Assembly: GCA_964370265.1 (NCBI GenBank)
Contig: CAYJIP010000004.1
Coordinates: 13,465 to 77,464, forward strand
DNA length: 64,000 nt
Origin: an uncultured Clostridium sp.
GTDB lineage: Bacteria; Bacillota; Clostridia; TANB77; CAG-508
Direction of reading: 5' to 3'
Numbering within the stretch: the first letter of the stretch is position 1; each line of letters opens with the position of its first letter. The position numbers were made by a program, and so were the translations under genes. The notes under the pieces are model-generated. The model saw nothing but the letters and a program-made list of their open reading frames with translations. It searched no databases and had not been told where the DNA came from. This document shows, piece by piece, positions 1-64,000 of the stretch.

Positions 1-908
1 CATGGTGGTTAAATAAAAAGTTTAATTGGCCACCATCACCATATATTTTTCCAAAATTAATATCAATGCATTTTACAAGTTATGACACTATATACAATAT
101 GGCACCAAAACATATAACAACAGGAAAAGGTAAAGAATATTTAATTAAACATCAACCAATAGGATGTAGAGATACATCAACACTAAAAACTTTAACTGAA
201 AATGGAATAGATGCATATTTTACTGGATGTATGACATTAACTCTTAAAAAGTTTGAAAACGTTGAAAAAGAAGATTATATCTTATTAGTGGATGTTGCAG
301 ATAAAGTCGCAGACGAAATTGAGAAAACAACAAATAAAAAAGTAATCAAAATAACAAATAATATAAGTAAAGAAGAAAATATGAAATTATCATGGGAACA
401 AAGAAAAGAAAATGTTATTAAATATTTAATGCAAATTCAAAAAGCATCATTAGTAATAACACAAAGATTACACTGTGCGTTACCATCACTTGCATTAGAA
501 ACACCAGTAGTCTTAGTGAATTATAGTTCTCATAATGATAGAACAGGGGATTTCTTAAAATTATTAAATGTTGTAACAGAAGATGAAATTCTATCTGGAA
601 AATGTAAATATGATTTCAATGGAAAAATAGAAAATCGTAAAGACTATATGGCAATAAGAGAAAAATTGGAAAAAGAATGTTATGAATTTATTGAAAAAAC
701 ACAAGAACAAATAAGTGTAGAAAAATTACCAGATGTTGATATGTATAAAGAATTTTCAGAAATAAACAATTATCAAAAAAAATTATTGTTAGATAGTTTT
801 CATGATGTTTATGAAAAATATAGAAAAGAAGAACAAAATGCAATACAAGCATGGGAAATCAGTAATAGAGGTTGGAAATTGGTTGATGAGTTAACAAAAA
901 CACAATAA
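1..908 (+). CDS. Polysaccharide pyruvyl transferase family protein (5' partial; the ORF stays open to the window start)
   Basis: The reading frame is open from nt 3 upstream of the listed ATG, so the gene is probably truncated. The translation carries CsaB/pyruvyl-transferase-like motifs (GCRD...GIDAYFTGCMTL). It sits next to a glycan-export ABC pair. Confidence 0.55.
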   Translation, partial: WWLNKKFNWPPSPYIFPKLISMHFTSYDTIYNMAPKHITTGKGKEYLIKHQPIGCRDTSTLKTLTENGIDAYFTGCMTLTLKKFENVEKEDYILLVDVADKVADEIEKTTNKKVIKITNNISKEENMKLSWEQRKENVIKYLMQIQKASLVITQRLHCALPSLALETPVVLVNYSSHNDRTGDFLKLLNVVTEDEILSGKCKYDFNGKIENRKDYMAIREKLEKECYEFIEKTQEQISVEKLPDVDMYKEFSEINNYQKKLLLDSFHDVYEKYRKEEQNAIQAWEISNRGWKLVDELTKTQ

Positions 909-989
909 AATAACCTATAGGAGCATTTGACAATAACCTTATTTATGATATAATTACAAAATCATATATAATGAAAGGATACTAAAAAA

Positions 990-1736
990 GTGAGTAAAAA
1001 GACGGAACAAGTAACTATTAAAATAGAAAATGTAGATAAAAGTTTTACAGTATATTATGATAGAGCAAATACACTAAAAGAAAGACTTTTATTTTGGCAA
1101 AGAAATAAAAAAAGAGAAAAAAGACAAATATTAAAAGATATAAATTTAGAAATAAAAAAAGGTGAAACTGTTGCACTAATAGGTGTTAATGGTAGTGGTA
1201 AATCAACCTTGTTAAAACTAATGACACAAATAATATTTCCTAATGAAGGGAAGATTGAAACAAAAGGAAAATTAACTTCATTATTAGAGTTAGGTGCTGG
1301 TTTTCATCCAGATTTCTCTGGAAGAGAAAATATATATTTTAATGCATCTATATTCGGATTAACAAGAAAAGAAATTGATGCAAGATTAGAACAAATAATT
1401 GAATTCTCAGAATTAGGAGTATTGATAGATAATCCCGTAAGAACATATTCATCAGGTCAATATATGAGATTAGCATTTTCAGTAGCTATAAATGTTGATG
1501 CAGAAATACTATTAATAGATGAAATTTTATCAGTAGGTGATCAACATTTTCAAGAAAAATGTTTCAATAAAATGAGGGAATTAAGAGCAGAAGGTAAAAC
1601 AATGGTATTTGTTACACATAGTATGCACGCAGTTAAGGAATTGTGCAGTAGAGCAGTTTGGTTACATCAAGGTCTAATTAAAATGGACGGAGAAACAAGC
1701 AAAGTAGTAGAAGAATACTTGAAAGAAACAACATAA
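990..1736 (+). CDS. ABC transporter ATP-binding protein, TagH/Wzt-like (polysaccharide/teichoic acid export)
   Basis: GTG start after an AAAGGAT RBS. It has Walker A GVNGSGKST, the ABC signature LSVGDQ and a Walker B LLIDE. It is paired with an ABC-2 permease. Confidence 0.85.
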   Translation: MSKKTEQVTIKIENVDKSFTVYYDRANTLKERLLFWQRNKKREKRQILKDINLEIKKGETVALIGVNGSGKSTLLKLMTQIIFPNEGKIETKGKLTSLLELGAGFHPDFSGRENIYFNASIFGLTRKEIDARLEQIIEFSELGVLIDNPVRTYSSGQYMRLAFSVAINVDAEILLIDEILSVGDQHFQEKCFNKMRELRAEGKTMVFVTHSMHAVKELCSRAVWLHQGLIKMDGETSKVVEEYLKETT

Positions 1737-1760
1737 ATAGAATCAAGGAGAAACATATAA

Positions 1761-2546
1761 ATGAATATATTTCAAAAAATTTATAATTATAGAGAATTAT
1801 TAAAAACAAATGTAAAAAAAGAAATAAGAGGAAGATACAAAAATTCTATATTAGGTGTATTATGGTCTTTTTTAAGTCCGTTGTTACAATTATTAGTTTA
1901 TGCAGTAATTTTTGGAGCATTATTAGGTGGAGGGGATCCAACATACCATATATATATTGTTGTAGCTTTGATACCATGGACTTTTTTTACTACATCAATC
2001 AACCAAACAGCATTTACAATAATAGGAAATGCTAATATAATTAAAAAAGTATATTTTCCTAGAGAGATTTTACCAATATCAGTAGTAACAAGTTGTATGG
2101 TTAATTTCTTAATATCAACAATAATAATAATAGCATTTGTAATATTCTCGGGAATAGGTATAACATGGCATATATTATTATATCCATTAATAGTTTTAAT
2201 ACAATATATTTTACTATTAGGAATTGGATTTATAATATCATCAATAACTGTATATTTCAGAGATTTAGAACACATTATAGGAATTATATTAATGGCAGCG
2301 TTTTATGGAACACCAGTTATATATAAATTAGATATATTACTAGAACAATTACCAACACAATTAGATGTAATAATATTAATGAATCCAATGATATATATAA
2401 TAAACGCATATAGAGATATTTTCTATTATCACCAAGTGCCAGACTTAGGAGCATTAGGAATAGTAGCAATAGTGTCAATAATCCTAGTATTTATAGGATA
2501 CTTTGTATTTAAAAAATTACAAAAAGGTTTTGCAGAGCAACTATAA
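1761..2546 (+). CDS. ABC-2 type transporter permease, TagG/Wzm-like
   Basis: The N-terminus reads ...ELLKTNVKKEIRGRYKNSILGVLWSFLSPLL, which is typical of ABC-2 polysaccharide exporters. There are six predicted TM segments. An AAGGAGA RBS precedes the start. Confidence 0.8.
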   Translation: MNIFQKIYNYRELLKTNVKKEIRGRYKNSILGVLWSFLSPLLQLLVYAVIFGALLGGGDPTYHIYIVVALIPWTFFTTSINQTAFTIIGNANIIKKVYFPREILPISVVTSCMVNFLISTIIIIAFVIFSGIGITWHILLYPLIVLIQYILLLGIGFIISSITVYFRDLEHIIGIILMAAFYGTPVIYKLDILLEQLPTQLDVIILMNPMIYIINAYRDIFYYHQVPDLGALGIVAIVSIILVFIGYFVFKKLQKGFAEQL

Positions 2547-2608
2547 TAAAAATTAAAGATTTAAAATTAAATATTGTATAAATAGTAGTTTGAGGAGAAA
2601 AATTGAAT

Positions 2609-3568
2609 ATGGAAAAAATGAAAATATTTGCTTGTCCAACAGCAGAAGAATTTACACAGGAAATATGTGATAGTTTAAATGTAGAAATGGGTAAAATTAA
2701 ATTTATGAAATTTAAAAATGATAATACATTTGTACAGATTTTAGAAAGTGTTAGAGAAAAAGAAATATTTATAGTACAAACAGTTCAACCACCAGTTAAT
2801 GAACGAATGATGGAATTATTAATTGCAATAGATGCAGCTAAAAGAGCATCAGCAAGAGAAATAACAATAGTGCTTCCATATTATCCATATTCAAGATCAG
2901 ATAAAAAAGATCAACCTCGTGTACCAGTAACTTCTAAATTAATGGCACAACTATTAGAAGCAGCAGGAGCAACAAGAATAATAACATGTGACTTACATAA
3001 TCCAGCAATACAAGCATATTTCAATATTAATTGTAATAGATTAACAGCAGAATATATTTTAGAAGACTATTTTGAAGATAAAAAATTAGAAAATATGGTA
3101 ATAGTAGCAACAGATGCTGGAAGTTCAAAAAAAGCATATAAATATTCAGAATTTTTCAATTGTCCAATTGCATTAGTTGATAAAAGAAGAGAAGGTAATG
3201 ATGATAGAGCAATAGCATCTACAATTATTGGAGATGTAAAAGACAAAAATGCAATAATATTTGATGATGAAATAGATACAGCTGGATCAATGGTTGAAAC
3301 AGTTAAGGTTCTTAAAAAGTATGGTGCAAAAAACATATACGCAGGATGTACACATGGTGTATTATCTGGACCAGCAATAGAAAGAATCAAAGATTCTGGA
3401 ATAAAAGAGTTAGTAGTTACAAACACGATTCCATTACCACAAGAAAAAAGAATAGAAAATATTACAGTATTATCAATTGCACATCTATTTGCACAAGCTA
3501 TTTATAGAATATCAAATAAAGAATCAATTGGAGAATTATTTAAAAATAAAAGATTTAAAAATGATTAA
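2609..3568 (+). CDS. prs: Ribose-phosphate pyrophosphokinase (PRPP synthetase)
   Basis: Prs motifs are present: FIVQT..PVNERMMELLIAIDAAKRASAREITIVLPYYPYSRSDKK and DLHNPAIQAYF. A GAGGAGA RBS sits upstream. The choice among the three candidate starts (TTG 2603, ATG 2609, ATG 2618) is uncertain. Confidence 0.75.
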   Translation: MEKMKIFACPTAEEFTQEICDSLNVEMGKIKFMKFKNDNTFVQILESVREKEIFIVQTVQPPVNERMMELLIAIDAAKRASAREITIVLPYYPYSRSDKKDQPRVPVTSKLMAQLLEAAGATRIITCDLHNPAIQAYFNINCNRLTAEYILEDYFEDKKLENMVIVATDAGSSKKAYKYSEFFNCPIALVDKRREGNDDRAIASTIIGDVKDKNAIIFDDEIDTAGSMVETVKVLKKYGAKNIYAGCTHGVLSGPAIERIKDSGIKELVVTNTIPLPQEKRIENITVLSIAHLFAQAIYRISNKESIGELFKNKRFKND

Positions 3569-3602
3569 TAAATAATTAATCAAAAAAGAAAGAGTAAAAT
3601 AA

Positions 3603-4037
3603 ATGATAAAAAAAGCATTAGAATTATACAAAAAATATAAAGAGGTAATAAATTACTTAGTATTTGGTGGATTATCAACAGTAGTTAATTTTGCATCATA
3701 TTATATAGCAGCATATCTATTTGGTATAGATGAAGTTATAAGTAGTGGAATATCATGGTTTTGTGCAGTATTATTTGCATATATAACAAATAAAATATTC
3801 GTATTTTCAAGTAAAACTGAAAATAAAAGAGGAATAATTAAAGAAATAGTATCATTCTTTGGATTTAGAATAATTTCAGGAGCTTTATGTGATGTTGGTA
3901 CATTTGCATTAATGATAAATGTATTAGGTATAAATGATATAATAGCAAAAGTTGTTACACAAATAATGGTTATATTATTAAACTATATTTTTAGTAAATT
4001 TATAATTTTCAGAAAAAAGACTGTAAAAGAGAATTAA
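3603..4037 (+). CDS. GtrA family membrane protein (polysaccharide synthesis/flippase-associated)
   Basis: A small four-TM protein whose signature (LVFGGLSTVVNFASYY...ITNKIFVFSS) matches the GtrA-like family. Confidence 0.65.
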   Translation: MIKKALELYKKYKEVINYLVFGGLSTVVNFASYYIAAYLFGIDEVISSGISWFCAVLFAYITNKIFVFSSKTENKRGIIKEIVSFFGFRIISGALCDVGTFALMINVLGINDIIAKVVTQIMVILLNYIFSKFIIFRKKTVKEN

Positions 4038-4064
4038 AAATATGCACAAATAGTGTAGATATTG

Positions 4065-4167
4065 GTGTATAACAAATGTACGGGAAAATAGCTCCTGACA
4101 TTTGTTATACATCCATTTTTTTTGTATAATTGAAGGAGTGAAAAAATAAAGTGAATATAGAATATAT
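4065..4167 (+). repeat. Direct repeat copy A: hairpin + T-run terminator with an embedded -35-like TTGTTA, then TATAAT, AAGGAG and a tiny ORF
   Basis: The 14-bp inverted repeat tgtataacaaatgt/acatttgttataca is followed by tttttttt and TATAAT. The 47 nt at 4121-4167 are identical to 6049-6095. Confidence 0.7.
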
Positions 4168-4241
4168 ATTATAAAAAAGTCATAAAAAGTTGGACACTTA
4201 ATATTGCAATTTATAAACTAAAAAATTGTATATAAAATTAA

Positions 4242-4270
4242 TTGACAAAAATAAAAATTATATATAAAAT
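4242..4270 (+). promoter_or_regulatory. Sigma-A-like promoter, TTGACA-17-TAAAAT, upstream of pilin-like gene 1
   Basis: Consensus hexamers with 17-nt spacing lie about 125 nt upstream of the ATG at 4394. Confidence 0.4.
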
Positions 4271-4393
4271 AATATTAGTTTTTAAAGTTTAAAATAATAC
4301 AAAATGTTAAAAATAAAATCTCATTTAATTGGGAATAATATATATATTATTTTAAAACAGTAATTTAGAAAAATACAAAAGAAGGGGAATGAA

Positions 4394-5896
4394 ATGAAAG
4401 AAACAAGAAAAACAAAGTTAAAACAATCTAATGGTATTACATTAATAAGTCTTGTAATAACAATAATTGTACTTCTAATATTAGCAGGAGTATCAATAGC
4501 AATGTTAACAGGAGAAAATGGAATATTAACACAAGCAACAAATGCAGGAGAAGAAACAGAAGAAAGTACAGCAAAAGAAAAGTTATTAATGGCATTAAAT
4601 GAATATCAAATTCAAAAATACACACCAAATTCTAAAGATATAGTAGAATTTTTAGAAGACCATGTAGATGGATTTGATGTAGAAGGAACTACATCACCAT
4701 ATGATGTCTTTATAGATGGATATATGGGAGAAGTAGAAGAAAACGGAGATTTTGATGAAGACACATTTGGGATAGCTGGACCAAGACCAACTATATCAAA
4801 CATATCAATAACAACAGATGGAACAACAGTACCAACAGACAATTCATTAGAATTAGGAACACCAGTACAAGTAACATTTGATAGTACAATAGAAGGTGGA
4901 ACAATAAAATCAGTAACACCAAGTGTACCATATACAACAAATGGAACAGATATGGAAATAACATTTACAATAGTAGGAACAGTAAATGGAGTAGATTATA
5001 CAAAAAAACAAACAGTAACATTAACAGATAAATATGAAAAACAAGTAGTAGCATTTTCAGAAACAGAAAATGTAGTAATACAAGATGATTTAGGAAATGA
5101 CATAAAAGTACCAGCTGGATTTGGATTAGCAAAAGATTCAGGAAAAGATATAACAGAAGGAATAGTTATAGAAGAAGCTGGAGTACCAGGTGGAGGAAAT
5201 CAATTTGTATGGGTACCAGTTAATGATGTAATTATTGATAGTGCAGGAACAACAAAAAATATACAATTATCAAGATATGAATTCAGCTCAACAGGAGCAG
5301 CAACAATAAAAGGAAATGAAGATATTATAGGATCATACTATAAAGAAACTACAGAAGGAAGAGGAAATGCAGTTGCAACAGACTTAAATGACTTTATAAC
5401 AAAAACAAATCAAGCAGGAGGATATTATATAGCAAGATATGAAGCAAGTAGTAGTGATGGAACTCAAAGCGGAACAGCAGAAAGTAAAGAAAATAAGACA
5501 GGATGGGCAGAAATAACACAACCTAATGCAGCAACAGCCGCAAAAACAATGTATACTAGTAGTTTATATACAACAGACCTTGTTAATTCATTAGCATGGG
5601 ATACAGCACTTGTATATATACAAACAATAAGTACAGATACAAATTATTCAATACAAACAGCAATGGATGACGGATTACAACTTACAGGGAATTCAGGTGA
5701 TGAAATATTGAAAATAAATGATATGGCATCAAATCTAAGAGAATGGAGTACAGAAACTTCCGCTTATTCAGAACATCCGTGTATTCATAGAGGAGGTACT
5801 TATTACAATGATTTTTTTCCTTCTAGCTTCAGATTCTATGACCGTACTAGCCTCAGCCATACCACCTTCTCTTTTCGCCCAATATTATACCTCTAA
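4394..5896 (+). CDS. Prepilin-like N-terminal domain protein (paralog 1) with an FGE-sulfatase/C-type-lectin-like C-terminal domain
   Basis: The N-terminus MKETRKTKLKQSNG|ITLISLVITIIVLLILAGVSIAMLTGENGILTQA has a prepilin-type G|xTLI cleavage motif and a 20-residue hydrophobic helix, but Ser replaces Glu5. The C-terminus carries FGE-family motifs: GYYIARYEAS, SNLREWS, HRGGTY and the terminal FRPIL. The last ~140 bp have atypical C-ending codons. Confidence 0.6.
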   Translation: MKETRKTKLKQSNGITLISLVITIIVLLILAGVSIAMLTGENGILTQATNAGEETEESTAKEKLLMALNEYQIQKYTPNSKDIVEFLEDHVDGFDVEGTTSPYDVFIDGYMGEVEENGDFDEDTFGIAGPRPTISNISITTDGTTVPTDNSLELGTPVQVTFDSTIEGGTIKSVTPSVPYTTNGTDMEITFTIVGTVNGVDYTKKQTVTLTDKYEKQVVAFSETENVVIQDDLGNDIKVPAGFGLAKDSGKDITEGIVIEEAGVPGGGNQFVWVPVNDVIIDSAGTTKNIQLSRYEFSSTGAATIKGNEDIIGSYYKETTEGRGNAVATDLNDFITKTNQAGGYYIARYEASSSDGTQSGTAESKENKTGWAEITQPNAATAAKTMYTSSLYTTDLVNSLAWDTALVYIQTISTDTNYSIQTAMDDGLQLTGNSGDEILKINDMASNLREWSTETSAYSEHPCIHRGGTYYNDFFPSSFRFYDRTSLSHTTFSFRPILYL

Positions 5897-5990
5897 AACT
5901 GAATGCTAAAACCGTGATTTAGAAATAACTAAAGAATAGTTTTGGATAAATAAAAATGAATATTAAAGTGAGTATTTTGAGAATGCTATG

Positions 5991-6095
5991 ATGTATAACA
6001 ATTGTTTAGGAATTTATTTTCCTGTACATTTGGTATACATCTTTTTATTTTGTATAATTGAAGGAGTGAAAAAATAAAGTGAATATAGAATATAT
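5991..6095 (+). repeat. Direct repeat copy B (same terminator/promoter composite as 4065-4167)
   Basis: It has an imperfect hairpin tgtataacaattgt/acatttggtataca, a T-run, TATAAT and AAGGAGTG. The 47 nt at 6049-6095 are identical to copy A. Confidence 0.7.
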
Positions 6096-6153
6096 TTTTA
6101 TTGTGGTAGTTTTTTAGTTATTAATTGGGGTATTAACATAAATTAATCTTTTT

Positions 6154-6182
6154 GTTGTAAATATTGCCAAAATGTAGTATAA
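6154..6182 (+). promoter_or_regulatory. Promoter TTGTAA-17-TATAAT for trpS
   Basis: Consensus hexamers sit 25 nt upstream of the trpS ATG. No T-box leader is present. Confidence 0.4.
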
Positions 6183-6206
6183 TATATAAATGTAAAAAGG
6201 AGGAGA

Positions 6207-7232
6207 TTGAAAATGGCAAAAAAGAGAATATTGACAGGAGATAGACCAACAGGAAAAATGCATATTGGACATTATTTTGGTTCTTTGAAAAAAAGAGTTG
6301 AATTACAAAATAGTGGAGAATACGATCCATTTATTTTAATAGCAGATGTGCAAGCATTAACAGATAATTTTAATAACCCAGAAAAAGTTAGAAAATCAGT
6401 AAGAGAAGTAATGTTAGATTATTTGTCAGTAGGAATAGATCCAAGTAAAACAACAATATATATTCAATCAATGATTCCTGAAACAGCAGAATTAACAATA
6501 TTCTATTCAAATTTAGTAACAATAGCAAGATTACAGAGAAACCCAACAGTTAAAACAGAAATAGCACAAAAACAAGAATTATTTGGAGAAAGTGTAACTT
6601 ATGGTTTTTTAGGTTATCCAGTAAGTCAAGCAGCAGATATAACAACATTTGAAGGAAAAGTAGTACCAGTAGGAGAAGATCAATTACCTCTTATTGAACA
6701 ATGTAGAGAAATTGTAAGAAAATTTAATAGTATCTATGGAGAAGTTCTAGTAGAACCAGAAGCAGTTTTATCAGAAGGTAAAAGAATCAAAGGTTTAGAT
6801 GGAAACGAAAAAATGGGGAAATCATTAGGAAATGCAATATACTTATCAGACTCAGAAGAAGAAATATTGAAAAAAGTAATGAGTGCAGTGACTGATCCGG
6901 CTAGAATAAAAAAAGATGATAAAGGAAATCCAGATAAATGTATGGTTTCATATTATCATGAGTTATTTACTAACAAAGAAGAGTGTGACATTGTGAAAAA
7001 AGAATGTACAGAAGGTTTAAGAGGATGTGTAGCTTGTAAAAAACAATTAGCAAAAAATATATCTGAGACATTAAAACCAATGAGAGAAAAAAGAGCATAT
7101 TACGAAGAAAGACCAGAAGAAGTAGATAGATTACTTAAAGAAGGAACAGAAAAAGCAAGAAAAGTAGCAAAAGATACAATGGCTAAAGTAAAAAAAGCAA
7201 TGATGTTAGATTATTTTAATGAAAATAAATAG
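6207..7232 (+). CDS. trpS: Tryptophan--tRNA ligase
   Basis: The HIGH-type motif (HIGHYFG), the KMGKS loop and overall class I TrpS architecture are present. An AAGGAGGAG RBS precedes the start. Confidence 0.9.
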   Translation: MKMAKKRILTGDRPTGKMHIGHYFGSLKKRVELQNSGEYDPFILIADVQALTDNFNNPEKVRKSVREVMLDYLSVGIDPSKTTIYIQSMIPETAELTIFYSNLVTIARLQRNPTVKTEIAQKQELFGESVTYGFLGYPVSQAADITTFEGKVVPVGEDQLPLIEQCREIVRKFNSIYGEVLVEPEAVLSEGKRIKGLDGNEKMGKSLGNAIYLSDSEEEILKKVMSAVTDPARIKKDDKGNPDKCMVSYYHELFTNKEECDIVKKECTEGLRGCVACKKQLAKNISETLKPMREKRAYYEERPEEVDRLLKEGTEKARKVAKDTMAKVKKAMMLDYFNENK

Positions 7233-7245
7233 AGAGAAAAAATAG

Positions 7246-8550
<1,305 letters not shown>

Positions 8551-8655
8551 TAATATATTGGATTTGTTATAAAAGCTAATATATTAGAAAAAAATATAAA
8601 ACTAAAAATATGAAGAAAAAAACAAATAAAAGTATTGAATAAAAATACACGAAAC

Positions 8656-8697
8656 GAAAAAGAATCAAATTTAAATTGATTCTTTTTTTGTTTTTTG
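8656..8697. terminator. Bidirectional rho-independent terminator (obg / rimI)
   Basis: The 10-bp stem aaagaatcaa/ttgattcttt is followed by a T-run, with an A-run on the 5' side. Confidence 0.6.
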
Positions 8698-8791
8698 AAT
8701 ATAAATATTAATTAATAAAATATTAATGCATGAAATATAAATCAATGAAATATTAATATTAAATATATTTGTATGTTTTGATCTTATATAG

Positions 8792-9247
8792 TTAATTAAA
8801 ATTCAACCTCATTATTAATGCATCAATTCCATTGTAATATCCTTTTCTAGTTGAAATTATTTTAAATCCGATAGAAGTATATAACTTGATAGCATATTCA
8901 TTTTCTTTACTAACCTCTAATAAAAGAGTAGAAATAGAAGAAGTTTTACAATAGTCTAAAATATGATTTAATAAAAGTCTTGCAATACCATTATTTCTGA
9001 AATTTTTAGAAACAACAATATTCATTAAATCAGCAGTGTCAAGTATTTGTTTAATACCTATAAATCCTAAAATTGTATTATCAGTTATGTTTTTTGCTAC
9101 AAAATATTTTGAATTGTCTGATTGTAACTCAGATAAAAGAACATCATAACTCCAATAATCATCAAAATCAATATTAAGTGAAGTTTTTATATTCTCTAAA
9201 TCTGTAATTGTCATAGAAGTAATATCTATATTTTTAAAATTATCCAT
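8792..9247 (-). CDS. rimI: GNAT N-acetyltransferase, RimI-like (ribosomal protein alanine acetyltransferase)
   Basis: It has the GNAT core (NIVVSKNFRNNGIARLLL) and the canonical position downstream of tsaB. Confidence 0.7.
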   Translation of the reverse strand: MDNFKNIDITSMTITDLENIKTSLNIDFDDYWSYDVLLSELQSDNSKYFVAKNITDNTILGFIGIKQILDTADLMNIVVSKNFRNNGIARLLLNHILDYCKTSSISTLLLEVSKENEYAIKLYTSIGFKIISTRKGYYNGIDALIMRLNFN

Positions 9248-9302
9248 AATTATATATTCCTCATTAAATAGTAGTATTTTATTTATTTTCTTATTTCTTT
9301 AA

Positions 9303-10046
9303 TTAATTATTAGTTTCTAGTTTTTCTTTTTCTTCTAATTGAATTTGAGCTTCTGGCTTTTTTAAATATGTTGGTAATATATCTGTTTTAATATGTTTAG
9401 TGTAATTATTTAAACCAGCTAATCCTAGTGAAAATGAATTTTGTTTAGATTCATTTTCACTAGAAAGAATTGATGTTGGAAAGTGTTGTAATATATATCC
9501 TTTATTTATATCTAAATCATCACCAATAAATATTATTTTAGGATTGTTGTTATTTGAAGAATTATTATTTGATATATCTAAATTTTGTATAGAACTTAGT
9601 TGTTCTAAAATATGATCTAATGTATTGTTATTTGGTTCTTGTAATATTGTAATGTCTTTGTTATCTTTTAAATAAATACCATAAAAATATGTATTTTTAC
9701 TTGATGTTAAAAGACTTACAACTATTCCATTTGAATTTATATTATATGTTAAACTTTCTAATGATGTAACACCTATAGTTGGAATGTTAAAAGCATCAGA
9801 AAAAGCTTTAACAGTTGCTGAACTAATCCTAAGTCCAGTAAAAGAACCAGGTCCTATATTGTTTACAATTAAATCAATATCCTTTAATTGGAGATTTGAT
9901 TTGTTAAAGATATCTTTAATCATAGGCATAAGATTTTCTGAATGAGTTCTTCCTGTTGGGATATCCATGTGAGTTATTAAATTTGTATTATCTAAAATAG
10001 ATACTCCACAAATATTACTAGAAGTGTCTAAACTTAAAATTTTCAT
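9303..10046 (-). CDS. tsaB: tRNA threonylcarbamoyladenosine biosynthesis protein TsaB
   Basis: It matches the YeaZ family (MKILSLDTSS...GPGSFTGLRI) and sits in the tsaE...tsaB-rimI context. Confidence 0.85.
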   Translation of the reverse strand: MKILSLDTSSNICGVSILDNTNLITHMDIPTGRTHSENLMPMIKDIFNKSNLQLKDIDLIVNNIGPGSFTGLRISSATVKAFSDAFNIPTIGVTSLESLTYNINSNGIVVSLLTSSKNTYFYGIYLKDNKDITILQEPNNNTLDHILEQLSSIQNLDISNNNSSNNNNPKIIFIGDDLDINKGYILQHFPTSILSSENESKQNSFSLGLAGLNNYTKHIKTDILPTYLKKPEAQIQLEEKEKLETNN

Positions 10047-10056
10047 AAAAGCTCCT

Positions 10057-10509
10057 TTATATAAAATATATTATTAGATATGAGATATATGAAAATGCAA
10101 TCAACAGATGCCAACAAATATCTAATCTATAAATTTTTTTTGTAATCTTATCTGATTGTAGAAGTAAGTAAATTCTACTAATTATCTCTATTATAACACA
10201 AATGAACATAATAAAAAATGGGGAATAGAGATCAGTTGTTTTTAAATTTCCTTGCAATATATTTGAAAAATATCTAGTACCACCGCACAGTGGGCAATCT
10301 TCACCTGTTACATATTTATGGGGACATGTTACCATTTCAGGAAATATATTAGTTAAAATACTTGAAAAAACAGGATAAAATAATGCATATATAGCCAATA
10401 GTATAAATATAATATTAATTATTTTATATATTCTATTGAATTTTATATTATTGTTTTTAGAAGTATTAATTTCTTTATCAGCAAATTTATTATCATCAAT
10501 TTTATTCAT
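10057..10509 (-). CDS. DUF2752-like membrane protein (CPxxxxxGxxCPLCGGTR motif)
   Basis: It has the cysteine motif CPHKYVTGEDCPLCGGTR plus TM helices, which is characteristic of DUF2752. Confidence 0.5.
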   Translation of the reverse strand: MNKIDDNKFADKEINTSKNNNIKFNRIYKIINIIFILLAIYALFYPVFSSILTNIFPEMVTCPHKYVTGEDCPLCGGTRYFSNILQGNLKTTDLYSPFFIMFICVIIEIISRIYLLLQSDKITKKIYRLDICWHLLIAFSYISYLIIYFI

Positions 10510-10638
10510 AATTAATTAAACTCTTTCATTAAATAAATTTAGAAAAAGTGGATATATAATCCACTTTTGTTTACTTTTAATTGTTTACTTTTATTAGTTA
10601 CTTTTCTATTTTTGATCATTATTTCTGTATTTTAATTA

Positions 10639-10992
10639 TTAATAGTTAAAATAATCATCATAATCGTAATCATAGTCATAATAATCGTAATCATAGTCAT
10701 AATCATCATATACTGAATCTGAATAATTAGCTAGAATAACCCAAAATGCTGTAGAAAAAATAATTATAATAAGTGAAATTACTGATAATACTAAACCAAC
10801 AATTCCCATTGCAATTCCTTCTTTTTGTGCGTTTTGTTCTGTAAGTTCTTTATTCTTTTTATTTGTTGTAACTATACCTACAATACCTAATATAGCTCCT
10901 ATTAAAGCTGGTAAAAAAGCTATTGTGTTACAAAATGGTATAAAAGATACTAATATAGATATTATACCTAATACTAATGCTGCTACTTGCAT
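10639..10992 (-). CDS. DUF4190-like small membrane protein with a C-terminal (DY)n repeat tail
   Basis: Two to three TM helices (LVLGIISILVSF..., GIVGLVLSVISL...) are followed by a C-terminal DYDYDYDYYDYDYDYDDY tail. That tail is encoded by a ~6-12 bp tandem DNA repeat at about 10640-10700. Confidence 0.55.
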   Translation of the reverse strand: MQVAALVLGIISILVSFIPFCNTIAFLPALIGAILGIVGIVTTNKKNKELTEQNAQKEGIAMGIVGLVLSVISLIIIIFSTAFWVILANYSDSVYDDYDYDYDYYDYDYDYDDYFNY

Positions 10993-11073
10993 AAAAATCC
11001 TCCTTAAATTTACTTGTATATTGCTATTTTAATATATTTTGTCGAAAAAGTCAATTGAAGACAAATCATAATA

Positions 11074-11526
11074 TTATATATTGAATGTAGATACATTACC
11101 ATGAAAAGAAATATTTAAAGTTCTTGTATCTAAACAATTTGAGTCTTTTTCAAATTTGATTTCTATATAATCTTCGGGAAGTACATTGGAGATTATTGAT
11201 CCCCATTCAATTAAGCAATGTCCATGTTCAAAATATTCTTCTCCACCGAGAGCCATAAACTCATTTGCATCATGTAATCTATATACATCAAAGTGAAAAA
11301 TGGAAATATTATTATTTGAATATTCATTAACGATTGTAAAGGTAGGGCTAGATATTTCATTTTCCATATTGTAGAAAGATAAGAAGCCTTCAACAAATTT
11401 GGTTTTACCAGAGCCTAAATCACCTTCTAAAACTATAATAGTGTTATTTGTAAGTTTAGAAGCAATTTTTTTTGCAATTTCTATTGTTTCATATTGGTTT
11501 TTAGAGATTATTTGTAATTTATTCAT
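11074..11526 (-). CDS. tsaE: tRNA threonylcarbamoyladenosine biosynthesis protein TsaE
   Basis: It has the P-loop LEGDLGSGKT and the conserved TsaE core. The start was trimmed to the ATG at 11526, which has an AAAGGA RBS. The longer listed ORF adds an implausible hydrophobic extension. Confidence 0.8.
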   Translation of the reverse strand: MNKLQIISKNQYETIEIAKKIASKLTNNTIIVLEGDLGSGKTKFVEGFLSFYNMENEISSPTFTIVNEYSNNNISIFHFDVYRLHDANEFMALGGEEYFEHGHCLIEWGSIISNVLPEDYIEIKFEKDSNCLDTRTLNISFHGNVSTFNI

Positions 11527-11802
11527 TATATTATCCTTTCTCGATTTAATAAACATAATATTGTATTTAAATATTATAATATAATATTTAGAAAAAAACA
11601 ATAAAAATAGGATTATGTGATGATTAAAAGTGGAAGAAGTGTAAATAATTAAGATAAATAAGAAAATAATAGAAATAGAGGAATAATAATACAATATATA
11701 ATAGAATAATTAATTAAAAGTATTGATAAAAAAAAAGAAATGTAATATAATTGTAACAAATTTGTAACAAACAATAGACATATATGAAGGAGAAGATTAA
11801 TA

Positions 11803-12810
11803 ATGTTTAAATTTGGTTTTGGGCAAGATATTGGGATTGATTTAGGAACTGCAACAGTAATTGCATATGTAAAAGGAAAAGGTATTGTTTTAAGAGAACC
11901 TTCTGTAGTCGCAGTAGATAATCATACAGGAAATGTACTTGCTGTAGGACAAGAAGCTAGAAGAATGCTTGGAAGAACACCAGGTAATATTGTAGCAACA
12001 AGACCACTTAGAGATGGTGTTATTTCAGACTATACAGTAACTGAAAAAATGCTTAAACATTTTATACATAAAGTAAGTGGAAAGTTTTTATTTGCACCAA
12101 GAATAATGATATGTATACCTTCAAGAGTTACAGAAGTAGAGAAAAAAGCTGTAATTGATGCAGCAATGCAAGCAGGAGCTAGAAAAGTATATTTAATAGA
12201 GGAGCCAATAGCAGCTGCAATAGGAGCAGGAATTGATATTTCAAAACCATGCGGAAATATGGTTGTAGATATAGGTGGAGGAACAACAGATGTTGCAGTC
12301 ATATCTTTAGGAGGATCAGTTGTTAGTGCATCACTTAAAATAGCTGGAGATAAATTTGATGAATATATAGTTAAATATATAAAGAAAAAACACAATGTTA
12401 TGATTGGTGAAAGAACGGCAGAAGATTTGAAAATGAATGTAGGTTGTGTGTATCCTAAAATGCAAGATACACAAATGGAAATAAGGGGAAGAGATTTAAT
12501 AACAGGACTTCCAAAAACATTAACTATACATTCAACAGAAATGTTAGAAGCTTTACTAGAACCAGCTATGATGATTGTTGACTCAGTACATTCAGTATTA
12601 GAAAAAACACCACCAGAATTAGCATCAGATATTAGTGATAGAGGAATATACATGACAGGTGGAGGTTGCTTAATAGATGGTTTAGATAAATTGTTACAAG
12701 AAAAAACAGGTATTAATGTAATGATTGCACAAGATACAGTATCATGTGTAGCATTAGGAACAGGAAAAGCTTTAGATAATCTAGATGCTTTAGAAGGAAA
12801 AACTAGATAA
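11803..12810 (+). CDS. mreB: Rod shape-determining protein MreB
   Basis: Actin-like motifs are present (IGIDLGTATV, DIGGGTTDVAV). A GAAGGAG RBS precedes the start. Confidence 0.9.
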   Translation: MFKFGFGQDIGIDLGTATVIAYVKGKGIVLREPSVVAVDNHTGNVLAVGQEARRMLGRTPGNIVATRPLRDGVISDYTVTEKMLKHFIHKVSGKFLFAPRIMICIPSRVTEVEKKAVIDAAMQAGARKVYLIEEPIAAAIGAGIDISKPCGNMVVDIGGGTTDVAVISLGGSVVSASLKIAGDKFDEYIVKYIKKKHNVMIGERTAEDLKMNVGCVYPKMQDTQMEIRGRDLITGLPKTLTIHSTEMLEALLEPAMMIVDSVHSVLEKTPPELASDISDRGIYMTGGGCLIDGLDKLLQEKTGINVMIAQDTVSCVALGTGKALDNLDALEGKTR

Positions 12811-12956
12811 TATTAAAAGAAGATAATGGACAGTAAAATATCGTATTTGAAATTTTCAATACGATTTTTATATTTGAATGAAAGTAAAAGTGAAAAAATA
12901 AAAGAGTGAAAAATAAAATGAAAATTAAATTAATAAAAAAAGAAGTAAAAGGTGAA

Positions 12957-14258
12957 ATGATGAATAAAAAAGTATCATTTATAACATTAGGTTGTAAAGT
13001 GAATCAATATGAAACAAATGCTATGACTCAGCAATTTATAGATGCGAAATATGAAGTGGTAGAAAATGATGAAAAAGCAGATGTATATGTTGTAAATACA
13101 TGTACTGTAACTAACATGTCAGATAGAAAATCAAGACAAATGCTAAGAAAGGTAAAAGAATTAAATAGAGATTCAGTAGTCGTGGCTTGTGGATGTTATG
13201 CACAAGTAGCAAGAAATGAAGTTGAAGCAATAGAAGAAATCGATTTAGTTCTTGGAAATAACGAGAAAAAAGATATTGTAGAGTATATTGAAAAATATAA
13301 ATTGGATAGACATGTTAAAATAGAAATAGATGATATAATGGAACAAAAAGAATTTTTAGATTTTGGAGAAGTTATATATACTGAAAATACGCGAGCTGTA
13401 ATAAAAGTACAAGATGGATGTGATAGATATTGTTCATATTGTATAATTCCTTATGCAAGAGGAAGAGTAAGAAGTAGAAGACCAGAAAGTGTAATACAAG
13501 AAATAGAAAAAATAGTTAAAACAGGAATTAAAGAAATTGTTATTACAGGAATACATATAGCTTCTTATGGTAAAGATTTTAAAGAAGATTATAAAATTAT
13601 TGATTTATTAGAAGAATTAAATAAAATAAAGGGAATAGAAAGAATAAGATTGGGATCATTAGAGCCTTTATTAATAACAAGAGAATTTTTAGAAAGATTA
13701 ATTAAATTAAATAAAGTATGTAATCATTTTCATCTATCATTACAAAGTGGATGTGATAATACATTAAAGAAAATGAATAGAAGGTATACAACAGAAGAAT
13801 TTAGAAATATAGTAAAACTTTTAAGAGAATACTATTTAGATGTAATGTTAACAACAGATATAATAGTAGGGTTTCCAGGTGAATCTGAAGAGGATTTTAA
13901 TATAACATATGAATTTCTAAAGAAAATTAAATTTTATCAAATGCATGTATTTAAGTATTCACCAAGAAAAGGAACAAAAGCAGCAGAAATGATTAATCAA
14001 ATTGATGGTAATGTAAAAGAAGAAAGAAGCAAAAAACTTTTAGAGTTATCAAATAAAAATCAAAAAGAATATAACGAAGAATTAATAGGTAAAGAATTAG
14101 AGATTTTATTTGAAGAAGAAAAAAATGGTGAATACATTGGTCATACAAATAATTTTATACCAGTACACGTTAAATCAAAAGAAAATTTAAAAAATCAAAT
14201 AGTAAATGTTAAAATTAATAAGATTATAAATTTGAAAATAGAAGCTTACAAAATATAA
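12957..14258 (+). CDS. mtaB: tRNA (N6-threonylcarbamoyladenosine) methylthiotransferase MtaB (MiaB-like radical SAM)
   Basis: It has the MTTase N-domain (VSFITLGCKVNQYE), a radical SAM CxxxCxxC (CDRYCSYC) and a TRAM-like C-terminus. The start is taken at ATG 12957 or 12960 after an AAAAGGTGA RBS. Confidence 0.8.
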   Translation: MMNKKVSFITLGCKVNQYETNAMTQQFIDAKYEVVENDEKADVYVVNTCTVTNMSDRKSRQMLRKVKELNRDSVVVACGCYAQVARNEVEAIEEIDLVLGNNEKKDIVEYIEKYKLDRHVKIEIDDIMEQKEFLDFGEVIYTENTRAVIKVQDGCDRYCSYCIIPYARGRVRSRRPESVIQEIEKIVKTGIKEIVITGIHIASYGKDFKEDYKIIDLLEELNKIKGIERIRLGSLEPLLITREFLERLIKLNKVCNHFHLSLQSGCDNTLKKMNRRYTTEEFRNIVKLLREYYLDVMLTTDIIVGFPGESEEDFNITYEFLKKIKFYQMHVFKYSPRKGTKAAEMINQIDGNVKEERSKKLLELSNKNQKEYNEELIGKELEILFEEEKNGEYIGHTNNFIPVHVKSKENLKNQIVNVKINKIINLKIEAYKI

Positions 14259-14340
14259 GGTATAAATAAGAAAAAAGACTTGTAATTTTATTGTAATACT
14301 ATTGTAATACAAACTTAATATGTAATTATTAGGTAAAATA

Positions 14341-14369
14341 TTGATTTTATATAATTTATGTAGTATAAA
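14341..14369 (+). promoter_or_regulatory. Promoter TTGATT-17-TATAAA
   Basis: Consensus hexamers with a 17-nt spacer lie upstream of the 14407 gene. Confidence 0.4.
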
Positions 14370-14406
14370 ATATATAAAGAGTTAAATTACAAAGGAGGAA
14401 ATTAAC

Positions 14407-14724
14407 ATGGCAGGATTTGAAAATAATAGAAAAGTTGATGGAGTATTCGGTGGAGTTGAAATCGAAAACGTTGTAGCACAAGAAGCTAGTGTAGCAGGAA
14501 ATGCATTTCAAGCTGAAGCAGGACTACCAGTAAAAGCTGGATTCTGGGGAAAATTCAAAGCGTTCTGGTTACAAGAAATTGATTGGAACAAAGAAATCAA
14601 AGTTGAATTAACACCTTATCAACAAAAAGTAGAAGATGAAATTAACGACTTTTTATATCAAGATATAACTTGGGAAAAAGTGAGCAACTTCTTATTTAAA
14701 GAAATTACATTTGGAAAAAAATAA
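14407..14724 (+). CDS. Small hypothetical protein (105 aa) with codon usage typical of highly expressed genes
   Basis: It has a perfect AAAGGAGG RBS and a strong promoter. TTC/ATC/AAC/GAC codons are enriched relative to the genome. No domain was recognised. Confidence 0.5.
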   Translation: MAGFENNRKVDGVFGGVEIENVVAQEASVAGNAFQAEAGLPVKAGFWGKFKAFWLQEIDWNKEIKVELTPYQQKVEDEINDFLYQDITWEKVSNFLFKEITFGKK

Positions 14725-14749
14725 AAATAATTTAAAAATAAATTATATA

Positions 14750-14787
14750 TAATATATTACTTGTAACAAAGTAATATATTTTTTTTA
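14750..14787 (+). terminator. Rho-independent terminator
   Basis: An 11-bp stem atatattactt/aagtaatatat is followed by tttttttt. Confidence 0.6.
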
Positions 14788-14958
14788 TGGGAAATAAATG
14801 AATGTGAAAAATATGTGAACTTTAATTCAAGTATAGAATATGTAACATAAATATGTTATACTTTTTTTACTAAATATAAAGCAATGGAGATAATATAATA
14901 AAGTGATAAAATAATATATAAGAAAAAATATATAATATGAAAAAGAAAGGGAAACATA

Positions 14959-16323
14959 ATGGCTAAAAGTAAAACAGTATTTGTATGTAATGAATGTGGA
15001 AATGAGTCAAGTAAATGGTTGGGAAAATGTCCTGCATGTAATAGTTGGAACAGTTTCTTTGAACAAAAAATAATAGAGAGTAAAAATTCATCTTTAAAAG
15101 AAAAAACATTAGAAAAAATAGTGCCTCAAAAATTAAATACTTATGAAGCTAAAGAAACAATAAGGGTTAAAACTAGTTTTGAGGAATTAGATAGAGTACT
15201 AGGAGGGGGATTTGTTAAAGGATCATTAATACTTTTAGGTGGAGAACCAGGAATAGGTAAATCTACATTAATACTTCAAATATGTGACAAGATAAATGGA
15301 GAAGGAAATGTATTATATGTTTCGGGAGAAGAGTCTGCAGAACAGATTAAGATGAGAGCAGATAGATTAAATATTAATAATGAAGGAATCCTATTTTTAG
15401 GTGAAACAGATATAGATATAGTTAATCAAGCTATAATAAATGAAAAGCCTAAATTAGTAATTATAGATTCTATACAAACAATGTATTCAGAAGAATTGAC
15501 AGCAGCTGCTGGAAGTGTAAGTCAAGTAAGAGAAATAACATCACAAATAATGAAAGTATCTAAATCTAGAGGGATAACAACAATAATAATAGGGCATGTG
15601 ACCAAAGAGGGGAATATAGCAGGACCTAGAGTGTTAGAACATATGGTAGATACAGTACTATACTTAGAAGGAGAAAGATATTTTTCATATAGAATATTAA
15701 GAGGTGTGAAGAATAGATTTGGATCAACAAATGAAATTGGAATGTTTGAGATGAAAGAAGAAGGTATGTGTGAAATTACAAACCCTTCTGAAATATTAAT
15801 TTCAGAAAGAGAAGATAATCCTTCGGGATCCTGTATTGTTTCAGCGTTAGAAGGAACAAGACCCATGTTAATTGAAGTACAAGCATTAACATCTCAAACA
15901 GTATATCCTGTACCTAAAAGAACTGCTAATGGAATAGATTACAATAGACTATCATTGTTAGTTGCAGTTTTAGAAAAAAAAGCAGGACTAATGGTAGGTA
16001 TGTGTGATATATACATGAATATTGTTGGTGGAATAAAAATAAATGAACCATCGATAGATTTAGGAATAATTGCAGCAGTAGCATCGAGTTTTAAAAATGT
16101 GCCATTACCAAAGGATATGATAATAATAGGTGAAGTAGGTCTTACAGGTGAGGTTAGAAGAATAAACCAAATCGAAAAAAGATTAAAAGAAGCGGAAAAA
16201 TTAGGATTTAAATCATGTATAATTCCAGAAAGTAACAAAAAAGACTTGAAAGATAGGTATAAATTGGATATAATGTATGTTAGAAATATAAGGGAAGCTA
16301 TGCAAAAGATGAATATAAAGTAA
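14959..16323 (+). CDS. radA: DNA repair protein RadA (Sms)
   Basis: It has an N-terminal zinc ribbon (CNECGNESSKWLGKCPACNSWNS), a RecA-like P-loop GEPGIGKST, the KNRFG motif and a Lon-like C-terminus. Confidence 0.95.
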   Translation: MAKSKTVFVCNECGNESSKWLGKCPACNSWNSFFEQKIIESKNSSLKEKTLEKIVPQKLNTYEAKETIRVKTSFEELDRVLGGGFVKGSLILLGGEPGIGKSTLILQICDKINGEGNVLYVSGEESAEQIKMRADRLNINNEGILFLGETDIDIVNQAIINEKPKLVIIDSIQTMYSEELTAAAGSVSQVREITSQIMKVSKSRGITTIIIGHVTKEGNIAGPRVLEHMVDTVLYLEGERYFSYRILRGVKNRFGSTNEIGMFEMKEEGMCEITNPSEILISEREDNPSGSCIVSALEGTRPMLIEVQALTSQTVYPVPKRTANGIDYNRLSLLVAVLEKKAGLMVGMCDIYMNIVGGIKINEPSIDLGIIAAVASSFKNVPLPKDMIIIGEVGLTGEVRRINQIEKRLKEAEKLGFKSCIIPESNKKDLKDRYKLDIMYVRNIREAMQKMNIK

Positions 16324-16343
16324 TAGTTGAAAGGAGAATAATT

Positions 16344-17423
16344 TTGAAAAAAGAAAAAGAAGAAAATTTATCAAAAATATTGAAATTAATCGCTCCAGGA
16401 ACACCTATTAGAGACGGACTTGAAAATATATTAAGAGCAAAAACAGGTGCATTACTACTTATTTCTGATAATCCAGAAATATTAGAAGAAGTAGTAGATG
16501 GTGGTTTTTATATCAATGAAGACTATAGTTCATCAAAATTGTATGAGCTTGCAAAAATGGATGGTGCAATAGTACTAAGTAGTGATTTTAAAAAAATTTT
16601 ATATGCAAATGCACAATTAATACCATCAAATTCGGTATATACATTAGAAACAGGGACAAGACATAGAACAGCAGAAAGAACAGCAAAACAAACTGGTGAA
16701 TTGGTTATAAGTATATCTCAAAGAAGAAGTATTATAACAATATTTAAAGGTTTAGAAAGATATATTTTAGAAGATACGGGTGTTGTATTAAGTCAAGCTA
16801 ACCAAGCGATACAAACATTAGAAAGATATAAAAAAGTATTTGATAATAAATTAAGTATATTAAATGAATATGAATTTAATGATATAGTAACATTGAAAAA
16901 TGTATTAACATCTATTCAAAGAGCTGAAATGGTTATGAGAATTGCAGAAGAGATACAAAGACAAATATATGAACTTGGAAATGATGGAAGACTTGTTGAA
17001 ATGCAATTAGAAGAATTAATTGGAGATTTAGAAACAGAAGAATTATTAATTATAAAAGATTATATGGTACCGATTAAAAAAAGAAGAACAGCAGAAAAAA
17101 TTCATCAAGATTTAAATTTATTAACATATGATGAATTACTAAAAGAAACATCAATAGCAAGATTATTAGGTTATGAAACGTTTGATAACTATGATGAAGT
17201 AGCTGTGTATACTAAAGGGTATCGTATATTAAATAAAGTACCTAGAATGCCATCAAATATAGTGGACAATCTAGTAGATGCATTTAAATCATTCCAACAC
17301 ATATTAGCTGCTGATATAGAATCATTGGATGATGTCGATGGAATAGGTGAAGTTAGAGCTAAATCAATAAAACAATCGTTAAAAAGAATGCAAGAGCAAT
17401 TTGTTTTTGATAATATATTTTAA
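16344..17423 (+). CDS. disA: DNA integrity scanning protein DisA (diadenylate cyclase)
   Basis: The DAC domain motif reads DGAIVLSSD...TGTRHRTAERTAKQT, with a C-terminal HhH. It is coupled to radA. A TTG start follows an AAGGAGA RBS. Confidence 0.9.
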   Translation: MKKEKEENLSKILKLIAPGTPIRDGLENILRAKTGALLLISDNPEILEEVVDGGFYINEDYSSSKLYELAKMDGAIVLSSDFKKILYANAQLIPSNSVYTLETGTRHRTAERTAKQTGELVISISQRRSIITIFKGLERYILEDTGVVLSQANQAIQTLERYKKVFDNKLSILNEYEFNDIVTLKNVLTSIQRAEMVMRIAEEIQRQIYELGNDGRLVEMQLEELIGDLETEELLIIKDYMVPIKKRRTAEKIHQDLNLLTYDELLKETSIARLLGYETFDNYDEVAVYTKGYRILNKVPRMPSNIVDNLVDAFKSFQHILAADIESLDDVDGIGEVRAKSIKQSLKRMQEQFVFDNIF

Positions 17424-17458
17424 TTAACAGATAGAGAAAAAAGAGAAAGAGGAAGAAA

Positions 17459-18253
17459 ATGAGAGATACAAAGAATTTTTTATGGATAATAGGATTAATA
17501 GTAGTTATAGCTTTATTAGGAACAGTAATATTTGGATATTACAAAAATATAACAATGGAAATAAAAAATCCAGTAGTAACAATGGAAATAGCAGATTATG
17601 GAACAGTAAAAATTGAACTTTATCCAGAAATAGCACCAGAGACAGTGAATAATTTTATAAATTTAATAAATCAAGGATATTATGACGGATTAACATTTCA
17701 TAGAGTTGTAAATGATTTTATGATTCAAGGTGGAGATTCAGCAGGTGACGGAACAGGTGGAGTAACTATAGGTGATATCACAGGGACACAAGATGAGACT
17801 CTATATTCAATAAAAGGTGAGTTTATTGCTAATGGAGACGACAACAACCTTAAATTTGAAGAAGGTGTCATAGGTATGGCAAGAAGTGATTATTCACAAA
17901 CTTCATCTGATTTAGTTGATGAATCATATAATTCAGCAGGTTCGCAATTCTTTATTGTTACAGGAGAAGCAACTTCATTAAATGGTTATTATACATCATT
18001 TGGTAAAGTGGTAGAAGGAATGGATATTATAAATAAAATTGAAGCTGTAGAAACAAAAGTTGCAGATGATGCAGAAGAAACGGGTAGTACAGAACAAAGT
18101 ATACCAGTAACACCAGTAACTATTACTAAAATGACAGTAGATACATTTGGATATACTTATGAATTACCAGAATTATTAGAAGCTTTTGATTATATGACAT
18201 GGTTATATATGCAATACGGATTAGATCCAAGTACAATGATGGTAACAGAATAG
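17459..18253 (+). CDS. Peptidyl-prolyl cis-trans isomerase, cyclophilin-type, membrane-anchored
   Basis: An N-terminal TM helix precedes a cyclophilin core (YYDGLTFHRVVNDFMIQGGD). Confidence 0.85.
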   Translation: MRDTKNFLWIIGLIVVIALLGTVIFGYYKNITMEIKNPVVTMEIADYGTVKIELYPEIAPETVNNFINLINQGYYDGLTFHRVVNDFMIQGGDSAGDGTGGVTIGDITGTQDETLYSIKGEFIANGDDNNLKFEEGVIGMARSDYSQTSSDLVDESYNSAGSQFFIVTGEATSLNGYYTSFGKVVEGMDIINKIEAVETKVADDAEETGSTEQSIPVTPVTITKMTVDTFGYTYELPELLEAFDYMTWLYMQYGLDPSTMMVTE

Positions 18254-18339
18254 AAGAAGTTGATTAAAAAAATATGAGAGTAAAAGAACAATTTTGTACT
18301 TTTACTTTCTAAATTTATTAAAAAAATATTGTAAAATTA

Positions 18340-18368
18340 TTGACAAAAAACAATTAATAATGTAAAAT
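18340..18368 (+). promoter_or_regulatory. Promoter TTGACA-17-TAAAAT for the tRNA pair
   Basis: Consensus hexamers lie about 30 nt upstream of tRNA-His. Confidence 0.45.
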
Positions 18369-18400
18369 ATTAAATGTGCTTAAGAAATGAGGTACAAAAT

Positions 18401-18477
18401 GGTGGATGTAGTGAAGTGGTTATCACGCCAGTTTGTGGCACTGGAGATCGTGGGTTCAATTCCCATCTTCCACCCCA
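18401..18477 (+). tRNA. tRNA-His (GUG) with G-1 and encoded CCA
   Basis: The cloverleaf was folded by hand. The anticodon loop is ttGTGgc. It has the extra 5' G (G-1), a discriminator C and a T-loop ttcaatt. There is one U-U mismatch in the acceptor stem. Confidence 0.8.
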
Positions 18478-18491
18478 TTTTAATTATATAT

Positions 18492-18566
18492 TGGGCTGTA
18501 GCCAAGCGGTAAGGCACCAGACTTTGACTCTGGCATTCGTGTGTTCGAATCTCACCAGCCCAGCCA
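18492..18566 (+). tRNA. tRNA-Gln (UUG) with encoded CCA
   Basis: The acceptor pairs tgggctg/cagccca. The D-arm gcc/ggc is Gln-like. The anticodon loop is ctTTGac. The T-loop is ttcgaat. Confidence 0.8.
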
Positions 18567-18572
18567 AGAAAA

Positions 18573-18611
18573 ATAGCGACTTTCAAGAAAATGAAAGAAG
18601 CTATTTTTTTA
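18573..18611 (+). terminator. Rho-independent terminator after the tRNAs
   Basis: The hairpin atagc..ctttc/gaaag..gctat is followed by ttttttt. Confidence 0.55.
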
Positions 18612-18683
18612 TTAGTATAGTTATTGCACTTTTATAAAATAGTGATATAATAGAAAAAAATGAAAGAAAATTAATGGTGCGTT

Positions 18684-19253
18684 ATGAATACAGAAAAAAT
18701 AAAGAATGCTAATACAAGAAGAATTGGAAAAGAAATAGAATATTATAAAGAAATAGATTCAACAAGTATATATGCTAAAAAAATAGCAATGAATGAAAAT
18801 AATGGTAAAATAATAATAGCAGAAGTACAGACAAATGGAATTGGAACAAAAGGTAGAAAATGGTATACAGGTAGTGAGAAAAATATAGCTATGACTATAA
18901 TATTAAAACCAACTTGTAAAATATCAGAATTAGATAATTTAACAATAAGAATAGCTGAAATAATTAAAGAATCTGTAGAAGAATTATATGGATATAAGTT
19001 AAATATTAAAATTCCAAATGATTTATTATTAAATAATAAAAAAATTGCAGGAATATTAACAGAAGTCAGTACTATTGGTGAAAAAATAAATTATTTATTA
19101 ATTGGGGTAGGGTTTAATGTTAATGAAGACTGTTTTTCAAAAGAAACAATAGACATAGCAACTTCACTAAAAAAAGAATATAATAAAGAATTTTCAAGAG
19201 AAGATATAATTATTAGAATAATTGAAAAGATAGAAAAAGAAATAGAAAAATAG
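18684..19253 (+). CDS. Biotin--protein ligase catalytic domain protein (BirA-like, no HTH)
   Basis: It has BPL motifs (EIDSTS, GIGTKGRKW). It is only 189 aa and lacks an N-terminal DNA-binding domain. Confidence 0.65.
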   Translation: MNTEKIKNANTRRIGKEIEYYKEIDSTSIYAKKIAMNENNGKIIIAEVQTNGIGTKGRKWYTGSEKNIAMTIILKPTCKISELDNLTIRIAEIIKESVEELYGYKLNIKIPNDLLLNNKKIAGILTEVSTIGEKINYLLIGVGFNVNEDCFSKETIDIATSLKKEYNKEFSREDIIIRIIEKIEKEIEK

Positions 19254-19324
19254 TTCTATTTCTTTTTTTGTGTAATAAAATTGAGATATATAATAAGGAT
19301 TAAATAAAGGGGGATAGATTATAG

Positions 19325-19717
19325 ATGAAAGAAAAGATTAAAGAAGAGCCAACAGTTATTAAAAATATATTTAAAGGTGTTGCTATTTCATTTGTATTCA
19401 CAATGGTATGTTTAGTGATATTTGCAACAATATTAACAAATACAGATGTTCCAGAGTCGACAATTCCAACTATAATAACAATAGTGACAATAATTAGTAT
19501 ATTAATAGGTAGTTCAATTAGTAATTTTAAAATAAGAAGAAATGGAATAATAAATGGGGGATTAGTCGGTTGTATATATTTGATTATTATATATACATTA
19601 TCAGGTATATTAACAGGTGAGTTTGGATTAAATGTTAATAGTATGATTACAATAGTGCTAGCAATTCTTTTTGGAATAATTGGTGGAATAATAGGGGTTA
19701 ATAAGAAAATAAAATAA
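19325..19717 (+). CDS. Small four-TM membrane protein (possibly TIGR04086-like)
   Basis: Four hydrophobic helices with glycine-rich packing motifs follow an AAGGGGGA RBS. Confidence 0.45.
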   Translation: MKEKIKEEPTVIKNIFKGVAISFVFTMVCLVIFATILTNTDVPESTIPTIITIVTIISILIGSSISNFKIRRNGIINGGLVGCIYLIIIYTLSGILTGEFGLNVNSMITIVLAILFGIIGGIIGVNKKIK

Positions 19718-19718
19718 A

Positions 19719-20477
19719 TTATATCAAAGAAGTAATGTTAATTTGTAGATTTGTAGAATTGTTTGAAATATCATATAGATCTAAAGATAATGAGATATTA
19801 TTGTAGAACTCTTTTTCGAATCTTGTGTAATCATCATTTGATGTCCATCCATTTATAGGTTGTAAAGGTTCATTTGAAATAAGAGTTCCTGTTAAACTGT
19901 TTGGATTAGATTGTTTTTCAATAAATATTACATTAGGTGAGATGTTATCAACAATAATATTTGTTGATAACGAAGTATAATTATTAAAATTATTATGGCT
20001 ATCTGAAACTATGTTGTCATCAATCGATATTGATAGTATTCCATTATTAGATATGTTTGAAATTGCTATATTGTATTTTTTACCAGAATCAAATTCTTCA
20101 ATTATTTTGAAATCTAATATTTCAAAATATGTAGATCTATTATTAAGAAATAATTTAATATTACTTTCATTAAAATTATTTAAGTTAATATTGTTTTCGT
20201 ATAATGTTACATCAAATTTAAGAATATGATTTGAATTTATATTAAAAATATTTGATTCGTCATTGATATGAATATTATTAATAGAAAAGTACGGTTTTTT
20301 AGTATCTAAATTTATATTAAATATATTGTAAGATAAATATTCTTGATATTTAGCAGCAGATATATTAGGTATACAAGTTATATTGAAAAATATTAGTAAT
20401 ATAGATAATGTGGAAAATGATAATAAAAGTAATAATAGTTTAGTTATTACTTTTTCTTTTTTTATTACTTTAGCCAT
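19719..20477 (-). CDS. Hypothetical secreted Asn/Ile/Ser-rich protein
   Basis: A signal-peptide-like N-terminus (KLLLLLLSFSTLSILLIFF) precedes a low-complexity N-rich sequence. No domain was recognised. It converges on the 19325 gene with a 1-nt gap between the stops. Confidence 0.4.
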   Translation of the reverse strand: MAKVIKKEKVITKLLLLLLSFSTLSILLIFFNITCIPNISAAKYQEYLSYNIFNINLDTKKPYFSINNIHINDESNIFNINSNHILKFDVTLYENNINLNNFNESNIKLFLNNRSTYFEILDFKIIEEFDSGKKYNIAISNISNNGILSISIDDNIVSDSHNNFNNYTSLSTNIIVDNISPNVIFIEKQSNPNSLTGTLISNEPLQPINGWTSNDDYTRFEKEFYNNISLSLDLYDISNNSTNLQINITSLI

Positions 20478-20697
20478 GTCTTGTGTTGAATAACCTCCTT
20501 AGTGATATATTAAAATAAGTATTAAATATTTTTATTTGTTAGTGGTAGTATAATATATTTATTCTGTCGAAAAAACGAAAAATTTGCGGTGAAAAGTAAT
20601 TGACAAATTATGGAAAAGAAAATATAATTCAGTCATTACATATTTATTCAAAATTTGTAAGAAATTTATTCTAAAATAGTTTTTAACTTATTAAACT

Positions 20698-20751
20698 AAT
20701 TTCAATCAAAAAATTTCAATCAAAAATTTCAATCAAAAGATTCAATTAAAA
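20698..20751. repeat. Tandem repeat, four copies of a 13-14 bp unit (atttcaatcaaaa)
   Basis: It was read directly in the intergenic region upstream of the 20848 gene. Confidence 0.7.
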
Positions 20752-20847
20752 AGATTTAATTCTAAGAAGTAATTTCTAAAGTTTCCTATAATAAAACGAG
20801 AGAGGAGGTTATATTTTACGATAAATAGTATCAAAAATATAATTTGT

Positions 20848-21339
20848 TTGATTTCTTTACTTGGATTAACAATACTTATATTGAAACAGAATCCTGATAC
20901 TGTAAAAAGTATTAAAATATTCCCATGGGATTTTGAAGATAATTCAATATACAAAGAAGCATATTTAATTAAATGTGAAAATATGTACCCTGGTATGATT
21001 AATGAATTTCAGATAATTATTAAAAATGAATGGACTACCCCGAACATTCAATACAATATAGAAATTATTAATAACACACAAAAACCTAAAAACATATACT
21101 ATATATTTGAAGAAGAAAAATATAGTGATATAAACAATTTGAAAGATGTTATACTTGAAGCTATATATAATAATGAGAATATAGAAGAAAGTATATATAC
21201 AATAAAAATTGCGTGGGATTTTGAAACAGGTGAAAATGAAGAAGAGATTAAAGAAAACAATGTAATTGATACAAATGATATGAAAGAATTATCAAGCTAC
21301 TCCTTTATGATAATTTTATCAGCCCATAAACTTGTATAA
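20848..21339 (+). CDS. Hypothetical protein; the annotated TTG start is doubtful
   Basis: A strong AGAGGAGG RBS at 20801-20808 is 40 nt upstream of the TTG. The frame stays open back to the RBS and encodes a signal-like INSIKNIICLISLLGLTILIL, but no canonical start codon is present there. Confidence 0.4.
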   Translation: MISLLGLTILILKQNPDTVKSIKIFPWDFEDNSIYKEAYLIKCENMYPGMINEFQIIIKNEWTTPNIQYNIEIINNTQKPKNIYYIFEEEKYSDINNLKDVILEAIYNNENIEESIYTIKIAWDFETGENEEEIKENNVIDTNDMKELSSYSFMIILSAHKLV

Positions 21340-21414
21340 AATCTAAAATTAATTTATTTCTTTGAAAAGAATAAATATGTAATAAAGTCCGTCAAGGTTA
21401 ATATTTTTATTTGA

Positions 21415-21445
21415 AGTTAGGAATTTTAATTCCTAACTTTTATTA
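21415..21445 (+). terminator. Rho-independent terminator (near-perfect palindrome aagttaggaatt/aattcctaactt + T-rich tail)
   Basis: The palindrome lies directly downstream of the 20848 gene. Confidence 0.5.
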
Positions 21446-21566
21446 ATTATAAAAGAGGAGTATAAGAATATAAAAGTATAAAAGTATAAAACATAAAGTA
21501 TAAAAATGTAAAATGCAAAATTATAGAAAGGCTAAATATAATAAATACTTATAAAGGAAAATAGAT

Positions 21567-22112
21567 TTGAAAAAAACAAATAATAGTGAAAAAATATATA
21601 ATAATCAAAAAATTAAAAAGAGGAAAAAAATGATAACAAAAATAATATGTATAATTATTCTTTTATTTAGTATAGTTACATGTATTATTATAGGAAAGCA
21701 TATATATAATATGATGCTATATGGAAAAGATGAAAATGAGATTATTGTTGAAACAAATATTTTAAAACCGATATATGTAATAGAAGCACAAGAAGTGGTA
21801 GAAGTGGTTGGTGATGAGGAATATAAATATATAATGAATATTAAAAATTATAATGAAAATGAAGTCAATCAGCTTGAATCTAAATGTAAATTAAGAATAG
21901 TATCAAATGAAGAATATAATCATGAATTTAGTATATATGTAAATGATAGTAGAGTAGAGTTAGAAAATAGTTGGATAAAAGATATAATTATTACAAGAAA
22001 TGAAAAACAGGATATAAAGATAGAAATATTATTAAAATTGGATAGTTCGCTAATAAATACGGAAATAGAATTATTTGACATTATTAGCATGGAAGTTGTA
22101 GTAGAACAATAG
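21567..22112 (+). CDS. Hypothetical membrane-anchored protein
   Basis: Either TTG 21567 or ATG 21630 could be the start; both have an RBS. A single N-terminal TM helix is followed by an E/K/N-rich domain. No domain was recognised. Confidence 0.4.
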   Translation: MKKTNNSEKIYNNQKIKKRKKMITKIICIIILLFSIVTCIIIGKHIYNMMLYGKDENEIIVETNILKPIYVIEAQEVVEVVGDEEYKYIMNIKNYNENEVNQLESKCKLRIVSNEEYNHEFSIYVNDSRVELENSWIKDIIITRNEKQDIKIEILLKLDSSLINTEIELFDIISMEVVVEQ

Positions 22113-22200
22113 TTGTTTATAAAAATAAATATAAAATATATTGACTGTATAGATAAAAAAATATAAAATGTAAAATGAAAGAAAAAAGAATGGAGAAAAA

Positions 22201-23040
22201 ATGACACTAATATATGTAATAATTCTAGCAGGATTAATGAGTGCAATAGGACAATATGTGGATAAGCATTTAGTGAATAAAGGAATAACACGAAAAGATT
22301 ATTTCTATTATATGTGTTTTTCAATGATACCATATGCAATATTTATGATTATTGTAGAATATATGACAGGACAACTTAAATTTACTACGGGAATAATTCC
22401 TATAATATTAATAATGTTAGCAATGTTTTTTAGATATAAGAAGCAACATACAGTTGTTGGATGTTTAACACATTTAAATCCATATGAAGACACAGCATAT
22501 TTAACTTTAGGTATTGTATTAGCATATGGGATTGATATTTTAATTGGTGCTGAATCAGCAAGTGTATTAGAAATTATATCAATAATACTAATAATTATAG
22601 GTGTATTTATTATTGCGGATTCTAAAGTGAAAATGAAAAATTTGCAAAAAGATATACTTATACGAATACTAACAACATTAATAATAGGATATATTACATA
22701 TTACTCATTACAATATATGTCTAATGCAATTTTTCTATTGATAGTCAATTTAGGTTTAACTTTAATTTTTTCTAGAGGATACAAAATAAAATATCATATT
22801 GAAAATAAAAATATAATTAAATGGGTGTTTATCCAACAATTATTTGGTTTTATATATTTATATGCTAGCAATTATTTAAATAGTAATTCTGTAACACTAA
22901 GTTCATATGTAAAACCCATGTCAATTATATGTGTAGTAGTTATATCGTTATTTTTGAAAGAAAAAGAGAAAAAACCTAAAGTACATCAAATAATCGGTGT
23001 TTTAATAATGATTGCAGGAATAAGTTTAATAAATGTTTAG
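22201..23040 (+). CDS. Multi-TM membrane protein, DMT/EamA-like transporter
   Basis: There are about ten TM segments with two-fold internal repeat character. The C-terminal GVLIMIAGISLI is typical of EamA. Confidence 0.45.
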   Translation: MTLIYVIILAGLMSAIGQYVDKHLVNKGITRKDYFYYMCFSMIPYAIFMIIVEYMTGQLKFTTGIIPIILIMLAMFFRYKKQHTVVGCLTHLNPYEDTAYLTLGIVLAYGIDILIGAESASVLEIISIILIIIGVFIIADSKVKMKNLQKDILIRILTTLIIGYITYYSLQYMSNAIFLLIVNLGLTLIFSRGYKIKYHIENKNIIKWVFIQQLFGFIYLYASNYLNSNSVTLSSYVKPMSIICVVVISLFLKEKEKKPKVHQIIGVLIMIAGISLINV

Positions 23041-23097
23041 TTTATGAAACAAGATAATGATGAAGAATAAATAGATAATAATTAAAAGAATAATAAA

Positions 23098-23146
23098 AGA
23101 AAGAAAATATTTTAAACTTAGATATTTTCTTTCTATTTTATTTTTT
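23098..23146 (+). terminator. Rho-independent terminator
   Basis: A 13-bp stem agaaagaaaatat/atattttctttct is followed by a T-rich tail. Confidence 0.6.
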
Positions 23147-23256
23147 ATATCATAAATATTTGAAAAATATGTCGTAACTGTAAATTCTTTATAAAACTAG
23201 TTGAAATTTTATTGTTTTTAATATAAAATCTAAAAAGACAAAATTGGAGGTAAGAA

Positions 23257-23916
23257 ATGGTAAATTTAAGTGACGTTATACAAAATCCAGAAGTAGAAGC
23301 ATTAATTGAAGGAGCACAATTTCAATTGAATGAATTAGGATTCACAGAACATAGCTATAGACACATATCAACAGTTTCAAAAAGAGCAGGAGATATATTA
23401 GCTGTTTTAGGATATAACCAAAGAGATGTTGAATTAGCAAAAATAGCAGGATATTTACATGATATAGGGAATTCGGTAAATAGAAATGATCATGCACATA
23501 CAGGTGGGATTTTAGCATTTCAAATATTAAAAGGGATGGATATGGAATTATCTGAAGTAACTAGAATTATGGCTGCAATTGGAAATCATGATGAAAAAAC
23601 AGGAGCTCCAGTAAATGAGATTTCAGCAGCATTAATACTAGCAGACAAATCTGATGTACATAGAGATAGAGTTATGAATAATGATTTTGCAACATTTGAT
23701 ATTCATGATAGAGTAAACTATGCAGTTACAAATACAGAATTAAAAGTAGATGAGAAAGATAGAAAAATTATATTATCATTAGATGTTGATACTAAAAATT
23801 GTCCAGTAATAGATTATTTTCAAATATTTATGGATAGAACAATAATGAGTAAAAGAGCAGCCAAATATTTAGATATATGGTTTGAATTAGAAATAAATGG
23901 TACAAAATTATTGTAA
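23257..23916 (+). CDS. HD domain phosphohydrolase
   Basis: The HD motif YLHDIGN and metal ligands (H..H, D) are present. It is a ~220 aa single-domain protein. Confidence 0.7.
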   Translation: MVNLSDVIQNPEVEALIEGAQFQLNELGFTEHSYRHISTVSKRAGDILAVLGYNQRDVELAKIAGYLHDIGNSVNRNDHAHTGGILAFQILKGMDMELSEVTRIMAAIGNHDEKTGAPVNEISAALILADKSDVHRDRVMNNDFATFDIHDRVNYAVTNTELKVDEKDRKIILSLDVDTKNCPVIDYFQIFMDRTIMSKRAAKYLDIWFELEINGTKLL

Positions 23917-23974
23917 AATAAAAGAATAAAATGAAAAAATAAAAATTTAAAATTAAAAGAAGGAAGGATAAAAA

Positions 23975-25345
23975 ATGAAAGCAGTAAAAATATTAACAAT
24001 AGCAATATTAATTATATTAATATCAATAATTAGTTTCTTTGGAGTATATATTCAAGAACAAAATAGAATGGAAAATGTAATGAATGATTACCAGTATGCT
24101 ATGGATTTAGCAGGAGGAAGAGTGGCGAAATATGATGTTGTAACTGGGACATATTCACAAGTTGTAGATGCAGAAGGTAATATAGTGACTACAGAAATGA
24201 CAGATGAAGAAATAACGGCAGCAGGATATTCAAAAGTAGAAATAGAATATAATCAAGCTGAAAAAATCACATTAGAAAATTATGAAGAAGTTAAAGAAAT
24301 TTATAAGAAAAGATTAGATGATATGGGAGTTTCTGAATACACACTTGGTTTAGATGAATATACAGGACAATTAGTATTAGAATTACCAGAAAATTCTGAA
24401 ACAGATTATATTATAGCGAACTTATATAGTAGAGGGGAATTAGAAATTGTTGATACATTAACAGGAGATGTATTAATGACAAGTGCCGATTTAGAAGGGG
24501 TAGAAGTACTGTATGCACAAGATCAAACAACAGGAAGTACATCAGTATATTTAGATATTCAATTCAATGAAGAAGGAACAACTAAATTAGAGCAAATTAG
24601 TAATACTTATGTGGGAACAATTTCAACAGATACAGAAGATGCAGAACCTATAGAAAAAACAATAGATTTAACAGTTGATGGAACAATATTAATGAGTACA
24701 GGGTTTGATGCACCATTAATAGATGGATCGTTACAAATGTCAATAGGTAGTGCAGCATATGATGAAGAAACATTAAATTCAAATGTTCAACAAGCAATTA
24801 CAATAGCAACAATTTTGGATAATGGACAATTACCATTAGAATATGAATTGACAGGAAATGAACTTGTATATTCAGATATACAACAAGAAACAATAAATAT
24901 GATAGGTTATGTACTGTTGGCAGTAGCAACAATAATCTTTATAAGATTAATGGTTAAATATAAAATGCTTGGATTATTAGGTTATGTAGCATTTGTTGGA
25001 GTTATGGCATTAATATTATTGGTTTTAAGATATACAGATGTATTAATTTCTTTAGAAGGATTAACAGCAATAGCTATGATTGGAGTTTTAAATATTACAG
25101 TGATAACTTGTATAATAAGTAAAATCCAAAAAGGATTAGTAGTAAATGAATCATTTAAAGAAGTATTTAAGTCAATATTTATAAATATATTGCCGGTTAT
25201 AATAATAGCAGTAGTATTTTCGTTTACAGAATGGGTACCAGTGAGAAGTTTTGGTATGGTTATGTTTTGGGGATTATTAGTATCAATAATGTATAATATT
25301 ACAATAACTATGACTTTATTTAAAATACAAATGGGAGAAAAATAG
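23975..25345 (+). CDS. SecD-like membrane protein (divergent)
   Basis: It has TM1, then the SecD GG motif YAMDLAGGR, a ~290-aa extracytoplasmic domain and five C-terminal TMs, i.e. the SecD 1+5 topology. The conserved Asp of the TM region appears replaced (MIGVLNITVI). Confidence 0.5.
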   Translation: MKAVKILTIAILIILISIISFFGVYIQEQNRMENVMNDYQYAMDLAGGRVAKYDVVTGTYSQVVDAEGNIVTTEMTDEEITAAGYSKVEIEYNQAEKITLENYEEVKEIYKKRLDDMGVSEYTLGLDEYTGQLVLELPENSETDYIIANLYSRGELEIVDTLTGDVLMTSADLEGVEVLYAQDQTTGSTSVYLDIQFNEEGTTKLEQISNTYVGTISTDTEDAEPIEKTIDLTVDGTILMSTGFDAPLIDGSLQMSIGSAAYDEETLNSNVQQAITIATILDNGQLPLEYELTGNELVYSDIQQETINMIGYVLLAVATIIFIRLMVKYKMLGLLGYVAFVGVMALILLVLRYTDVLISLEGLTAIAMIGVLNITVITCIISKIQKGLVVNESFKEVFKSIFINILPVIIIAVVFSFTEWVPVRSFGMVMFWGLLVSIMYNITITMTLFKIQMGEK

Positions 25346-25355
25346 GAGGAATAAT

Positions 25356-26015
25356 ATGAAAAAAATATCAAACAAGATGAAAATATTAGCTCTAATATTG
25401 GCTGTGATAATTATTACAGGAGTAACAGTTGCGTTAACAATAGGGTTTGAATTTGATTTGAGATTTGAAAGATCAAATTCGATAGATATATATTTAGAAA
25501 AACAATTTGAAATATCAGACATAAAACAAATTACAGACGAAACAATGAGTGGTAAAAATGTAATAATACAGAAAGTAGAAGTATTTGAAGATTCAGTTAA
25601 AATAACAGCCGAAAATATATCGGAAGAAGAAAAAAATAATACAATAACAAAAATAAATGAAAAATATCAAACAGAAATATTAGCAGAAGATATATCAATA
25701 GACACTCTTCCACATGTAAGAGCTAGAGACATATTAATGCCATATGTTGTACCATTTGTTATTGCATCTGTAATAGCATTAGCATATATGATAATTCATT
25801 ATAGAAAAGTAGGAATAGTAAAAGTTATAACACAAATAGTTTGTATATTAATGATTTCACAAGTAGTATTATTTAGTATTATAGCAATTTTACAAATACC
25901 TCTAGGAACAATAACTATACCGTTAGTTATAACTGTATATGTTGCAGGATTAATATATATAACAAATAAATTACAAAAACAATTAAAAGAAACTAAAGAA
26001 GTAGAAAATAAATAG
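25356..26015 (+). CDS. SecF-like membrane protein, short/divergent
   Basis: It has TM1, a degenerate GG-motif region (TIGFEFDLRF), a ~100-aa external domain and only three further TMs (SecF normally has five). It starts 11 nt after the SecD-like gene, behind an AGGAGGA RBS. Confidence 0.4.
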   Translation: MKKISNKMKILALILAVIIITGVTVALTIGFEFDLRFERSNSIDIYLEKQFEISDIKQITDETMSGKNVIIQKVEVFEDSVKITAENISEEEKNNTITKINEKYQTEILAEDISIDTLPHVRARDILMPYVVPFVIASVIALAYMIIHYRKVGIVKVITQIVCILMISQVVLFSIIAILQIPLGTITIPLVITVYVAGLIYITNKLQKQLKETKEVENK

Positions 26016-26064
26016 AATAATATTTATATAATTTGAAAGTTAAAAGACGAACAGGGGAAGAATT

Positions 26065-27237
26065 ATGAAAATAAAAGGGAATAAAGGTATAACATTAATT
26101 AGTTTAGTAATAACAATTATTGTACTATTAATATTAGCAGGAATAAGTATAGCTATGCTAACAGGAGAAAGTGGAATATTAACACAAGCAGATAAAGCAA
26201 CAGAAGCAACAAGAGGTGGAGATGTTGATGAAACTTTAAGAATGTGGGAATATAGTACAGAATTAGAAAAATATACGGATAGAAATGATGAAATATCTTT
26301 AAGTGAACAATTAGATGAATTAGTAGCAAAAGGGAAATTAACACCAGAAGAGAGAGTAGAATTAGAAGCTAATAAAAAAGTAGAGATAGGTGGAATTTTG
26401 GTAAGATTACCAAATGTTGAAGAAAATGATGGTAATGATAAGATATATTTAGGTGACCTTCCAGAGGGAACAAAAGTTATGTATAATAATATAGAATGGG
26501 CTATTTTATATGATGGCGAAAATGGTGATCCATTTACAAATAAAGTTGAATTAGTATCAACAGATGCACTGGATGAAATTAATTTGGATAGTAATACATA
26601 TACTACGGAAGAATTGAAAAACAATTATAGAAAAGCTATCGAAATTCTAAATGGTTCAGTTCAACAATATAATTTAGGAGATGCTTTAAGTGTAAGGCAT
26701 GTTGGTACAGATCCAACAAATCCAAATGCATATGCAATGATAGGTGAACAATACGTTGATTATTATGATATACCGGACGATATGGTTTTTGAACGTGACA
26801 CGAATGAAAATGGTTATATATATAGATATGGAGAATTAAATAGTGCTAATTTTGTAGGATTGGAGCAAATAGTACAAAATCATCATGAAACAGATATTAA
26901 TAAATTAAAAACAATAGATGTAGATGGTGAAAATATGTATGATATTGATGGACAATCATATTTTCTAGGAAGCAGAACAGCTACAGTGCAATACGGGAAA
27001 ATGGTATATAGTTCAGGTCAGGAAGAAGTAAGTACTGATTTGAGATATTTCTGTTTGAGATATAAATATGAAAATGATGAAGAACTTAGAAATGTAACTA
27101 TTGCAACATATGGAAAAGCATCAGCGTCAGTGAGTGGAAGACCAGGTACACCAATGTTAAGGCCAGTAATTGCGTTTTCACCAGATAAAGAAGTTGAATT
27201 AGATACAGTAAATGCAGATACATATATATTTAAATAA
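26065..27237 (+). CDS. Prepilin-like N-terminal domain protein (paralog 2)
   Basis: The N-terminus MKIKGNKG|ITLISLVITIIVLLILAGISIAMLTGESGILTQA is near-identical to paralogs 1 and 3. The C-terminal 340 aa are unrelated. It starts 49 nt downstream of the SecF-like gene. Confidence 0.6.
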   Translation: MKIKGNKGITLISLVITIIVLLILAGISIAMLTGESGILTQADKATEATRGGDVDETLRMWEYSTELEKYTDRNDEISLSEQLDELVAKGKLTPEERVELEANKKVEIGGILVRLPNVEENDGNDKIYLGDLPEGTKVMYNNIEWAILYDGENGDPFTNKVELVSTDALDEINLDSNTYTTEELKNNYRKAIEILNGSVQQYNLGDALSVRHVGTDPTNPNAYAMIGEQYVDYYDIPDDMVFERDTNENGYIYRYGELNSANFVGLEQIVQNHHETDINKLKTIDVDGENMYDIDGQSYFLGSRTATVQYGKMVYSSGQEEVSTDLRYFCLRYKYENDEELRNVTIATYGKASASVSGRPGTPMLRPVIAFSPDKEVELDTVNADTYIFK

Positions 27238-27429
27238 TTAGAATATATCTTGAAAAAGAATAAGTTAAAGTTAAATTAACAATAAATAAAAGTGAAAAAT
27301 AGAAGATAATATAAAATGAGTTAAATCATAGCATAAATCTTCTGTTTTTTTTGTTTTATACTATACAAATTAAAATAAATAATGATATAATTACCTCGAA
27401 TTAAGTTCTAAAGAGAAAAGAGGATACAA

Positions 27430-30126
27430 ATGGGAAATATAGTATTATTAGATGAGTTAACAATAAATCAAATAGCAGCAGGAGAGGTTATAGAAAGACC
27501 AGCTTCTGTTGTAAAAGAAATGGTTGAAAACTCAATAGATGCTGGAGCAACAAATATTGTCGTTGAAGTAAAAAATGGTGGTATTTCATATATAAAAATA
27601 ACTGATAATGGAAAAGGTATAAGAACAGATGATTTAGAAATTGCTTTTGAAAGACATGCTACAAGTAAAATAAGAAACGCAAATGACTTAGCAACAGTTA
27701 CTTCAATGGGGTTTAGAGGTGAGGCATTAGCAAGTATATCTGCAATAGCAAAGGTAGAATTAATATCTAAAACAAAAGATCAAGAATTAGGAAATAAAAT
27801 AATTGTAGAAGGTGGAAATATATTAAAAAGAGAAGAATGTGCATGTCAAATTGGAACAAGTATAACAGTAACAAATCTCTTCTACAATACACCAGTTAGA
27901 TATAAATTTTTAAAGAAAGACTATACTGAAACAGGATATATCGAAGATGTGATAACAAGGATTGCTTTAGTAAATCCAGGAATAGCAATTAGATTGATAA
28001 ATGCAGGAAAAACAATTATACATACAAATGGAAGTAATGAATTAAAAAATGTTGTATATAGTATATATGGAAAAGAAACAGCTCAAGCTTTGTTAGAAAT
28101 AGACTATACATTTGAAGATTATTCAATAAAAGGTGTTGTAGGAAAACCAGAAATAGCAAGATCAAATAGATCATATCAGTTATTTTTTGTTAATAAGAGA
28201 TATGTAAGAGATAAATCATTAAGTGCTGCTATAGAGCAAGCGTTTAAAGGGATGATACCATTAGGTAAATTTGGATTTGCAATATTAAATATTACGATGA
28301 ATCCAGCGAAAGTAGATGTTAATGTGCATCCGGCAAAGCTAGAAGTTAGATTTGAAGAAGAAAACAAAGTTTTTCAAACAGTATTTCATAGTATTAAAGA
28401 TTCATTAGGTAAAACAGAGTTAATAGCAAATGTAGAAAATAAATTAAAAGATGACATTGTAAATAAAAGAAGAGAATCTTTTGAAGAAAGATTAAAAATA
28501 CTTAGAGAATCAAAAAAAGAAAATAATGAAGGTGTTGGATTATTTGGGAGAAAATTTAATTCAAATAAACAAGAAACAGGAAATATATTAGAAGATATAT
28601 ATAAGGAAAAAAATAGTGTATCTGAAATTACAAATAAGACAGTAATCGATAATGTAAGTAATATAGTTAATAATAAAAATGCAGAGTTTGAAAATATAAA
28701 TGAATTTGACGGACTTTCAAGTGGGAAAAATAACAATACGAATATAGATAATATTATCAATGAATATAGAATGAAAGAAAATACTCAAAGATACATAAGC
28801 AATATTAAAAGAGAGTATGTTAGTGAATACAAAAATAACGATGAAAAAGTTGAAGAAAGCATAGAAGGTAATGTAGAAGAAAATACAATTGGATATATAA
28901 GTCAAAATGAAGTAGTAGAAAGTAATAAAGAAAATAATACTGAGATTGTTTCAGGAAGTTTACAAAAACCAAATATAACAATTAGTAATGACGGTATAAA
29001 TATAGGTGATCAAGATACGATGGATGTTTTGGCACAATTAAGAAAAATGAAATTGGATATTCAAAAAGAAATTGAAGAAAAGAATAAGTTAGAAGAAGAA
29101 CAAAGAAAATTATTAGAAAAACAAAATGAGAATATAAATAATATAAATGATAATGAAGTTGCTATAGATGAGTTACAAGATAATGGGAACGAAACTGAAA
29201 TACAAAATTTTGAAGACGAAAAAGAGTCTGAAATTCAACAAAATTTAGAAACAAAAATACAAGACATGCATACAAAAATAGAAGAAAATAAGAAAAAAGA
29301 ACTTGATCAAGATTTTAAAGAAATAAAATCAAAAGTAGAAGAATTAACTGAAAATCAACAAATTGTATCAGCAGATTTCAATGAAATGTATGCAAAAATA
29401 TTTGGAACAGTACCTGTATCAAATACAACATTAGACGAAAAAGTTAAAAAAATTGATGAGATTGAAAGTATATTATTAGCACCATATGAAGAAAAAGAAT
29501 ATGTTCAAGATAGAATAGAAAATATGCCAAACAATCCATATAGAATGAGGCCAGCATATAAATTTGCTGGAATAGCATTTAATACATATATAATGATTGA
29601 AATAGAAAAAGAATTATATATACTAGATCAACATGCAGCTCATGAAAGAATTATGTACGAAAAAGTAAAGAAAAATTATTATAATCAAGGTGTTAAAGAT
29701 TCTCAAATGTTGTTATTGCCAGATGTTATTTCATTAAGTTTTAAAGAAATGGAAATTGCTAAAGAAAATATGAAAATGTTTGAAAAAGCAGGATTTACTT
29801 TAGAGGAATTTGGAGACAATACATTAAAACTAACAGGAGTTCCAACTATATGCTTTGATTTAGATACAAAAGAGTTGTTCTTAGAAATGTTAGATGAAAT
29901 AAATACAGTAGCAAGAACAGCTAGACAAGAAAAAGAAGAAAGATTTTTAGCGACAATAGCATGTAAAGCAGCGGTTAAAGGGAATATGTCTTTAGATTTA
30001 AAAGAAGTAGAAAAATTAATGGATGAATTATTAGTATTACCAAATCCATTTACATGTCCGCATGGGAGACCTACTGCAATTAAAATGACTAAATATGATA
30101 TTGAAAGAAAATTTGCTAGAAAATAA
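27430..30126 (+). CDS. mutL: DNA mismatch repair protein MutL (with a ~250-aa low-complexity linker expansion)
   Basis: It has a GHKL ATPase N-domain (ELVENSIDAGAT, DNGKGI) and a C-terminal dimerisation/endonuclease domain (DQHAAHERI, CPHGRP). The middle region is N/E/K-rich. Confidence 0.9.
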   Translation: MGNIVLLDELTINQIAAGEVIERPASVVKEMVENSIDAGATNIVVEVKNGGISYIKITDNGKGIRTDDLEIAFERHATSKIRNANDLATVTSMGFRGEALASISAIAKVELISKTKDQELGNKIIVEGGNILKREECACQIGTSITVTNLFYNTPVRYKFLKKDYTETGYIEDVITRIALVNPGIAIRLINAGKTIIHTNGSNELKNVVYSIYGKETAQALLEIDYTFEDYSIKGVVGKPEIARSNRSYQLFFVNKRYVRDKSLSAAIEQAFKGMIPLGKFGFAILNITMNPAKVDVNVHPAKLEVRFEEENKVFQTVFHSIKDSLGKTELIANVENKLKDDIVNKRRESFEERLKILRESKKENNEGVGLFGRKFNSNKQETGNILEDIYKEKNSVSEITNKTVIDNVSNIVNNKNAEFENINEFDGLSSGKNNNTNIDNIINEYRMKENTQRYISNIKREYVSEYKNNDEKVEESIEGNVEENTIGYISQNEVVESNKENNTEIVSGSLQKPNITISNDGINIGDQDTMDVLAQLRKMKLDIQKEIEEKNKLEEEQRKLLEKQNENINNINDNEVAIDELQDNGNETEIQNFEDEKESEIQQNLETKIQDMHTKIEENKKKELDQDFKEIKSKVEELTENQQIVSADFNEMYAKIFGTVPVSNTTLDEKVKKIDEIESILLAPYEEKEYVQDRIENMPNNPYRMRPAYKFAGIAFNTYIMIEIEKELYILDQHAAHERIMYEKVKKNYYNQGVKDSQMLLLPDVISLSFKEMEIAKENMKMFEKAGFTLEEFGDNTLKLTGVPTICFDLDTKELFLEMLDEINTVARTARQEKEERFLATIACKAAVKGNMSLDLKEVEKLMDELLVLPNPFTCPHGRPTAIKMTKYDIERKFARK

Positions 30127-30152
30127 CATAGATAATAGTTAAATAAGGAAGT

Positions 30153-31076
30153 GTGAAAGTGAATAAACCAAAAGTTATAATAATATGTGGACCAACAGCT
30201 TCAGGAAAAACATCAATGTCTGTGGAACTTGCAAAAAAAATAAATGGTGAAATAATATCGTGTGATTCGATGCAAATCTATAAAGAAATGGACATCGGCA
30301 CAGCAAAAGTTACGAAAGAAGAAATGCAAGGAATAAAACATTATATGATTGATATAGTTTCTCCAGAACAAAGGTATAGTGTAGCAGAATATAAAAGAGA
30401 CACAAAAAAAGCGATAAAAGAGATTTTGTCAAAAGGAAAAACACCAATAATTGTAGGAGGAACAGGTCTGTACATAGATAGTTTAATATATGAAATAGAA
30501 TATCAAAATATTGAGTATGATGAAACATATAGGGAGTTTTTAGAAAAAAGAGTAGTCGAAGAAGGCCTACAAGCTTTATATGATGAAGCTAAAAAAATAG
30601 ATTCTGAAGCAATTTTGAAAATAAGTCAAAATGATCAAAAAAGAATACTTAGGATATTGGAAATATATAAAGCAACAGGTAAAAATAAAACAGAAATGGA
30701 AAAAAAGTCTAGAGAAAAAGAAGTAGAATATGACTATCAAGTATATGTTCTAGAATGGGATAGAGAAATCTTATATTCTAGAATTAACAAGAGAGTTGAG
30801 ATTATGATCGAGATGGGACTTGTTGCAGAAGTTGAGTATATAGTTGAAAAATACAAGAGTTTTCCGACAGCTATGCAAGGATTGGGATATAAAGAAGTGG
30901 TTATGTATTTGAAAAACGAAATTACAAAAGAAGAGATGGTTGATTTGATAAAAATGGAGTCAAGAAGATATGCTAAAAGACAGATAACATGGTTCAAAAA
31001 AAATAAAGATTCAATTTGGTTGGATGCAAAAAAAGATATATCTGAAAATTTAGAAATCATATGTGATAACATTTAA
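30153..31076 (+). CDS. miaA: tRNA dimethylallyltransferase MiaA
   Basis: The P-loop GPTASGKT is followed by the conserved DSMQIYKEMDIGTAK. GTG start. Confidence 0.9.
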   Translation: MKVNKPKVIIICGPTASGKTSMSVELAKKINGEIISCDSMQIYKEMDIGTAKVTKEEMQGIKHYMIDIVSPEQRYSVAEYKRDTKKAIKEILSKGKTPIIVGGTGLYIDSLIYEIEYQNIEYDETYREFLEKRVVEEGLQALYDEAKKIDSEAILKISQNDQKRILRILEIYKATGKNKTEMEKKSREKEVEYDYQVYVLEWDREILYSRINKRVEIMIEMGLVAEVEYIVEKYKSFPTAMQGLGYKEVVMYLKNEITKEEMVDLIKMESRRYAKRQITWFKKNKDSIWLDAKKDISENLEIICDNI

Positions 31077-31091
31077 TAAGACAAAGATGAG

Positions 31092-32378
31092 GTGAAACTA
31101 TTGGGGAATGAAACTCAAGTTGATAAGGGGTTCAAAAGAAAAAAAATTAAGACTGAAAAAAAGATTACTAGAATATTATTAATTATTGGAGGCGTATTAT
31201 TAAGTATATATTTGATGTATATAGTCTATTTATTATTAATAGAGCCAACAAATATTTATACAGTAGAAAATGGTGAGATTTCAAAACAAGAAACAAACAC
31301 AGGTTATGTGATAAGAAATGAAATTATTTGCCAAGGTGAAAGTTATAGTAATGGTATTGATAATATTTTAAGTGAAGGCGAAAAAGCATCGAAAGGTGAA
31401 CAAATATTTAGATATTATACATCTAATGAACAAGAATTAGAACAGAAAATTAGTGAATTAGATATTAAGATAGAAGAGGCTCTTGAAAGTGAAGAAAGTA
31501 TATATCCTGCAGATATTAAATTAATTGACGAAAAAATTGACGAAAAAATCAAACAGATCAACAATGTGACAGACATAAATGAATTACAAGATTATGAAGA
31601 TGATATTAATGATTTGATATTAGAAAAAGCTAAAATTACAGGAGAGTTGAGCCCACAAGGATCATATTTAAATTCTTTAATTGAAGAGAGAAAAATATAT
31701 GAAACACAATTAAATAATGGATATGAGTATATTACTGCTCCGATGAGTGGGATTGTTTCGTATAAAATTGATGGATATGAAGAGATATTAACGCCAACTA
31801 GTTTTACTGAATTGACAATAGAATATTTAGAAAATTTAGAAATAAAGACAGCAGAGATAATAGCAACAAATAATGAAAAAGGAAAAATTGTAGATAATTT
31901 TAAATATTATATAGCTACACCGTCAAATACAGAAGAGGCTTTTGCAGCAGAAGTTGGAGATGGTGTTGAGGTGAGATTAGCTAGTGGAAGAATGTTAGAT
32001 GCAGAAATTATACAAATATCTAAAGAGGAAGAGCAAGTTTTAATTATATTAGAACTACAAGAAGGAATAGAAGACCTACTAGACCATAGAAAAATAACAT
32101 TTGATTTAATTTGGTGGGATTATGATGGTTTGAAAATATCGAATGAAACTATTTTGGAAAAAGACGGATATAATTATGTGCTTAGAAATAGACAAGGATA
32201 TATAAATGAATTATTAATAAAAGTATTAAAACAAGGGGATGAGTATTCGATTGTAAGACCGTACAACACTGAAGAATTAACAGAAATTGGATATACAGAT
32301 ATAGAAATTATTAATTATAGAAAAATAACAATATATGATGAAATATTAATTAATGCAAATTGGGAAATGTTACAATAA
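31092..32378 (+). CDS. HlyD-family membrane-fusion-like protein (orphan; no cognate transporter adjacent)
   Basis: It has an N-terminal TM, a coiled-coil segment, a lipoyl-like ITAPMSGIVSY hairpin and a beta-barrel-like C-terminus. Probable TTG start. Confidence 0.4.
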   Translation: MKLLGNETQVDKGFKRKKIKTEKKITRILLIIGGVLLSIYLMYIVYLLLIEPTNIYTVENGEISKQETNTGYVIRNEIICQGESYSNGIDNILSEGEKASKGEQIFRYYTSNEQELEQKISELDIKIEEALESEESIYPADIKLIDEKIDEKIKQINNVTDINELQDYEDDINDLILEKAKITGELSPQGSYLNSLIEERKIYETQLNNGYEYITAPMSGIVSYKIDGYEEILTPTSFTELTIEYLENLEIKTAEIIATNNEKGKIVDNFKYYIATPSNTEEAFAAEVGDGVEVRLASGRMLDAEIIQISKEEEQVLIILELQEGIEDLLDHRKITFDLIWWDYDGLKISNETILEKDGYNYVLRNRQGYINELLIKVLKQGDEYSIVRPYNTEELTEIGYTDIEIINYRKITIYDEILINANWEMLQ

Positions 32379-32489
32379 TATTACAAAAGTATTAAGATTT
32401 AATAACATTGTTAAAAAATGTTGACATTAAGAGAAAAAAGGTACATACTTAAGGCAATAAAACAAAGGAAAATTTTTAGGAGGTTTATT

Positions 32490-32960
32490 ATGGCGGGAGC
32501 GTTCATGAACAAGGTGTGGGATCTATTTGGAATGGATACAGCTGAACAAGAAGAATTTGAAGAGGATATATACGATATCGAAGAGGAAGAAGAATTAATT
32601 GATGACAAGAAAATGTTTGGAAGAAAAAACAAAGTTGTTGCAATGCCTCAAACAAATGCGATTAAAATGGTAATATCACAACCTACAACATTTGAACAAT
32701 CAGATGAAATATGTAGTTTTTTAAAAGAAAAAAAATCTGTTATAGTAAATCTTGAATATGTAAACAAAGATGTTGCTAGAAGAATAGTAGATTTTATAAG
32801 TGGTGGAGTATATGCATTAGATGGTTATATCCAAAAAGTATCTAATTCTATATTTTTAGTTGCGCCATCAAATTATGAAATAACAAATGAAATGGCTCGT
32901 GAAGAGATGAAAAGTAAACTTTCAGTTTCATGGTTAAAAAATAACGGAATGAATGGATAA
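32490..32960 (+). CDS. sepF: Cell division protein SepF
   Basis: The acidic N-terminus is followed by the SepF core (VISQPTTFEQSDEICSFLKEKKSVIVNLEY). The start was trimmed to ATG 32490, behind a perfect AGGAGG RBS. Confidence 0.8.
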   Translation: MAGAFMNKVWDLFGMDTAEQEEFEEDIYDIEEEEELIDDKKMFGRKNKVVAMPQTNAIKMVISQPTTFEQSDEICSFLKEKKSVIVNLEYVNKDVARRIVDFISGGVYALDGYIQKVSNSIFLVAPSNYEITNEMAREEMKSKLSVSWLKNNGMNG

Positions 32961-32995
32961 GAGAATGACAGTCATTTGTTAATAAGGAGGAATTT

Positions 32996-33451
32996 ATGAT
33001 AACACCATTAGACATAGAAAATAAGAAATTTTCTAAGCAAATGATGAACGGATACAGTGTAGAAGATGTAGATGATTTTTTAGATGAGTTAACATTAGAT
33101 TATACAAAAAATTATAAAGAAGTAGCTCAATTAAGAAACCAAGTAGAACAGTTGACGAAAGATACGGAAAAATATAAAACTATAGAACAAACCTTGCAAA
33201 ATACCTTAATAATGGCACAAACAACAGCAGAAGATGTTAAAAAAGTAGCAAATCAACAAGCAGATCAAATAATAAACGAAGCTAGATCACAAGCACAAAA
33301 GCAAGCTCGCGAATTAGAAAGTGAGATAATGTTAAAAACAAAAGAATTAGAGGATGTTAAGAAGCAAATCGATATCTTTAAAGCAAAAATGGAATCGCTA
33401 TTAATATCACAATTAGAACTACTAAGAGAGATAAACAAAGAAGAATACTAA
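32996..33451 (+). CDS. divIVA: DivIVA domain cell division protein
   Basis: It has the N-terminal DivIVA motif MITPLDIENKKFSK...GYSVEDVDDFLD and a coiled-coil C-terminus. Confidence 0.85.
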   Translation: MITPLDIENKKFSKQMMNGYSVEDVDDFLDELTLDYTKNYKEVAQLRNQVEQLTKDTEKYKTIEQTLQNTLIMAQTTAEDVKKVANQQADQIINEARSQAQKQARELESEIMLKTKELEDVKKQIDIFKAKMESLLISQLELLREINKEEY

Positions 33452-33530
33452 AAGAAAGTATAACAAAAAAAGTTATAAGTTACAAAAGAAAAGTATACAT
33501 AAGATACTTTACAAAAGAAATGAAATAATA

Positions 33531-33590
33531 ACAAAAGATAAACACACAAAAGATAAACACACAAAAGATAAAAACACAAAAGATAAAAAC
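33531..33590. repeat. Tandem repeat, four copies of a 15 bp unit (acaaaagataaa[ca]ac)
   Basis: It was read directly downstream of divIVA. The last unit overlaps the terminator stem. Confidence 0.75.
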
Positions 33591-33623
33591 TATCTATTTA
33601 CATAGTAAATAGATAGTTTTTTG
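33588..33623 (+). terminator. Rho-independent terminator
   Basis: A perfect 13-bp stem aactatctattta/taaatagatagtt with a 5-nt loop is followed by tttt. Confidence 0.65.
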
Positions 33624-33749
33624 AGCGTGATATGTTCGAAATTAGTGTAATATATTACAAAACTATTAAATATATGTTACATTTTCGTTAATACTCTTGA
33701 CATTCTAAGGAAAAAGTATAAAATAGACATATCATAGAAAGGTTAAAAT

Positions 33750-34322
33750 ATGAGAATTATAGCTGGTAAAGCAAGAGGAACTAAATTAAATACATTAGAA
33801 GGAAATAATACAAGACCAACATCAGATAGAGTAAAAGAATCGATGTTTAATATAATACAACATAACATTGTTGATACAGTTTTTCTAGATCTATTTGCAG
33901 GAAGTGGAGCAATAGGGTTAGAAGCAATCAGCAGAGGTGCTAAAAAAGCAATTCTATGTGATAAATCTAAGGATGCTGTTAAAGTAATAAATAGTAATAT
34001 TATTAAAACACATTTTGAAGATAAAGTTCAGGTATATAATACAGATATGGAAAAAACATTAACAAAAATAGAAAAAAGTAAATTTGACTATATATTTATT
34101 GATCCTCCATATCAAGATATAAACCTTATATATAATGCAATAAATTATATAATAAATAAAGATATGTTAAATAATTATGGAACAATAATTGTTGAAACAG
34201 ATAATAAAGAAAAAGTATTAGAAATAGCAGAAAAAATAGGAATTGAAGTAAAAGATGATAGAAAGTATGGACGAACATATTTGATCTTTTTGAATAAAAA
34301 AGATATTATGAAAGAGGGGTAA
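33750..34322 (+). CDS. rsmD: 16S rRNA (guanine966-N2)-methyltransferase RsmD
   Basis: It begins MRIIAGKARG and has an SAM-binding DLFAGSGAIGLEA and a DPPY motif. A TTGACA/TATAAAAT promoter lies at about 33698. Confidence 0.85.
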   Translation: MRIIAGKARGTKLNTLEGNNTRPTSDRVKESMFNIIQHNIVDTVFLDLFAGSGAIGLEAISRGAKKAILCDKSKDAVKVINSNIIKTHFEDKVQVYNTDMEKTLTKIEKSKFDYIFIDPPYQDINLIYNAINYIINKDMLNNYGTIIVETDNKEKVLEIAEKIGIEVKDDRKYGRTYLIFLNKKDIMKEG

Positions 34323-34324
34323 AA

Positions 34325-34828
34325 ATGGAAATATTTACTTTATTAGAAACATTAGAAGATTTATTAGAAGGAAGTAAGAGTGTACCATTTTCAGGTAAAA
34401 GTTTAGTTAATAAAGATGAAATGTTAGATTTGATAAAAGAGGTAAGATTAAAATTACCAGAAGAATTAAAATTAGCAAAATGGTTAAAAGAAGAAAGACA
34501 AAGGATATTAGTTGAAGCGCAAAAAGAAGCTGATGGTATTGTTAAAGAAGCAGAAAATAGAATTATAGCTATGATAGATGAACATGAAATAACAAGAAAA
34601 GCATATGATTTAAAAACAGAAATTATAGAAACAGCAAATGAAATGTCGAGAGAAATTTCAAGAGGAACTAAAGAATATGCAGATAGTATTTTAGGTAATA
34701 CAGAAGGTGTTTTAAATGAATCATTATCTAATCTTGAAAAAAACATGACTCAAGCAATGAATATAATGCAAATATCTTTAGAAGATACAATCAAAACAAT
34801 TCAAAACAGTAGAAGAGAATTGAAATAG
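34325..34828 (+). CDS. Hypothetical coiled-coil protein (ATPase subunit b/G-like helical protein)
   Basis: It is charged and predicted helical (ERQRILVEAQKEADGIVKEAENRIIAMIDEHE). No catalytic motif was found. It sits where coaD usually follows rsmD. Confidence 0.35.
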   Translation: MEIFTLLETLEDLLEGSKSVPFSGKSLVNKDEMLDLIKEVRLKLPEELKLAKWLKEERQRILVEAQKEADGIVKEAENRIIAMIDEHEITRKAYDLKTEIIETANEMSREISRGTKEYADSILGNTEGVLNESLSNLEKNMTQAMNIMQISLEDTIKTIQNSRRELK

Positions 34829-34915
34829 AAATAGAAATTAAAAGTCAGATATAGAAGTCAATATAGCAAGGCTTTAATCTGATTTTTTTCGTTAAGTTTA
34901 GGAAAGGAGCAAAAG

Positions 34916-37378
34916 ATGGCAAAGAAAAAAGGTAAAAGAGTAACAGATACAAAAAAAACTACTAAAACAAATAAAACAAATAAAACAAATAAATTAAATG
35001 CAATTATATTGGGGTTAATGATGTTAAGTATATTATTAGGTGTTCTAATTTATACAAGATCAGGAATCATAGGAAGAGAATTGAATGAAGTATTAGGAGG
35101 GTTATTTGGTATTGTACAATATATAATACCAGTAGCAATATTTGGACTAACATTAAAATTAGCGACAGATAAGTCACTTGAAATAAAAACTAAATTAATA
35201 CAATGTTCATTTGTAATTATAATATTTTCAGTTATTTGTAGTGTTTTTCAAATTTCATCAGGAGAAATGGAAATTATATCTGATTTTTCAAATAATATAG
35301 AAAATGGATATAATTTAGGTACACAAGACAATGGTGGTGGAGCAATAGGAGCAATATTTGCAATACCATTGATAAATTTATTAGGGACAATAGGTGCAGT
35401 AATATTAACAATAGGTATAGAAGCCTTATTAATAGTATTTACATTTGGTATTGATGTTACAAAATTAATAAATAATAGTATGGAAAAAATATCAGAAAAA
35501 AGAGAAAGTATTAAAGAAGATATAAGAATAGAACGTGAAGAATATCAAGAACAAAAGAATCATGGTAATGCGCAAATACAAAAAGTTGAAACATTTGCTG
35601 AAAAAAGAAAAAGAGAAAAATTAGAAAAAGCTGAAAGGTCAATTAAGAAAAGTCATGTTCCAGATATAGATGATGAACAAATTAAAATTAACTTTGGTTC
35701 TGAATTGATTGAAAATGACGAACAAAAAGGAAGAGGAAAAAAATATGATCATGGAAAAGATGACATAGTTCCACTTAGTAGAGAAAATAAAGCTAATAAG
35801 CAGCAAGTACAACCAGATGTGATAGAATCAAATTTATTTAAACAAGAAGAAGAACAAAAAGAAGATAAGACAAAAGAGGTTTTACAATTAGAGCATACAA
35901 TGGTTGTAGAAGATCAAGAGTATGAATATCCACCAATTGAAATATTAAGTAAGCCAACAAAAAAAGCAATAAAAGGTGGTGCGAAAGCATTAACAGAAAC
36001 AGCAACAAAATTACAAAAAACATTATATAGTTTTGGCGTATCAGCAAAGGTTGAAAACGTAGCTGTTGGTCCAACAATTACAAGATATGAATTAAAACCA
36101 GCAGAAGGTGTTAGAGTAAGTAAAATTGCAAATTTAGCAGATGATATAGCACTTAATTTAGCAGCAGAAACTATAAGGATAGAAGCACCTATTCCAGGAA
36201 AACAAGCAGTAGGTATTGAAGTACCAAATGCAGAAAAAGAAGCAGTACACTTTAGAGAAGTTTTAGATAGCAGTGCGTTCTCAAATAATAATTCGAAATT
36301 AACAGTAGGTCTTGGGAAAGACGTTGCAGGAAATATACAATTAGCAGATATTGCAAAAATGCCTCACGTATTAATAGCAGGAGCTACAGGTTCAGGTAAA
36401 TCAGTATGTGTAAATACAATAATTACGAGTATAATATATAACAGTAAGCCAAGTGAAGTTAAATTTGTTATGATAGATCCGAAGGTTGTTGAATTATCAG
36501 TATATAATGGAATACCACATTTATTAATTCCGGTTGTTACAGATCCTAGAAAAGCAGCAGGAGCATTAGCATGGGCAGTTCAGGAAATGGATAATAGATA
36601 TAATTTATTTGCTGAAAAAGGTGTTAGAGATTTAAAAGGATACAATCAAAGTGTTGAAAAAGCTGAAGAAAAAGGTGTTTTACCTCAGATAGTAATAATC
36701 ATTGATGAGCTTGCAGATTTAATGATGGTTGCGAAAAATGATGTAGAGGATGCAATTTGTAGATTAGCGCAAAAAGCAAGAGCTGCAGGAATGCATTTAG
36801 TAATTGCAACGCAAAGACCGTCAGTGGATGTAATAACAGGATTAATCAAAGCAAATGTACCTTCAAGAATAGCATTTTCTGTTTCGTCACAAATAGACTC
36901 AAGAACGATACTAGACTCGGTAGGTGCAGAAAAATTATTAGGAAAAGGTGATATGCTATATTATCCAGCAGGTGCACCGAAACCATCAAGAGTACAAGGG
37001 GCATTTGTATCAGACACAGAAGTAGAAAAGATAGTAGACTTTATAAAATCAAATGGAACAGCAACATATAATGAAGATATATTAGAAACTATAGAAAAAA
37101 GTAATAAAACAGATAAAGAAATTTCAGAGACATCAGTAGATGATGATATGGACCCATTCTTAATGGAAGCTATACATACGGTTATAGAAACAGGACAAGC
37201 ATCAACATCTTTTATTCAAAGAAGATTTAAAGTTGGATATGCAAGAGCTGGAAGAATAATTGATCAAATGGAAGAAAGAGGAGTTATTTCAGGATATCAA
37301 GGAAGTAAACCAAGAGAAGTTTTGATGACGATGGACAGATGGAATGAGCTTAATATGGGAACTACAGAGACAGCGTAA
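34916..37378 (+). CDS. ftsK: DNA translocase FtsK/SpoIIIE
   Basis: It has N-terminal TMs, a linker, Walker A GATGSGKS, Walker B IIIDELADL, ATQRPSVDVITG and a gamma winged-helix C-terminus. Confidence 0.9.
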   Translation: MAKKKGKRVTDTKKTTKTNKTNKTNKLNAIILGLMMLSILLGVLIYTRSGIIGRELNEVLGGLFGIVQYIIPVAIFGLTLKLATDKSLEIKTKLIQCSFVIIIFSVICSVFQISSGEMEIISDFSNNIENGYNLGTQDNGGGAIGAIFAIPLINLLGTIGAVILTIGIEALLIVFTFGIDVTKLINNSMEKISEKRESIKEDIRIEREEYQEQKNHGNAQIQKVETFAEKRKREKLEKAERSIKKSHVPDIDDEQIKINFGSELIENDEQKGRGKKYDHGKDDIVPLSRENKANKQQVQPDVIESNLFKQEEEQKEDKTKEVLQLEHTMVVEDQEYEYPPIEILSKPTKKAIKGGAKALTETATKLQKTLYSFGVSAKVENVAVGPTITRYELKPAEGVRVSKIANLADDIALNLAAETIRIEAPIPGKQAVGIEVPNAEKEAVHFREVLDSSAFSNNNSKLTVGLGKDVAGNIQLADIAKMPHVLIAGATGSGKSVCVNTIITSIIYNSKPSEVKFVMIDPKVVELSVYNGIPHLLIPVVTDPRKAAGALAWAVQEMDNRYNLFAEKGVRDLKGYNQSVEKAEEKGVLPQIVIIIDELADLMMVAKNDVEDAICRLAQKARAAGMHLVIATQRPSVDVITGLIKANVPSRIAFSVSSQIDSRTILDSVGAEKLLGKGDMLYYPAGAPKPSRVQGAFVSDTEVEKIVDFIKSNGTATYNEDILETIEKSNKTDKEISETSVDDDMDPFLMEAIHTVIETGQASTSFIQRRFKVGYARAGRIIDQMEERGVISGYQGSKPREVLMTMDRWNELNMGTTETA

Positions 37379-37400
37379 AGTTAAGAAATGGAGGAGCAAA

Positions 37401-39026
37401 TTGCAAAAGAAGAAAGAAAACATTTTTAATAAAATAGTTAAAAAAGACTATAATAATGAATTGGAATTAGTTTTAGAAAAAAAACAATATTCAGAATTTG
37501 TAAAAAATATGCTCCTTAATATAATATACAATATAGAAGCTGGATATAAAGATTACAGTAAAATAAAAAAAGATATATTAACAAAAGATAGATATATTAA
37601 GAAAATAATGAATATAGTAGAAAAAGAATGTAATATTATTAAATTGGTAAAAAAGACAGATGAAGAAAAAATACCAAATAACAAGACATTTTTTATAGAT
37701 AAAAAAAGAAAAATAGTAATGTGTGAACCTATTGAAAGAAAATTAATGTATTGTCTTTCTAAGATAGAAAAGCAAGAATTCATCGTTAAAGATAAATATC
37801 CGATTATAGATAAAGCTATATCAGAGTTAATTAATGTAGGATATTCTATAAATTTTACTGAAATAATAAGAGACTTCAATGGTTATTCATGGACTACAAT
37901 AGAAAGAGAAATCGAGAGTATACATCATAATTTAATATATCAAAATTTTAAGATATTACTAAATAATGAATTTTTTGAAAAGTGGATAAATAATAAGGAA
38001 TTCATTATAGATTATTATGATAATATGAAAATTGAATTAGAAGAATTATATGGGAAACACAATTCAGAACAGCTAATATATTTATTTGAAAGAATAGCAG
38101 TTATTTTGATGATTAAATTTGATAAAAATTTAGAACAAAAATTTAAACAAGAAGAAATAAAAGTAAAAAAACAGATATTAGAACTTGAAGATAGGCAGCA
38201 ATTTATTAAAAAAATCTCAGCAAAAAAAACTAAGCTATCAAGAGAAGTGGGGAAATTAGATGAAATAATTAACAATCCTATCTTGTTAGAAAAAGAATAT
38301 ATTGAGCGTAATGAAAAATTAGAGTTGGCAGAGAAGATATTTAGTATGAAAGTACTGGCTAAAAATCTTAAAAATGAAAGAAAAACTAAAATAGAAGAAA
38401 TAGAAAAATTAAATTCAATATTAAATCCAAAAATATTTTTAGAGTATGTAAAAGATATTAATAATAAATATGAATATTTGCAGATAATAAATATAGAAGA
38501 TTTAGAATTAGAACTGAAAAATAAAATTTTCGAATTTCAACAAATATTTTTAGAATGCTTTAAAAGAAAAGTTGCAAGAGAAGCTTTAACAAAAAGCCAA
38601 TTAGAAGATTTGATATATGAATTTAGATACTATTTAAATATTTCATGTGAGGGACAATTTTTACATCAAAACAAAGAATTAGAACAAAATGTAAAAATAG
38701 TATTAAAATTGTTGATTGAAAAAGCTAAGGAATTGAAGAAAATTACAGAAGTACTTAAAACAGATAAAAATTCAGAATTAGAATATATGATATATCGAAC
38801 AATCTTTAAAACAAGAGTAATAAATTTAGATGAAGTTGAAGTGAAAATAACACATGAAAAACAACAGGGGAAATTACAAAAAAACAAAAATACTGATAAT
38901 ATATATACAATTAAGACATATTATGAAGATGTTATTGAATTAGAAGAAGAAATACAAATAGAGGATATTGAAATAAAAAAAGAAATAAGAAAAATAATAA
39001 ACAAAAAGATAAAATTATTAAATTAG
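37401..39026 (+). CDS. Large hypothetical K/E/I-rich protein (541 aa), no recognisable domain
   Basis: It is open immediately after ftsK. A TTG start at 37401 follows a GGAGGAG RBS inside the ftsK 3' end. The composition is coiled-coil-like throughout. Confidence 0.4.
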   Translation: MQKKKENIFNKIVKKDYNNELELVLEKKQYSEFVKNMLLNIIYNIEAGYKDYSKIKKDILTKDRYIKKIMNIVEKECNIIKLVKKTDEEKIPNNKTFFIDKKRKIVMCEPIERKLMYCLSKIEKQEFIVKDKYPIIDKAISELINVGYSINFTEIIRDFNGYSWTTIEREIESIHHNLIYQNFKILLNNEFFEKWINNKEFIIDYYDNMKIELEELYGKHNSEQLIYLFERIAVILMIKFDKNLEQKFKQEEIKVKKQILELEDRQQFIKKISAKKTKLSREVGKLDEIINNPILLEKEYIERNEKLELAEKIFSMKVLAKNLKNERKTKIEEIEKLNSILNPKIFLEYVKDINNKYEYLQIINIEDLELELKNKIFEFQQIFLECFKRKVAREALTKSQLEDLIYEFRYYLNISCEGQFLHQNKELEQNVKIVLKLLIEKAKELKKITEVLKTDKNSELEYMIYRTIFKTRVINLDEVEVKITHEKQQGKLQKNKNTDNIYTIKTYYEDVIELEEEIQIEDIEIKKEIRKIINKKIKLLN

Positions 39027-39037
39027 GAGGAACTAGT

Positions 39038-40693
39038 ATGAAGTTAACTTTTTTAGGAGCTGCTAAGACTGTAACAGGATCAAATTTCCTATTAGAAGCA
39101 GCGGGAAAGAAAATATTAATAGACTGTGGAATGTGGCAGGGAAATCAAGAATTGGAAGATTTAAATAGAGAGGAATTTGAATATAATCCAGCAGAAATTG
39201 ATTTTATGCTATTAACACATGCTCATATAGATCATTCAGGAAGAATACCTAAACTATATAATCAAGGATTTAAAAATAAAGTATATGCACATAAAGCGAC
39301 ATGTGATTTATGTGCTTTGATGTTACCAGATAGTGGACATATACAAGAAATGGAAAGTGTATGGAAAAATAAGAAAAGGCTTAGAAAAGGATTGGAAGAG
39401 TTACCACCTATGTACACAGCTGAGGATGCTCTTAGATCATTAGAAATATTCGAACCTGTAGAATATGACCAATTGATAGAAATAACACCAGAAATTACAA
39501 TTAGATATAACAATGCAGGACATATGTTAGGTTCTAGTATAATTGAAATTTTTGTAAAAGAAGACGGAGAAACTAAAAAATTAGTATTTACAGGAGATCT
39601 AGGAAATAATGATATCCCATTATTATCAGAACCTACTATGATAGAAAGTGCAGATTATTTAGTAATGGAATCAACATATGGTAGTAGATTACACCTTAGA
39701 AATGATGAAAAAGCAAGATTGTTTTTAGATATAGTATCTGAAACAGTTGATAATGGAGGGACAGTCGTAATACCATCATTTGCAGTTGGAAGAACTCAAG
39801 AAATATTATATGAAATTGATAAACTAAAAGCATTAGAAGATAATGAAGAATTTAGTAGAAAATATAAAGTATTAATGCAAACACCGGTATATGTAGATAG
39901 CCCTCTTGCAATTTCAGCAACAGAAGTATTTAGAGAAAATATGGACTTATTTGAAGATGAAATAAAAGAAAAAATAATACAAGGTGATAACCCTTTGGAA
40001 TTCCCAGGTCTTAAGTTTACAAGAACAGCAGATGAATCAAAAGCATTAAATGATGATCCAAGACCAAGCATAATAATATCAGCTAGCGGTATGTGTGAAG
40101 TTGGAAGAATAAAACATCATTTAAAACATCAATTGTGGAATCCAAAATCAACAATTCTTTTTGTTGGATATCAAGCACCAGGAACATTAGGTCATAGTAT
40201 AGTAAATGGAGCTAAAAATGTAAAAATATTTGGAGATGATATTGCAGTTAATGCTAGGGTTGAATATATAGAAGGTTTTTCAGGACATGCAGACCAAGAA
40301 TGGTTAATGAATTTTATATATTCTTTTAGAGAAAAACCAAAACATATATTTTTGGTACATGGTGAAGAAGATTCACAAGATGTTTTACAACAAAAAATAT
40401 TAATAGACACAGGGATCACTTCAACAATACCATCATATGGAGAGTCATATGAGTTAAATGAAGAGTTAACAAAAACAGTTATAGAAATTAAACAAAAGCC
40501 AATGACAAAAGAAAAAGCTTTAAAGTCAGAAGTTTTAATGAGATTAGAAAAATTATCAGAAGAAATGAAGGATATGAAAACATTCGTACAACAAGATGTT
40601 GCAAATACAACATTATCTGAAAGAGAAATATATAGTATAAATGAAAAAATAAAAGAAATAGAAAAACAAATTGTAAAAGTTATTGAAGGTTAA
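39038..40693 (+). CDS. Beta-CASP family metallo-beta-lactamase-fold RNA-processing nuclease (COG1236-like)
   Basis: It has the MBL motif LLTHAHIDHSGRIP, beta-CASP motifs and a C-terminal RNA-specificity region. The HxHxDH variant matches CPSF-like rather than RNase J1 enzymes. Confidence 0.6.
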   Translation: MKLTFLGAAKTVTGSNFLLEAAGKKILIDCGMWQGNQELEDLNREEFEYNPAEIDFMLLTHAHIDHSGRIPKLYNQGFKNKVYAHKATCDLCALMLPDSGHIQEMESVWKNKKRLRKGLEELPPMYTAEDALRSLEIFEPVEYDQLIEITPEITIRYNNAGHMLGSSIIEIFVKEDGETKKLVFTGDLGNNDIPLLSEPTMIESADYLVMESTYGSRLHLRNDEKARLFLDIVSETVDNGGTVVIPSFAVGRTQEILYEIDKLKALEDNEEFSRKYKVLMQTPVYVDSPLAISATEVFRENMDLFEDEIKEKIIQGDNPLEFPGLKFTRTADESKALNDDPRPSIIISASGMCEVGRIKHHLKHQLWNPKSTILFVGYQAPGTLGHSIVNGAKNVKIFGDDIAVNARVEYIEGFSGHADQEWLMNFIYSFREKPKHIFLVHGEEDSQDVLQQKILIDTGITSTIPSYGESYELNEELTKTVIEIKQKPMTKEKALKSEVLMRLEKLSEEMKDMKTFVQQDVANTTLSEREIYSINEKIKEIEKQIVKVIEG

Positions 40694-40706
40694 GTAGGAG
40701 AAAAAA

Positions 40707-42680
40707 ATGGATATTAATAATAAATATTTAAATGAAGCCATTATAGGGAATAAGAGTCTATTAGCAACATTCACATCAAAAGGAGAACTACAAAGACTAT
40801 ATTTTCCAAGTAAAGATATTAGACAATATATAAATTTTTATCATGTAGGGATTAAAGTGAATAATTCAGATTTAATCTATTTACATAGTGATATAAATAA
40901 TGTATATAAACAATACTATGATATAGATACAAATATTTTAAATACAGAAATAGTTAATACATATTTCAATTTAAAAATATTACAAACAGATTTTATTATG
41001 TCAAAAGAAAATGTATTAGTTAGAAAATATACATTTGTAAATGAAAGTAAAATTGAATTAGATATAGAATTATTTAATCATATTGAATTATTATCAGATA
41101 ACAATAATTTTGTTAGCTGCAAAATCATGGAAAAAGGAATGATTCAATATGCTCATGATTTCACAGTTTCAACATTTGCAAAAAGATATAATATATCAAG
41201 ACATCAAATACACAATAGTAAAGAAAATATTAAAAGATGTGAAATAAATGATAAAGACTATATTGGAATGTCAAAAGATTCAAGTACAGCTTTTAAAGTT
41301 GGAAAAATATTGCCAAATCAAAAAAGAGAAATTGAAATATGTGTGTCATTAGGGGAAAATAAGAATATTTCAGAAATAGAAGATGAAATAGATAGAATAA
41401 CAAAAATAGACTTAAATAAAGAATATAATTCAGTAAAACTATATTGGCGAAAATATTTAAAAAAACATAATACATTAAACTTAAAAGATCCTCAAAATCT
41501 ATATGAAGAAAAGATAAATGAAATATATAAAAGGAGTATTTTACTTTTTCCGTTACTTACTAATCAAGAAACTGGTGGAATAATTGCAGCACCAGAAATT
41601 GATGAAAATTTTACTAAATGTGGAAGGTATGCATATTGTTGGCCGAGAGATGCTGTGTTCATAACAAAGGCAATGGATATATTAAATATGCATAAAGAAA
41701 CAGAAAGATTCTATAAAATATTTTGTAAAAAAACACAAAGCAAGAATGGTATGTGGGAACAAAGATTTTTTACAGATGGTAGATTAGCACCAAGTTGGGG
41801 GTATCAAATCGATGAAACGGCATCTGTGGTATTTGGGGTATATGAACATTTTAAACATACAAAATCTGATAAATCATTAAAAGAAAACTTGAAAATGTGT
41901 GAAAAAGCAATAGACTTTTTGAAAAAATACACACAAGATTGGCTAGGAGTACAAAGACCTGGTAAATTCGATGTGGTAAAAGAAGATCTAGAAAAAGCAT
42001 ACAATCCAGATAATAAACATAGATATCACGTTAGTTATGATTTGTGGGAAATGAATGAAGGTGTCCATTTATATTCACTAGCAAGTATATATTCAGCATT
42101 TGAATGCATGAAAAAAATATATAATACATTAGGTGATAAAGTTTCAGATTTTGAAAAAAATAGATTAAAAGAAGAAAAAGTTAATAAAATAATTAGCGAA
42201 TTAGAATATTATAAAGAAGAAATTAAAAAATATATAGATAGAGAACTTTATGATGAAACAAAAAAAACATATATAAGAAATGCAGAAGATAGAAAATTAG
42301 ATATCAGTATATTAGCAGCTATAACACCATTTGAATTATTTAGAAGCAAAGACAAAAAAGTTAAAAATACAATAGAAAAAATAAATTTAACACTAAGAAC
42401 ATATACTGGTGGATATCAAAGGTTTGAAAATGACCATTACATGAATGGTAATCCGTGGCCAATTGCTAATCTGTGGATGGCTCTATACTATATTGAAAAT
42501 GGAGAAAAAGCAAAAGCAAAAGAAGCATTTGATTTCGTTGTAAAAACATCGGGAAAACATGACTTTTTAGGAGAACAAGTGAGTAACGAAACTTTAAAAC
42601 CAAATTGGGTAATAGGGTTAGGTTGGTCACACGCAATGTTTATAATTGTTCTAGAAAAATTATATGGTAATTTAAAATAA
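40707..42680 (+). CDS. Glycoside hydrolase family 15-like (glucoamylase/glucodextranase-type) protein
   Basis: It has an (alpha/alpha)6-type catalytic region with CWPRDA and NGNPWPIANLWMALYY motifs, plus an N-terminal beta-sandwich-like region. Confidence 0.5.
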   Translation: MDINNKYLNEAIIGNKSLLATFTSKGELQRLYFPSKDIRQYINFYHVGIKVNNSDLIYLHSDINNVYKQYYDIDTNILNTEIVNTYFNLKILQTDFIMSKENVLVRKYTFVNESKIELDIELFNHIELLSDNNNFVSCKIMEKGMIQYAHDFTVSTFAKRYNISRHQIHNSKENIKRCEINDKDYIGMSKDSSTAFKVGKILPNQKREIEICVSLGENKNISEIEDEIDRITKIDLNKEYNSVKLYWRKYLKKHNTLNLKDPQNLYEEKINEIYKRSILLFPLLTNQETGGIIAAPEIDENFTKCGRYAYCWPRDAVFITKAMDILNMHKETERFYKIFCKKTQSKNGMWEQRFFTDGRLAPSWGYQIDETASVVFGVYEHFKHTKSDKSLKENLKMCEKAIDFLKKYTQDWLGVQRPGKFDVVKEDLEKAYNPDNKHRYHVSYDLWEMNEGVHLYSLASIYSAFECMKKIYNTLGDKVSDFEKNRLKEEKVNKIISELEYYKEEIKKYIDRELYDETKKTYIRNAEDRKLDISILAAITPFELFRSKDKKVKNTIEKINLTLRTYTGGYQRFENDHYMNGNPWPIANLWMALYYIENGEKAKAKEAFDFVVKTSGKHDFLGEQVSNETLKPNWVIGLGWSHAMFIIVLEKLYGNLK

Positions 42681-42716
42681 GATTATAAATGAATATAATA
42701 AATGAATAAATAAATA

Positions 42717-42757
42717 AAACTACAATTAATATAATATATGTTAATTGTAGTTTTATA
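42717..42757 (+). terminator. Rho-independent terminator
   Basis: A 13-bp stem aaactacaattaa/ttaattgtagttt is followed by a T-rich tail. Confidence 0.6.
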
Positions 42758-42807
42758 TATAATTATGGATATTTAGTGAAAATTTGGAAAAAATGTAAAA
42801 GAATGAT

Positions 42808-43910
<1,103 letters not shown>

Positions 43911-43913
43911 TAT

Positions 43914-43955
43914 AAAAAAAGAATGCTATAATACTTGAAAAGCATTCTTTTTTTG
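43914..43955 (+). terminator. Intra-operon terminator hairpin with a conserved ...cttgaaa loop
   Basis: The stem aaagaatgct/agcattcttt is followed by tttttttg. The 3' half of the loop, cttgaaa, is shared with the hairpins at 42808 and 45254. Confidence 0.5.
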
Positions 43956-44038
43956 ATATAGTACAAACACTTTTAAAATAGATAATAATAAGGATAGTGT
44001 ACAAAAAAATAAAATAAAAATAAAAAATGGAGGTTAGC

Positions 44039-45223
44039 ATGAATAAGAAAACAATAAGAGATATTGATTTAAAAGCAAAAAAAGTATTTGCAAGATGTGA
44101 TTTTAATGTACCGATGGATAAAGAAGGAAATATAACAGATAATACAAGAATAGTAGCTGCATTACCTACAATCAAATACTTGTTAGAAAATGATTGTAAA
44201 ATAATATTAGCGTCACATATGGGAAGACCTAAAGGAGAGTTCAAACCAGAATATTCTTTAAAACCAGTGGCGACTGAATTATCAAAATTATTAAATATTG
44301 ATGTAATAATGGCAACAGATGTTATAGGAGAAGATGCAACTGAAAAAGCAAAAAAACTTAAATCAGGAGAAATTCTATTAATAGAAAATGTTAGATACCA
44401 TAAAGAAGAAACAGATAACAATCCAGAATTTGCTAAAAAATTAGCTGATATGGCTGAAGTATTTGTAAATGACGCATTTGGTGCAGCACATAGAGCACAT
44501 GCTTCTACAGCAGGAATAGCAGAATTTTTACCAGCAGTATCAGGAGTTTTAATTGAAAAAGAATTAAACTTCTTAGGTAAAACTTTAGAAAATCCAGCAA
44601 GACCATTTGTAGCTATATTAGGTGGTGCTAAGGTTTCAGATAAAATAGGTGTTATAGATAGTTTATTAGAAAAAGTAGATACTTTAATGATTGGTGGAGG
44701 AATGGCATATACATTCTTAAAAGCACAAGGTCATGAAATTGGAAAATCAATTTGTGAATTAGATAAATTAGATTTAGCAAAAGAATTGATGGAAAAAGCC
44801 AAGGCAAAAGGTGTGAAATTATTATTACCAATAGATACAAAAGTAGGAAAAGAATTTGATCCAAATACAGAGAGTAAAATTGTTGATTCTACAAATATAC
44901 CGTCAGATTGGGAAGGATTTGACATTGGACCTAAAACAATAGAAATACTATCAGAAGAGTTGAAATCAGCTAAAACAATAATATGGAATGGACCAGTAGG
45001 AGTATTTGAATTTGATCAATTTGCAATTGGAACAAATGAAATTGCAAAAGTATTATCTGAATTAGATGCAACAACGATAATAGGAGGAGGAGATTCAGCA
45101 GCAGCAGTTAAAAAAGCAGGATTAGAATCAACTATGACTCATATATCAACAGGTGGTGGAGCATCACTTGAATTCTTAGAAGGAAAAAAATTACCTGGTA
45201 TAGAATGTTTGATAAATAACTAA
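44039..45223 (+). CDS. pgk: Phosphoglycerate kinase
   Basis: The N-terminus reads ...RCDFNVP and the hinge and C-domain motifs are present. The start is ATG 44039 after a GGAGG RBS; the listed 44027 ATG is the RBS itself. Confidence 0.95.
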
Positions 45224-45253
45224 AAAAAGAATAGTATATGTGCATTAAAATTA

Positions 45254-45292
45254 AAAGAATACCTTGAAAAGTATTCTTTTTTGTTATAAAAT
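45254..45292 (+). promoter_or_regulatory. Terminator-like hairpin whose loop CTTGAAAA supplies a -35 (TTGAAA-17-TAAAAT), upstream of tpiA
   Basis: The stem aaagaatac/gtattcttt and T-run are followed by gttataaaat. This is near-identical to the element upstream of gap. Confidence 0.45.
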
Positions 45293-45354
45293 ATAACATG
45301 ATATCTTAAGAGATATTTTATTAAAATCATAATATTTTGAGAGGAGAATATATA

Positions 45355-46107
45355 ATGAGAAAAAAAATAATAGCAGGAAATTGGAAAATGAATATGCTTC
45401 CTAATGAAGCAATAAAATTTATAGAGGATTTATCACAAAGTGTAAAAAATACACAAAATGAAGTAGTATTATGTGTTCCATATACAGACTTATTTTATAG
45501 TCTATTAACAGCACAAGGAACTAATATTAAAATAGGAGCACAAAATGTGCATTTTGAAAAATCAGGAGCATATACTGGAGAAATATCAGCAGAAATGTTA
45601 AAAGTAATAAACACAGAATATGTAATTATAGGTCATTCAGAAAGAAGACAATATTTTTATGAAACAGACGAAACAGTAAACAAAAAAATTAAAATATCTT
45701 TAGAAAATACTTTAAAACCAATATTATGTGTAGGAGAAACTTTAGAAGAAAGAGAAGAAGGAATAACTAACAAAGTTATAACTAAGCAAACTGAGTTAGC
45801 ACTAGAAGGTTTATCAGAAGATGAAATGAAAAAAGTTATTATAGCATATGAACCGATTTGGGCTATAGGAACAGGAAAAACAGCAACAAATGAAGATGCA
45901 AATGATGCAGTGAAAGCTATAAGAGAAAAAGTTTCTGAAATATACAATAAAGAAATTGCAGAAAATACAATAATCCTTTATGGAGGAAGTGTTAAATCAA
46001 GTAACGCAAAAGAATTATTTAATATGTCAGATATAGATGGTGGATTAGTTGGTGGAGCTAGTTTAAAAGCAGATGAATTTAGCAAAATAGTAAATTTCGA
46101 TAAATAA
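45355..46107 (+). CDS. tpiA: Triose-phosphate isomerase
   Basis: It has AGNWKMN, the active-site IIGHSERR, and AYEPIWAIGTG. The start is ATG 45355 after a GAGGAGA RBS. Confidence 0.95.
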   Translation: MRKKIIAGNWKMNMLPNEAIKFIEDLSQSVKNTQNEVVLCVPYTDLFYSLLTAQGTNIKIGAQNVHFEKSGAYTGEISAEMLKVINTEYVIIGHSERRQYFYETDETVNKKIKISLENTLKPILCVGETLEEREEGITNKVITKQTELALEGLSEDEMKKVIIAYEPIWAIGTGKTATNEDANDAVKAIREKVSEIYNKEIAENTIILYGGSVKSSNAKELFNMSDIDGGLVGGASLKADEFSKIVNFDK

Positions 46108-46137
46108 TATTTAGATATTGGAAAGAAGGATAGAAAA

Positions 46138-47676
46138 ATGAGCAATAAATTAACTATGTTAATGATATTAGATGGATATGGAAATAGCAAAAATAAAGAA
46201 GGAAATGCAATAAAAAAAGCAGAAACACCTAATATTGATAAACTAATGAAAAAATATAGTACTGTAGATATAAATACAAGTGGATTATCAGTTGGATTGC
46301 CAGATGGACAAATGGGAAATTCAGAAGTTGGGCACACAAATATTGGTGCAGGAAGAATTGTATATCAAGAATTAACAAGAATTACAAAATCAATTGAAGA
46401 TGGTGACTTTTTTACAAATACAGAATTAGTTGAGGCTATAGAAAATTGTAAAAGAAATAATTCAAAGTTACATATAATGGGGCTTTTATCAGATGGTGGT
46501 GTACACAGCCATGATAGACATTTATATGGATTACTAGAGTTAGCAAAAAGAAGAGATTTTGAAGATGTATATATCCATGCTTTCTTAGATGGTAGAGATA
46601 CACCACCAGCATCGGCAGAAATGTATCTATCAAATTTAGAGGAAAAAATAAATGAAAAGAAAATAGCTAAAATAGCAAGTATTACAGGTAGATTTTATGC
46701 TATGGATAGAGATAAAAGATGGGAAAGAGTTAAAAAATGTTATGATGCATTAGTAAATGGTATAGGTGAAAAATCAGGAAATGTTATTAATGCTATAGAA
46801 GACTCATACCAAAAAGAACTATTTGATGAGTTTGTCGAACCAACATTAATATGTAAAAATGAAGAACCAATAGCTACAATAGGGAAAAATGATTCTGTAA
46901 TATTCTTTAATTTTAGACCAGATAGAGCAAGAGAAATAACTAGAGCAATTATAGATCCTGAATTTAATGAATTCGAAACTAAAAAAGATTTAAACTTACA
47001 TTTTGTATGTTTTACAAATTATGATGAAACAATGCCAAATGTAGAAGTAGCATTTAAAAAATCATCTTTATCAAACACTTTTGGAGAATATATAAGTCAA
47101 AAAGGTTTAAAACAACTAAGAATAGCTGAAACAGAAAAATATGCTCATGTTACATTTTTCTTTAATGGTGGAGCAGAAACTCAATATGATGGTGAAGATA
47201 GAATATTAATACCATCACCAAAAGTTGAAACATATGACTTGAAACCAGAAATGAGTGCAGAAGAAGTAACAGAAAAAGTTATAGAAGCAATTAATAGTGA
47301 AAAATATGATTGTATTATACTAAATTATGCTAATCCTGACATGGTGGGACATACTGGAAATATCGAAGCAGCAACAATAGCAGTAGAAACTGTTGATAAA
47401 TGTGTAGGAGAAGTTGTAGATGCTGTTAAAGCAATAGGTGGAAATGTCTTAATAACGGCAGATCATGGAAATGCTGAGCAAATGTTAGATACAGTAACAG
47501 GAGAACCACATACAGCTCATACATCAAATCCAGTGCCATTAATATTAGTATCAGAAGAATCATATAAATTGAAAGAAAATGGTAAATTAGCAGACTTAGC
47601 ACCAACAATGTTAGAATTATTAAATTTAGAAAAGCCAGAAGAAATGACTGGAGAAAGTTTATTATATAAGGAATAA
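46138..47676 (+). CDS. gpmI: 2,3-bisphosphoglycerate-independent phosphoglycerate mutase
   Basis: It is full-length iPGM (512 aa) with a phosphatase domain carrying the catalytic Ser motif, and a transferase domain. Confidence 0.95.
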   Translation: MSNKLTMLMILDGYGNSKNKEGNAIKKAETPNIDKLMKKYSTVDINTSGLSVGLPDGQMGNSEVGHTNIGAGRIVYQELTRITKSIEDGDFFTNTELVEAIENCKRNNSKLHIMGLLSDGGVHSHDRHLYGLLELAKRRDFEDVYIHAFLDGRDTPPASAEMYLSNLEEKINEKKIAKIASITGRFYAMDRDKRWERVKKCYDALVNGIGEKSGNVINAIEDSYQKELFDEFVEPTLICKNEEPIATIGKNDSVIFFNFRPDRAREITRAIIDPEFNEFETKKDLNLHFVCFTNYDETMPNVEVAFKKSSLSNTFGEYISQKGLKQLRIAETEKYAHVTFFFNGGAETQYDGEDRILIPSPKVETYDLKPEMSAEEVTEKVIEAINSEKYDCIILNYANPDMVGHTGNIEAATIAVETVDKCVGEVVDAVKAIGGNVLITADHGNAEQMLDTVTGEPHTAHTSNPVPLILVSEESYKLKENGKLADLAPTMLELLNLEKPEEMTGESLLYKE

Positions 47677-47684
47677 AAAATAAT

Positions 47685-48491
47685 ATGTTAAATCATACTA
47701 AGAAAATTAAAGAAATATATAAATCTATACAAGAACAAATATATTACATGATTCCAGAAAGATGGGATGAACTTTATTTATATAGTTCCATAGTAGAAAA
47801 TCCTAAAATAGGAGGTAATAAAGGGGAATTATTCTTTTATTACCTTCCTAAAGGAATCATTAAAAAGAAAATAGTAAATGTATATGAAATACCAGCAAAG
47901 TTTAATATACATGAAAAACAATATTTTAGATTAGTAGAAAGATTATATAAACAGATCAAAGATCTACAAGAAGAGTTTAAAAAAAGCGAAACAGAAAGAA
48001 TTTGGTCTAATATAACAATAGTAATTAAAAATAATAAGTTTAAAACAATATATGATGATACAGATTTAATAAATAATAGATTTAATAATTATGACAGGCA
48101 TATAATTTGGAGATACGAATATCTAGGTATTACACCAGATATGTTGCCAAAGGATGAAAAACAAATAATATATGATTACATGCGTTTTGGATCTTCAAAT
48201 AGTAAGAAAAATTACTATGAAGAAGGTGTATATATAGATGAAAATATGTCTAATATAATTGGATATAGTACAGAAGAATATACTGCAAAGAAAAATATAG
48301 AAATGCAAAGAAATGATTATAATCAAAAGGTTAATATCAGAGAAAAATATAAAGTTAGTAATATATGTGTGAATGATAGTGAGAAAGAAGTTGGAAATAT
48401 CGAAACTCACATTAGCCCGGAAATACCTAAAAAAATACAATATAAGAATCAGATATTAGCATCTAGAAATTTATATATGGAAGATGAATAG
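47685..48491 (+). CDS. Hypothetical protein with an N-terminal YezG/DUF600-like (immunity-protein-type) region and a ~100-aa extension
   Basis: The motifs MIPERWDELYLYSS, GELFFYYLP and RHIIWRYEYLGITPD resemble the DUF600/YezG family as I recall it. This rests on memory, not a search. Confidence 0.35.
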   Translation: MLNHTKKIKEIYKSIQEQIYYMIPERWDELYLYSSIVENPKIGGNKGELFFYYLPKGIIKKKIVNVYEIPAKFNIHEKQYFRLVERLYKQIKDLQEEFKKSETERIWSNITIVIKNNKFKTIYDDTDLINNRFNNYDRHIIWRYEYLGITPDMLPKDEKQIIYDYMRFGSSNSKKNYYEEGVYIDENMSNIIGYSTEEYTAKKNIEMQRNDYNQKVNIREKYKVSNICVNDSEKEVGNIETHISPEIPKKIQYKNQILASRNLYMEDE

Positions 48492-48533
48492 TATAATTAG
48501 AAAATAATGTCAGATACAGAATGTAATATAAAA

Positions 48534-48580
48534 AGATGTGATATAAAAAGAATGTGATATAAAAAGAATGTGATATAAAA
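48534..48580. repeat. Tandem repeat, three copies of a 16 bp unit (agaatgtgatataaaa)
   Basis: It was read directly. It lies between the 47685 gene and the terminator. Confidence 0.75.
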
Positions 48581-48626
48581 GTAAAAACCTTAAAATGTTA
48601 AATCATTTTAAGGTTTTTACTTTTAT
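48581..48626. terminator. Bidirectional terminator (perfect 17-20 bp stem gtaaaaaccttaaaatg/cattttaaggtttttac)
   Basis: It sits between the convergent genes 47685(+) and 48674(-). A- and T-runs lie on both sides. Confidence 0.7.
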
Positions 48627-48673
48627 TAAATATTTTTACGTTTATTTAATACTATTGTTTATTATTTTGTTTA

Positions 48674-49582
48674 TTATTTTTTTGTTTTGTCGTCTGTCAT
48701 TATTTCTTTAATTGTTCCTAAAGAACTTAATGCAGATGTCGCTTCAAAAGGTATGAAAATTTTATTAGCATCACCTTTTGCAACTTCTTGAAGAGCTTCT
48801 AAAGATTTTAGTTGAACTAATTTATCATCAGGTGCAGCAGCTTTCATAGCATCATAAACCATTTGTATTTCACGAGCTTTTGCTTCAGCTACTTCTTTTA
48901 TTGCTTGAGCCTCACCGGCAGCTCTTCTGATTTTTGATTCTCTATCAGCTTCTGCTTCTAATATAGCAGCTTGTTTTCTACCTTCAGCAATAGTGATAGC
49001 AGATTGTCTTTGTGCTTCAGATTCTAAAATCAAAGCTCTTTTATTTCTTTCAGCATTCATTTCTTTTTCCATTGCGTCTCTAATATCAGCTGGTGGTGTA
49101 ATATCTTTAATTTCAACTCGGTCTATTTTACATCCCCATTTATCAGTAGCTTCATCTAATTTGATTCTTAAACTGTTATTTATACCATCTCTTGAACTAA
49201 ATGTTTCATCTAAATCCATTTTACCGATTATATCACGGATTGTAGTAATGGCTAAGTATTCTATACCTTTTTTCAAACTTTGAATTTCATAAACAGCTTT
49301 TGCTGGATCTGTTATTTGATAGAATACAACTGTATCTATTGTAATAGTAACATTATCTTTTGTAATAACACCTTGTGGTGGAATATCCATAGTTTGTTGT
49401 TTTAAACTTACAACACTTCTAACATGGTCGAAAAACGGTACTATAATTGTAAGACCAGCATCAGCTATCTTATAAAATTTACCTAATCTTTCTATAATAT
49501 AAATTTCAGATTGTTTAACAATCTTGATTGACATTGCAGCTATAATAAAGACTATAACAACAAATATAATTAAAAAATACAT
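48674..49582 (-). CDS. SPFH/band-7 (stomatin-like) protein
   Basis: An N-terminal TM precedes the SPFH domain and a C-terminal coiled coil (AEADRESKIRRAAGEAQAI). It is classically paired with NfeD. Confidence 0.85.
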   Translation of the reverse strand: MYFLIIFVVIVFIIAAMSIKIVKQSEIYIIERLGKFYKIADAGLTIIVPFFDHVRSVVSLKQQTMDIPPQGVITKDNVTITIDTVVFYQITDPAKAVYEIQSLKKGIEYLAITTIRDIIGKMDLDETFSSRDGINNSLRIKLDEATDKWGCKIDRVEIKDITPPADIRDAMEKEMNAERNKRALILESEAQRQSAITIAEGRKQAAILEAEADRESKIRRAAGEAQAIKEVAEAKAREIQMVYDAMKAAAPDDKLVQLKSLEALQEVAKGDANKIFIPFEATSALSSLGTIKEIMTDDKTKK

Positions 49583-49595
49583 AATTAAACCTCCT

Positions 49596-50042
49596 TTAAA
49601 TTTTAGAAGAAATTTCTACTGGTGTTACAACAGTTTTAACACCTTTAATTTCAACTACTTTAATTTCTGTTCCTTTTGGTATATGTACATTATTTAAACT
49701 AGTAGCAGACCAAGTCTCACCATTTAATTTTATTAATCCTGAAGAATTTATAGGATCAATATTTTCAGTAACAATACCAACTTTTCCAATAATTGAAAAA
49801 GCATTTGTTTGATTAGTTGCACTTATTTTTTGAGTCAATTTTTTAGTTAGTGGTTTAGTTGCAAAGATCAACAATGTTGAAAATACTACAAATACTATTG
49901 TTTGAATAACAATACTATCAGTTATAAAACTTGCAATCATTGCAAAAATTGCTCCAAGTGCAAACCAAAAGACTAAAAATCCATGTGTCATTATTTCTAA
50001 AATTAAAAATGCACCAGCAATTATTAACCAAATTTGCCACAT
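49596..50042 (-). CDS. NfeD-family membrane protein (short form, OB-fold C-terminus)
   Basis: It has three TMs and the C-terminal motif GKVGIVTENI...GLIKLNGETWSA. It lies upstream of the SPFH gene in an operon arrangement. Confidence 0.75.
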   Translation of the reverse strand: MWQIWLIIAGAFLILEIMTHGFLVFWFALGAIFAMIASFITDSIVIQTIVFVVFSTLLIFATKPLTKKLTQKISATNQTNAFSIIGKVGIVTENIDPINSSGLIKLNGETWSATSLNNVHIPKGTEIKVVEIKGVKTVVTPVEISSKI

Positions 50043-50147
50043 AATAAAACCTCCCTTGTAACAACTAATATAATTATATCACAAATATGAATAAAATGGA
50101 ATATATTAAGATAATAAAACTAGAAGACATAAGTAGAAAAAGAATAA

Positions 50148-50196
50148 GTGAAAAATAAGGAAAATAAAAATGAAAAATAAAAATGAAAAATAAAAT
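50148..50196. repeat. AT-rich tandem repeat, about three copies of a 12-13 bp unit (aaaataaaaatg)
   Basis: It was read directly in the clpC upstream region. Confidence 0.6.
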
Positions 50197-50269
50197 ATTC
50201 TGCAAATGTATAAAAAATAGAAAAATGGAAATATTCTATAAAATTAAAGTATAGAGAGGAAATTATAGA

Positions 50270-50446
50270 ATGAATGATAAAAAAGAATTAAAAAAGGATG
50301 AGGAATATAGAGAAAAACAAAGTGAAAAAGCATCATATATACCAACATATTTCGAATGGGTAAATGTTGAAGAACAAAAAGAAATTGTAGATAAGTTAGA
50401 GAAAATTTCTAATGTTGAAACTAGTAAAGATGAGGTGAGTAAATGA
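50270..50446 (+). CDS. Small ORF (58 aa) translationally coupled to clpC (ATGA overlap)
   Basis: It has an AGAGAGGA RBS. Its TGA stop overlaps the clpC ATG. The acidic protein reads [58 protein letters not shown]. It is absent from the ORF track because it is below 60 aa. Confidence 0.35.
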   Translation: MNDKKELKKDEEYREKQSEKASYIPTYFEWVNVEEQKEIVDKLEKISNVETSKDEVSK

Positions 50447-53070
50447 TGTATAAGTATACAACAAGAGCCAAAAAAGCAATGGAGATAGCAAATGATATAG
50501 CTACAAAGTATGGACATAAATATTTAGGTACTGAACATATTTTATATGGATTATTAAAAGAAGGTAATGGTGTAGGTGCAAAGGTTTTAAAAAATTTAGA
50601 ATTAAAACCAGAAGATATAGAAGAAAAAATACTTGAATTATTAGGTAATAACGATAATGTATATGAAATTGAATATAATGAATCGAAAAAAGAAAAAGGA
50701 ATAAATAATAAGAAGAAAGAAGAAAAAGTAGAAAAAAAATCTGGAAAAATATTCGAAAAAAACACAAATACAAAAGGCAAGGGGGTAAAAAAAGAGAGAA
50801 TAAATGGTTTAACACCAAATACTAAAAAAGTATTAGAAAATGCTTTAGTTGAAACGCAAAAAATAGGGTATGATTATATAGGAACAGAACAAATACTTAT
50901 AGGAATAGTTAGAAACGGTGAAAACTTTGCAATTAAGATATTATCAGAATTGGATATCAATACAAATAAATTGTATACAGAAATAATAAAGGTAATACAA
51001 GAATCGGATGATTTGAAAGAGTATAAGGTAGAAAAAGAAAAAAGTGATACTACTAGTACATATAAAGAAATAGAGACATTAAATCAATATGGAGAAGATT
51101 TAACACAAAAAGCAATAGAGAATAAGGTTGATCCTGTTATTGGAAGAAATTTAGAAATAGATAGAGTTATTCAGATATTATCAAGAAGAACAAAAAATAA
51201 TCCGTGTTTAATAGGTGAACCAGGAGTTGGTAAAACAGCAATAATAGAAGGATTAGCACAAAAAATAGTAAATGGTGAAGTTCCGGAAAATTTAAAAGAA
51301 AAAGTAATAGTAACATTAGACATATCATCAATGGTAGCAGGTGCTAAGTATAGAGGAGATTTCGAAGAACGTATTAAAAAAGTCTTAGATGAAATTAAAG
51401 AAGCTAAAGACATAATAATATTTATAGATGAAATTCATACAATAGTAGGAGCAGGAGCTGCTGAGGGAGCTATTGATGCAGCTAATATTTTAAAACCACT
51501 ATTAGCAAGAGGAGAGATACAATTAGTAGGAGCTACAACTATAAATGAATATAGAAAATATATAGAGAAAGATAGTGCATTAGAAAGAAGATTTAGTCCA
51601 ATAATAGTTAATGAACCAAGTAAAGAAGATACAATAAGCATTTTAAAAGGTATAAGAGAAAAGTATGAAAATTATCATAATGTCATAATTTCAGATGAAG
51701 CAATAGAATGTGCTGTAGAAATGTCTGTGAGATATATTACAGATAGATTTTTACCAGATAAAGCAATTGATTTAATTGATGAAGCTTCAGCAAAAGCAAG
51801 GTTGAAAATATATAAAAAGCCGCAATATTTTAAAAAAATAGAAGAAAAATTAGAAAAGATAAAAAATGAGAAAGAAAAAGCTATAGATAAGCAGGAATAT
51901 GAAAAAGCAGCAGAAATTAGAGATAAAGAAGATAAAATAAAGTATGAATATAAAGAGAAATACGATAAATGGGAAAAAAATAAAGAGAAAATAAAATCTA
52001 AAATTCAAAATGAAAATATTGCAGAGATAATAGCTGAATGGACAAAAATCAATGTGGAAAAAATAAATGAAAAAGAAAATATAAAATTAAAAGAATTAGA
52101 AAAGAATTTACAAAAAAGAGTAATAGGGCAAGAATATGCAGTAGAATCAATCTCTAAAGCTATAAGAAGAGGAAGAGTAGGTCTTAATAATGGTAAAAGA
52201 CCAATAGGATCATTTTTGTTTTTAGGACCAACTGGAGTAGGGAAAACAGAACTATGTAAAGCACTTGCAGAAAATTTATTTGGAAAAGAAGATGATCTAA
52301 TTAAAATAGATATGTCAGAATATATGGAATCACATTCGGTTTCAAAATTAATTGGTTCACCTCCAGGTTATGTAGGATTTAATGAATCTGGACAATTGAC
52401 AGAAAAAATAAGAAGAAGACCATATTCAATTATATTATTTGATGAAATTGAAAAAGCTCATATTGATGTTATGAATATATTACTTCAAATATTAGAAGAT
52501 GGAAAATTGACAGATTCACAAGGGAAAGAAGTTAATTTTAAAAATACAATAATTATTATGACCTCTAATATTGGAGCTAAATTAATTACTAATAAAAACA
52601 ATCTAGGATTTTGTGTGAATAGTAGAAATGAAATGAATGAAAAACAAATTAAGATAGATAATGAAGATGTTGAAAATTCTGAAATAAAAATAGAAAATAA
52701 AAAAATACAAAAAGAAGTAATGGGGGAATTGAAAAAAGAATTAAAACCTGAATTGATAAATAGAATAGATGAAATTATAGTATTTAATAAATTAGAAGAT
52801 AAGCATTTGTTAGAAATCATTGATATTATGTTGAATGACATAGTTAAAAGATTAGAAATTAAAGATATTAAAATAAATATTACAGAAGATGTAAAAAAAC
52901 AAATACTAGAGCAAACAACGGAATTAGGTTATGGTGCGAGACCCTTAAGAAGAACTATTCAAAAAACAATTGAAAATATGTTAGCTGATAAGATAATTGA
53001 ATTAGATATTGAAAAAAACTTAGATATAAGCATATATGTAGAGGAAAAAGAGATTAAAATAAAAAATTAA
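50443..53070 (+). CDS. clpC: ATP-dependent Clp protease ATP-binding subunit ClpC
   Basis: It has two Clp_N repeats, an AAA D1 (GEPGVGKTA), a UVR-like linker ([12 protein letters not shown]), a D2 (GPTGVGKTE) and a C-terminal D2-small domain. Confidence 0.9.
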
Positions 53071-53214
53071 GAATCAAATTGTAATGCAAACGGTAATATA
53101 TCTTGTTTGTAATATTATGTAAAATATGATATAATATTAAATGTAAAAAAAGTTTAAGTATATTTTATCAATTAATAGAGAGGTTGATAAAAACATTATG
53201 AAGGAGATTACAAC

Positions 53215-53811
53215 ATGACAAGAAAACAACTAAGAGTAATAATGATTACTTTTTTAACACTCATTATTATGGGTGTCACAACCTATGCAAGCTATAATAT
53301 GTCTTCAAGCAGAAAGTTTGAAACAGAAAAAAATATTAATTATGATCAACTGAAAGTTGAGAAAATTAATGAAGAAGAATATATATATCAAATAAATATA
53401 CCATATGGTAATGACGAAATATATATTAAATCAGAAAGAACAATGGATATTGTTAAAAACGAAGATGGTGAATATCAAATAGAAATACCTCTATATGAAG
53501 GAGACTATTTCGTGCAGGTGCAATATGACGATATTCCAGTAGTAAAACATACTGAAGGAACAAATTATGGTCCAGACGATGAATATATTTGGGAATTGGA
53601 ATATTATGAAATTTTGTACTATGAAGGAATAAAATTATTTTACTATGATTATTCATCAATAAGTGATGTAATACCTATTGGTCTGAATTCAAAATTTGAT
53701 ATTCAATATGAAGATGGAAATGTGGGAAATGTATTATCTGCTAAATACGTAATAGAAATTCCCATAAATATTGAATTAGAAAGTGGTTTGAAAATAAAAG
53801 TATATAATTAA
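53215..53811 (+). CDS. Hypothetical membrane-anchored Y/E-rich protein
   Basis: An N-terminal TM is followed by a beta-rich Tyr/Glu-rich ectodomain. No domain was recognised. A GAAGGAG RBS precedes the start. Confidence 0.4.
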   Translation: MTRKQLRVIMITFLTLIIMGVTTYASYNMSSSRKFETEKNINYDQLKVEKINEEEYIYQINIPYGNDEIYIKSERTMDIVKNEDGEYQIEIPLYEGDYFVQVQYDDIPVVKHTEGTNYGPDDEYIWELEYYEILYYEGIKLFYYDYSSISDVIPIGLNSKFDIQYEDGNVGNVLSAKYVIEIPINIELESGLKIKVYN

Positions 53812-53914
53812 AATAGTTAAAACTCTCTGAAAAATGGTGATATAAATATTAGAAAAATCTAATAAATATATCATCATTTTATTTGTTTTTGATTAAAAAT
53901 AATTGAATAAGACA

Positions 53915-53985
53915 ATATAAATTAAATGTAAATTAAATATATATTAAATATAAATTAAATGTAAATTAAATATAAATCCATTTAC
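53915..53985. repeat. Two direct copies of a ~25-bp AT-rich unit (aattaaatgtaaattaaatat) upstream of dxs
   Basis: It was read directly. It lies immediately upstream of a TTACTA-16-TGaTATAAT (extended -10) promoter at about 53979-54009. Confidence 0.55.
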
Positions 53986-54029
53986 TAATAGCCTTTACCA
54001 TGATATAATCGTGTGCAAAGGTGGTTTTT

Positions 54030-55889
54030 ATGTTAGAAAAAATAAATAATATAGATGAATTAAAAAAATTAAAATATAAAGAAAAAGCAGAATTAGCAAA
54101 AGATATAAGAGAATATATATTAGATATTGTGTCAGAAAATGGAGGACATTTAGCATCTAATTTAGGTGTCGTAGAGTTAACAATAGCGATACATTCGGTA
54201 TTTAACTTGCCAGAAGATAAAGTTGTTTGGGATGTTGGGCATCAATCATATGTACATAAAATATTAACGGGAAGAAAAGAAAAATTAAAAAATATTAGAA
54301 AATTTGGTGGAATAGCAGGTTTTCCAAAGACTAACGAATGTCCAACAGATTGTTTTAATACAGGGCATAGTAGTACATCAATTTCTGCAGCATTAGGAAT
54401 GGCAAGAGCAAGAGATTTAAAAGGTGGAAATAATTCTGTAATGGCAGTTATAGGTGATGGATCATTAACAGGAGGAATGGCACTTGAAGCTTTGAATGAT
54501 GCAGGATTTAGTCAGACGAAATTAACAGTAATATTAAATGATAATGAAATGAGTATATCAAAAAATATTGGTGGAATGAATATGTTATTAACAAGATTGA
54601 GGACTAAAAAAACATATGATAAATCAAGTCATGTTGTAAAAAAAGTAATATTAAAAGTTCCAGCATTAGGCAAAGGAGTAATAAGACTGGTTAGATCTGT
54701 TAAAAGAAGTATGAAACAATTAATAATACCTAAAATGTTTTTTGAAGATATAGGATTTAGATATTTAGGACCAGTAGATGGTCATGATACTAAAGAACTA
54801 GAAAGAATGTTAGAAATAACAAAAAAACTTAATGGACCAATATTATTACATGTAATAACAAAAAAAGGTAAGGGGTATAAGATTGCAGAAGAAACACCGG
54901 ATAAATTTCATGCAACAGGACCATTTGATTTGGAAACAGGAAAAGGTAAAGCTGTAAAGAAAGCAGATTATTCAAAAATATTTGGAGAACAATTAGTAGA
55001 GCTTGCGAAAGAAAATTCTAATATAGTTGCAATAACAGCTTCTATGAGAGATGGAACAGGTCTTAAAGAGTTTGCAGAAACATATCCAAATAGATTTTTT
55101 GATATAGGTATAGCAGAGCAACACGCAGTGTGTTTAGCAGCAGGAATGGCTAAAGAAGGAATGATACCATTTGTTCCAATATATTCATCTTTTTATCAAA
55201 GAGCATACGATCAAGTGATTCATGATATAGCAATTCAAAATTTACCAGTTGTAATGTGTGTTGATAGAGCAGGTATAGTTGGTGCAGATGGAGAAACACA
55301 TCAAGGTACATTAGATTTAGCATTTTTTAGATTAGTACCAAATTTAACAATATTAGCACCAAAAGACTTTAAAGAGTTAAAAGAAATGATGAAATTTGCT
55401 GTGGAATTAAAAAAACCAGTAGTTATAAGATATCCTAGAGGTGGAGAAGGTAAAATAGAATTCAAAAAATGTGAAAAAATTGAATTGGGAAAATCAGAAA
55501 TACTTAAAAAAGGGAATGAAATAACACTAATAGCAATTGGGAAAATGGTAGATCAAGCAATGGGATTTGCAGAAAAATATGAAAAAGAAAATAGTAAAAA
55601 AGATGCAGTTGAAGTTATTAACGCTAGATTCTTAAAACCATTAGATGTTGAAACTATAAAAAGATCTATAGAGAAAACTAAAAATGTTATAACAATAGAA
55701 GATGGAGCTATGATAAATGGATTAGGAACAGCTGTTAAAGAGTTAGTAATTGACGAAAAACTACAAAATGTAAAAATTAAAACATATGCATATCCAGATA
55801 AATATATAGAACATGGTTCTGTAGATGAATTAGAGGAAAAATATAATATGATAATAAAAAGTGAGGATATATTAAATGAACAAAAATGA
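54030..55889 (+). CDS. dxs: 1-deoxy-D-xylulose-5-phosphate synthase
   Basis: It has the TPP-binding GDG...N motif (IGDGSLTGGMALEALND), a transketolase-like pyrimidine domain and a C-domain. The start was trimmed to ATG 54030 after an AAAGGTGG RBS. Confidence 0.9.
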   Translation: MLEKINNIDELKKLKYKEKAELAKDIREYILDIVSENGGHLASNLGVVELTIAIHSVFNLPEDKVVWDVGHQSYVHKILTGRKEKLKNIRKFGGIAGFPKTNECPTDCFNTGHSSTSISAALGMARARDLKGGNNSVMAVIGDGSLTGGMALEALNDAGFSQTKLTVILNDNEMSISKNIGGMNMLLTRLRTKKTYDKSSHVVKKVILKVPALGKGVIRLVRSVKRSMKQLIIPKMFFEDIGFRYLGPVDGHDTKELERMLEITKKLNGPILLHVITKKGKGYKIAEETPDKFHATGPFDLETGKGKAVKKADYSKIFGEQLVELAKENSNIVAITASMRDGTGLKEFAETYPNRFFDIGIAEQHAVCLAAGMAKEGMIPFVPIYSSFYQRAYDQVIHDIAIQNLPVVMCVDRAGIVGADGETHQGTLDLAFFRLVPNLTILAPKDFKELKEMMKFAVELKKPVVIRYPRGGEGKIEFKKCEKIELGKSEILKKGNEITLIAIGKMVDQAMGFAEKYEKENSKKDAVEVINARFLKPLDVETIKRSIEKTKNVITIEDGAMINGLGTAVKELVIDEKLQNVKIKTYAYPDKYIEHGSVDELEEKYNMIIKSEDILNEQK

Positions 55890-56679
55890 TTTGTTAAAAG
55901 AATATAAGAGACAAGAAGATAGAATTTGTTTAGCACACATATTAGATAAAATAGAATTTAGTGAAAAAAGAGATAAAATAGAATTTACAGATTTCTTAGA
56001 TATGTATCAAATTTCACTTGTTGAAAATTTTATGAAAAAAATCAAACATACAAATTATATATTATTTGGAGGATATGAAAATGCTGAGAGAAAAGTATTA
56101 ATAATATATCCAGATAAATTTAATTTAGAAATGATAATAAAAAATTATTCTAAAATGTTAAGTGTTATTAGAATTACATTACCAAAGGAAGAAAAAGGTA
56201 ATTATGCACATAGAAATTATTTAGGTGGAATAGTTAAATTAGGTTTAAAAAGAGAAAAAGTAGGAGATATAATTGTAAGTGAAGAAGGAGCAGATATATT
56301 AACAGTATCTGATTTTGAAACAATTTTATCAGAAGAACTTAAAACTTTAACAAGATTCCAAAACAGTGAGTTTGAAATACTTGGAATTGAAAAAATAGAA
56401 CCAAAAGAAATTAAAACAGAAGTTGTAAATATAATACCACCATCACTAAGATTGGATAATATAGTATCAGATTTAGCAAAAACGTCAAGAAGTAAAGCAG
56501 TTGAAATAATAGGTCAAGAAAGAGTATTTTTAAATGGTGAATGTATAACAAAGCAATCTAAAGGAATAAAAGTTGGTGATACAATAACAATAAGAGGAAA
56601 AGGAAGGTTTGTAATAAAAGAACAAACTGGAACAACGAGAAGTGGAAGAATAGTATTAGCAGTTGAAAAATTCATTTGA
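55876..56679 (+). CDS. YlmH-like RNA-binding S4 domain protein
   Basis: A C-terminal S4 motif (LRLDNIVSDLAKTSRSKAVEIIGQERVFLNGE) follows an N-terminal YlmH-like region. It overlaps the dxs stop by 14 nt (ATG...TGA), suggesting translational coupling. Confidence 0.5.
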   Translation: MNKNDLLKEYKRQEDRICLAHILDKIEFSEKRDKIEFTDFLDMYQISLVENFMKKIKHTNYILFGGYENAERKVLIIYPDKFNLEMIIKNYSKMLSVIRITLPKEEKGNYAHRNYLGGIVKLGLKREKVGDIIVSEEGADILTVSDFETILSEELKTLTRFQNSEFEILGIEKIEPKEIKTEVVNIIPPSLRLDNIVSDLAKTSRSKAVEIIGQERVFLNGECITKQSKGIKVGDTITIRGKGRFVIKEQTGTTRSGRIVLAVEKFI

Positions 56680-56762
56680 TAATATGAATAAAAATTGTTA
56701 AAGAAAGTAACTATTAAAATGATTTAATTCATTCTAATAGTTACCTTTATTATTTTATATTA

Positions 56763-59150
56763 TTATTTTAATTCAACTACAGTGACACCATCTTCACCTT
56801 CACCATATAAACCTAATCTAAATGATTTAACATGTGGATTCGTTTTTAAATATGAATGGATACTAGAACGAAGTTTTCCTGTTCCTTTTCCATGGACAAT
56901 ACGTACGATGTTTAATTTTGAAAGAGAACTATCATCTAAAAATTTTTCTACAATGTAAATTGCATCAAGTGTTGTTGTTCCTATAATATTTAATTCTGTA
57001 TTAGCTAATTTAGTTTTGGCTAAACTACTAAATGTAGAATTATTGCTATACTTATTTTTTTCTTTATTTTTATCTGAAATTTTCTGTTTTTCAGAGTTAT
57101 TTAATAATCTTAAATTTTTAATTGGGACATTCATTTTAATATTTCCTATTTGAACTTGAACATCTTTGGATTTAGAAACATTAGATATTATTGTACCATT
57201 TTGTTTTAATGTGATCACAAAAACTTCAGTATTAATTGTTAAATCATTAGGATTTAATGGAGTGATTTGAGTTTTATCGTTATTATCCTCAATAGTAGGA
57301 GATAAACTTTTAATTTTTGTATTTAATTTATTTCTCATAGATTCAGCAGTACTTTTATCAGAAACATTTTTCAAATCTCGTAAAATCAATGTTGCATCAT
57401 CTTTTGCATTTAAAAGAATTTCGCGAGCTTCTGTTTTTGCTTTTTCAATTATAGTGCTTTTTCTATCATTTAAATCTTGTTTTTCGTTTTCTAAAGCAGC
57501 TTTTAATTTTCTGGTTTTTTCTAAATTATCATGTATTTCTAATCTTTCGTTATCAAGTGCTATTTTGTTATCATATATATTTTTTAGTAACTCTTCAATA
57601 TTTACTTCATCAGTAGTTAAGAGTGATTTAGCCTTATCAATAATGTTATCACTAAGTCCTAATTTTTTACTGATAGCAAAGGCATTACTTTTACCAGGGA
57701 TACCAATTAATAACTTATATGTTGGTGTTAGAGTCGAAATATCGAATTCAACAGAAGCATTTTCGAATCCATCTGAAATTAAGGCATGTTGTTTTAATTC
57801 TTGGTAATGAGTTGTAGCAATAGTTAAACTTCCTATATTCTTCACATGTTCTAGAATACTTATAGCTAAATTAGCACCTTCTAAAGGATCTGTACCAGAA
57901 CCAAGTTCATCAACAAGAACTAATGAATTAGAAGTTAATTTATTTAAGATATCTACAATATTTAACATATGTGATGAAAAAGTACTAAGTGAATTTGTAA
58001 TACTTTGATCATCACCAATATCCGCGAAAATTTCATCAAATACATAAATAGAAGATTTTTCATCTGCTGGAATATTAAGTCCACTACAAGCCATGAGTGT
58101 TAAAAGTCCAACCGTTTTTAGTGTAACTGTTTTCCCACCAGTGTTTGGTCCTGTTATTAGAAGTGTTGAAAAAGATTCACCAAGATTAATTGAAACAGGG
58201 ACAATCTTTTCAGGATCTATTAATGGATGCCTAGCTTTTATTAGATTTAATTTTTTTTGAGTATTAACAACAGGTGTTATTGCATTTAAACTTTTTGAAT
58301 ATTTTGCTTTAGCAAATATAAAATCTAATTGACCTATTGTTGTATATGTTGAAAGAATTTCATCAATATATGGATAAAATAGTGATGTTAGTTCATAAAG
58401 TATTTTTTCAATTTCTATTAGTTCCAAATTTTTGACTTTTGTTAATTCATTATTCATTTCAAAAATGCTTAATGGTTCAATAAATACTGTTGAACCTGCA
58501 TTAGAAACATCATGAATAAATCCTTTTACATTTGACCTATATTCATCTTTAACAGGAATAACAAATCTATCATTTCTAATTGTTATAAGATTTTCTTGTA
58601 TATATTTCGAATATGATGAATGTATCATTTTATTTAATGTTGAGCGAATATCTTGTTCAATATTTTTTTTCTGTCTTCTTAAGTCAGATAAATTTTTAGA
58701 TGCATTATCATCTAAAGTGTTTTCATCAATTATACTGCTTAATATTTTATCAGAGATACTTTTATTTGAATAAAGATTATCAAAGTATGTTGATAAAATG
58801 GGGAAATCATTTGGGTTGATATATTCTTTCGAAAAATATATTTTTAAATTTTCAGAAAGTTTTAATATAGATGCTAGATTTAATAAAGACTTTAAATTTA
58901 GTGAATACCCTTTTTCTAATAATTTAATATCAATAGATATATCTATTATATTACCGAAAGATGGGAAATGACTCTTTATTTGTAAAAGACAAGCTTCATT
59001 TGTTTCATTTAATAAATCTTGTACTTTATTTAAATTATTCAAAGGTAATAATTTTTGTGTTAATTCAATTCCACTAGGTGTAGAACAAAAAGTGGATAAT
59101 GTTTGTATAATTTTGTTATATTCTAATTTTTCTAAATAACTGTTTTTCAT
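56763..59150 (-). CDS. mutS2: Endonuclease MutS2 (with C-terminal Smr domain)
   Basis: It has a MutS ATPase Walker A GPNTGGKT, DELGSGTDP and a C-terminal Smr domain (LDLHGKG-type, ...IVHGKGTGKLR). The start was trimmed to ATG 59150, which has an AGGAGA RBS. Confidence 0.9.
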   Translation of the reverse strand: MKNSYLEKLEYNKIIQTLSTFCSTPSGIELTQKLLPLNNLNKVQDLLNETNEACLLQIKSHFPSFGNIIDISIDIKLLEKGYSLNLKSLLNLASILKLSENLKIYFSKEYINPNDFPILSTYFDNLYSNKSISDKILSSIIDENTLDDNASKNLSDLRRQKKNIEQDIRSTLNKMIHSSYSKYIQENLITIRNDRFVIPVKDEYRSNVKGFIHDVSNAGSTVFIEPLSIFEMNNELTKVKNLELIEIEKILYELTSLFYPYIDEILSTYTTIGQLDFIFAKAKYSKSLNAITPVVNTQKKLNLIKARHPLIDPEKIVPVSINLGESFSTLLITGPNTGGKTVTLKTVGLLTLMACSGLNIPADEKSSIYVFDEIFADIGDDQSITNSLSTFSSHMLNIVDILNKLTSNSLVLVDELGSGTDPLEGANLAISILEHVKNIGSLTIATTHYQELKQHALISDGFENASVEFDISTLTPTYKLLIGIPGKSNAFAISKKLGLSDNIIDKAKSLLTTDEVNIEELLKNIYDNKIALDNERLEIHDNLEKTRKLKAALENEKQDLNDRKSTIIEKAKTEAREILLNAKDDATLILRDLKNVSDKSTAESMRNKLNTKIKSLSPTIEDNNDKTQITPLNPNDLTINTEVFVITLKQNGTIISNVSKSKDVQVQIGNIKMNVPIKNLRLLNNSEKQKISDKNKEKNKYSNNSTFSSLAKTKLANTELNIIGTTTLDAIYIVEKFLDDSSLSKLNIVRIVHGKGTGKLRSSIHSYLKTNPHVKSFRLGLYGEGEDGVTVVELK

Positions 59151-59470
59151 AAAATCTCCTAAATTACATAATATATAGATTATACAAGCAAAAAGAATAT
59201 TAGTCAATAATTTAAAAGCTGGGATAAGTTAGAATATGAATAAATTAGAATAATATGTGGTATATGAAAAAATAAATAAGTATATTATATAAAGTTCTGT
59301 AATATATTAAGATGTTGTTAGAATGATGGGAGAAAGTAATACAGAGTAGGAAAAAATTAATATTCACTAGAAAAACAAGGGAAATAATTGCAAAAAAATT
59401 ATTTATGTGATATATATTAGATAATATATAAATCTGTTAAAATATGAGAGATTTAAGAAGAGGTGAAAAA

Positions 59471-60208
59471 ATGATAAAAGCCTATGCTAAGACAGATATA
59501 GGAAAAGTTCGTGAAATAAATCAAGATGCATACTATATAACAGAAGATTCTTTTGAACAAATTCAGTTATTTATATTAGCTGATGGTATGGGTGGATATA
59601 ATGGTGGTGAAATAGCAAGTAATTTAGCAATACAATCTGCTAAAAGCTATATAGAAACTAATTTTGATCAAATAGAGAAAGATAGAGACAGCATATTACA
59701 ATTAGTTGCAAGTAGTGTTGAATATGCAAATATGGTGGTTTATGATAAATCAAAAACTGATCCAGAATTAGAAGGAATGGGAACAACATTTGAAGTATGT
59801 TTAATATATAATAATAAGGCATACATATGTCATATAGGTGATAGTAGAATATATAGAATTAGAAAAGATTTTACTAGGAAATTAACAAATGACCATAGTT
59901 ATGTTGAAAAATTAGTTAGAGAAGGAACAATTTCAAAAGAAGAAGCTGTTCATCATCCACAAAAAAATATGTTGATGAAAGCTTTAGGATGTAATTCGTT
60001 TATTGAGCCAGATGCTATGGTTAAAGGATTTTTAAAAGATGATATTATAGTAATGGGATCAGATGGTTTGACAAATATGGTAACAACAGAAGAAATTTTT
60101 GATAGTGCCAAAAAGAATATAGAACAAGCAGTAAAAGATTTAGTAGAAATAGCAAATGATAGAGGTGGATATGATAATATCACTGTAGTAATCATTAAAA
60201 ATATATAA
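59471..60208 (+). CDS. PP2C-family Ser/Thr phosphatase (Stp/PrpC-like)
   Basis: PPM motifs are present (ADGMGG, GDSRIY, GSDGL, GGYDNITVV). A GAGGTGA RBS precedes the ATG at 59471. It lies upstream of the PASTA kinase. Confidence 0.85.
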   Translation: MIKAYAKTDIGKVREINQDAYYITEDSFEQIQLFILADGMGGYNGGEIASNLAIQSAKSYIETNFDQIEKDRDSILQLVASSVEYANMVVYDKSKTDPELEGMGTTFEVCLIYNNKAYICHIGDSRIYRIRKDFTRKLTNDHSYVEKLVREGTISKEEAVHHPQKNMLMKALGCNSFIEPDAMVKGFLKDDIIVMGSDGLTNMVTTEEIFDSAKKNIEQAVKDLVEIANDRGGYDNITVVIIKNI

Positions 60209-60229
60209 TACTTATGAGGAGATGTATGT

Positions 60230-62188
60230 ATGAGTATCGAAGGTAGACTAGTAGGAAATAGATATGAAATTTTAGAAAAAATAGGAAATGGTGGAATGGC
60301 CACAGTATATAAGGCTATGGATAAAATTCTTAAAAGATATGTGGCTGTTAAAATCTTAAGAGACGAATATACAACAGACGAAGAATTTATTAAAAGATTT
60401 GAATGTGAAGCACAGTCAGCAGCAAAGTTATCACATCAAAATATAGTCTCTGTTTATGATGTAGGTGTAGATGGAAATCTATACTATATTGTAATGGAAT
60501 TAATTCAAGGTAAAACATTAAAAGAATTAATCATAGAAGAAAGAGGTCCTCTTCCGTGGAAATGGGCAGTTAATGTAGCAATACAAATAGCAGCAGCTTT
60601 AGAAGTAGCGCATAGAAATAACATTGTACATAGAGATATTAAACCACACAATATAATAATAACAGAAGAAGGAGTATCAAAAGTTACTGATTTTGGAATA
60701 GCTAAAGCAGTTTCAAATTCAACAATAACATCTTTTGGTACAACTATAGGATCGGTACACTACTTCTCACCAGAACACGCACGTGGTGGATATACTGATG
60801 CTAAATCAGACTTATATTCATTGGGTGTAGTTATGTATGAAATGATGACAGGAAAAGTACCGTTTGATGCAGATACACCAGTTTCAGTTGCTTTAAAACA
60901 TATGCAAGAAGAACCAGAAGAACCGATCGAAATAAATTCAAATATTCCAGTAACAATGAATAAAATAATTGTAAAAGCATTGCAAAAAGATGTTAATTTA
61001 AGATACCAAACAGCAACAGATATTGTTAAAGATTTAAAAATGGTATTAAAAAAACCGACTGAAGATTTTGTTAATGTTGAAAAATATGACCCTACAGCTA
61101 AAACACAAGTTTTAGGAAGAGTAGAAGCAAAATCGACTAAGTCAACAACAAATAAAACAAATAGAAAAGATGAAGAAATGTCATTATTTAAAAAGCATAA
61201 AGTAGTTATAACTGCAATATCTGTAATTATTTTGCTATCAATATTATTAGCATCAACAATGGCAATAATAAATAATGCAAAACCAGATGATGTAGAAATA
61301 CCTCAAGTTGTAGGAATGACAGAAGCGGAAGCTATAGTGAAAGTAGAAGAAAGTGGATTGGAAATTGTTAATATAGGTGAAGAATATAACAAAGATGTTG
61401 AAGCTGGTAAAATAATATCACAAAAACCAGAATTCAGAGAAGGTTATACAATTAAAGAAGGAACAGAAATAGAAATAATTATTAGTAAAGGTGCAGAAAA
61501 AGCAATAGTTCCAAAAGTTATTGGAGAAACAAAAGACGAAGCTATAAAATTATTAGAAGATGCAAAATTCAAAGTAGAAGTATTAGAAGTAACAAGTGAT
61601 ACTATAGAAGAAGGAGCAGTAGTAACTCAAAGCAGTGAAGCAAATTCAGAAATGTTTGCAGGAGATACTATTGTAATTGAAGTTAGTATAGGAACAGGTA
61701 TTGAAAAAGTAACAGTACCAAGTGTTATAACAAAAACAGAAGCTGACGCAATAGTAGCATTAGAAGCGGCTAAACTTACTGTGGAAGTAGTTTATGACGA
61801 AGATAGTACAAAATCAGATGGAGTCGTTATAAAACAAAGTATAGATGTAGGTACGGTATTAGATGCTGGAACAAAAGTAATTATAACTGTAAATAAATTA
61901 CCAGAATTAAAACCAGGTGTAATAACAGTTAATTTAAAATCAGTATTAAATTATGAACCAGAAGAGCCAAAAGAAGATGAAGACCCTGCTCCTGTCGAAA
62001 AAGCAGATGTAAGAATAGAAGTTAATGGTGATATAGTATATAGTCAATCTGTTAGCAAAGATGAAACAAGTATTGTGCAAACATATAATGGAAAAGGAAA
62101 TGTAGAAATTAAATTATATGTAGATAATATATTAAAAGGAACAAAGCAAATTAATATGAATAATGAGACAAATGTTCTTTTTGAATAA
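60230..62188 (+). CDS. prkC: Ser/Thr protein kinase with PASTA repeats (PrkC/StkP-like)
   Basis: It has a Hanks kinase domain (VAVKIL, HRDIKPHNI, DFGIA), a TM helix, three PASTA-like repeats and a C-terminal extension. Confidence 0.9.
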   Translation: MSIEGRLVGNRYEILEKIGNGGMATVYKAMDKILKRYVAVKILRDEYTTDEEFIKRFECEAQSAAKLSHQNIVSVYDVGVDGNLYYIVMELIQGKTLKELIIEERGPLPWKWAVNVAIQIAAALEVAHRNNIVHRDIKPHNIIITEEGVSKVTDFGIAKAVSNSTITSFGTTIGSVHYFSPEHARGGYTDAKSDLYSLGVVMYEMMTGKVPFDADTPVSVALKHMQEEPEEPIEINSNIPVTMNKIIVKALQKDVNLRYQTATDIVKDLKMVLKKPTEDFVNVEKYDPTAKTQVLGRVEAKSTKSTTNKTNRKDEEMSLFKKHKVVITAISVIILLSILLASTMAIINNAKPDDVEIPQVVGMTEAEAIVKVEESGLEIVNIGEEYNKDVEAGKIISQKPEFREGYTIKEGTEIEIIISKGAEKAIVPKVIGETKDEAIKLLEDAKFKVEVLEVTSDTIEEGAVVTQSSEANSEMFAGDTIVIEVSIGTGIEKVTVPSVITKTEADAIVALEAAKLTVEVVYDEDSTKSDGVVIKQSIDVGTVLDAGTKVIITVNKLPELKPGVITVNLKSVLNYEPEEPKEDEDPAPVEKADVRIEVNGDIVYSQSVSKDETSIVQTYNGKGNVEIKLYVDNILKGTKQINMNNETNVLFE

Positions 62189-62261
62189 TAAAGTGATAAA
62201 CAAAAGTAGTAAATAAAAGAAATAATAAAAGTAGTAAATGTAGTAATAACTAAATGTAATC

Positions 62262-62311
62262 AAAAAAAGATAACAGTATCAAATTTATTGAAACTGTTAT
62301 CTGTTTTTTGA
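62262..62311. terminator. Bidirectional terminator between prkC (+) and the BI-1 gene (-)
   Basis: A 10-bp stem agataacagt/actgttatct with a 15-nt loop is followed by gttttttg. An A-run lies upstream. Confidence 0.6.
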
Positions 62312-62359
62312 ATTTTAGTATATTTAATCATATACAGTTTAATCATAGTCTACTTAATC

Positions 62360-63034
62360 TTATTTCCTTTTTCCGAAAATAGATAAAATTCGTATAAAAA
62401 TATTAATAAAATCTAAATATAATTGCATAGCACAATATATGTGTATTTTTTCAGAATCAAGATTAGGATCTTGAGATAACAATTTGATTTTATTTAAATC
62501 ATAAACTGTTATTCCGAAAAATACAAGTAAAATAAACCAATCAACACCTAATGATAATGCAGAACTATTAAAGATAAAAATATTTAATAAAGACATTATT
62601 AATCCGGCAATTAAAAATAAAGTTAAATATGGACCGAATTTACTTAAATTGATTTTTGTTGTATATCCTATAAATCCTAATATTGCAAATATTAAAGCAG
62701 AAATACCAAAAATGTATACAATTGAAGATAATTCAAATATATAGAAAATTGTTGCTAAAGTAACACCATTTATCATAGCATAAACAAAATATAATATACC
62801 AACAGCCATTGGTGGTAATTTTCTAAATAGAAATGAAAATAGTAAAACAATAGCTAATTCAGCAACTAATAAAATTGGGAAATAATCATTGTTTAATATT
62901 GTTGATAATAAATCAGTTGAATATGTGTACCATGCGATAATACCAGAACCAAGTAAGCCTAAAAACATCCAAAAAAATGTTTTTCCAAGTATCTTATTTG
63001 GTTCATTAGTAGTAATAACTTCTTCTTCAAACAT
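62360..63034 (-). CDS. Bax inhibitor-1/YccA family membrane protein
   Basis: It has seven TMs with BI-1-like spacing and a charged C-terminal tail (GKRK). Confidence 0.65.
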   Translation of the reverse strand: MFEEEVITTNEPNKILGKTFFWMFLGLLGSGIIAWYTYSTDLLSTILNNDYFPILLVAELAIVLLFSFLFRKLPPMAVGILYFVYAMINGVTLATIFYIFELSSIVYIFGISALIFAILGFIGYTTKINLSKFGPYLTLFLIAGLIMSLLNIFIFNSSALSLGVDWFILLVFFGITVYDLNKIKLLSQDPNLDSEKIHIYCAMQLYLDFINIFIRILSIFGKRK

Positions 63035-63229
63035 AAAATGCTCCCTTCATAAAATTTAATGTTAGTATAACATAATATTAAGAGATTTACCAATTAATAT
63101 TTTTATAAAACAATAAAACATTAAATTATAAAATAAGCATAAAAATATTAATATTTATAGATAATTTATGTTTTTTGTGAAATAATATAATAGAATAAAT
63201 TATTCAGAAAAATATACTAAAATGAGTGA

Positions 63230-63258
63230 TTGTAAATTAATTATTAATGTGTTAAAAT
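63230..63258 (+). promoter_or_regulatory. Promoter TTGTAA-17-TAAAAT upstream of pilin-like paralog 3
   Basis: Consensus hexamers lie about 90 nt upstream of ATG 63347. Confidence 0.4.
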
Positions 63259-63346
63259 TTGGATAGTAGTAATGAAAATACACATAAGAAGAAAGGGGTA
63301 TATGATAATTAAATATTAATTTAATATACTTATCATAAAGAGTGGA

Positions 63347-64000
63347 ATGGCAAATAAAATAGAGAAAATAGACAATAAAAAAATATATGTAGAAAGTATA
63401 AATAATCAAGGGATTACATTAATTTCAGTTGTAATAACAATAATTGTATTATTAATTTTGACATCTGTTTCAATTGCATTGCTTTTAGGAGAAACGGGAA
63501 TTTTAAATCAGGCAAACAAAGCTAAAATTATATCAGAATTTTCATCATATGAGGAAGCTATGAAATTAGTAGAAGCAGATGATGTTATGAATGATTTAAT
63601 AGAAGGAAAGAAACAAACATCTTTAAGATATAATATATATAGTGGACAAGAGTTAGCAAAAATATTACCCAATGTAGAACAAGAGATAATGGATAGAATA
63701 ATGTATATTGATGGAGAAATGATATATATTGCAGATGAAATAAATCAAGATGTAATTGAGATTGAAAATGCCGGATATCAAATAATCTTAAAAGAAGACG
63801 TTAACTATAGAATAGAATTAGAGATGATAGAAAATTTAGTAGAATTAACAAACATATATGGATATGAGCAAATAGGAAAGCAAATAGAAACAATATATTA
63901 TCCAAATAGTGTATATGTAGGTTTAAATAAATTTGGAGCAGGATGGAATATACTTGGTAATGGTGATACAAGTAGTGAAAATACAAATATAATAAAAGAA
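63347..64000 (+). CDS. Prepilin-like N-terminal domain protein (paralog 3; 3' partial, runs off the window)
   Basis: It reads MANKIEKIDNKKIYVESINNQG|ITLISVVITIIVLLILTSVSIALLLGETGILNQA. No stop occurs through 64000 (218 codons). It is not in the ORF track because it is open-ended. Confidence 0.55.
   Translation, partial: MANKIEKIDNKKIYVESINNQGITLISVVITIIVLLILTSVSIALLLGETGILNQANKAKIISEFSSYEEAMKLVEADDVMNDLIEGKKQTSLRYNIYSGQELAKILPNVEQEIMDRIMYIDGEMIYIADEINQDVIEIENAGYQIILKEDVNYRIELEMIENLVELTNIYGYEQIGKQIETIYYPNSVYVGLNKFGAGWNILGNGDTSSENTNIIKE

What the first reader, a model, noticed from the sequence alone, without database searches (positions are those of the whole stretch)
4394..64000. Three paralogous proteins share a conserved, Glu5-less type-IV-pilin-like N-terminus fused to unrelated C-terminal domains
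The genes at 4394..5896, 26065..27237 and 63347..>64000 are scattered among housekeeping genes. All three begin with a short basic leader. After the leader comes G|ITLIS[LV]VITIIVLLIL[AT][GS][VI]SIA[ML]L[TL]GE[NST]GIL[TN]QA.

This has the prepilin-peptidase-type G|xTLI site and a 20-residue hydrophobic helix. The hallmark Glu5 of type IV pilins and pseudopilins is invariably Ser. A helix-breaking GExG follows the TM instead of a continuous alpha-1 helix.

Downstream, the three proteins are essentially unrelated and very different in length (500 aa, 390 aa and >218 aa). Copy 1 has an FGE/C-type-lectin-like domain. The other two have no recognised fold.

This looks like a shared processing/anchoring module attached to variable cargo domains, loosely analogous to archaeal class III signal peptides or pseudopilin-tethered substrates. 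It does not look like a pilus fibre subunit family. No prepilin peptidase, PilB/PilC or ComG-type genes are present in the window.
Basis: partly seen in the sequence, partly recalled or inferred. Interest (0 to 1): 0.7.

Follow-up and report, generated by a model that had tools for sequence, protein, structure and literature searches.

The report
Modular type IV pilins lacking Glu5
Three scattered genes of an uncultured, low-GC gut Clostridium encode surface proteins that begin with the same N-terminal piece as that group's own type IV pilus subunits, without the usual glutamate. Each carries a different ligand-binding domain, so they are a hugely expanded and apparently undescribed variant of 'modular pilins'.

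Summary
Three ORFs (4394-5896, 26065-27237, 63347->64000) share a basic leader ending in Gly, then ITLIS[LV]VITIIVLLIL...GE.GIL.QA, and then diverge.

This N-terminus is not an orphan anchoring tag. In 42 of 42 related gut-metagenome loci that cover the region upstream of pilB, short proteins (63-192 aa) with the same N-terminus are the tandem pilin genes of a complete type IV pilus cluster (PilM/N, PilO-like, PilD-like, PilB, PilT, PilC). Ala is the family norm at +5 and Ser is a minority; Glu never occurs.

The module heads more than 12,000 protein clusters (50% identity), with at least 21 genes in one MAG. A conserved prepilin peptidase lies within about 5-6 kb of module genes on two related contigs. 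Some relatives are targets of diversity-generating retroelements.

Neither the pilus machinery nor the peptidase is in this window. Cleavage and incorporation into pili are inferred, not shown.

The parts
4394..5896 (+). Copy 1: 500-aa modular pilin-like protein (identical to database protein P0253)
   Evidence: ORF. AF2 model has mean pLDDT 83. 120 listed homologues of 40-100% identity.
4394..4435 (+). Copy 1 leader peptide (aa 1-14, MKETRKTKLKQSNG); predicted prepilin-peptidase cleavage after Gly14
   Evidence: Basic leader ending in Gly. Position -1 is Gly 299 / Ala 4 in 303 relatives. In-register alignment to pilin leaders. Cleavage is inferred.
4436..4774 (+). Copy 1 pilin module: hydrophobic alpha1-N (aa 15-39), GENG hinge (40-43), helix 44-74, helix 83-89, four strands 95-127
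4787..5020 (+). Copy 1 beta-rich (Ig-like?) spacer domain (aa 132-209)
   Evidence: AF2 predicts an all-beta segment at 132-209 with pLDDT of about 87-96. The Ig-like label is my reading of the strand pattern and was not tested separately.
5072..5893 (+). Copy 1 FGE-sulfatase / C-type-lectin-like domain (aa 227-500). The last ~40 aa (5774-5893) are the segment that is a DGR variable region in relatives.
   Evidence: Foldseek hits: 2y3c TvpA, 5aoh CarF, 5hha PvdO, PorK, 1y4j pFGE. PF03781 occurs in relatives. Differences from paralogue P0254 concentrate in aa 301-345 and in the last ~40 aa. No template repeat is present in the window.
26065..27237 (+). Copy 2: 390-aa modular pilin-like protein (identical to P0122). 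Leader aa 1-8 ends at Gly8 (26086-26088). The N-terminal ~120 aa align to the pilin module of copy 1. The C-terminal domain is unidentified.
   Evidence: No Pfam or NCBIfam domain was found. It is a singleton in C-terminal clustering.
63347..64000 (+). Copy 3: first 218 aa of a 514-aa modular pilin-like protein (P0123). Leader aa 1-22 ends at Gly22 (63410-63412). The LamG/ConA-like lectin domain (aa 367-493) lies beyond the window end.
   Evidence: PF13385, E=4e-8, 33.9 bits against a cut-off of 27.6.

Best explanation
The three genes encode modular type IV pilins of a clade-specific pilin class that lacks Glu5.

Steps shown by sequence or prediction:
- Each protein starts with a class III (prepilin-type) signal peptide: a short basic leader, then Gly, then about 25 hydrophobic residues.
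- A small pilin-like head of about 110 aa is predicted for copy 1. Copy 2 aligns to it. Copy 3 shares only the first ~57 aa and was not modelled.
- A different ligand-binding module is grafted on in each: an FGE/C-type-lectin-like domain (copy 1), an unknown domain (copy 2), a LamG lectin (copy 3).
- In related uncultured gut Clostridia the same N-terminal ~45 residues, nearly letter for letter, head the short tandem pilin genes of a complete type IV pilus cluster (PilM/N, PilO-like, pilins, PilD-like, two further pilins, PilB, PilT, PilC).
- Long modular versions lie on the same contigs as such clusters.

Inferred mechanism:
- The prepilins are inserted by Sec with the leader in the cytoplasm.
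- They are cut after the Gly by an A24 prepilin peptidase. A 250-aa peptidase-only enzyme is conserved in the clade.
- They are held in the membrane by alpha1-N.
- The pilus machinery then extracts them and co-polymerises them with the Ala5 major pilin. This is possible because they share its alpha1-N packing surface, and it displays the lectin/adhesin modules on the pilus, most plausibly at or near the tip.
- The dozens of paralogues per genome form a repertoire of alternative adhesive specificities. In some relatives a diversity-generating retroelement adds further variation.
For: Pilin-type N-terminus.
- A PDB profile search returns only type IV pilins (best E=0.002), in register with the Gly at -1.
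- N_methyl matches 40 of 97 relatives, and one reaches Pfam's cut-off.
- Position -1 is restricted to Gly/Ala, +1 is Ile, and the leader has a median of 10.5 aa and net charge +3.

Pilin-like fold.
- Helix, hinge, helix, then a 4-stranded sheet.

Same module used by operon pilins.
- L017, L050, L056 and L060 from four MAGs.
- 42 of 42 metagenome loci with at least 3.3 kb upstream of pilB carry one to three short module pilins there.
- Pfam confirms PilN, A24_N_bact, T2SSE (twice) and T2SSF in the L017 cluster.

The Ala5 pilin behaves like a major pilin. Across ten loci its head is a median 25% identical, while the neighbouring Asp5 pilin is 98.5% identical.

Co-occurrence with machinery.
- Long module proteins (253 to at least 655 aa) lie 6.5-10.5 kb from pilB on six contigs.
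- A24 peptidase lies 5.3 kb from a module gene in L090 and about 6 kb from one in L063.
- The peptidase is 80-86% conserved across more than 100 database clusters.

Selection on the protein rather than recombination: synonymous differences among the three copies.

Cargo is of adhesin or lectin type: FGE-sulfatase 15, GLUG 15, Laminin_G_3 4, BspA-LRR 2, and PKD among 97 relatives.

Precedent: modular pilins PilB (vWA) and PilC (ConA-like lectin) of S. sanguinis (PMC8179133).
Against: - Neither a pilus cluster nor a prepilin peptidase is shown for this genome. Only 64 kb was available, and exact look-ups of copy 1 and P0254 found no contig record.
- The window proteins score below Pfam's N_methyl cut-off and get nothing from NCBIfam, including no TIGR02532 match.
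- Glu5, which in studied pili pairs with the N-terminal amine of the neighbouring subunit (PMC10191384), is absent. How such subunits would pack is unknown.
- Bulky 300-450-aa cargo cannot be accommodated at every position of a filament.
- The genes are scattered among housekeeping genes rather than lying in a pil locus.
- No experimental data exist for cleavage, methylation or localisation.
Confidence: 0.6

Rival explanations
1. Pilin-anchored surface proteins. The module is a genuine class III signal peptide derived from the pilin and is cleaved by the A24 peptidase. The long proteins are not polymerised. They stay tethered in the cytoplasmic membrane by alpha1-N and simply expose their lectin domains at the cell surface, functionally like the archaeal bindosome proteins the first reader had in mind.
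For: - The genes are scattered and apparently independently transcribed.
- Each genome carries many (at least 21 in one MAG) with bulky cargo.
- Glu5 is absent.
- The orphan peptidase sits in a housekeeping block, not in the pilus locus.
Against: - A plain anchor would not need about 45 residues kept almost identical to the operon pilin across paralogues, despite synonymous divergence.
- It would also not need a conserved pilin-like head domain.
- In a monoderm cell with a thick wall, a membrane tether of about 100 residues may not bring a lectin to the surface (inference).
Confidence: 0.22
2. Alternative tip caps. The conserved single-copy pilin with Asp at +5 (G|FTGID...) is the true fibre subunit. 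All Ala5/Ser5 proteins, short or long, are Glu5-less cap subunits of the GspK/PilK kind that start a filament, so each pilus carries one of many interchangeable tips.
For: - Known tip complexes are capped by a subunit lacking Glu5 (PMC10191384).
- The best structural match is GspK.
- The only pilin with an acidic +5 residue in the clusters is the Asp5 one.
Against: - The Ala5 pilins occur in 1-3 tandem copies, and their heads are hypervariable between strains (25% identity) while Asp5 is 98.5% conserved. That pattern is expected of an exposed major pilin and a core minor pilin respectively.
- The GspK match covers only the generic pilin core, not its alpha-domain.
Confidence: 0.12
3. Ordinary uncleaved signal-anchor (type II membrane protein) whose resemblance to prepilins is coincidental.
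For: Sub-threshold Pfam scores for the window proteins, no NCBIfam model, and no Foldseek pilin hit.
Against: - The same sequence heads the pilin genes in 42 of 42 pilus clusters.
- PDB matches are exclusively pilins.
- Position -1 is restricted to Gly/Ala.
Confidence: 0.04
4. Assembly or annotation artefact: fragments of one gene family joined wrongly.
For: None found.
Against: - The ORFs are complete, with distinct flanks and synonymous differences.
- Identical proteins are recorded independently.
- Thousands of full-length relatives exist.
Confidence: 0.01

Closest known systems
Modular type IV pilins, e.g. Streptococcus sanguinis PilB (vWA module) and PilC (ConA-like lectin module); Raynaud et al. 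2021, PMC8179133; PMC9934059
   Same: [quoted passage not shown] Copy 3 even carries the same superfamily of lectin (ConA/LamG) as PilC. The organisms are monoderm Firmicutes.
   Different: PilB has Glu5 (PMC8179133) and the S. sanguinis modular pilins are encoded in the pil locus, with two per genome (the latter points from my own knowledge). Here Glu5 is replaced by Ala or Ser in every member. The genes are scattered among housekeeping genes. There are at least 21 per genome and more than 12,000 clusters in metagenomes. Some are DGR targets.
GspK / PilK-type minor (pseudo)pilins that cap the tip complex and lack Glu5 (PDB 3ci0; PMC10191384)
   Different: GspK has an alpha-domain inserted in the sheet, is single-copy, and works with GspI and GspJ. 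No such partners or insertion are seen here. In this clade the presumed major pilin also lacks Glu5.
Archaeal class III signal-peptide proteins (archaeal pilins, archaellins, Sulfolobus bindosome sugar-binding proteins)
   Same: No Glu5 requirement (from my own knowledge; not checked in a paper here). A class III signal is used on proteins with diverse extracellular domains. The peptidase lacks a methyltransferase domain, as does the clade's orphan 250-aa A24 enzyme.
   Different: The organisms here are bacteria (Clostridia), with a bacterial-type PilB/PilT/PilC/PilMN cluster. The alpha1-N sequence aligns with bacterial pilins (TLI.LV motif).
DGR variable proteins with a C-type-lectin/FGE fold (Treponema denticola TvpA, PDB 2y3c; Bordetella phage Mtd)
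   Same: The C-terminal domain of copy 1 matches TvpA best. Three relatives have VR/TR pairs with adenine-specific mismatches next to Avd-like and RT genes.
   Different: TvpA is a lipoprotein and Mtd a phage tail-fibre tip (from my own knowledge). Here the carrier is a pilin module. No template repeat or reverse transcriptase is present in the window for copy 1.
DGR-diversified type V pilus tip adhesins of Bacteroides (bioRxiv 10.1101/2024.11.15.621889)
   Same: Gut bacteria that hypermutate the adhesive component of a pilus.
   Different: That is a different pilus class (type V, sortase-like strand exchange) and a different phylum. The paper does not mention type IV pili, Clostridia or prepilins.

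Membership tests
Type IV pilin / class III signal peptide (IPR012902, PF07963) | Hydrophilic leader ending in Gly or Ala | tested here: met
   Leaders of 14, 8 and 22 aa end in Gly in the window proteins. Position -1 is Gly 299 / Ala 4 in 303 relatives.
Type IV pilin / class III signal peptide (IPR012902, PF07963) | About 20-25 mainly hydrophobic residues directly after the cleavage site, forming alpha1-N | tested here: met
   ITLISLVITIIVLLILAGVSIAML. AF2 predicts a helix over aa 12/17-39.
Type IV pilin / class III signal peptide (IPR012902, PF07963) | Glu at position +5 (frequent but not obligatory according to PMC10191384) | tested here: not met
   Ser in all three window proteins. Ala 283 / Ser 19 / Thr 1 in relatives, never Glu or Asp.
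Type IV pilin / class III signal peptide (IPR012902, PF07963) | Score above Pfam N_methyl gathering threshold (21.2 bits) | tested here: not met
   Window proteins score 12.8, 14.3 and 13.9 bits. 40 of 97 relatives match at E<0.01. P0121 scores 21.7 bits and the L017 operon pilin 20.9 bits.
Type IV pilin / class III signal peptide (IPR012902, PF07963) | Pilin fold: long alpha1 packed against an antiparallel beta-sheet | tested here: inconclusive
Type IV pilin / class III signal peptide (IPR012902, PF07963) | Genetic association with PilB/PilC/PilD-type machinery | tested here: inconclusive
   Not met in the window. Met for short paralogues in 4 MAG loci and 42 of 42 metagenome loci, and for long paralogues on 6 contigs.
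Type IV pilin / class III signal peptide (IPR012902, PF07963) | Cleavage (and N-methylation) by a prepilin peptidase; assembly into a filament | not testable with these tools
   Only co-occurrence with an A24 peptidase is shown, in L063 and L090.
Modular pilins (Raynaud et al. 2021) | N-terminal pilin module plus at least one extra domain not specific to pilus biology | tested here: met
   Copy 1 has an FGE/CLec-like domain. Copy 3 has Laminin_G_3. Relatives carry GLUG, LRR_5 and PKD. The extra domain of copy 2 is unidentified.
GspK/PilK-type tip minor pilin | Lacks Glu5 and forms a cap with I/J-type minor pilins; alpha-domain inserted in the sheet | tested here: inconclusive
DGR variable protein (for copy 1) | C-terminal CLec-fold variable region with a cognate template repeat (adenine-specific differences) and a nearby reverse transcriptase | tested here: not met
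   The CLec/FGE fold is met. There is no repeat of the 3' end in the 64-kb window, and no RT-like gene was recognised among the ORFs of 120 aa or more (read by eye, not scanned with an RT motif or Pfam). The feature is met for relatives in L078, L035 and L080. A template repeat elsewhere in the genome is not excluded.
FGE-sulfatase domain (PF03781) for copy 1 | Pfam match above threshold | tested here: not met
   No Pfam hit for copy 1 itself at E<=1.

The most novel reading that the evidence does not exclude
A widespread clade of uncultured low-GC gut Clostridia builds its type IV pili from major pilins that have no Glu5. It has turned the pilin N-terminal module into a general display platform. 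Each genome carries 20 or more scattered modular pilins (more than 12,000 protein clusters in public metagenomes) with lectin or adhesin cargo, some hypermutated by diversity-generating retroelements and some carried by prophages. The pilus would then be a programmable, hypervariable adhesive organelle, and it would challenge the view that the Glu5/N-terminus salt bridge is needed for bacterial type IV filament assembly.
Probability: 0.4. Interest if true: 0.8.

Novelty: new variant of a known kind. Interest (0 to 1): 0.66.

Why it matters
Type IV pilus biology rests on a few cultured models in which Glu5 is treated as the key assembly residue and modular pilins are rare, locus-encoded minor subunits. 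Three things stand out here.

- A whole clade's operon pilins lack any acidic residue at +5. That gives a natural test of whether the Glu5 salt bridge is dispensable in a bacterial filament.
- The scale is unusual: at least 21 module genes in one genome and about 12,000-28,000 clusters at 50% identity. This would make pilin-borne lectins a major, unannotated class of surface proteins of gut Clostridia, relevant to mucus, glycan and host adhesion.
- The link to diversity-generating retroelements would extend targeted hypermutation of pilus adhesins, so far described for Bacteroides type V pili, to type IV pilins.

None of these proteins carries a name in the databases searched. Current pilin models (TIGR02532, PF07963 at threshold) miss the three window proteins and most of the relatives tested.

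Tried and rejected
- Exact look-ups of copy 1 and of P0254 for their source contig returned nothing, so the rest of the genome could not be inspected.
- Contexts of short top-scoring hits (L001-L003, L082) were housekeeping and uninformative.
- My first motif scan for PilB used the canonical Walker A (GPTGSGK[ST]) and found none in 1.2 Mb. That was a false negative, because the clade's PilB has APTGEGKT. The Asp-box motif GE[IM]RD then found the clusters.
- Literature searches for the peptide strings, and for DGR combined with type IV pilin, returned nothing. The searches for class III signal peptides in Firmicutes and for DGR with type IV pili returned only general type IV pilus and DGR papers.
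- Promoter and terminator scans in this AT-rich DNA gave no more promoter-like sites than shuffled sequence, and only one to three terminator-like sites.
- No template repeat for copy 1 or copy 2 exists in the window.
- A W1-like FGE domain near a pilus cluster (L126 19720-20730) turned out to lack the module N-terminus and is probably truncated or chimeric.
- Gene conversion and assembly artefact were rejected on synonymous differences.
- An archaeal-type or Tad-type system was considered and rejected, because the cluster is PilB/PilT/PilC/PilMN.

Full report
**1. Observation**

The window (26.4% G+C) holds three ORFs at 4394-5896 (500 aa), 26065-27237 (390 aa) and 63347 to the window end (218 aa read).

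- All three begin with a short basic leader ending in Gly, followed by ITLIS[LV]VITIIVLLIL..SIA.L.GE.GIL.QA. A six-frame motif scan finds only these three.
- Pairwise BLASTP gives E=5e-21 (copy 1 vs 2, 52% over 95 aa) and 4e-16 (copy 2 vs 3). Nothing significant follows downstream.
- The DNA of the shared segment differs at many synonymous sites (Ser5 is AGT, AGT, TCA) and the upstream DNA is unrelated. The conservation is therefore selected at the protein level and is neither an assembly artefact nor a recent gene conversion.
- The neighbours are housekeeping genes: TrpRS, Obg, SecDF-like, MutL, PrkC and others, identified by reading the ORF translations, not by a family search. No PilB/PilT Asp-box or A24 peptidase motif occurs in the window.
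- Proteins identical to copies 1 and 2, and a 514-aa protein whose first 218 residues equal copy 3, are on record. So is a fourth paralogue, 81% identical to copy 1. All four are recorded on a contig of 109,782 bp from NCBI, which I take to be the source contig.

**2. How widespread the module is**

- A profile of the three N-termini matched 6,890 of the 8,000 candidates scored in a database of 5.8 billion proteins.
- An exhaustive search of 1.84 billion cluster representatives (50% identity) gave 28,171 proteins at E<=0.001 and 12,281 at E<=1e-10.
- None of the listed hits to the module or to copy 1 carries a name.
- In one-genome-per-species GTDB contigs, all of the best 80 hits are uncultured Clostridia or Clostridium MAGs (those whose titles name a source are from human, rabbit and mouse gut samples), with 23-31% G+C in the fetched loci.
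- One MAG (CALXEW01) contributes 16 of the fetched loci. By my count of non-overlapping ORFs it has at least 21 module genes.
- Among 303 non-redundant sequences, position -1 is Gly 299 / Ala 4, +1 is Ile 302 / Val 1, and +5 is Ala 283 / Ser 19 / Thr 1. The leader has a median of 10.5 aa and net charge +3.
An acidic residue never occurs at +5.

**3. Is it pilin-like?**

- Pfam N_methyl hits the window proteins below threshold (12.8-14.3 bits against 21.2). NCBIfam gives nothing useful.
- N_methyl matches 40 of 97 relatives at E<0.01, and one sequence passes the cut-off.
- A profile of 28 N-termini searched against all PDB chain sequences at E<=10 returns five sequences, all type IV pilins: Geobacter PilA-N (E=0.002), MshA, PilA and S. 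sanguinis PilE1. They align in register from the leader Gly.
- AlphaFold2 models of copy 1 (pLDDT 83) and of its first 132 residues (pLDDT 79.5) give a helix at 12/17-39, a break at GENG (40-43), a helix at 44-74, a short helix, and four strands at 95-127.
- Foldseek finds nothing significant for this module.
- I rate the fold evidence as supportive but not decisive.

**4. The decisive context**

In four MAG loci (L017, L050, L056, L060), short module proteins (125-169 aa, Ala5) are the pilin genes of a complete type IV pilus cluster. The gene order was read in full in L017 and L060: a PilM/N-like fusion, a PilO-like gene, a small membrane protein, one to three tandem pilins, a PilD-like gene, a pilin with Asp at +5 (G|FTGID), a pilin with Ser at +5 (G|ITLIS), PilB, PilT and PilC. 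In L050 and L056 only the short module pilin and the two T2SSE ATPases about 3.4 and 4.6 kb downstream of it were seen. Pfam confirms PilN, A24_N_bact, T2SSE+MshEN, T2SSE and T2SSF in L017.

I then used the L017 PilB as the query for a metagenome scan, which gave 80 further loci (67-85% identity; those whose records name a source are human gut metagenome assemblies).

- In all 42 loci that include at least 3.3 kb upstream of pilB, one to three short module pilins (63-192 aa from the Gly, median 131) lie there.
- No canonical GFTLIE pilin is seen in any of these loci.
- Six contigs also carry long module proteins (253 to at least 655 aa) 6.5-10.5 kb from pilB. The machinery and modular versions therefore coexist in the same genomes.
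- The operon pilin of L017 is 62% identical to copy 1 over 68 aa. It differs at one position (Ala/Ser5) in the first 36 mature residues.

**5. Which pilin is the fibre?**

Across ten loci the Asp5 pilin is a median 98.5% identical. The Ala5 pilin is 46% identical overall and only 25% identical beyond residue 45.

A conserved alpha1-N with a hypervariable head, often in tandem copies, is the pattern of an exposed major pilin. The Asp5 protein behaves like a core minor pilin. I therefore favour the Ala5 pilin as the major subunit. The alternative (Asp5 as the major pilin, with all Ala5/Ser5 proteins acting as Glu5-less caps) is kept as a rival, since known tip complexes are capped by a subunit without Glu5 (PMC10191384).

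**6. Peptidase**

- A 250-aa A24 peptidase lies in a conserved housekeeping block (RuvC, holA, a SleB-like gene, a YqeG-like gene, A24, PepP, EF-P). It has only PF01478, with the GFGDVK motif intact and no A24_N domain even at E<=1.
- It is 80-86% identical across the 120 database clusters listed, some of them named 'prepilin peptidase [Clostridia bacterium]'.
- Module genes lie 5.3 kb from it in L090 and about 6 kb from it in L063.
- The PilD-like gene inside the pilus cluster has only the A24_N (zinc-binding, methyltransferase-associated) domain. It has no detectable peptidase domain, and its second catalytic Asp motif is degenerate: YVDGILL in L017 and YVIGILL in L060.
- The bifunctional PilD thus appears to be split into two genes. 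This is a sequence inference.

**7. Cargo**

After removal of the module, 97 proteins fall into a few clusters (58, 24, 7 and smaller). Copy 1 belongs to the largest; copies 2 and 3 are singletons in this sample.

- The Pfam census of the 97 gives FGE-sulfatase 15, GLUG 15, Laminin_G_3 4, BspA-type LRR 2, and PKD.
- The model of copy 1 shows a beta-rich domain (132-209) and a domain at 227-500. The best Foldseek matches of that domain are Treponema denticola TvpA, CarF, PvdO, PorK and pFGE, with weak E-values (4.5e-3 and above) and probabilities of 0.9-1.0.
- Full-length copy 3 has a LamG/ConA-like lectin domain, the same superfamily as the module of S. sanguinis PilC (PMC8179133).
- The cargo of copy 2 remains unidentified.

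**8. Link to diversity-generating retroelements**

Because TvpA is a DGR variable protein (from my own knowledge), I looked for repeats of the 3' ends of module genes.

- Three loci have VR/TR pairs whose mismatches are almost all at template adenines: L078 21 of 22, L035 24 of 25, L080 32 of 36.
- Avd-like and reverse-transcriptase ORFs lie beside them (identified by size, position and RT sequence motif, not by a family search). In L078 the RT appears to be interrupted by an ORF that looks like a group II intron reverse transcriptase.
- For copy 1 no template repeat exists in the window.
- Even so, its differences from the 81% paralogue P0254 concentrate in aa 301-345 and in the last ~40 residues, the position of the variable region in relatives.
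- This is suggestive only.

**9. Interpretation**

The window proteins are best described as modular type IV pilins (concept of Raynaud et al. 2021, PMC8179133) of a Glu5-less, clade-specific pilin class.

Shown:
- the class III-type N-terminus;
- its identity with the operon pilins of relatives;
- the predicted small head (copy 1; copy 2 by alignment);
- adhesin or lectin cargo in copies 1 and 3;
- co-occurrence with the pilus machinery and an A24 peptidase in related genomes.

Inferred:
- cleavage after the Gly;
- extraction and co-assembly with the Ala5 pilin;
- display at or near the pilus tip;
- a repertoire function.

The near-invariance of about 45 residues across paralogues with unrelated cargo is what co-packing in a filament core would demand. 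A mere membrane anchor would not require it.

The main caveat is that nothing outside 64 kb of this particular genome could be examined.

**10. Novelty**

Modular pilins, Glu5-less tip pilins and DGR-targeted CLec proteins are each known. I could not find the following in the searched literature:

- a bacterial pilus cluster whose presumed major pilins lack any acidic +5 residue;
- an expansion to dozens of scattered modular pilins per genome;
- DGR targeting of type IV pilin fusions.

I classify the finding as a new variant of a known kind.

Noticed in passing
L078 9992-15455; L035 9977-13403; L080 9992-13438: Three relatives of the module family are targets of diversity-generating retroelements. 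VR/TR pairs show adenine-specific mismatches (21 of 22, 24 of 25, 32 of 36), with Avd-like and RT-like genes beside them (by size, position and sequence motif). No paper in the library combines DGRs with type IV pilins.
   Followed up: partly
L078 12337-15219: The DGR reverse transcriptase appears split by an inserted ORF (13553-14797, YADD motif) that looks like a group II intron reverse transcriptase/maturase; this was read from the sequence, not scanned.
   Followed up: no
L017 11363-12178, L060 11135-11947 versus L088 10001-10753, L090 10001-10753, L063 3522-4269: PilD seems split into two genes in this clade. A pilus-locus protein has only the A24_N (Zn-binding, methyltransferase-associated) domain and a degenerate second catalytic Asp motif. 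A separate 250-aa peptidase-only A24 enzyme sits in a housekeeping block (RuvC-holA-SleB-YqeG-A24-PepP-EFP).
   Followed up: partly
L145, L147, L148, L150, L152, L155, L157, L158, L163, L165, L169 (about 2.0-2.1 kb upstream of pilB): In some pilus clusters the Ala5 pilin is only 63-72 residues from the Gly. It is essentially alpha1 alone, reminiscent of the truncated Geobacter PilA-N, which was also the best PDB sequence match.
   Followed up: no
L017 12190-12618, L060 11978-12403 and most of L092-L171: A single, highly conserved pilin with Asp at +5 (G|FTGID; Glu in L126, Ser in L115) follows the PilD-like gene. It is the only pilin with an acidic +5 residue in these clusters. Its role (core minor pilin or true fibre subunit) is open.
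   Followed up: partly
L083 / L084 8022-9197 (IMG/VR contigs): A 391-aa protein with a related N-terminus (GITLVALVVTIVVLLILTG..., 47% identity) sits between the endolysin and the integrase of a temperate phage. That is a typical position for lysogenic-conversion cargo.
   Followed up: partly
window 5774-5893 versus P0254 (a contig of the same length, presumably the same contig, outside the window): Copy 1 and its 81% paralogue are almost identical over aa 121-300 but differ at most positions of the last ~40 residues and in aa 301-345. This may be the footprint of past or trans-acting DGR mutagenesis. No template repeat is present in the window.
   Followed up: partly
P0121 (706 aa, database protein): One database protein contains two complete module-plus-cargo units in tandem, with the second module at aa 390-443. 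It is either a read-through fusion of two adjacent genes or a miscalled ORF.
   Followed up: no
L071 2227-8846; L079 1084-8601; L017 10025-11276; L170 6806-8650: Module genes often occur as tandem arrays of 3-5 close paralogues (89-95% identical 3' ends in L071), which suggests recent local duplication.
   Followed up: no
L001 10001-11302; L003 5919-8066: Several top-scoring hits are very short ORFs (65-121 aa) followed after a gap by another ORF, next to transposase genes in L003. They may be disrupted or frameshifted module genes.
   Followed up: no
window 19719-22112: A group of small ORFs of unknown function (252 aa on the minus strand; 163 and 181 aa on the plus strand), at least two with hydrophobic N-termini, lies between BirA-like and membrane-protein genes. 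They are not related to the module and were not analysed.
   Followed up: no

Follow-up and report, generated by a model that had tools for sequence, protein, structure and literature searches.

A predicted retroelement variable region in the C-terminal tail of a pilin-like surface protein from a low-GC gut bacterium

The gene at 4394..5896 of the 64-kb stretch of DNA analyzed here (64,000 nucleotides; referred to as the window) encodes a product that is identical to the database protein P0001 and has a pilin-like N-terminus followed by Ig-like domains and, finally, a C-terminal FGE/C-type-lectin fold. The gene and its main protein segments are as follows.

4394..5896, + strand: ORF of 500 aa; pilin-like surface-protein gene and predicted target ("variable protein") of a diversity-generating retroelement (DGR)
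4430..4492, + strand: N-terminal pilin-like hydrophobic segment NGITLISLVITIIVLLILAGV, similar to a class III signal peptide/pilin helix
5036..5893, + strand: FGE-type C-type-lectin-fold domain (residues 215-500), assigned from an AF2 model, Foldseek and the Pfam matches of relatives

The N-terminus of P0001 (NG|ITLISLVITIIVLLILAG) has a Gly followed by a hydrophobic helix. Measured against the class III signal peptide that served as our criterion for a pilin (G followed by [FMI]xxxE and a hydrophobic helix of ~20 residues), the conserved Glu at +5 is replaced by Ser (Ala in relatives). Pfam N_methyl remained below the cut-off on P0001 itself (12.8 vs 21.2 bits, E = 0.09) and recognized 94 of the 97 family members, with a best E-value of 4e-4. 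A profile of the family matched the N-terminus of the PilA-N "geopilin" in the PDB (E = 0.0017), while the match to MshA was not significant (E = 0.41). We noticed no genes for a prepilin peptidase or for pilus assembly within the 64-kb window, in which Rfam identified two tRNAs and nothing else. The family of P0001 is large; in a search among 5.8 billion proteins, 8,000 candidates were scored and 7,879 of them reached E ≤ 0.001. Only P0001 and P0002, a paralogue encoded in the same genome, had >55% identity to the gene product in these 5.8 billion proteins, and there were none from other strains of the species.

An AF2 model of residues 215-500 (pLDDT 84.8, pTM 0.88) had as its best Foldseek matches in the PDB Mtd (1yu2), ToxD, TvpA (2y3c), FGE and TaqVP (5vf4), with E = 3e-4 to 4e-3; among these, Mtd, TvpA and TaqVP are solved DGR variable proteins. 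PF03781 (FGE-sulfatase) is matched by 68 of 97 family members, while this Pfam model did not match P0001 itself. The FGE motifs that the first-pass annotation had reported in the C-terminus are all there (NLREWS, RGGTY and FRPILYL). Within the second motif, R466, G467 and G468 are invariant in an alignment of 23 sequences (A1), and in an alignment of 97 sequences (A4), conservation is ≥90% for R466 and G467. Based on the model, the C-terminal domain has the FGE/C-type-lectin fold, with a predicted variable region (VR) at its C-terminus. The following features belong to this region; L026 is a relative's locus with a verified template repeat (TR), described below.

5752..5887, + strand: predicted DGR VR; the switch in composition starts here, and the codons align with those of the L026 TR
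5789..5797, + strand: RGG scaffold codons inside the VR, corresponding to AGA GGT GGT in the L026 TR
5870..5881, + strand: S-F-R-P scaffold codons TCT TTT CGC CCA, forming the 3' end of the VR and its most GC-rich part, in an IMH-like position

The first-pass annotation had drawn attention to an abrupt switch toward C-ending codons in the tail of a gene that begins without them, and our counts agree with it: the last 32 codons include 14 with C at the third position, exactly those that had been listed, and the first 32 include none. From 5753 to the stop codon, 15 of 47 codons are C-ending and 9 are A-ending; among the first 453 codons, these numbers are 17 and 299. Across the window, C occupies the third position in 4.2% of codons (16,509 codons in 40 non-overlapping ORFs). 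Among sliding windows of 32 codons (n = 15,269), all those with at least 10 C-ending codons fall in the tail and the maximum of 14 is reached once, making the tail the most extreme codon anomaly of the 64 kb. The tail is also A-poor, as had been noted, with A at 0.26 and C at 0.26 compared with 0.46 and 0.13 in the head of the gene; at 5800-5899, the GC skew falls to −0.57 and the AT skew becomes negative. Thr is encoded by 56 ACA and 5 ACT codons in the head and by 0 ACA, 3 ACT and 2 ACC codons in the tail. Head and tail differ in pyrimidine- versus purine-ending codons (Fisher p = 9e-11) and, among pyrimidine-ending codons, in C versus T (Fisher p = 5e-4). The codon shift is synonymous and not an amino-acid artefact.

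It is precisely in this tail, and at NNY codons, that near-identical homologues from different gut samples (the P0033 group) vary. Among five alleles of this group, the differences in the tail lie at NNC/NNT codons, and A is present in 40 of the 50 variable columns. The full 10-kb flanks of L002 and L003 contain no reverse transcriptase (RT) or TR, yet the tail is a hotspot of variation; among three genes that are near-identical elsewhere, 41 sites vary within the last 180 nt. Because the tail is hypervariable and no RT is found within 10 kb, such relatives represent remote targets. The tandem homologues at L001, which are the closest retrievable relatives (55% identity), have ordinary AT-rich tails (C 0.10-0.11) with AGA/AAT/GAT codons, and the C-rich signature is therefore not sequence conserved throughout the family. 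In the paralogue P0002, the scaffold is kept and most variable positions differ; P0001 and P0002 are 100% identical over residues 151-300 and 44-56% identical over the last 50 residues. Because the 3' halves of the two are only 72-80% identical overall, part of the divergence between their tails may be ordinary. Identical C-rich tails in orthologs, which the first-pass annotation had named as the mark of ordinary conserved sequence, were not found: the L001 tails are AT-rich and the P0002 tail differs.

A TR translation inferred from the VR alleles of the P0033 group was used as a query (A3) and retrieved short ORFs reading NSNNPCVNRGGNYNNSNNYTANRNNNN, which lie directly downstream of RVT_1 genes and close to bAvd. 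Thus, a TR was predicted from the VR alleles of homologues, and real TRs were then found beside bAvd and a DGR-type RT. In L026, L027 and L028, the gene order is family member, MutS_I-like ORF, bAvd, RT and TR, and the RT (P0160), which adjoins bAvd, carries IGNYTSQ and YLDD. In L026 and L027, TR and VR are identical at 65 of 65 non-A positions and differ at adenines only; of 40 TR adenines, 20 are kept in the VR of L026 and 26 in that of L027 (14-20 of 40 changed). The two loci share an identical TR, and their VRs differ between the samples. In the cassettes of the relatives, a conserved element, GATTATATRTTTTAMGGAATATATACA...TATTAGATATTAAAGG, follows closely on the 3' side of the TR. P0160 belongs to an RT clade that occurs very frequently in gut metagenomes; by itself, it is indexed in 124 collection blocks. 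The best 120 matches in an RT search are all at least 73% identical to the query. A scan of viral contigs for this RT gave relatives at 56% and 36% only, indicating that the RT clade has no close relative there; the contexts of the clade that were examined are chromosomal, and the loci of the relatives carry sporulation genes.

To delimit the predicted VR, we adopted the boundaries of the verified L026/L027 TR/VR pair, which begins at the "TE" codons and ends ~8 nt beyond the FR codons. The tail and the heterologous but verified L026 TR align codon for codon and are of equal length from PC..RGG to SFR. In this comparison, all of the AAY codons in the TR are NNY in the tail (15/15), while pyrimidine-ending codons make up ~30% in the head of the gene. 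Eight of 20 scaffold codons are identical to those in the L026 TR (TGT, AGA, GGT, AGC, AGC, ACC, TCT and CGC), and AGC, ACC and CGC among them are locally rare. Because no more than 41 of the 65 non-A positions in the L026 TR are matched by the tail, the cognate TR must be another one; it would be expected as a sequence of ~135 nt, CCNTGT.TTAATAGAGGAGGTAAT...ACTAGCAACAGCAATACCAAC...TCTTTTCGCC. The TR of L029, from viral contigs, is not cognate to the tail. As a separate matter, the L026 TR was ruled out as the donor of the VRs in the L002 group, based on differences at non-A positions (e.g., GGT vs GGA/GGC).

At the 3' end of the VR, the TR and VR of L026 have TCT TTC CGC CTC CAG CT in common and then diverge; the tail has TCT TTT CGC there, with TTTCGCC at the homologous position. 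Two further features lie at and beyond the stop codon.

5897..5922, + strand: 26-nt stretch that follows the stop codon directly and, in a comparison by eye, shares 19 of its positions with the post-stop sequence of the L002 group
5892..5923, no strand assigned: weak AT-rich inverted repeat TCTAAA/TTTAGA with a loop of 20, spanning the stop codon

The post-stop sequence reads AACTGAATGCTAAAACCGTGATTTAG here and AACTGGACGCTCAAGCCGTAACTTAA in the L002 group of hypervariable homologues. The arms of the inverted repeat (5892-5897 and 5918-5923) are 6 bp long with one G-C pair, and the fold z-score is −0.03. Several relatives have inverted repeats at the 3' boundary of the VR (CGTCCA/TGGACG in L002, CAGCTTT/AAAGCTG in L026 and TCAGC/GCTGA in L018), and alleles of the L008 type do not have a GC-containing one either. 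Judging by the sequence, it is possible but unconvincing that the AT-rich repeat is the counterpart of the GC-containing repeats in the relatives.

The first-pass annotation had seen neither an RT nor a TR in the 64 kb, and our searches of the window were likewise empty. An ungapped adenine-tolerant scan for a TR (110-nt tail, 40-nt sub-windows, both strands) performed no better than shuffled sequence, the YxDD motif of RTs is absent in all six frames, tblastn with the L026 RT, bAvd, the MutS_I-like ORF and orf87 gave nothing below E = 0.9, and the conserved element 3' of the relatives' TRs is absent at up to 3 mismatches. In the genome-contig collection, a protein scan gave no relative and a degenerate VR/TR pattern had 0 matches; two VR/TR patterns had 0 matches in the viral-contig collection. 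A TR-ORF profile search of 1.84 billion representatives returned many TR-like ORFs of other DGRs and no ORF with the scaffold ..PSS.R....T..S...SFRPILYL.

Altogether, the FGE/C-type-lectin fold, the cassettes beside relatives, the hypervariable tails of homologues and the NNY codons at all 15 AAY positions of the L026 TR support the earlier suggestion of a DGR VR, and we suggest that ~5752-5887 is probably the VR of a DGR target that is subject to adenine-specific rewriting by a cassette located outside the window. According to this model, a cassette with bAvd, an RT with IGNYTSQ and a TR rich in AAC/AAT codons would lie beyond the 64 kb; the TR RNA would be copied into cDNA with misincorporation opposite adenines only, and the cDNA would replace the VR, turning the AAY codons of the TR into NNY and leaving adenine-free scaffold codons unchanged. 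In a genome with 26% GC and A-ending codons, rewriting at adenines only would result in adenine depletion, codons ending in C or T, and a strand-asymmetric skew. We tentatively favor an active remote target over a relic and infer that the genome carries the cassette, which would serve P0001 and P0002 as remote targets and would still be active.

It is also conceivable, if rather unlikely, that the VR is a relic, written by a DGR in an ancestor that has since lost the cassette and with a footprint too young to have been erased by AT-biased mutation. The lack of cassette components in the 64 kb fits this idea, as do the AT-rich sequence in place of the relatives' GC-containing inverted repeat, the changes relative to the L002-type downstream element, which are mostly from G/C to A/T, and the existence of L001-like family members without the signature. 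However, the survival of 14 C-ending codons among 32 despite a background of 4.2% argues for recent writing, and in the paralogue the same scaffold bears another tail. Moreover, absence from the window says little because in this family it is normal for a remote target to be >10 kb away from any RT; a further ~46 kb of the contig lie beyond the window, as do all other contigs. We consider it improbable that the 3' end was imported by homologous recombination from a related strain or a paralogue with a DGR-diversified copy and that the locus was never itself a target of retrohoming. The family is mosaic, with a mid-gene block that differs between otherwise identical genes, and the identity between P0001 and P0002 shifts from 100% to 24-80% along their length, in agreement with such an event; however, the anomaly begins where the TR/VR homology of L026/L027 begins and not at a mosaic breakpoint farther upstream, no donor-like sequence was found in 5.8 billion proteins, and an import would still require a DGR in a very close relative.

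Ordinary sequence, in which the amino-acid content (Ser, Thr, Phe and Tyr), local codon selection or generic foreign DNA would account for the tail without any retroelement, is strongly disfavored and has very little probability in our assessment. While these four residues are abundant in the tail and its GC content (0.36-0.37) is slightly above that of the rest of the gene, the shift is synonymous (56:0 for ACA in Thr codons, along with the pyrimidine/purine bias at p = 9e-11), the strand asymmetry is left unexplained by foreign DNA of higher GC content, no other such stretch occurs in 16,509 codons, and the tail fits the AAY positions of a verified TR codon for codon. A further scenario that we regard as doubtful is that the genome itself lacks a DGR and that the tails of the gene and its paralogue are nevertheless kept diversified. 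This might occur either by a cassette on a mobile element or in a co-resident relative acting in trans or by frequent recombination with DGR-written alleles that circulate in the population. In a more modest version, the tail might belong to a set of numerous dispersed targets, all served by one chromosomal DGR, which would diversify the tips of a whole repertoire of pilin-like adhesins in a gut bacterium with a small genome.

The preferred reading, a remote DGR target, can be compared with several known systems. TvpA of Treponema denticola (2y3c), Mtd of Bordetella phage BPP-1 (1yu2) and TaqVP (5vf4) have the same FGE/C-type-lectin fold, and the VR, like the one predicted in P0001, makes up the final ~45 codons, its variable residues being situated between the scaffold motifs ..EW.., RGG and GFR/SFR; the sequence identity, however, is only 8-13%. 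TvpA is a lipoprotein and Mtd a phage tail-fibre tip, whereas P0001 has an N-terminal pilin-like helix and Ig-like domains; no cassette adjoins its gene. The targets adjacent to cassettes of the P0160 clade (human-gut contigs L026-L028 and L017-L020) are of the same family (37% identity over the C-terminal 296 residues) and have a VR of equal length and scaffold, and the AAY design of their TRs is mirrored by the NNY codons here. In contrast to P0001 (500 aa), they are 409-459 aa long and lie directly upstream of bAvd-RT-TR, while the surroundings of the P0001 gene are free of cassettes on both sides (at least 4 kb upstream, 58 kb downstream). In remote DGR targets, the gene with the VR is far from the RT and TR, as in the L002/L003 homologues; by definition, it takes a TR from the same genome to call such a target, whereas the TR compared here, that of L026, is heterologous. 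Remote targets can be searched for by DGRscan-remote in myDGR (PMC6602519), and contig-based surveys state that they are missed (PMC8144416). DGR-diversified pilus adhesins have been described for the type V pili of gut Bacteroides (bioRxiv 10.1101/2024.11.15.621889), and rare VR-bearing "G-type pilin" domains have been listed (PMC11661182). As in the Bacteroides adhesins, the DGR would diversify that portion of a pilus-associated surface protein which binds the ligand, again in gut bacteria; the differences are the low-GC host and the type IV-pilin-like N-terminus. In the DGR literature searched, we found no description of the pilin-like family.

In P0001, we suggest that the pilin-like N-terminal helix would tether the protein to the membrane or to a pilus-like fibre, that the Ig-like domains would act as spacers, and that the FGE-type C-type-lectin domain would be the ligand-binding part. 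The type of DGR system is already known, and the tail would be a further case of it. The case suggests that a DGR target can be recognized from raw sequence by an adenine-depleted, pyrimidine-ending footprint even if RT and TR are far away. Moreover, it draws attention to the pilin-like surface proteins of low-GC gut bacteria, a large family (>7,800 relatives in the databases) with ligand-binding tips that would be diversified by DGRs. If these proteins are pilus-borne adhesins, they would be a type IV-like parallel, in low-GC bacteria, to the DGR-diversified type V adhesins of Bacteroides and would provide a handle on how uncultured bacteria vary the specificity of their attachment.

Genes encoding a pilin-like N-terminus were found at several positions of the window, including the focal gene, which carries the anomaly:

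4394..5896, + strand: focal ORF (pilin-like gene 1), 500 codons, with the anomaly at its 3' end
26065-27237, + strand: gene with the same pilin-like N-terminus (..KGITLISLVITIIVLLILAG..), 390 aa, without an FGE-type tail and without a C-rich 3' end
63347-64000, + strand: gene with the same pilin-like N-terminus (..GITLISVVITIIVLLIL..), continuing past the window end

Of the 47 codons from 5753 to the stop codon of the focal gene, 15 have C and 9 have A at the third position, compared with 17 and 299, respectively, in the first 453 codons. The first-pass annotation had described this codon and composition switch, and the 14 C-ending codons it listed are exactly those in the last 32; the first 32 have none. 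Adenine makes up 0.46 of the head and 0.26 of the tail, and cytosine 0.13 and 0.26, respectively; over 5800-5899, the GC skew drops to -0.57 and the AT skew becomes negative. The codon shift is synonymous, as for Thr, which is encoded by 56 ACA and 5 ACT codons in the head and by 0 ACA, 3 ACT, and 2 ACC in the tail. Third-position C amounts to 4.2% across 16,509 codons (40 non-overlapping ORFs of the window), and all 32-codon sliding windows with at least 10 C-ending codons (15,269 scanned) lie in the focal tail. The anomaly is far beyond chance (pyrimidine- versus purine-ending codons, tail versus head, Fisher p = 9e-11).

In a homologue search, the focal protein matched P0001 at 100% identity and a paralogue, P0002, at 81%; both are listed for a contig 109,782 nt long. 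Thousands of further relatives were also retrieved. Members of a gut-metagenome group ~45% identical to the focal protein differ from one another almost solely at particular positions of the tail (NVxEWTTETSSxSxxPCVxRGGxYxxSxYYTSxRxYxxTSLSxxxxGFRPLLYL); codons that vary read NNC/NNT, their third base being constant, and A is present in 40 of the 50 variable columns of five alleles. In three otherwise near-identical genes, variable sites occur only in a mosaic block in mid-gene and in the final 180 nt, where there are 41 of them. The mid-gene hotspot (nucleotide columns 900-1140 in the alignment of homologue genes L002, L006, and L007; residues 301-325 in P0001 versus P0002) comprises few discrete haplotypes with indels and looks more like recombinational mosaicism than mutagenesis by a diversity-generating retroelement (DGR).

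By placing A at the variable sites of the gut-metagenome alleles, we inferred a template repeat (TR). Searching with its translation (A3) brought up short ORFs that read ...NSNNPCVNRGGNYNNSNNYTANRNNNN..., with RVT_1 genes directly upstream on their contigs, and the TR prediction therefore held; cassette L018 also contains bAvd and a 459-aa family member. Cassettes L026-L028 lie in a chromosomal neighbourhood (polA, spoIIM, rny) and consist, in this order, of a 409-aa family member, a MutS_I-like ORF, bAvd, a 335-aa reverse transcriptase (RT; motifs IGNYTSQ and YLDD), the TR, and an 87-aa ORF. Over 105 nt, TR and variable region (VR) of L026 and L027 are identical at 65/65 non-adenine positions, and adenines are changed at 20/40 positions in L026 and 14/40 in L027; the TR is the same in all three samples, and L026 and L027 have different VRs. 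Such adenine-only differences are the defining DGR signature, and, judging from these alignments, the family of the focal protein is a DGR target family.

These cassettes share further features. An ~80-nt element (GCTCTAATATTATTCGAGATTATATATTTTAAGGAATATATACAGTG..TATTAGATATTAAAGGGATTTATTCCTTCC) with short internal inverted repeats lies directly 3' of the TR (L026 11195-11290; L018 8935-9030; L020 780-880; L029 1465-1560) and is kept across cassettes with RTs just 56-94% identical; it possibly acts as the spacer of the DGR RNA, priming cDNA synthesis, and is a handy query for cassette searches. Two accessory ORFs are conserved companions: one of 87-107 aa after the TR (MNLVIV.G..V..VEFKFIY.RY...; L026 11409-11672, L020 1124-1438, L018 9248-9571), for which no Pfam match is on record, and one of 145 aa with a MutS_I match between target gene and bAvd (L026 9188-9625). 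To our knowledge, neither is a standard DGR component. L017 and L018 have frameshifts within RT and TR, as is typical of uncorrected long-read assemblies. L019 (ena:ERZ27236831:k141_867833) contains the Nextera adapter CTGTCTCTTATACACATCT in four copies (at 23, 2673, 3540, and 4056); it is a chimeric assembly, and joining has artificially created the 'SNF2_assoc' ORF beside its RT fragment.

Anchored at the PC..RGG codons, the focal tail and the L026 TR are equal in length up to the SFR codons. All 15 AAY codons of this TR correspond to NNY in the focal tail (8 T, 7 C), while ~30% of codons in the focal head are pyrimidine-ending. The scaffold codons TGT, AGA, GGT, AGC, AGC, ACC, TCT, and CGC, some rare in this genome, are identical. 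Non-A positions match at only 41/65, and the L026 TR is therefore not the donor; the cognate TR would have to be a different, related one. Directly behind the stop codon, 26 nt (5897-5922) show 73% identity to the corresponding stretch of the L002-group genes (L002 11540-11565), although the encoded proteins share just ~45% identity and other genes follow downstream (trpS in the window, dut at L002). Mismatches are mostly G/C in L002 versus A/T at the focal locus, and this stretch could serve in retrohoming or as a terminator, whether intact or decayed.

The C-terminal 286 residues were modelled with a pLDDT of 84.8 and a pTM of 0.88, and the best PDB matches are Mtd, ToxD, TvpA, formylglycine-generating enzymes, and TaqVP. 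Pfam FGE-sulfatase matches 68/97 relatives and not the focal protein itself. Gene and protein accordingly display both the fold and the codon architecture of DGR targets. Together with the adenine-only TR/VR pairs of relatives and the AAY-to-NNY correspondence, this supports the initial suggestion that the tail is a DGR VR.

The first-pass annotation saw neither RT nor TR in the window, and our searches for both were also empty there, as were those for bAvd, the MutS_I-like ORF, 87-aa ORF homologues, and the ~80-nt element. The best 120 RT matches include none on the 109,782-nt contig; protein and VR/TR pattern scans of genome-collection contigs gave no matches, and the viral collection has no close relative of the L026-type RT clade. 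However, L002 and L003 have hypervariable tails with neither RT nor TR in their complete 10-kb flanks, so the family has remote targets, a class regarded in the literature as real and under-detected (PMC6602519, PMC8144416). Consequently, a cassette-free window is no strong argument against a DGR.

The closest retrievable relatives, two tandem genes at L001 (GCA_964371215.1; 54-55% identity), have ordinary tails (C 0.10-0.11; AGA/AAT/GAT codons). The family thus does not share the C-rich tail as conserved sequence; such conservation is what the first-pass annotation had named as counting against a DGR. It is extremely improbable that the tail is ordinary sequence unconnected with a retroelement. 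An already diversified 3' end could have been gained by recombination, in line with the mosaicism of the family; however, the onset of the composition switch coincides with the T-E codons (5750-5755), the start of TR/VR homology in L027, and not with a mosaic breakpoint, making this import improbable. Alternatively, the tail may be a relic VR whose cassette has been lost. In its favour are the cassette-free window and a VR-boundary inverted repeat that is only weak and AT-rich in the focal gene, while those of relatives contain GC (CGTCCA/TGGACG, CAGCTTT/AAAGCTG, TCAGC/GCTGA); L008-type alleles, however, have no such repeat either. Loss is nevertheless unlikely: the number of C-ending codons that persist here although the genome has few, and the different tails of two intact paralogues, both count for recent activity. 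P0002 (508 aa), absent from the window by tblastn, matches P0001 at 100% identity over residues 151-300 and at 44-56% in its final 50, with the scaffold kept and most variable positions different. We consider that the focal tail is probably a remote target, with the DGR itself lying elsewhere in the same genome.

In mechanism and fold, the proposed system resembles the classical DGR variable proteins Mtd, TvpA, and TaqVP. The pilin-like N-terminal architecture is unusual, yet has precedent: a survey counts a 'G-type pilin' domain among rare VR-bearing domains (PMC11661182), and type V pilus adhesins diversified by DGRs have been described in gut Bacteroides (bioRxiv 10.1101/2024.11.15.621889). 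The focal N-terminus (NGITLISLVITIIVLLILAG) looks like a type IV pilin signal/helix; Pfam N_methyl matches 94/97 relatives and the focal protein only below threshold, and the family profile matches the N-terminus of PilA-N (E = 0.0017) and, not significantly, MshA (E = 0.41). Because Ser replaces the conserved Glu at +5, we refer to the protein as pilin-like and not as a proven pilin. In the full-length model, its middle forms a beta-sandwich. The window also encodes a small predicted membrane protein ending in an Asp/Tyr repeat (DDYDYDYDYYDYDYDYDDYFNY; 10639-10992, - strand). Given the further pilin-like genes, the genome holds a repertoire of such proteins, of which just some are DGR-type.
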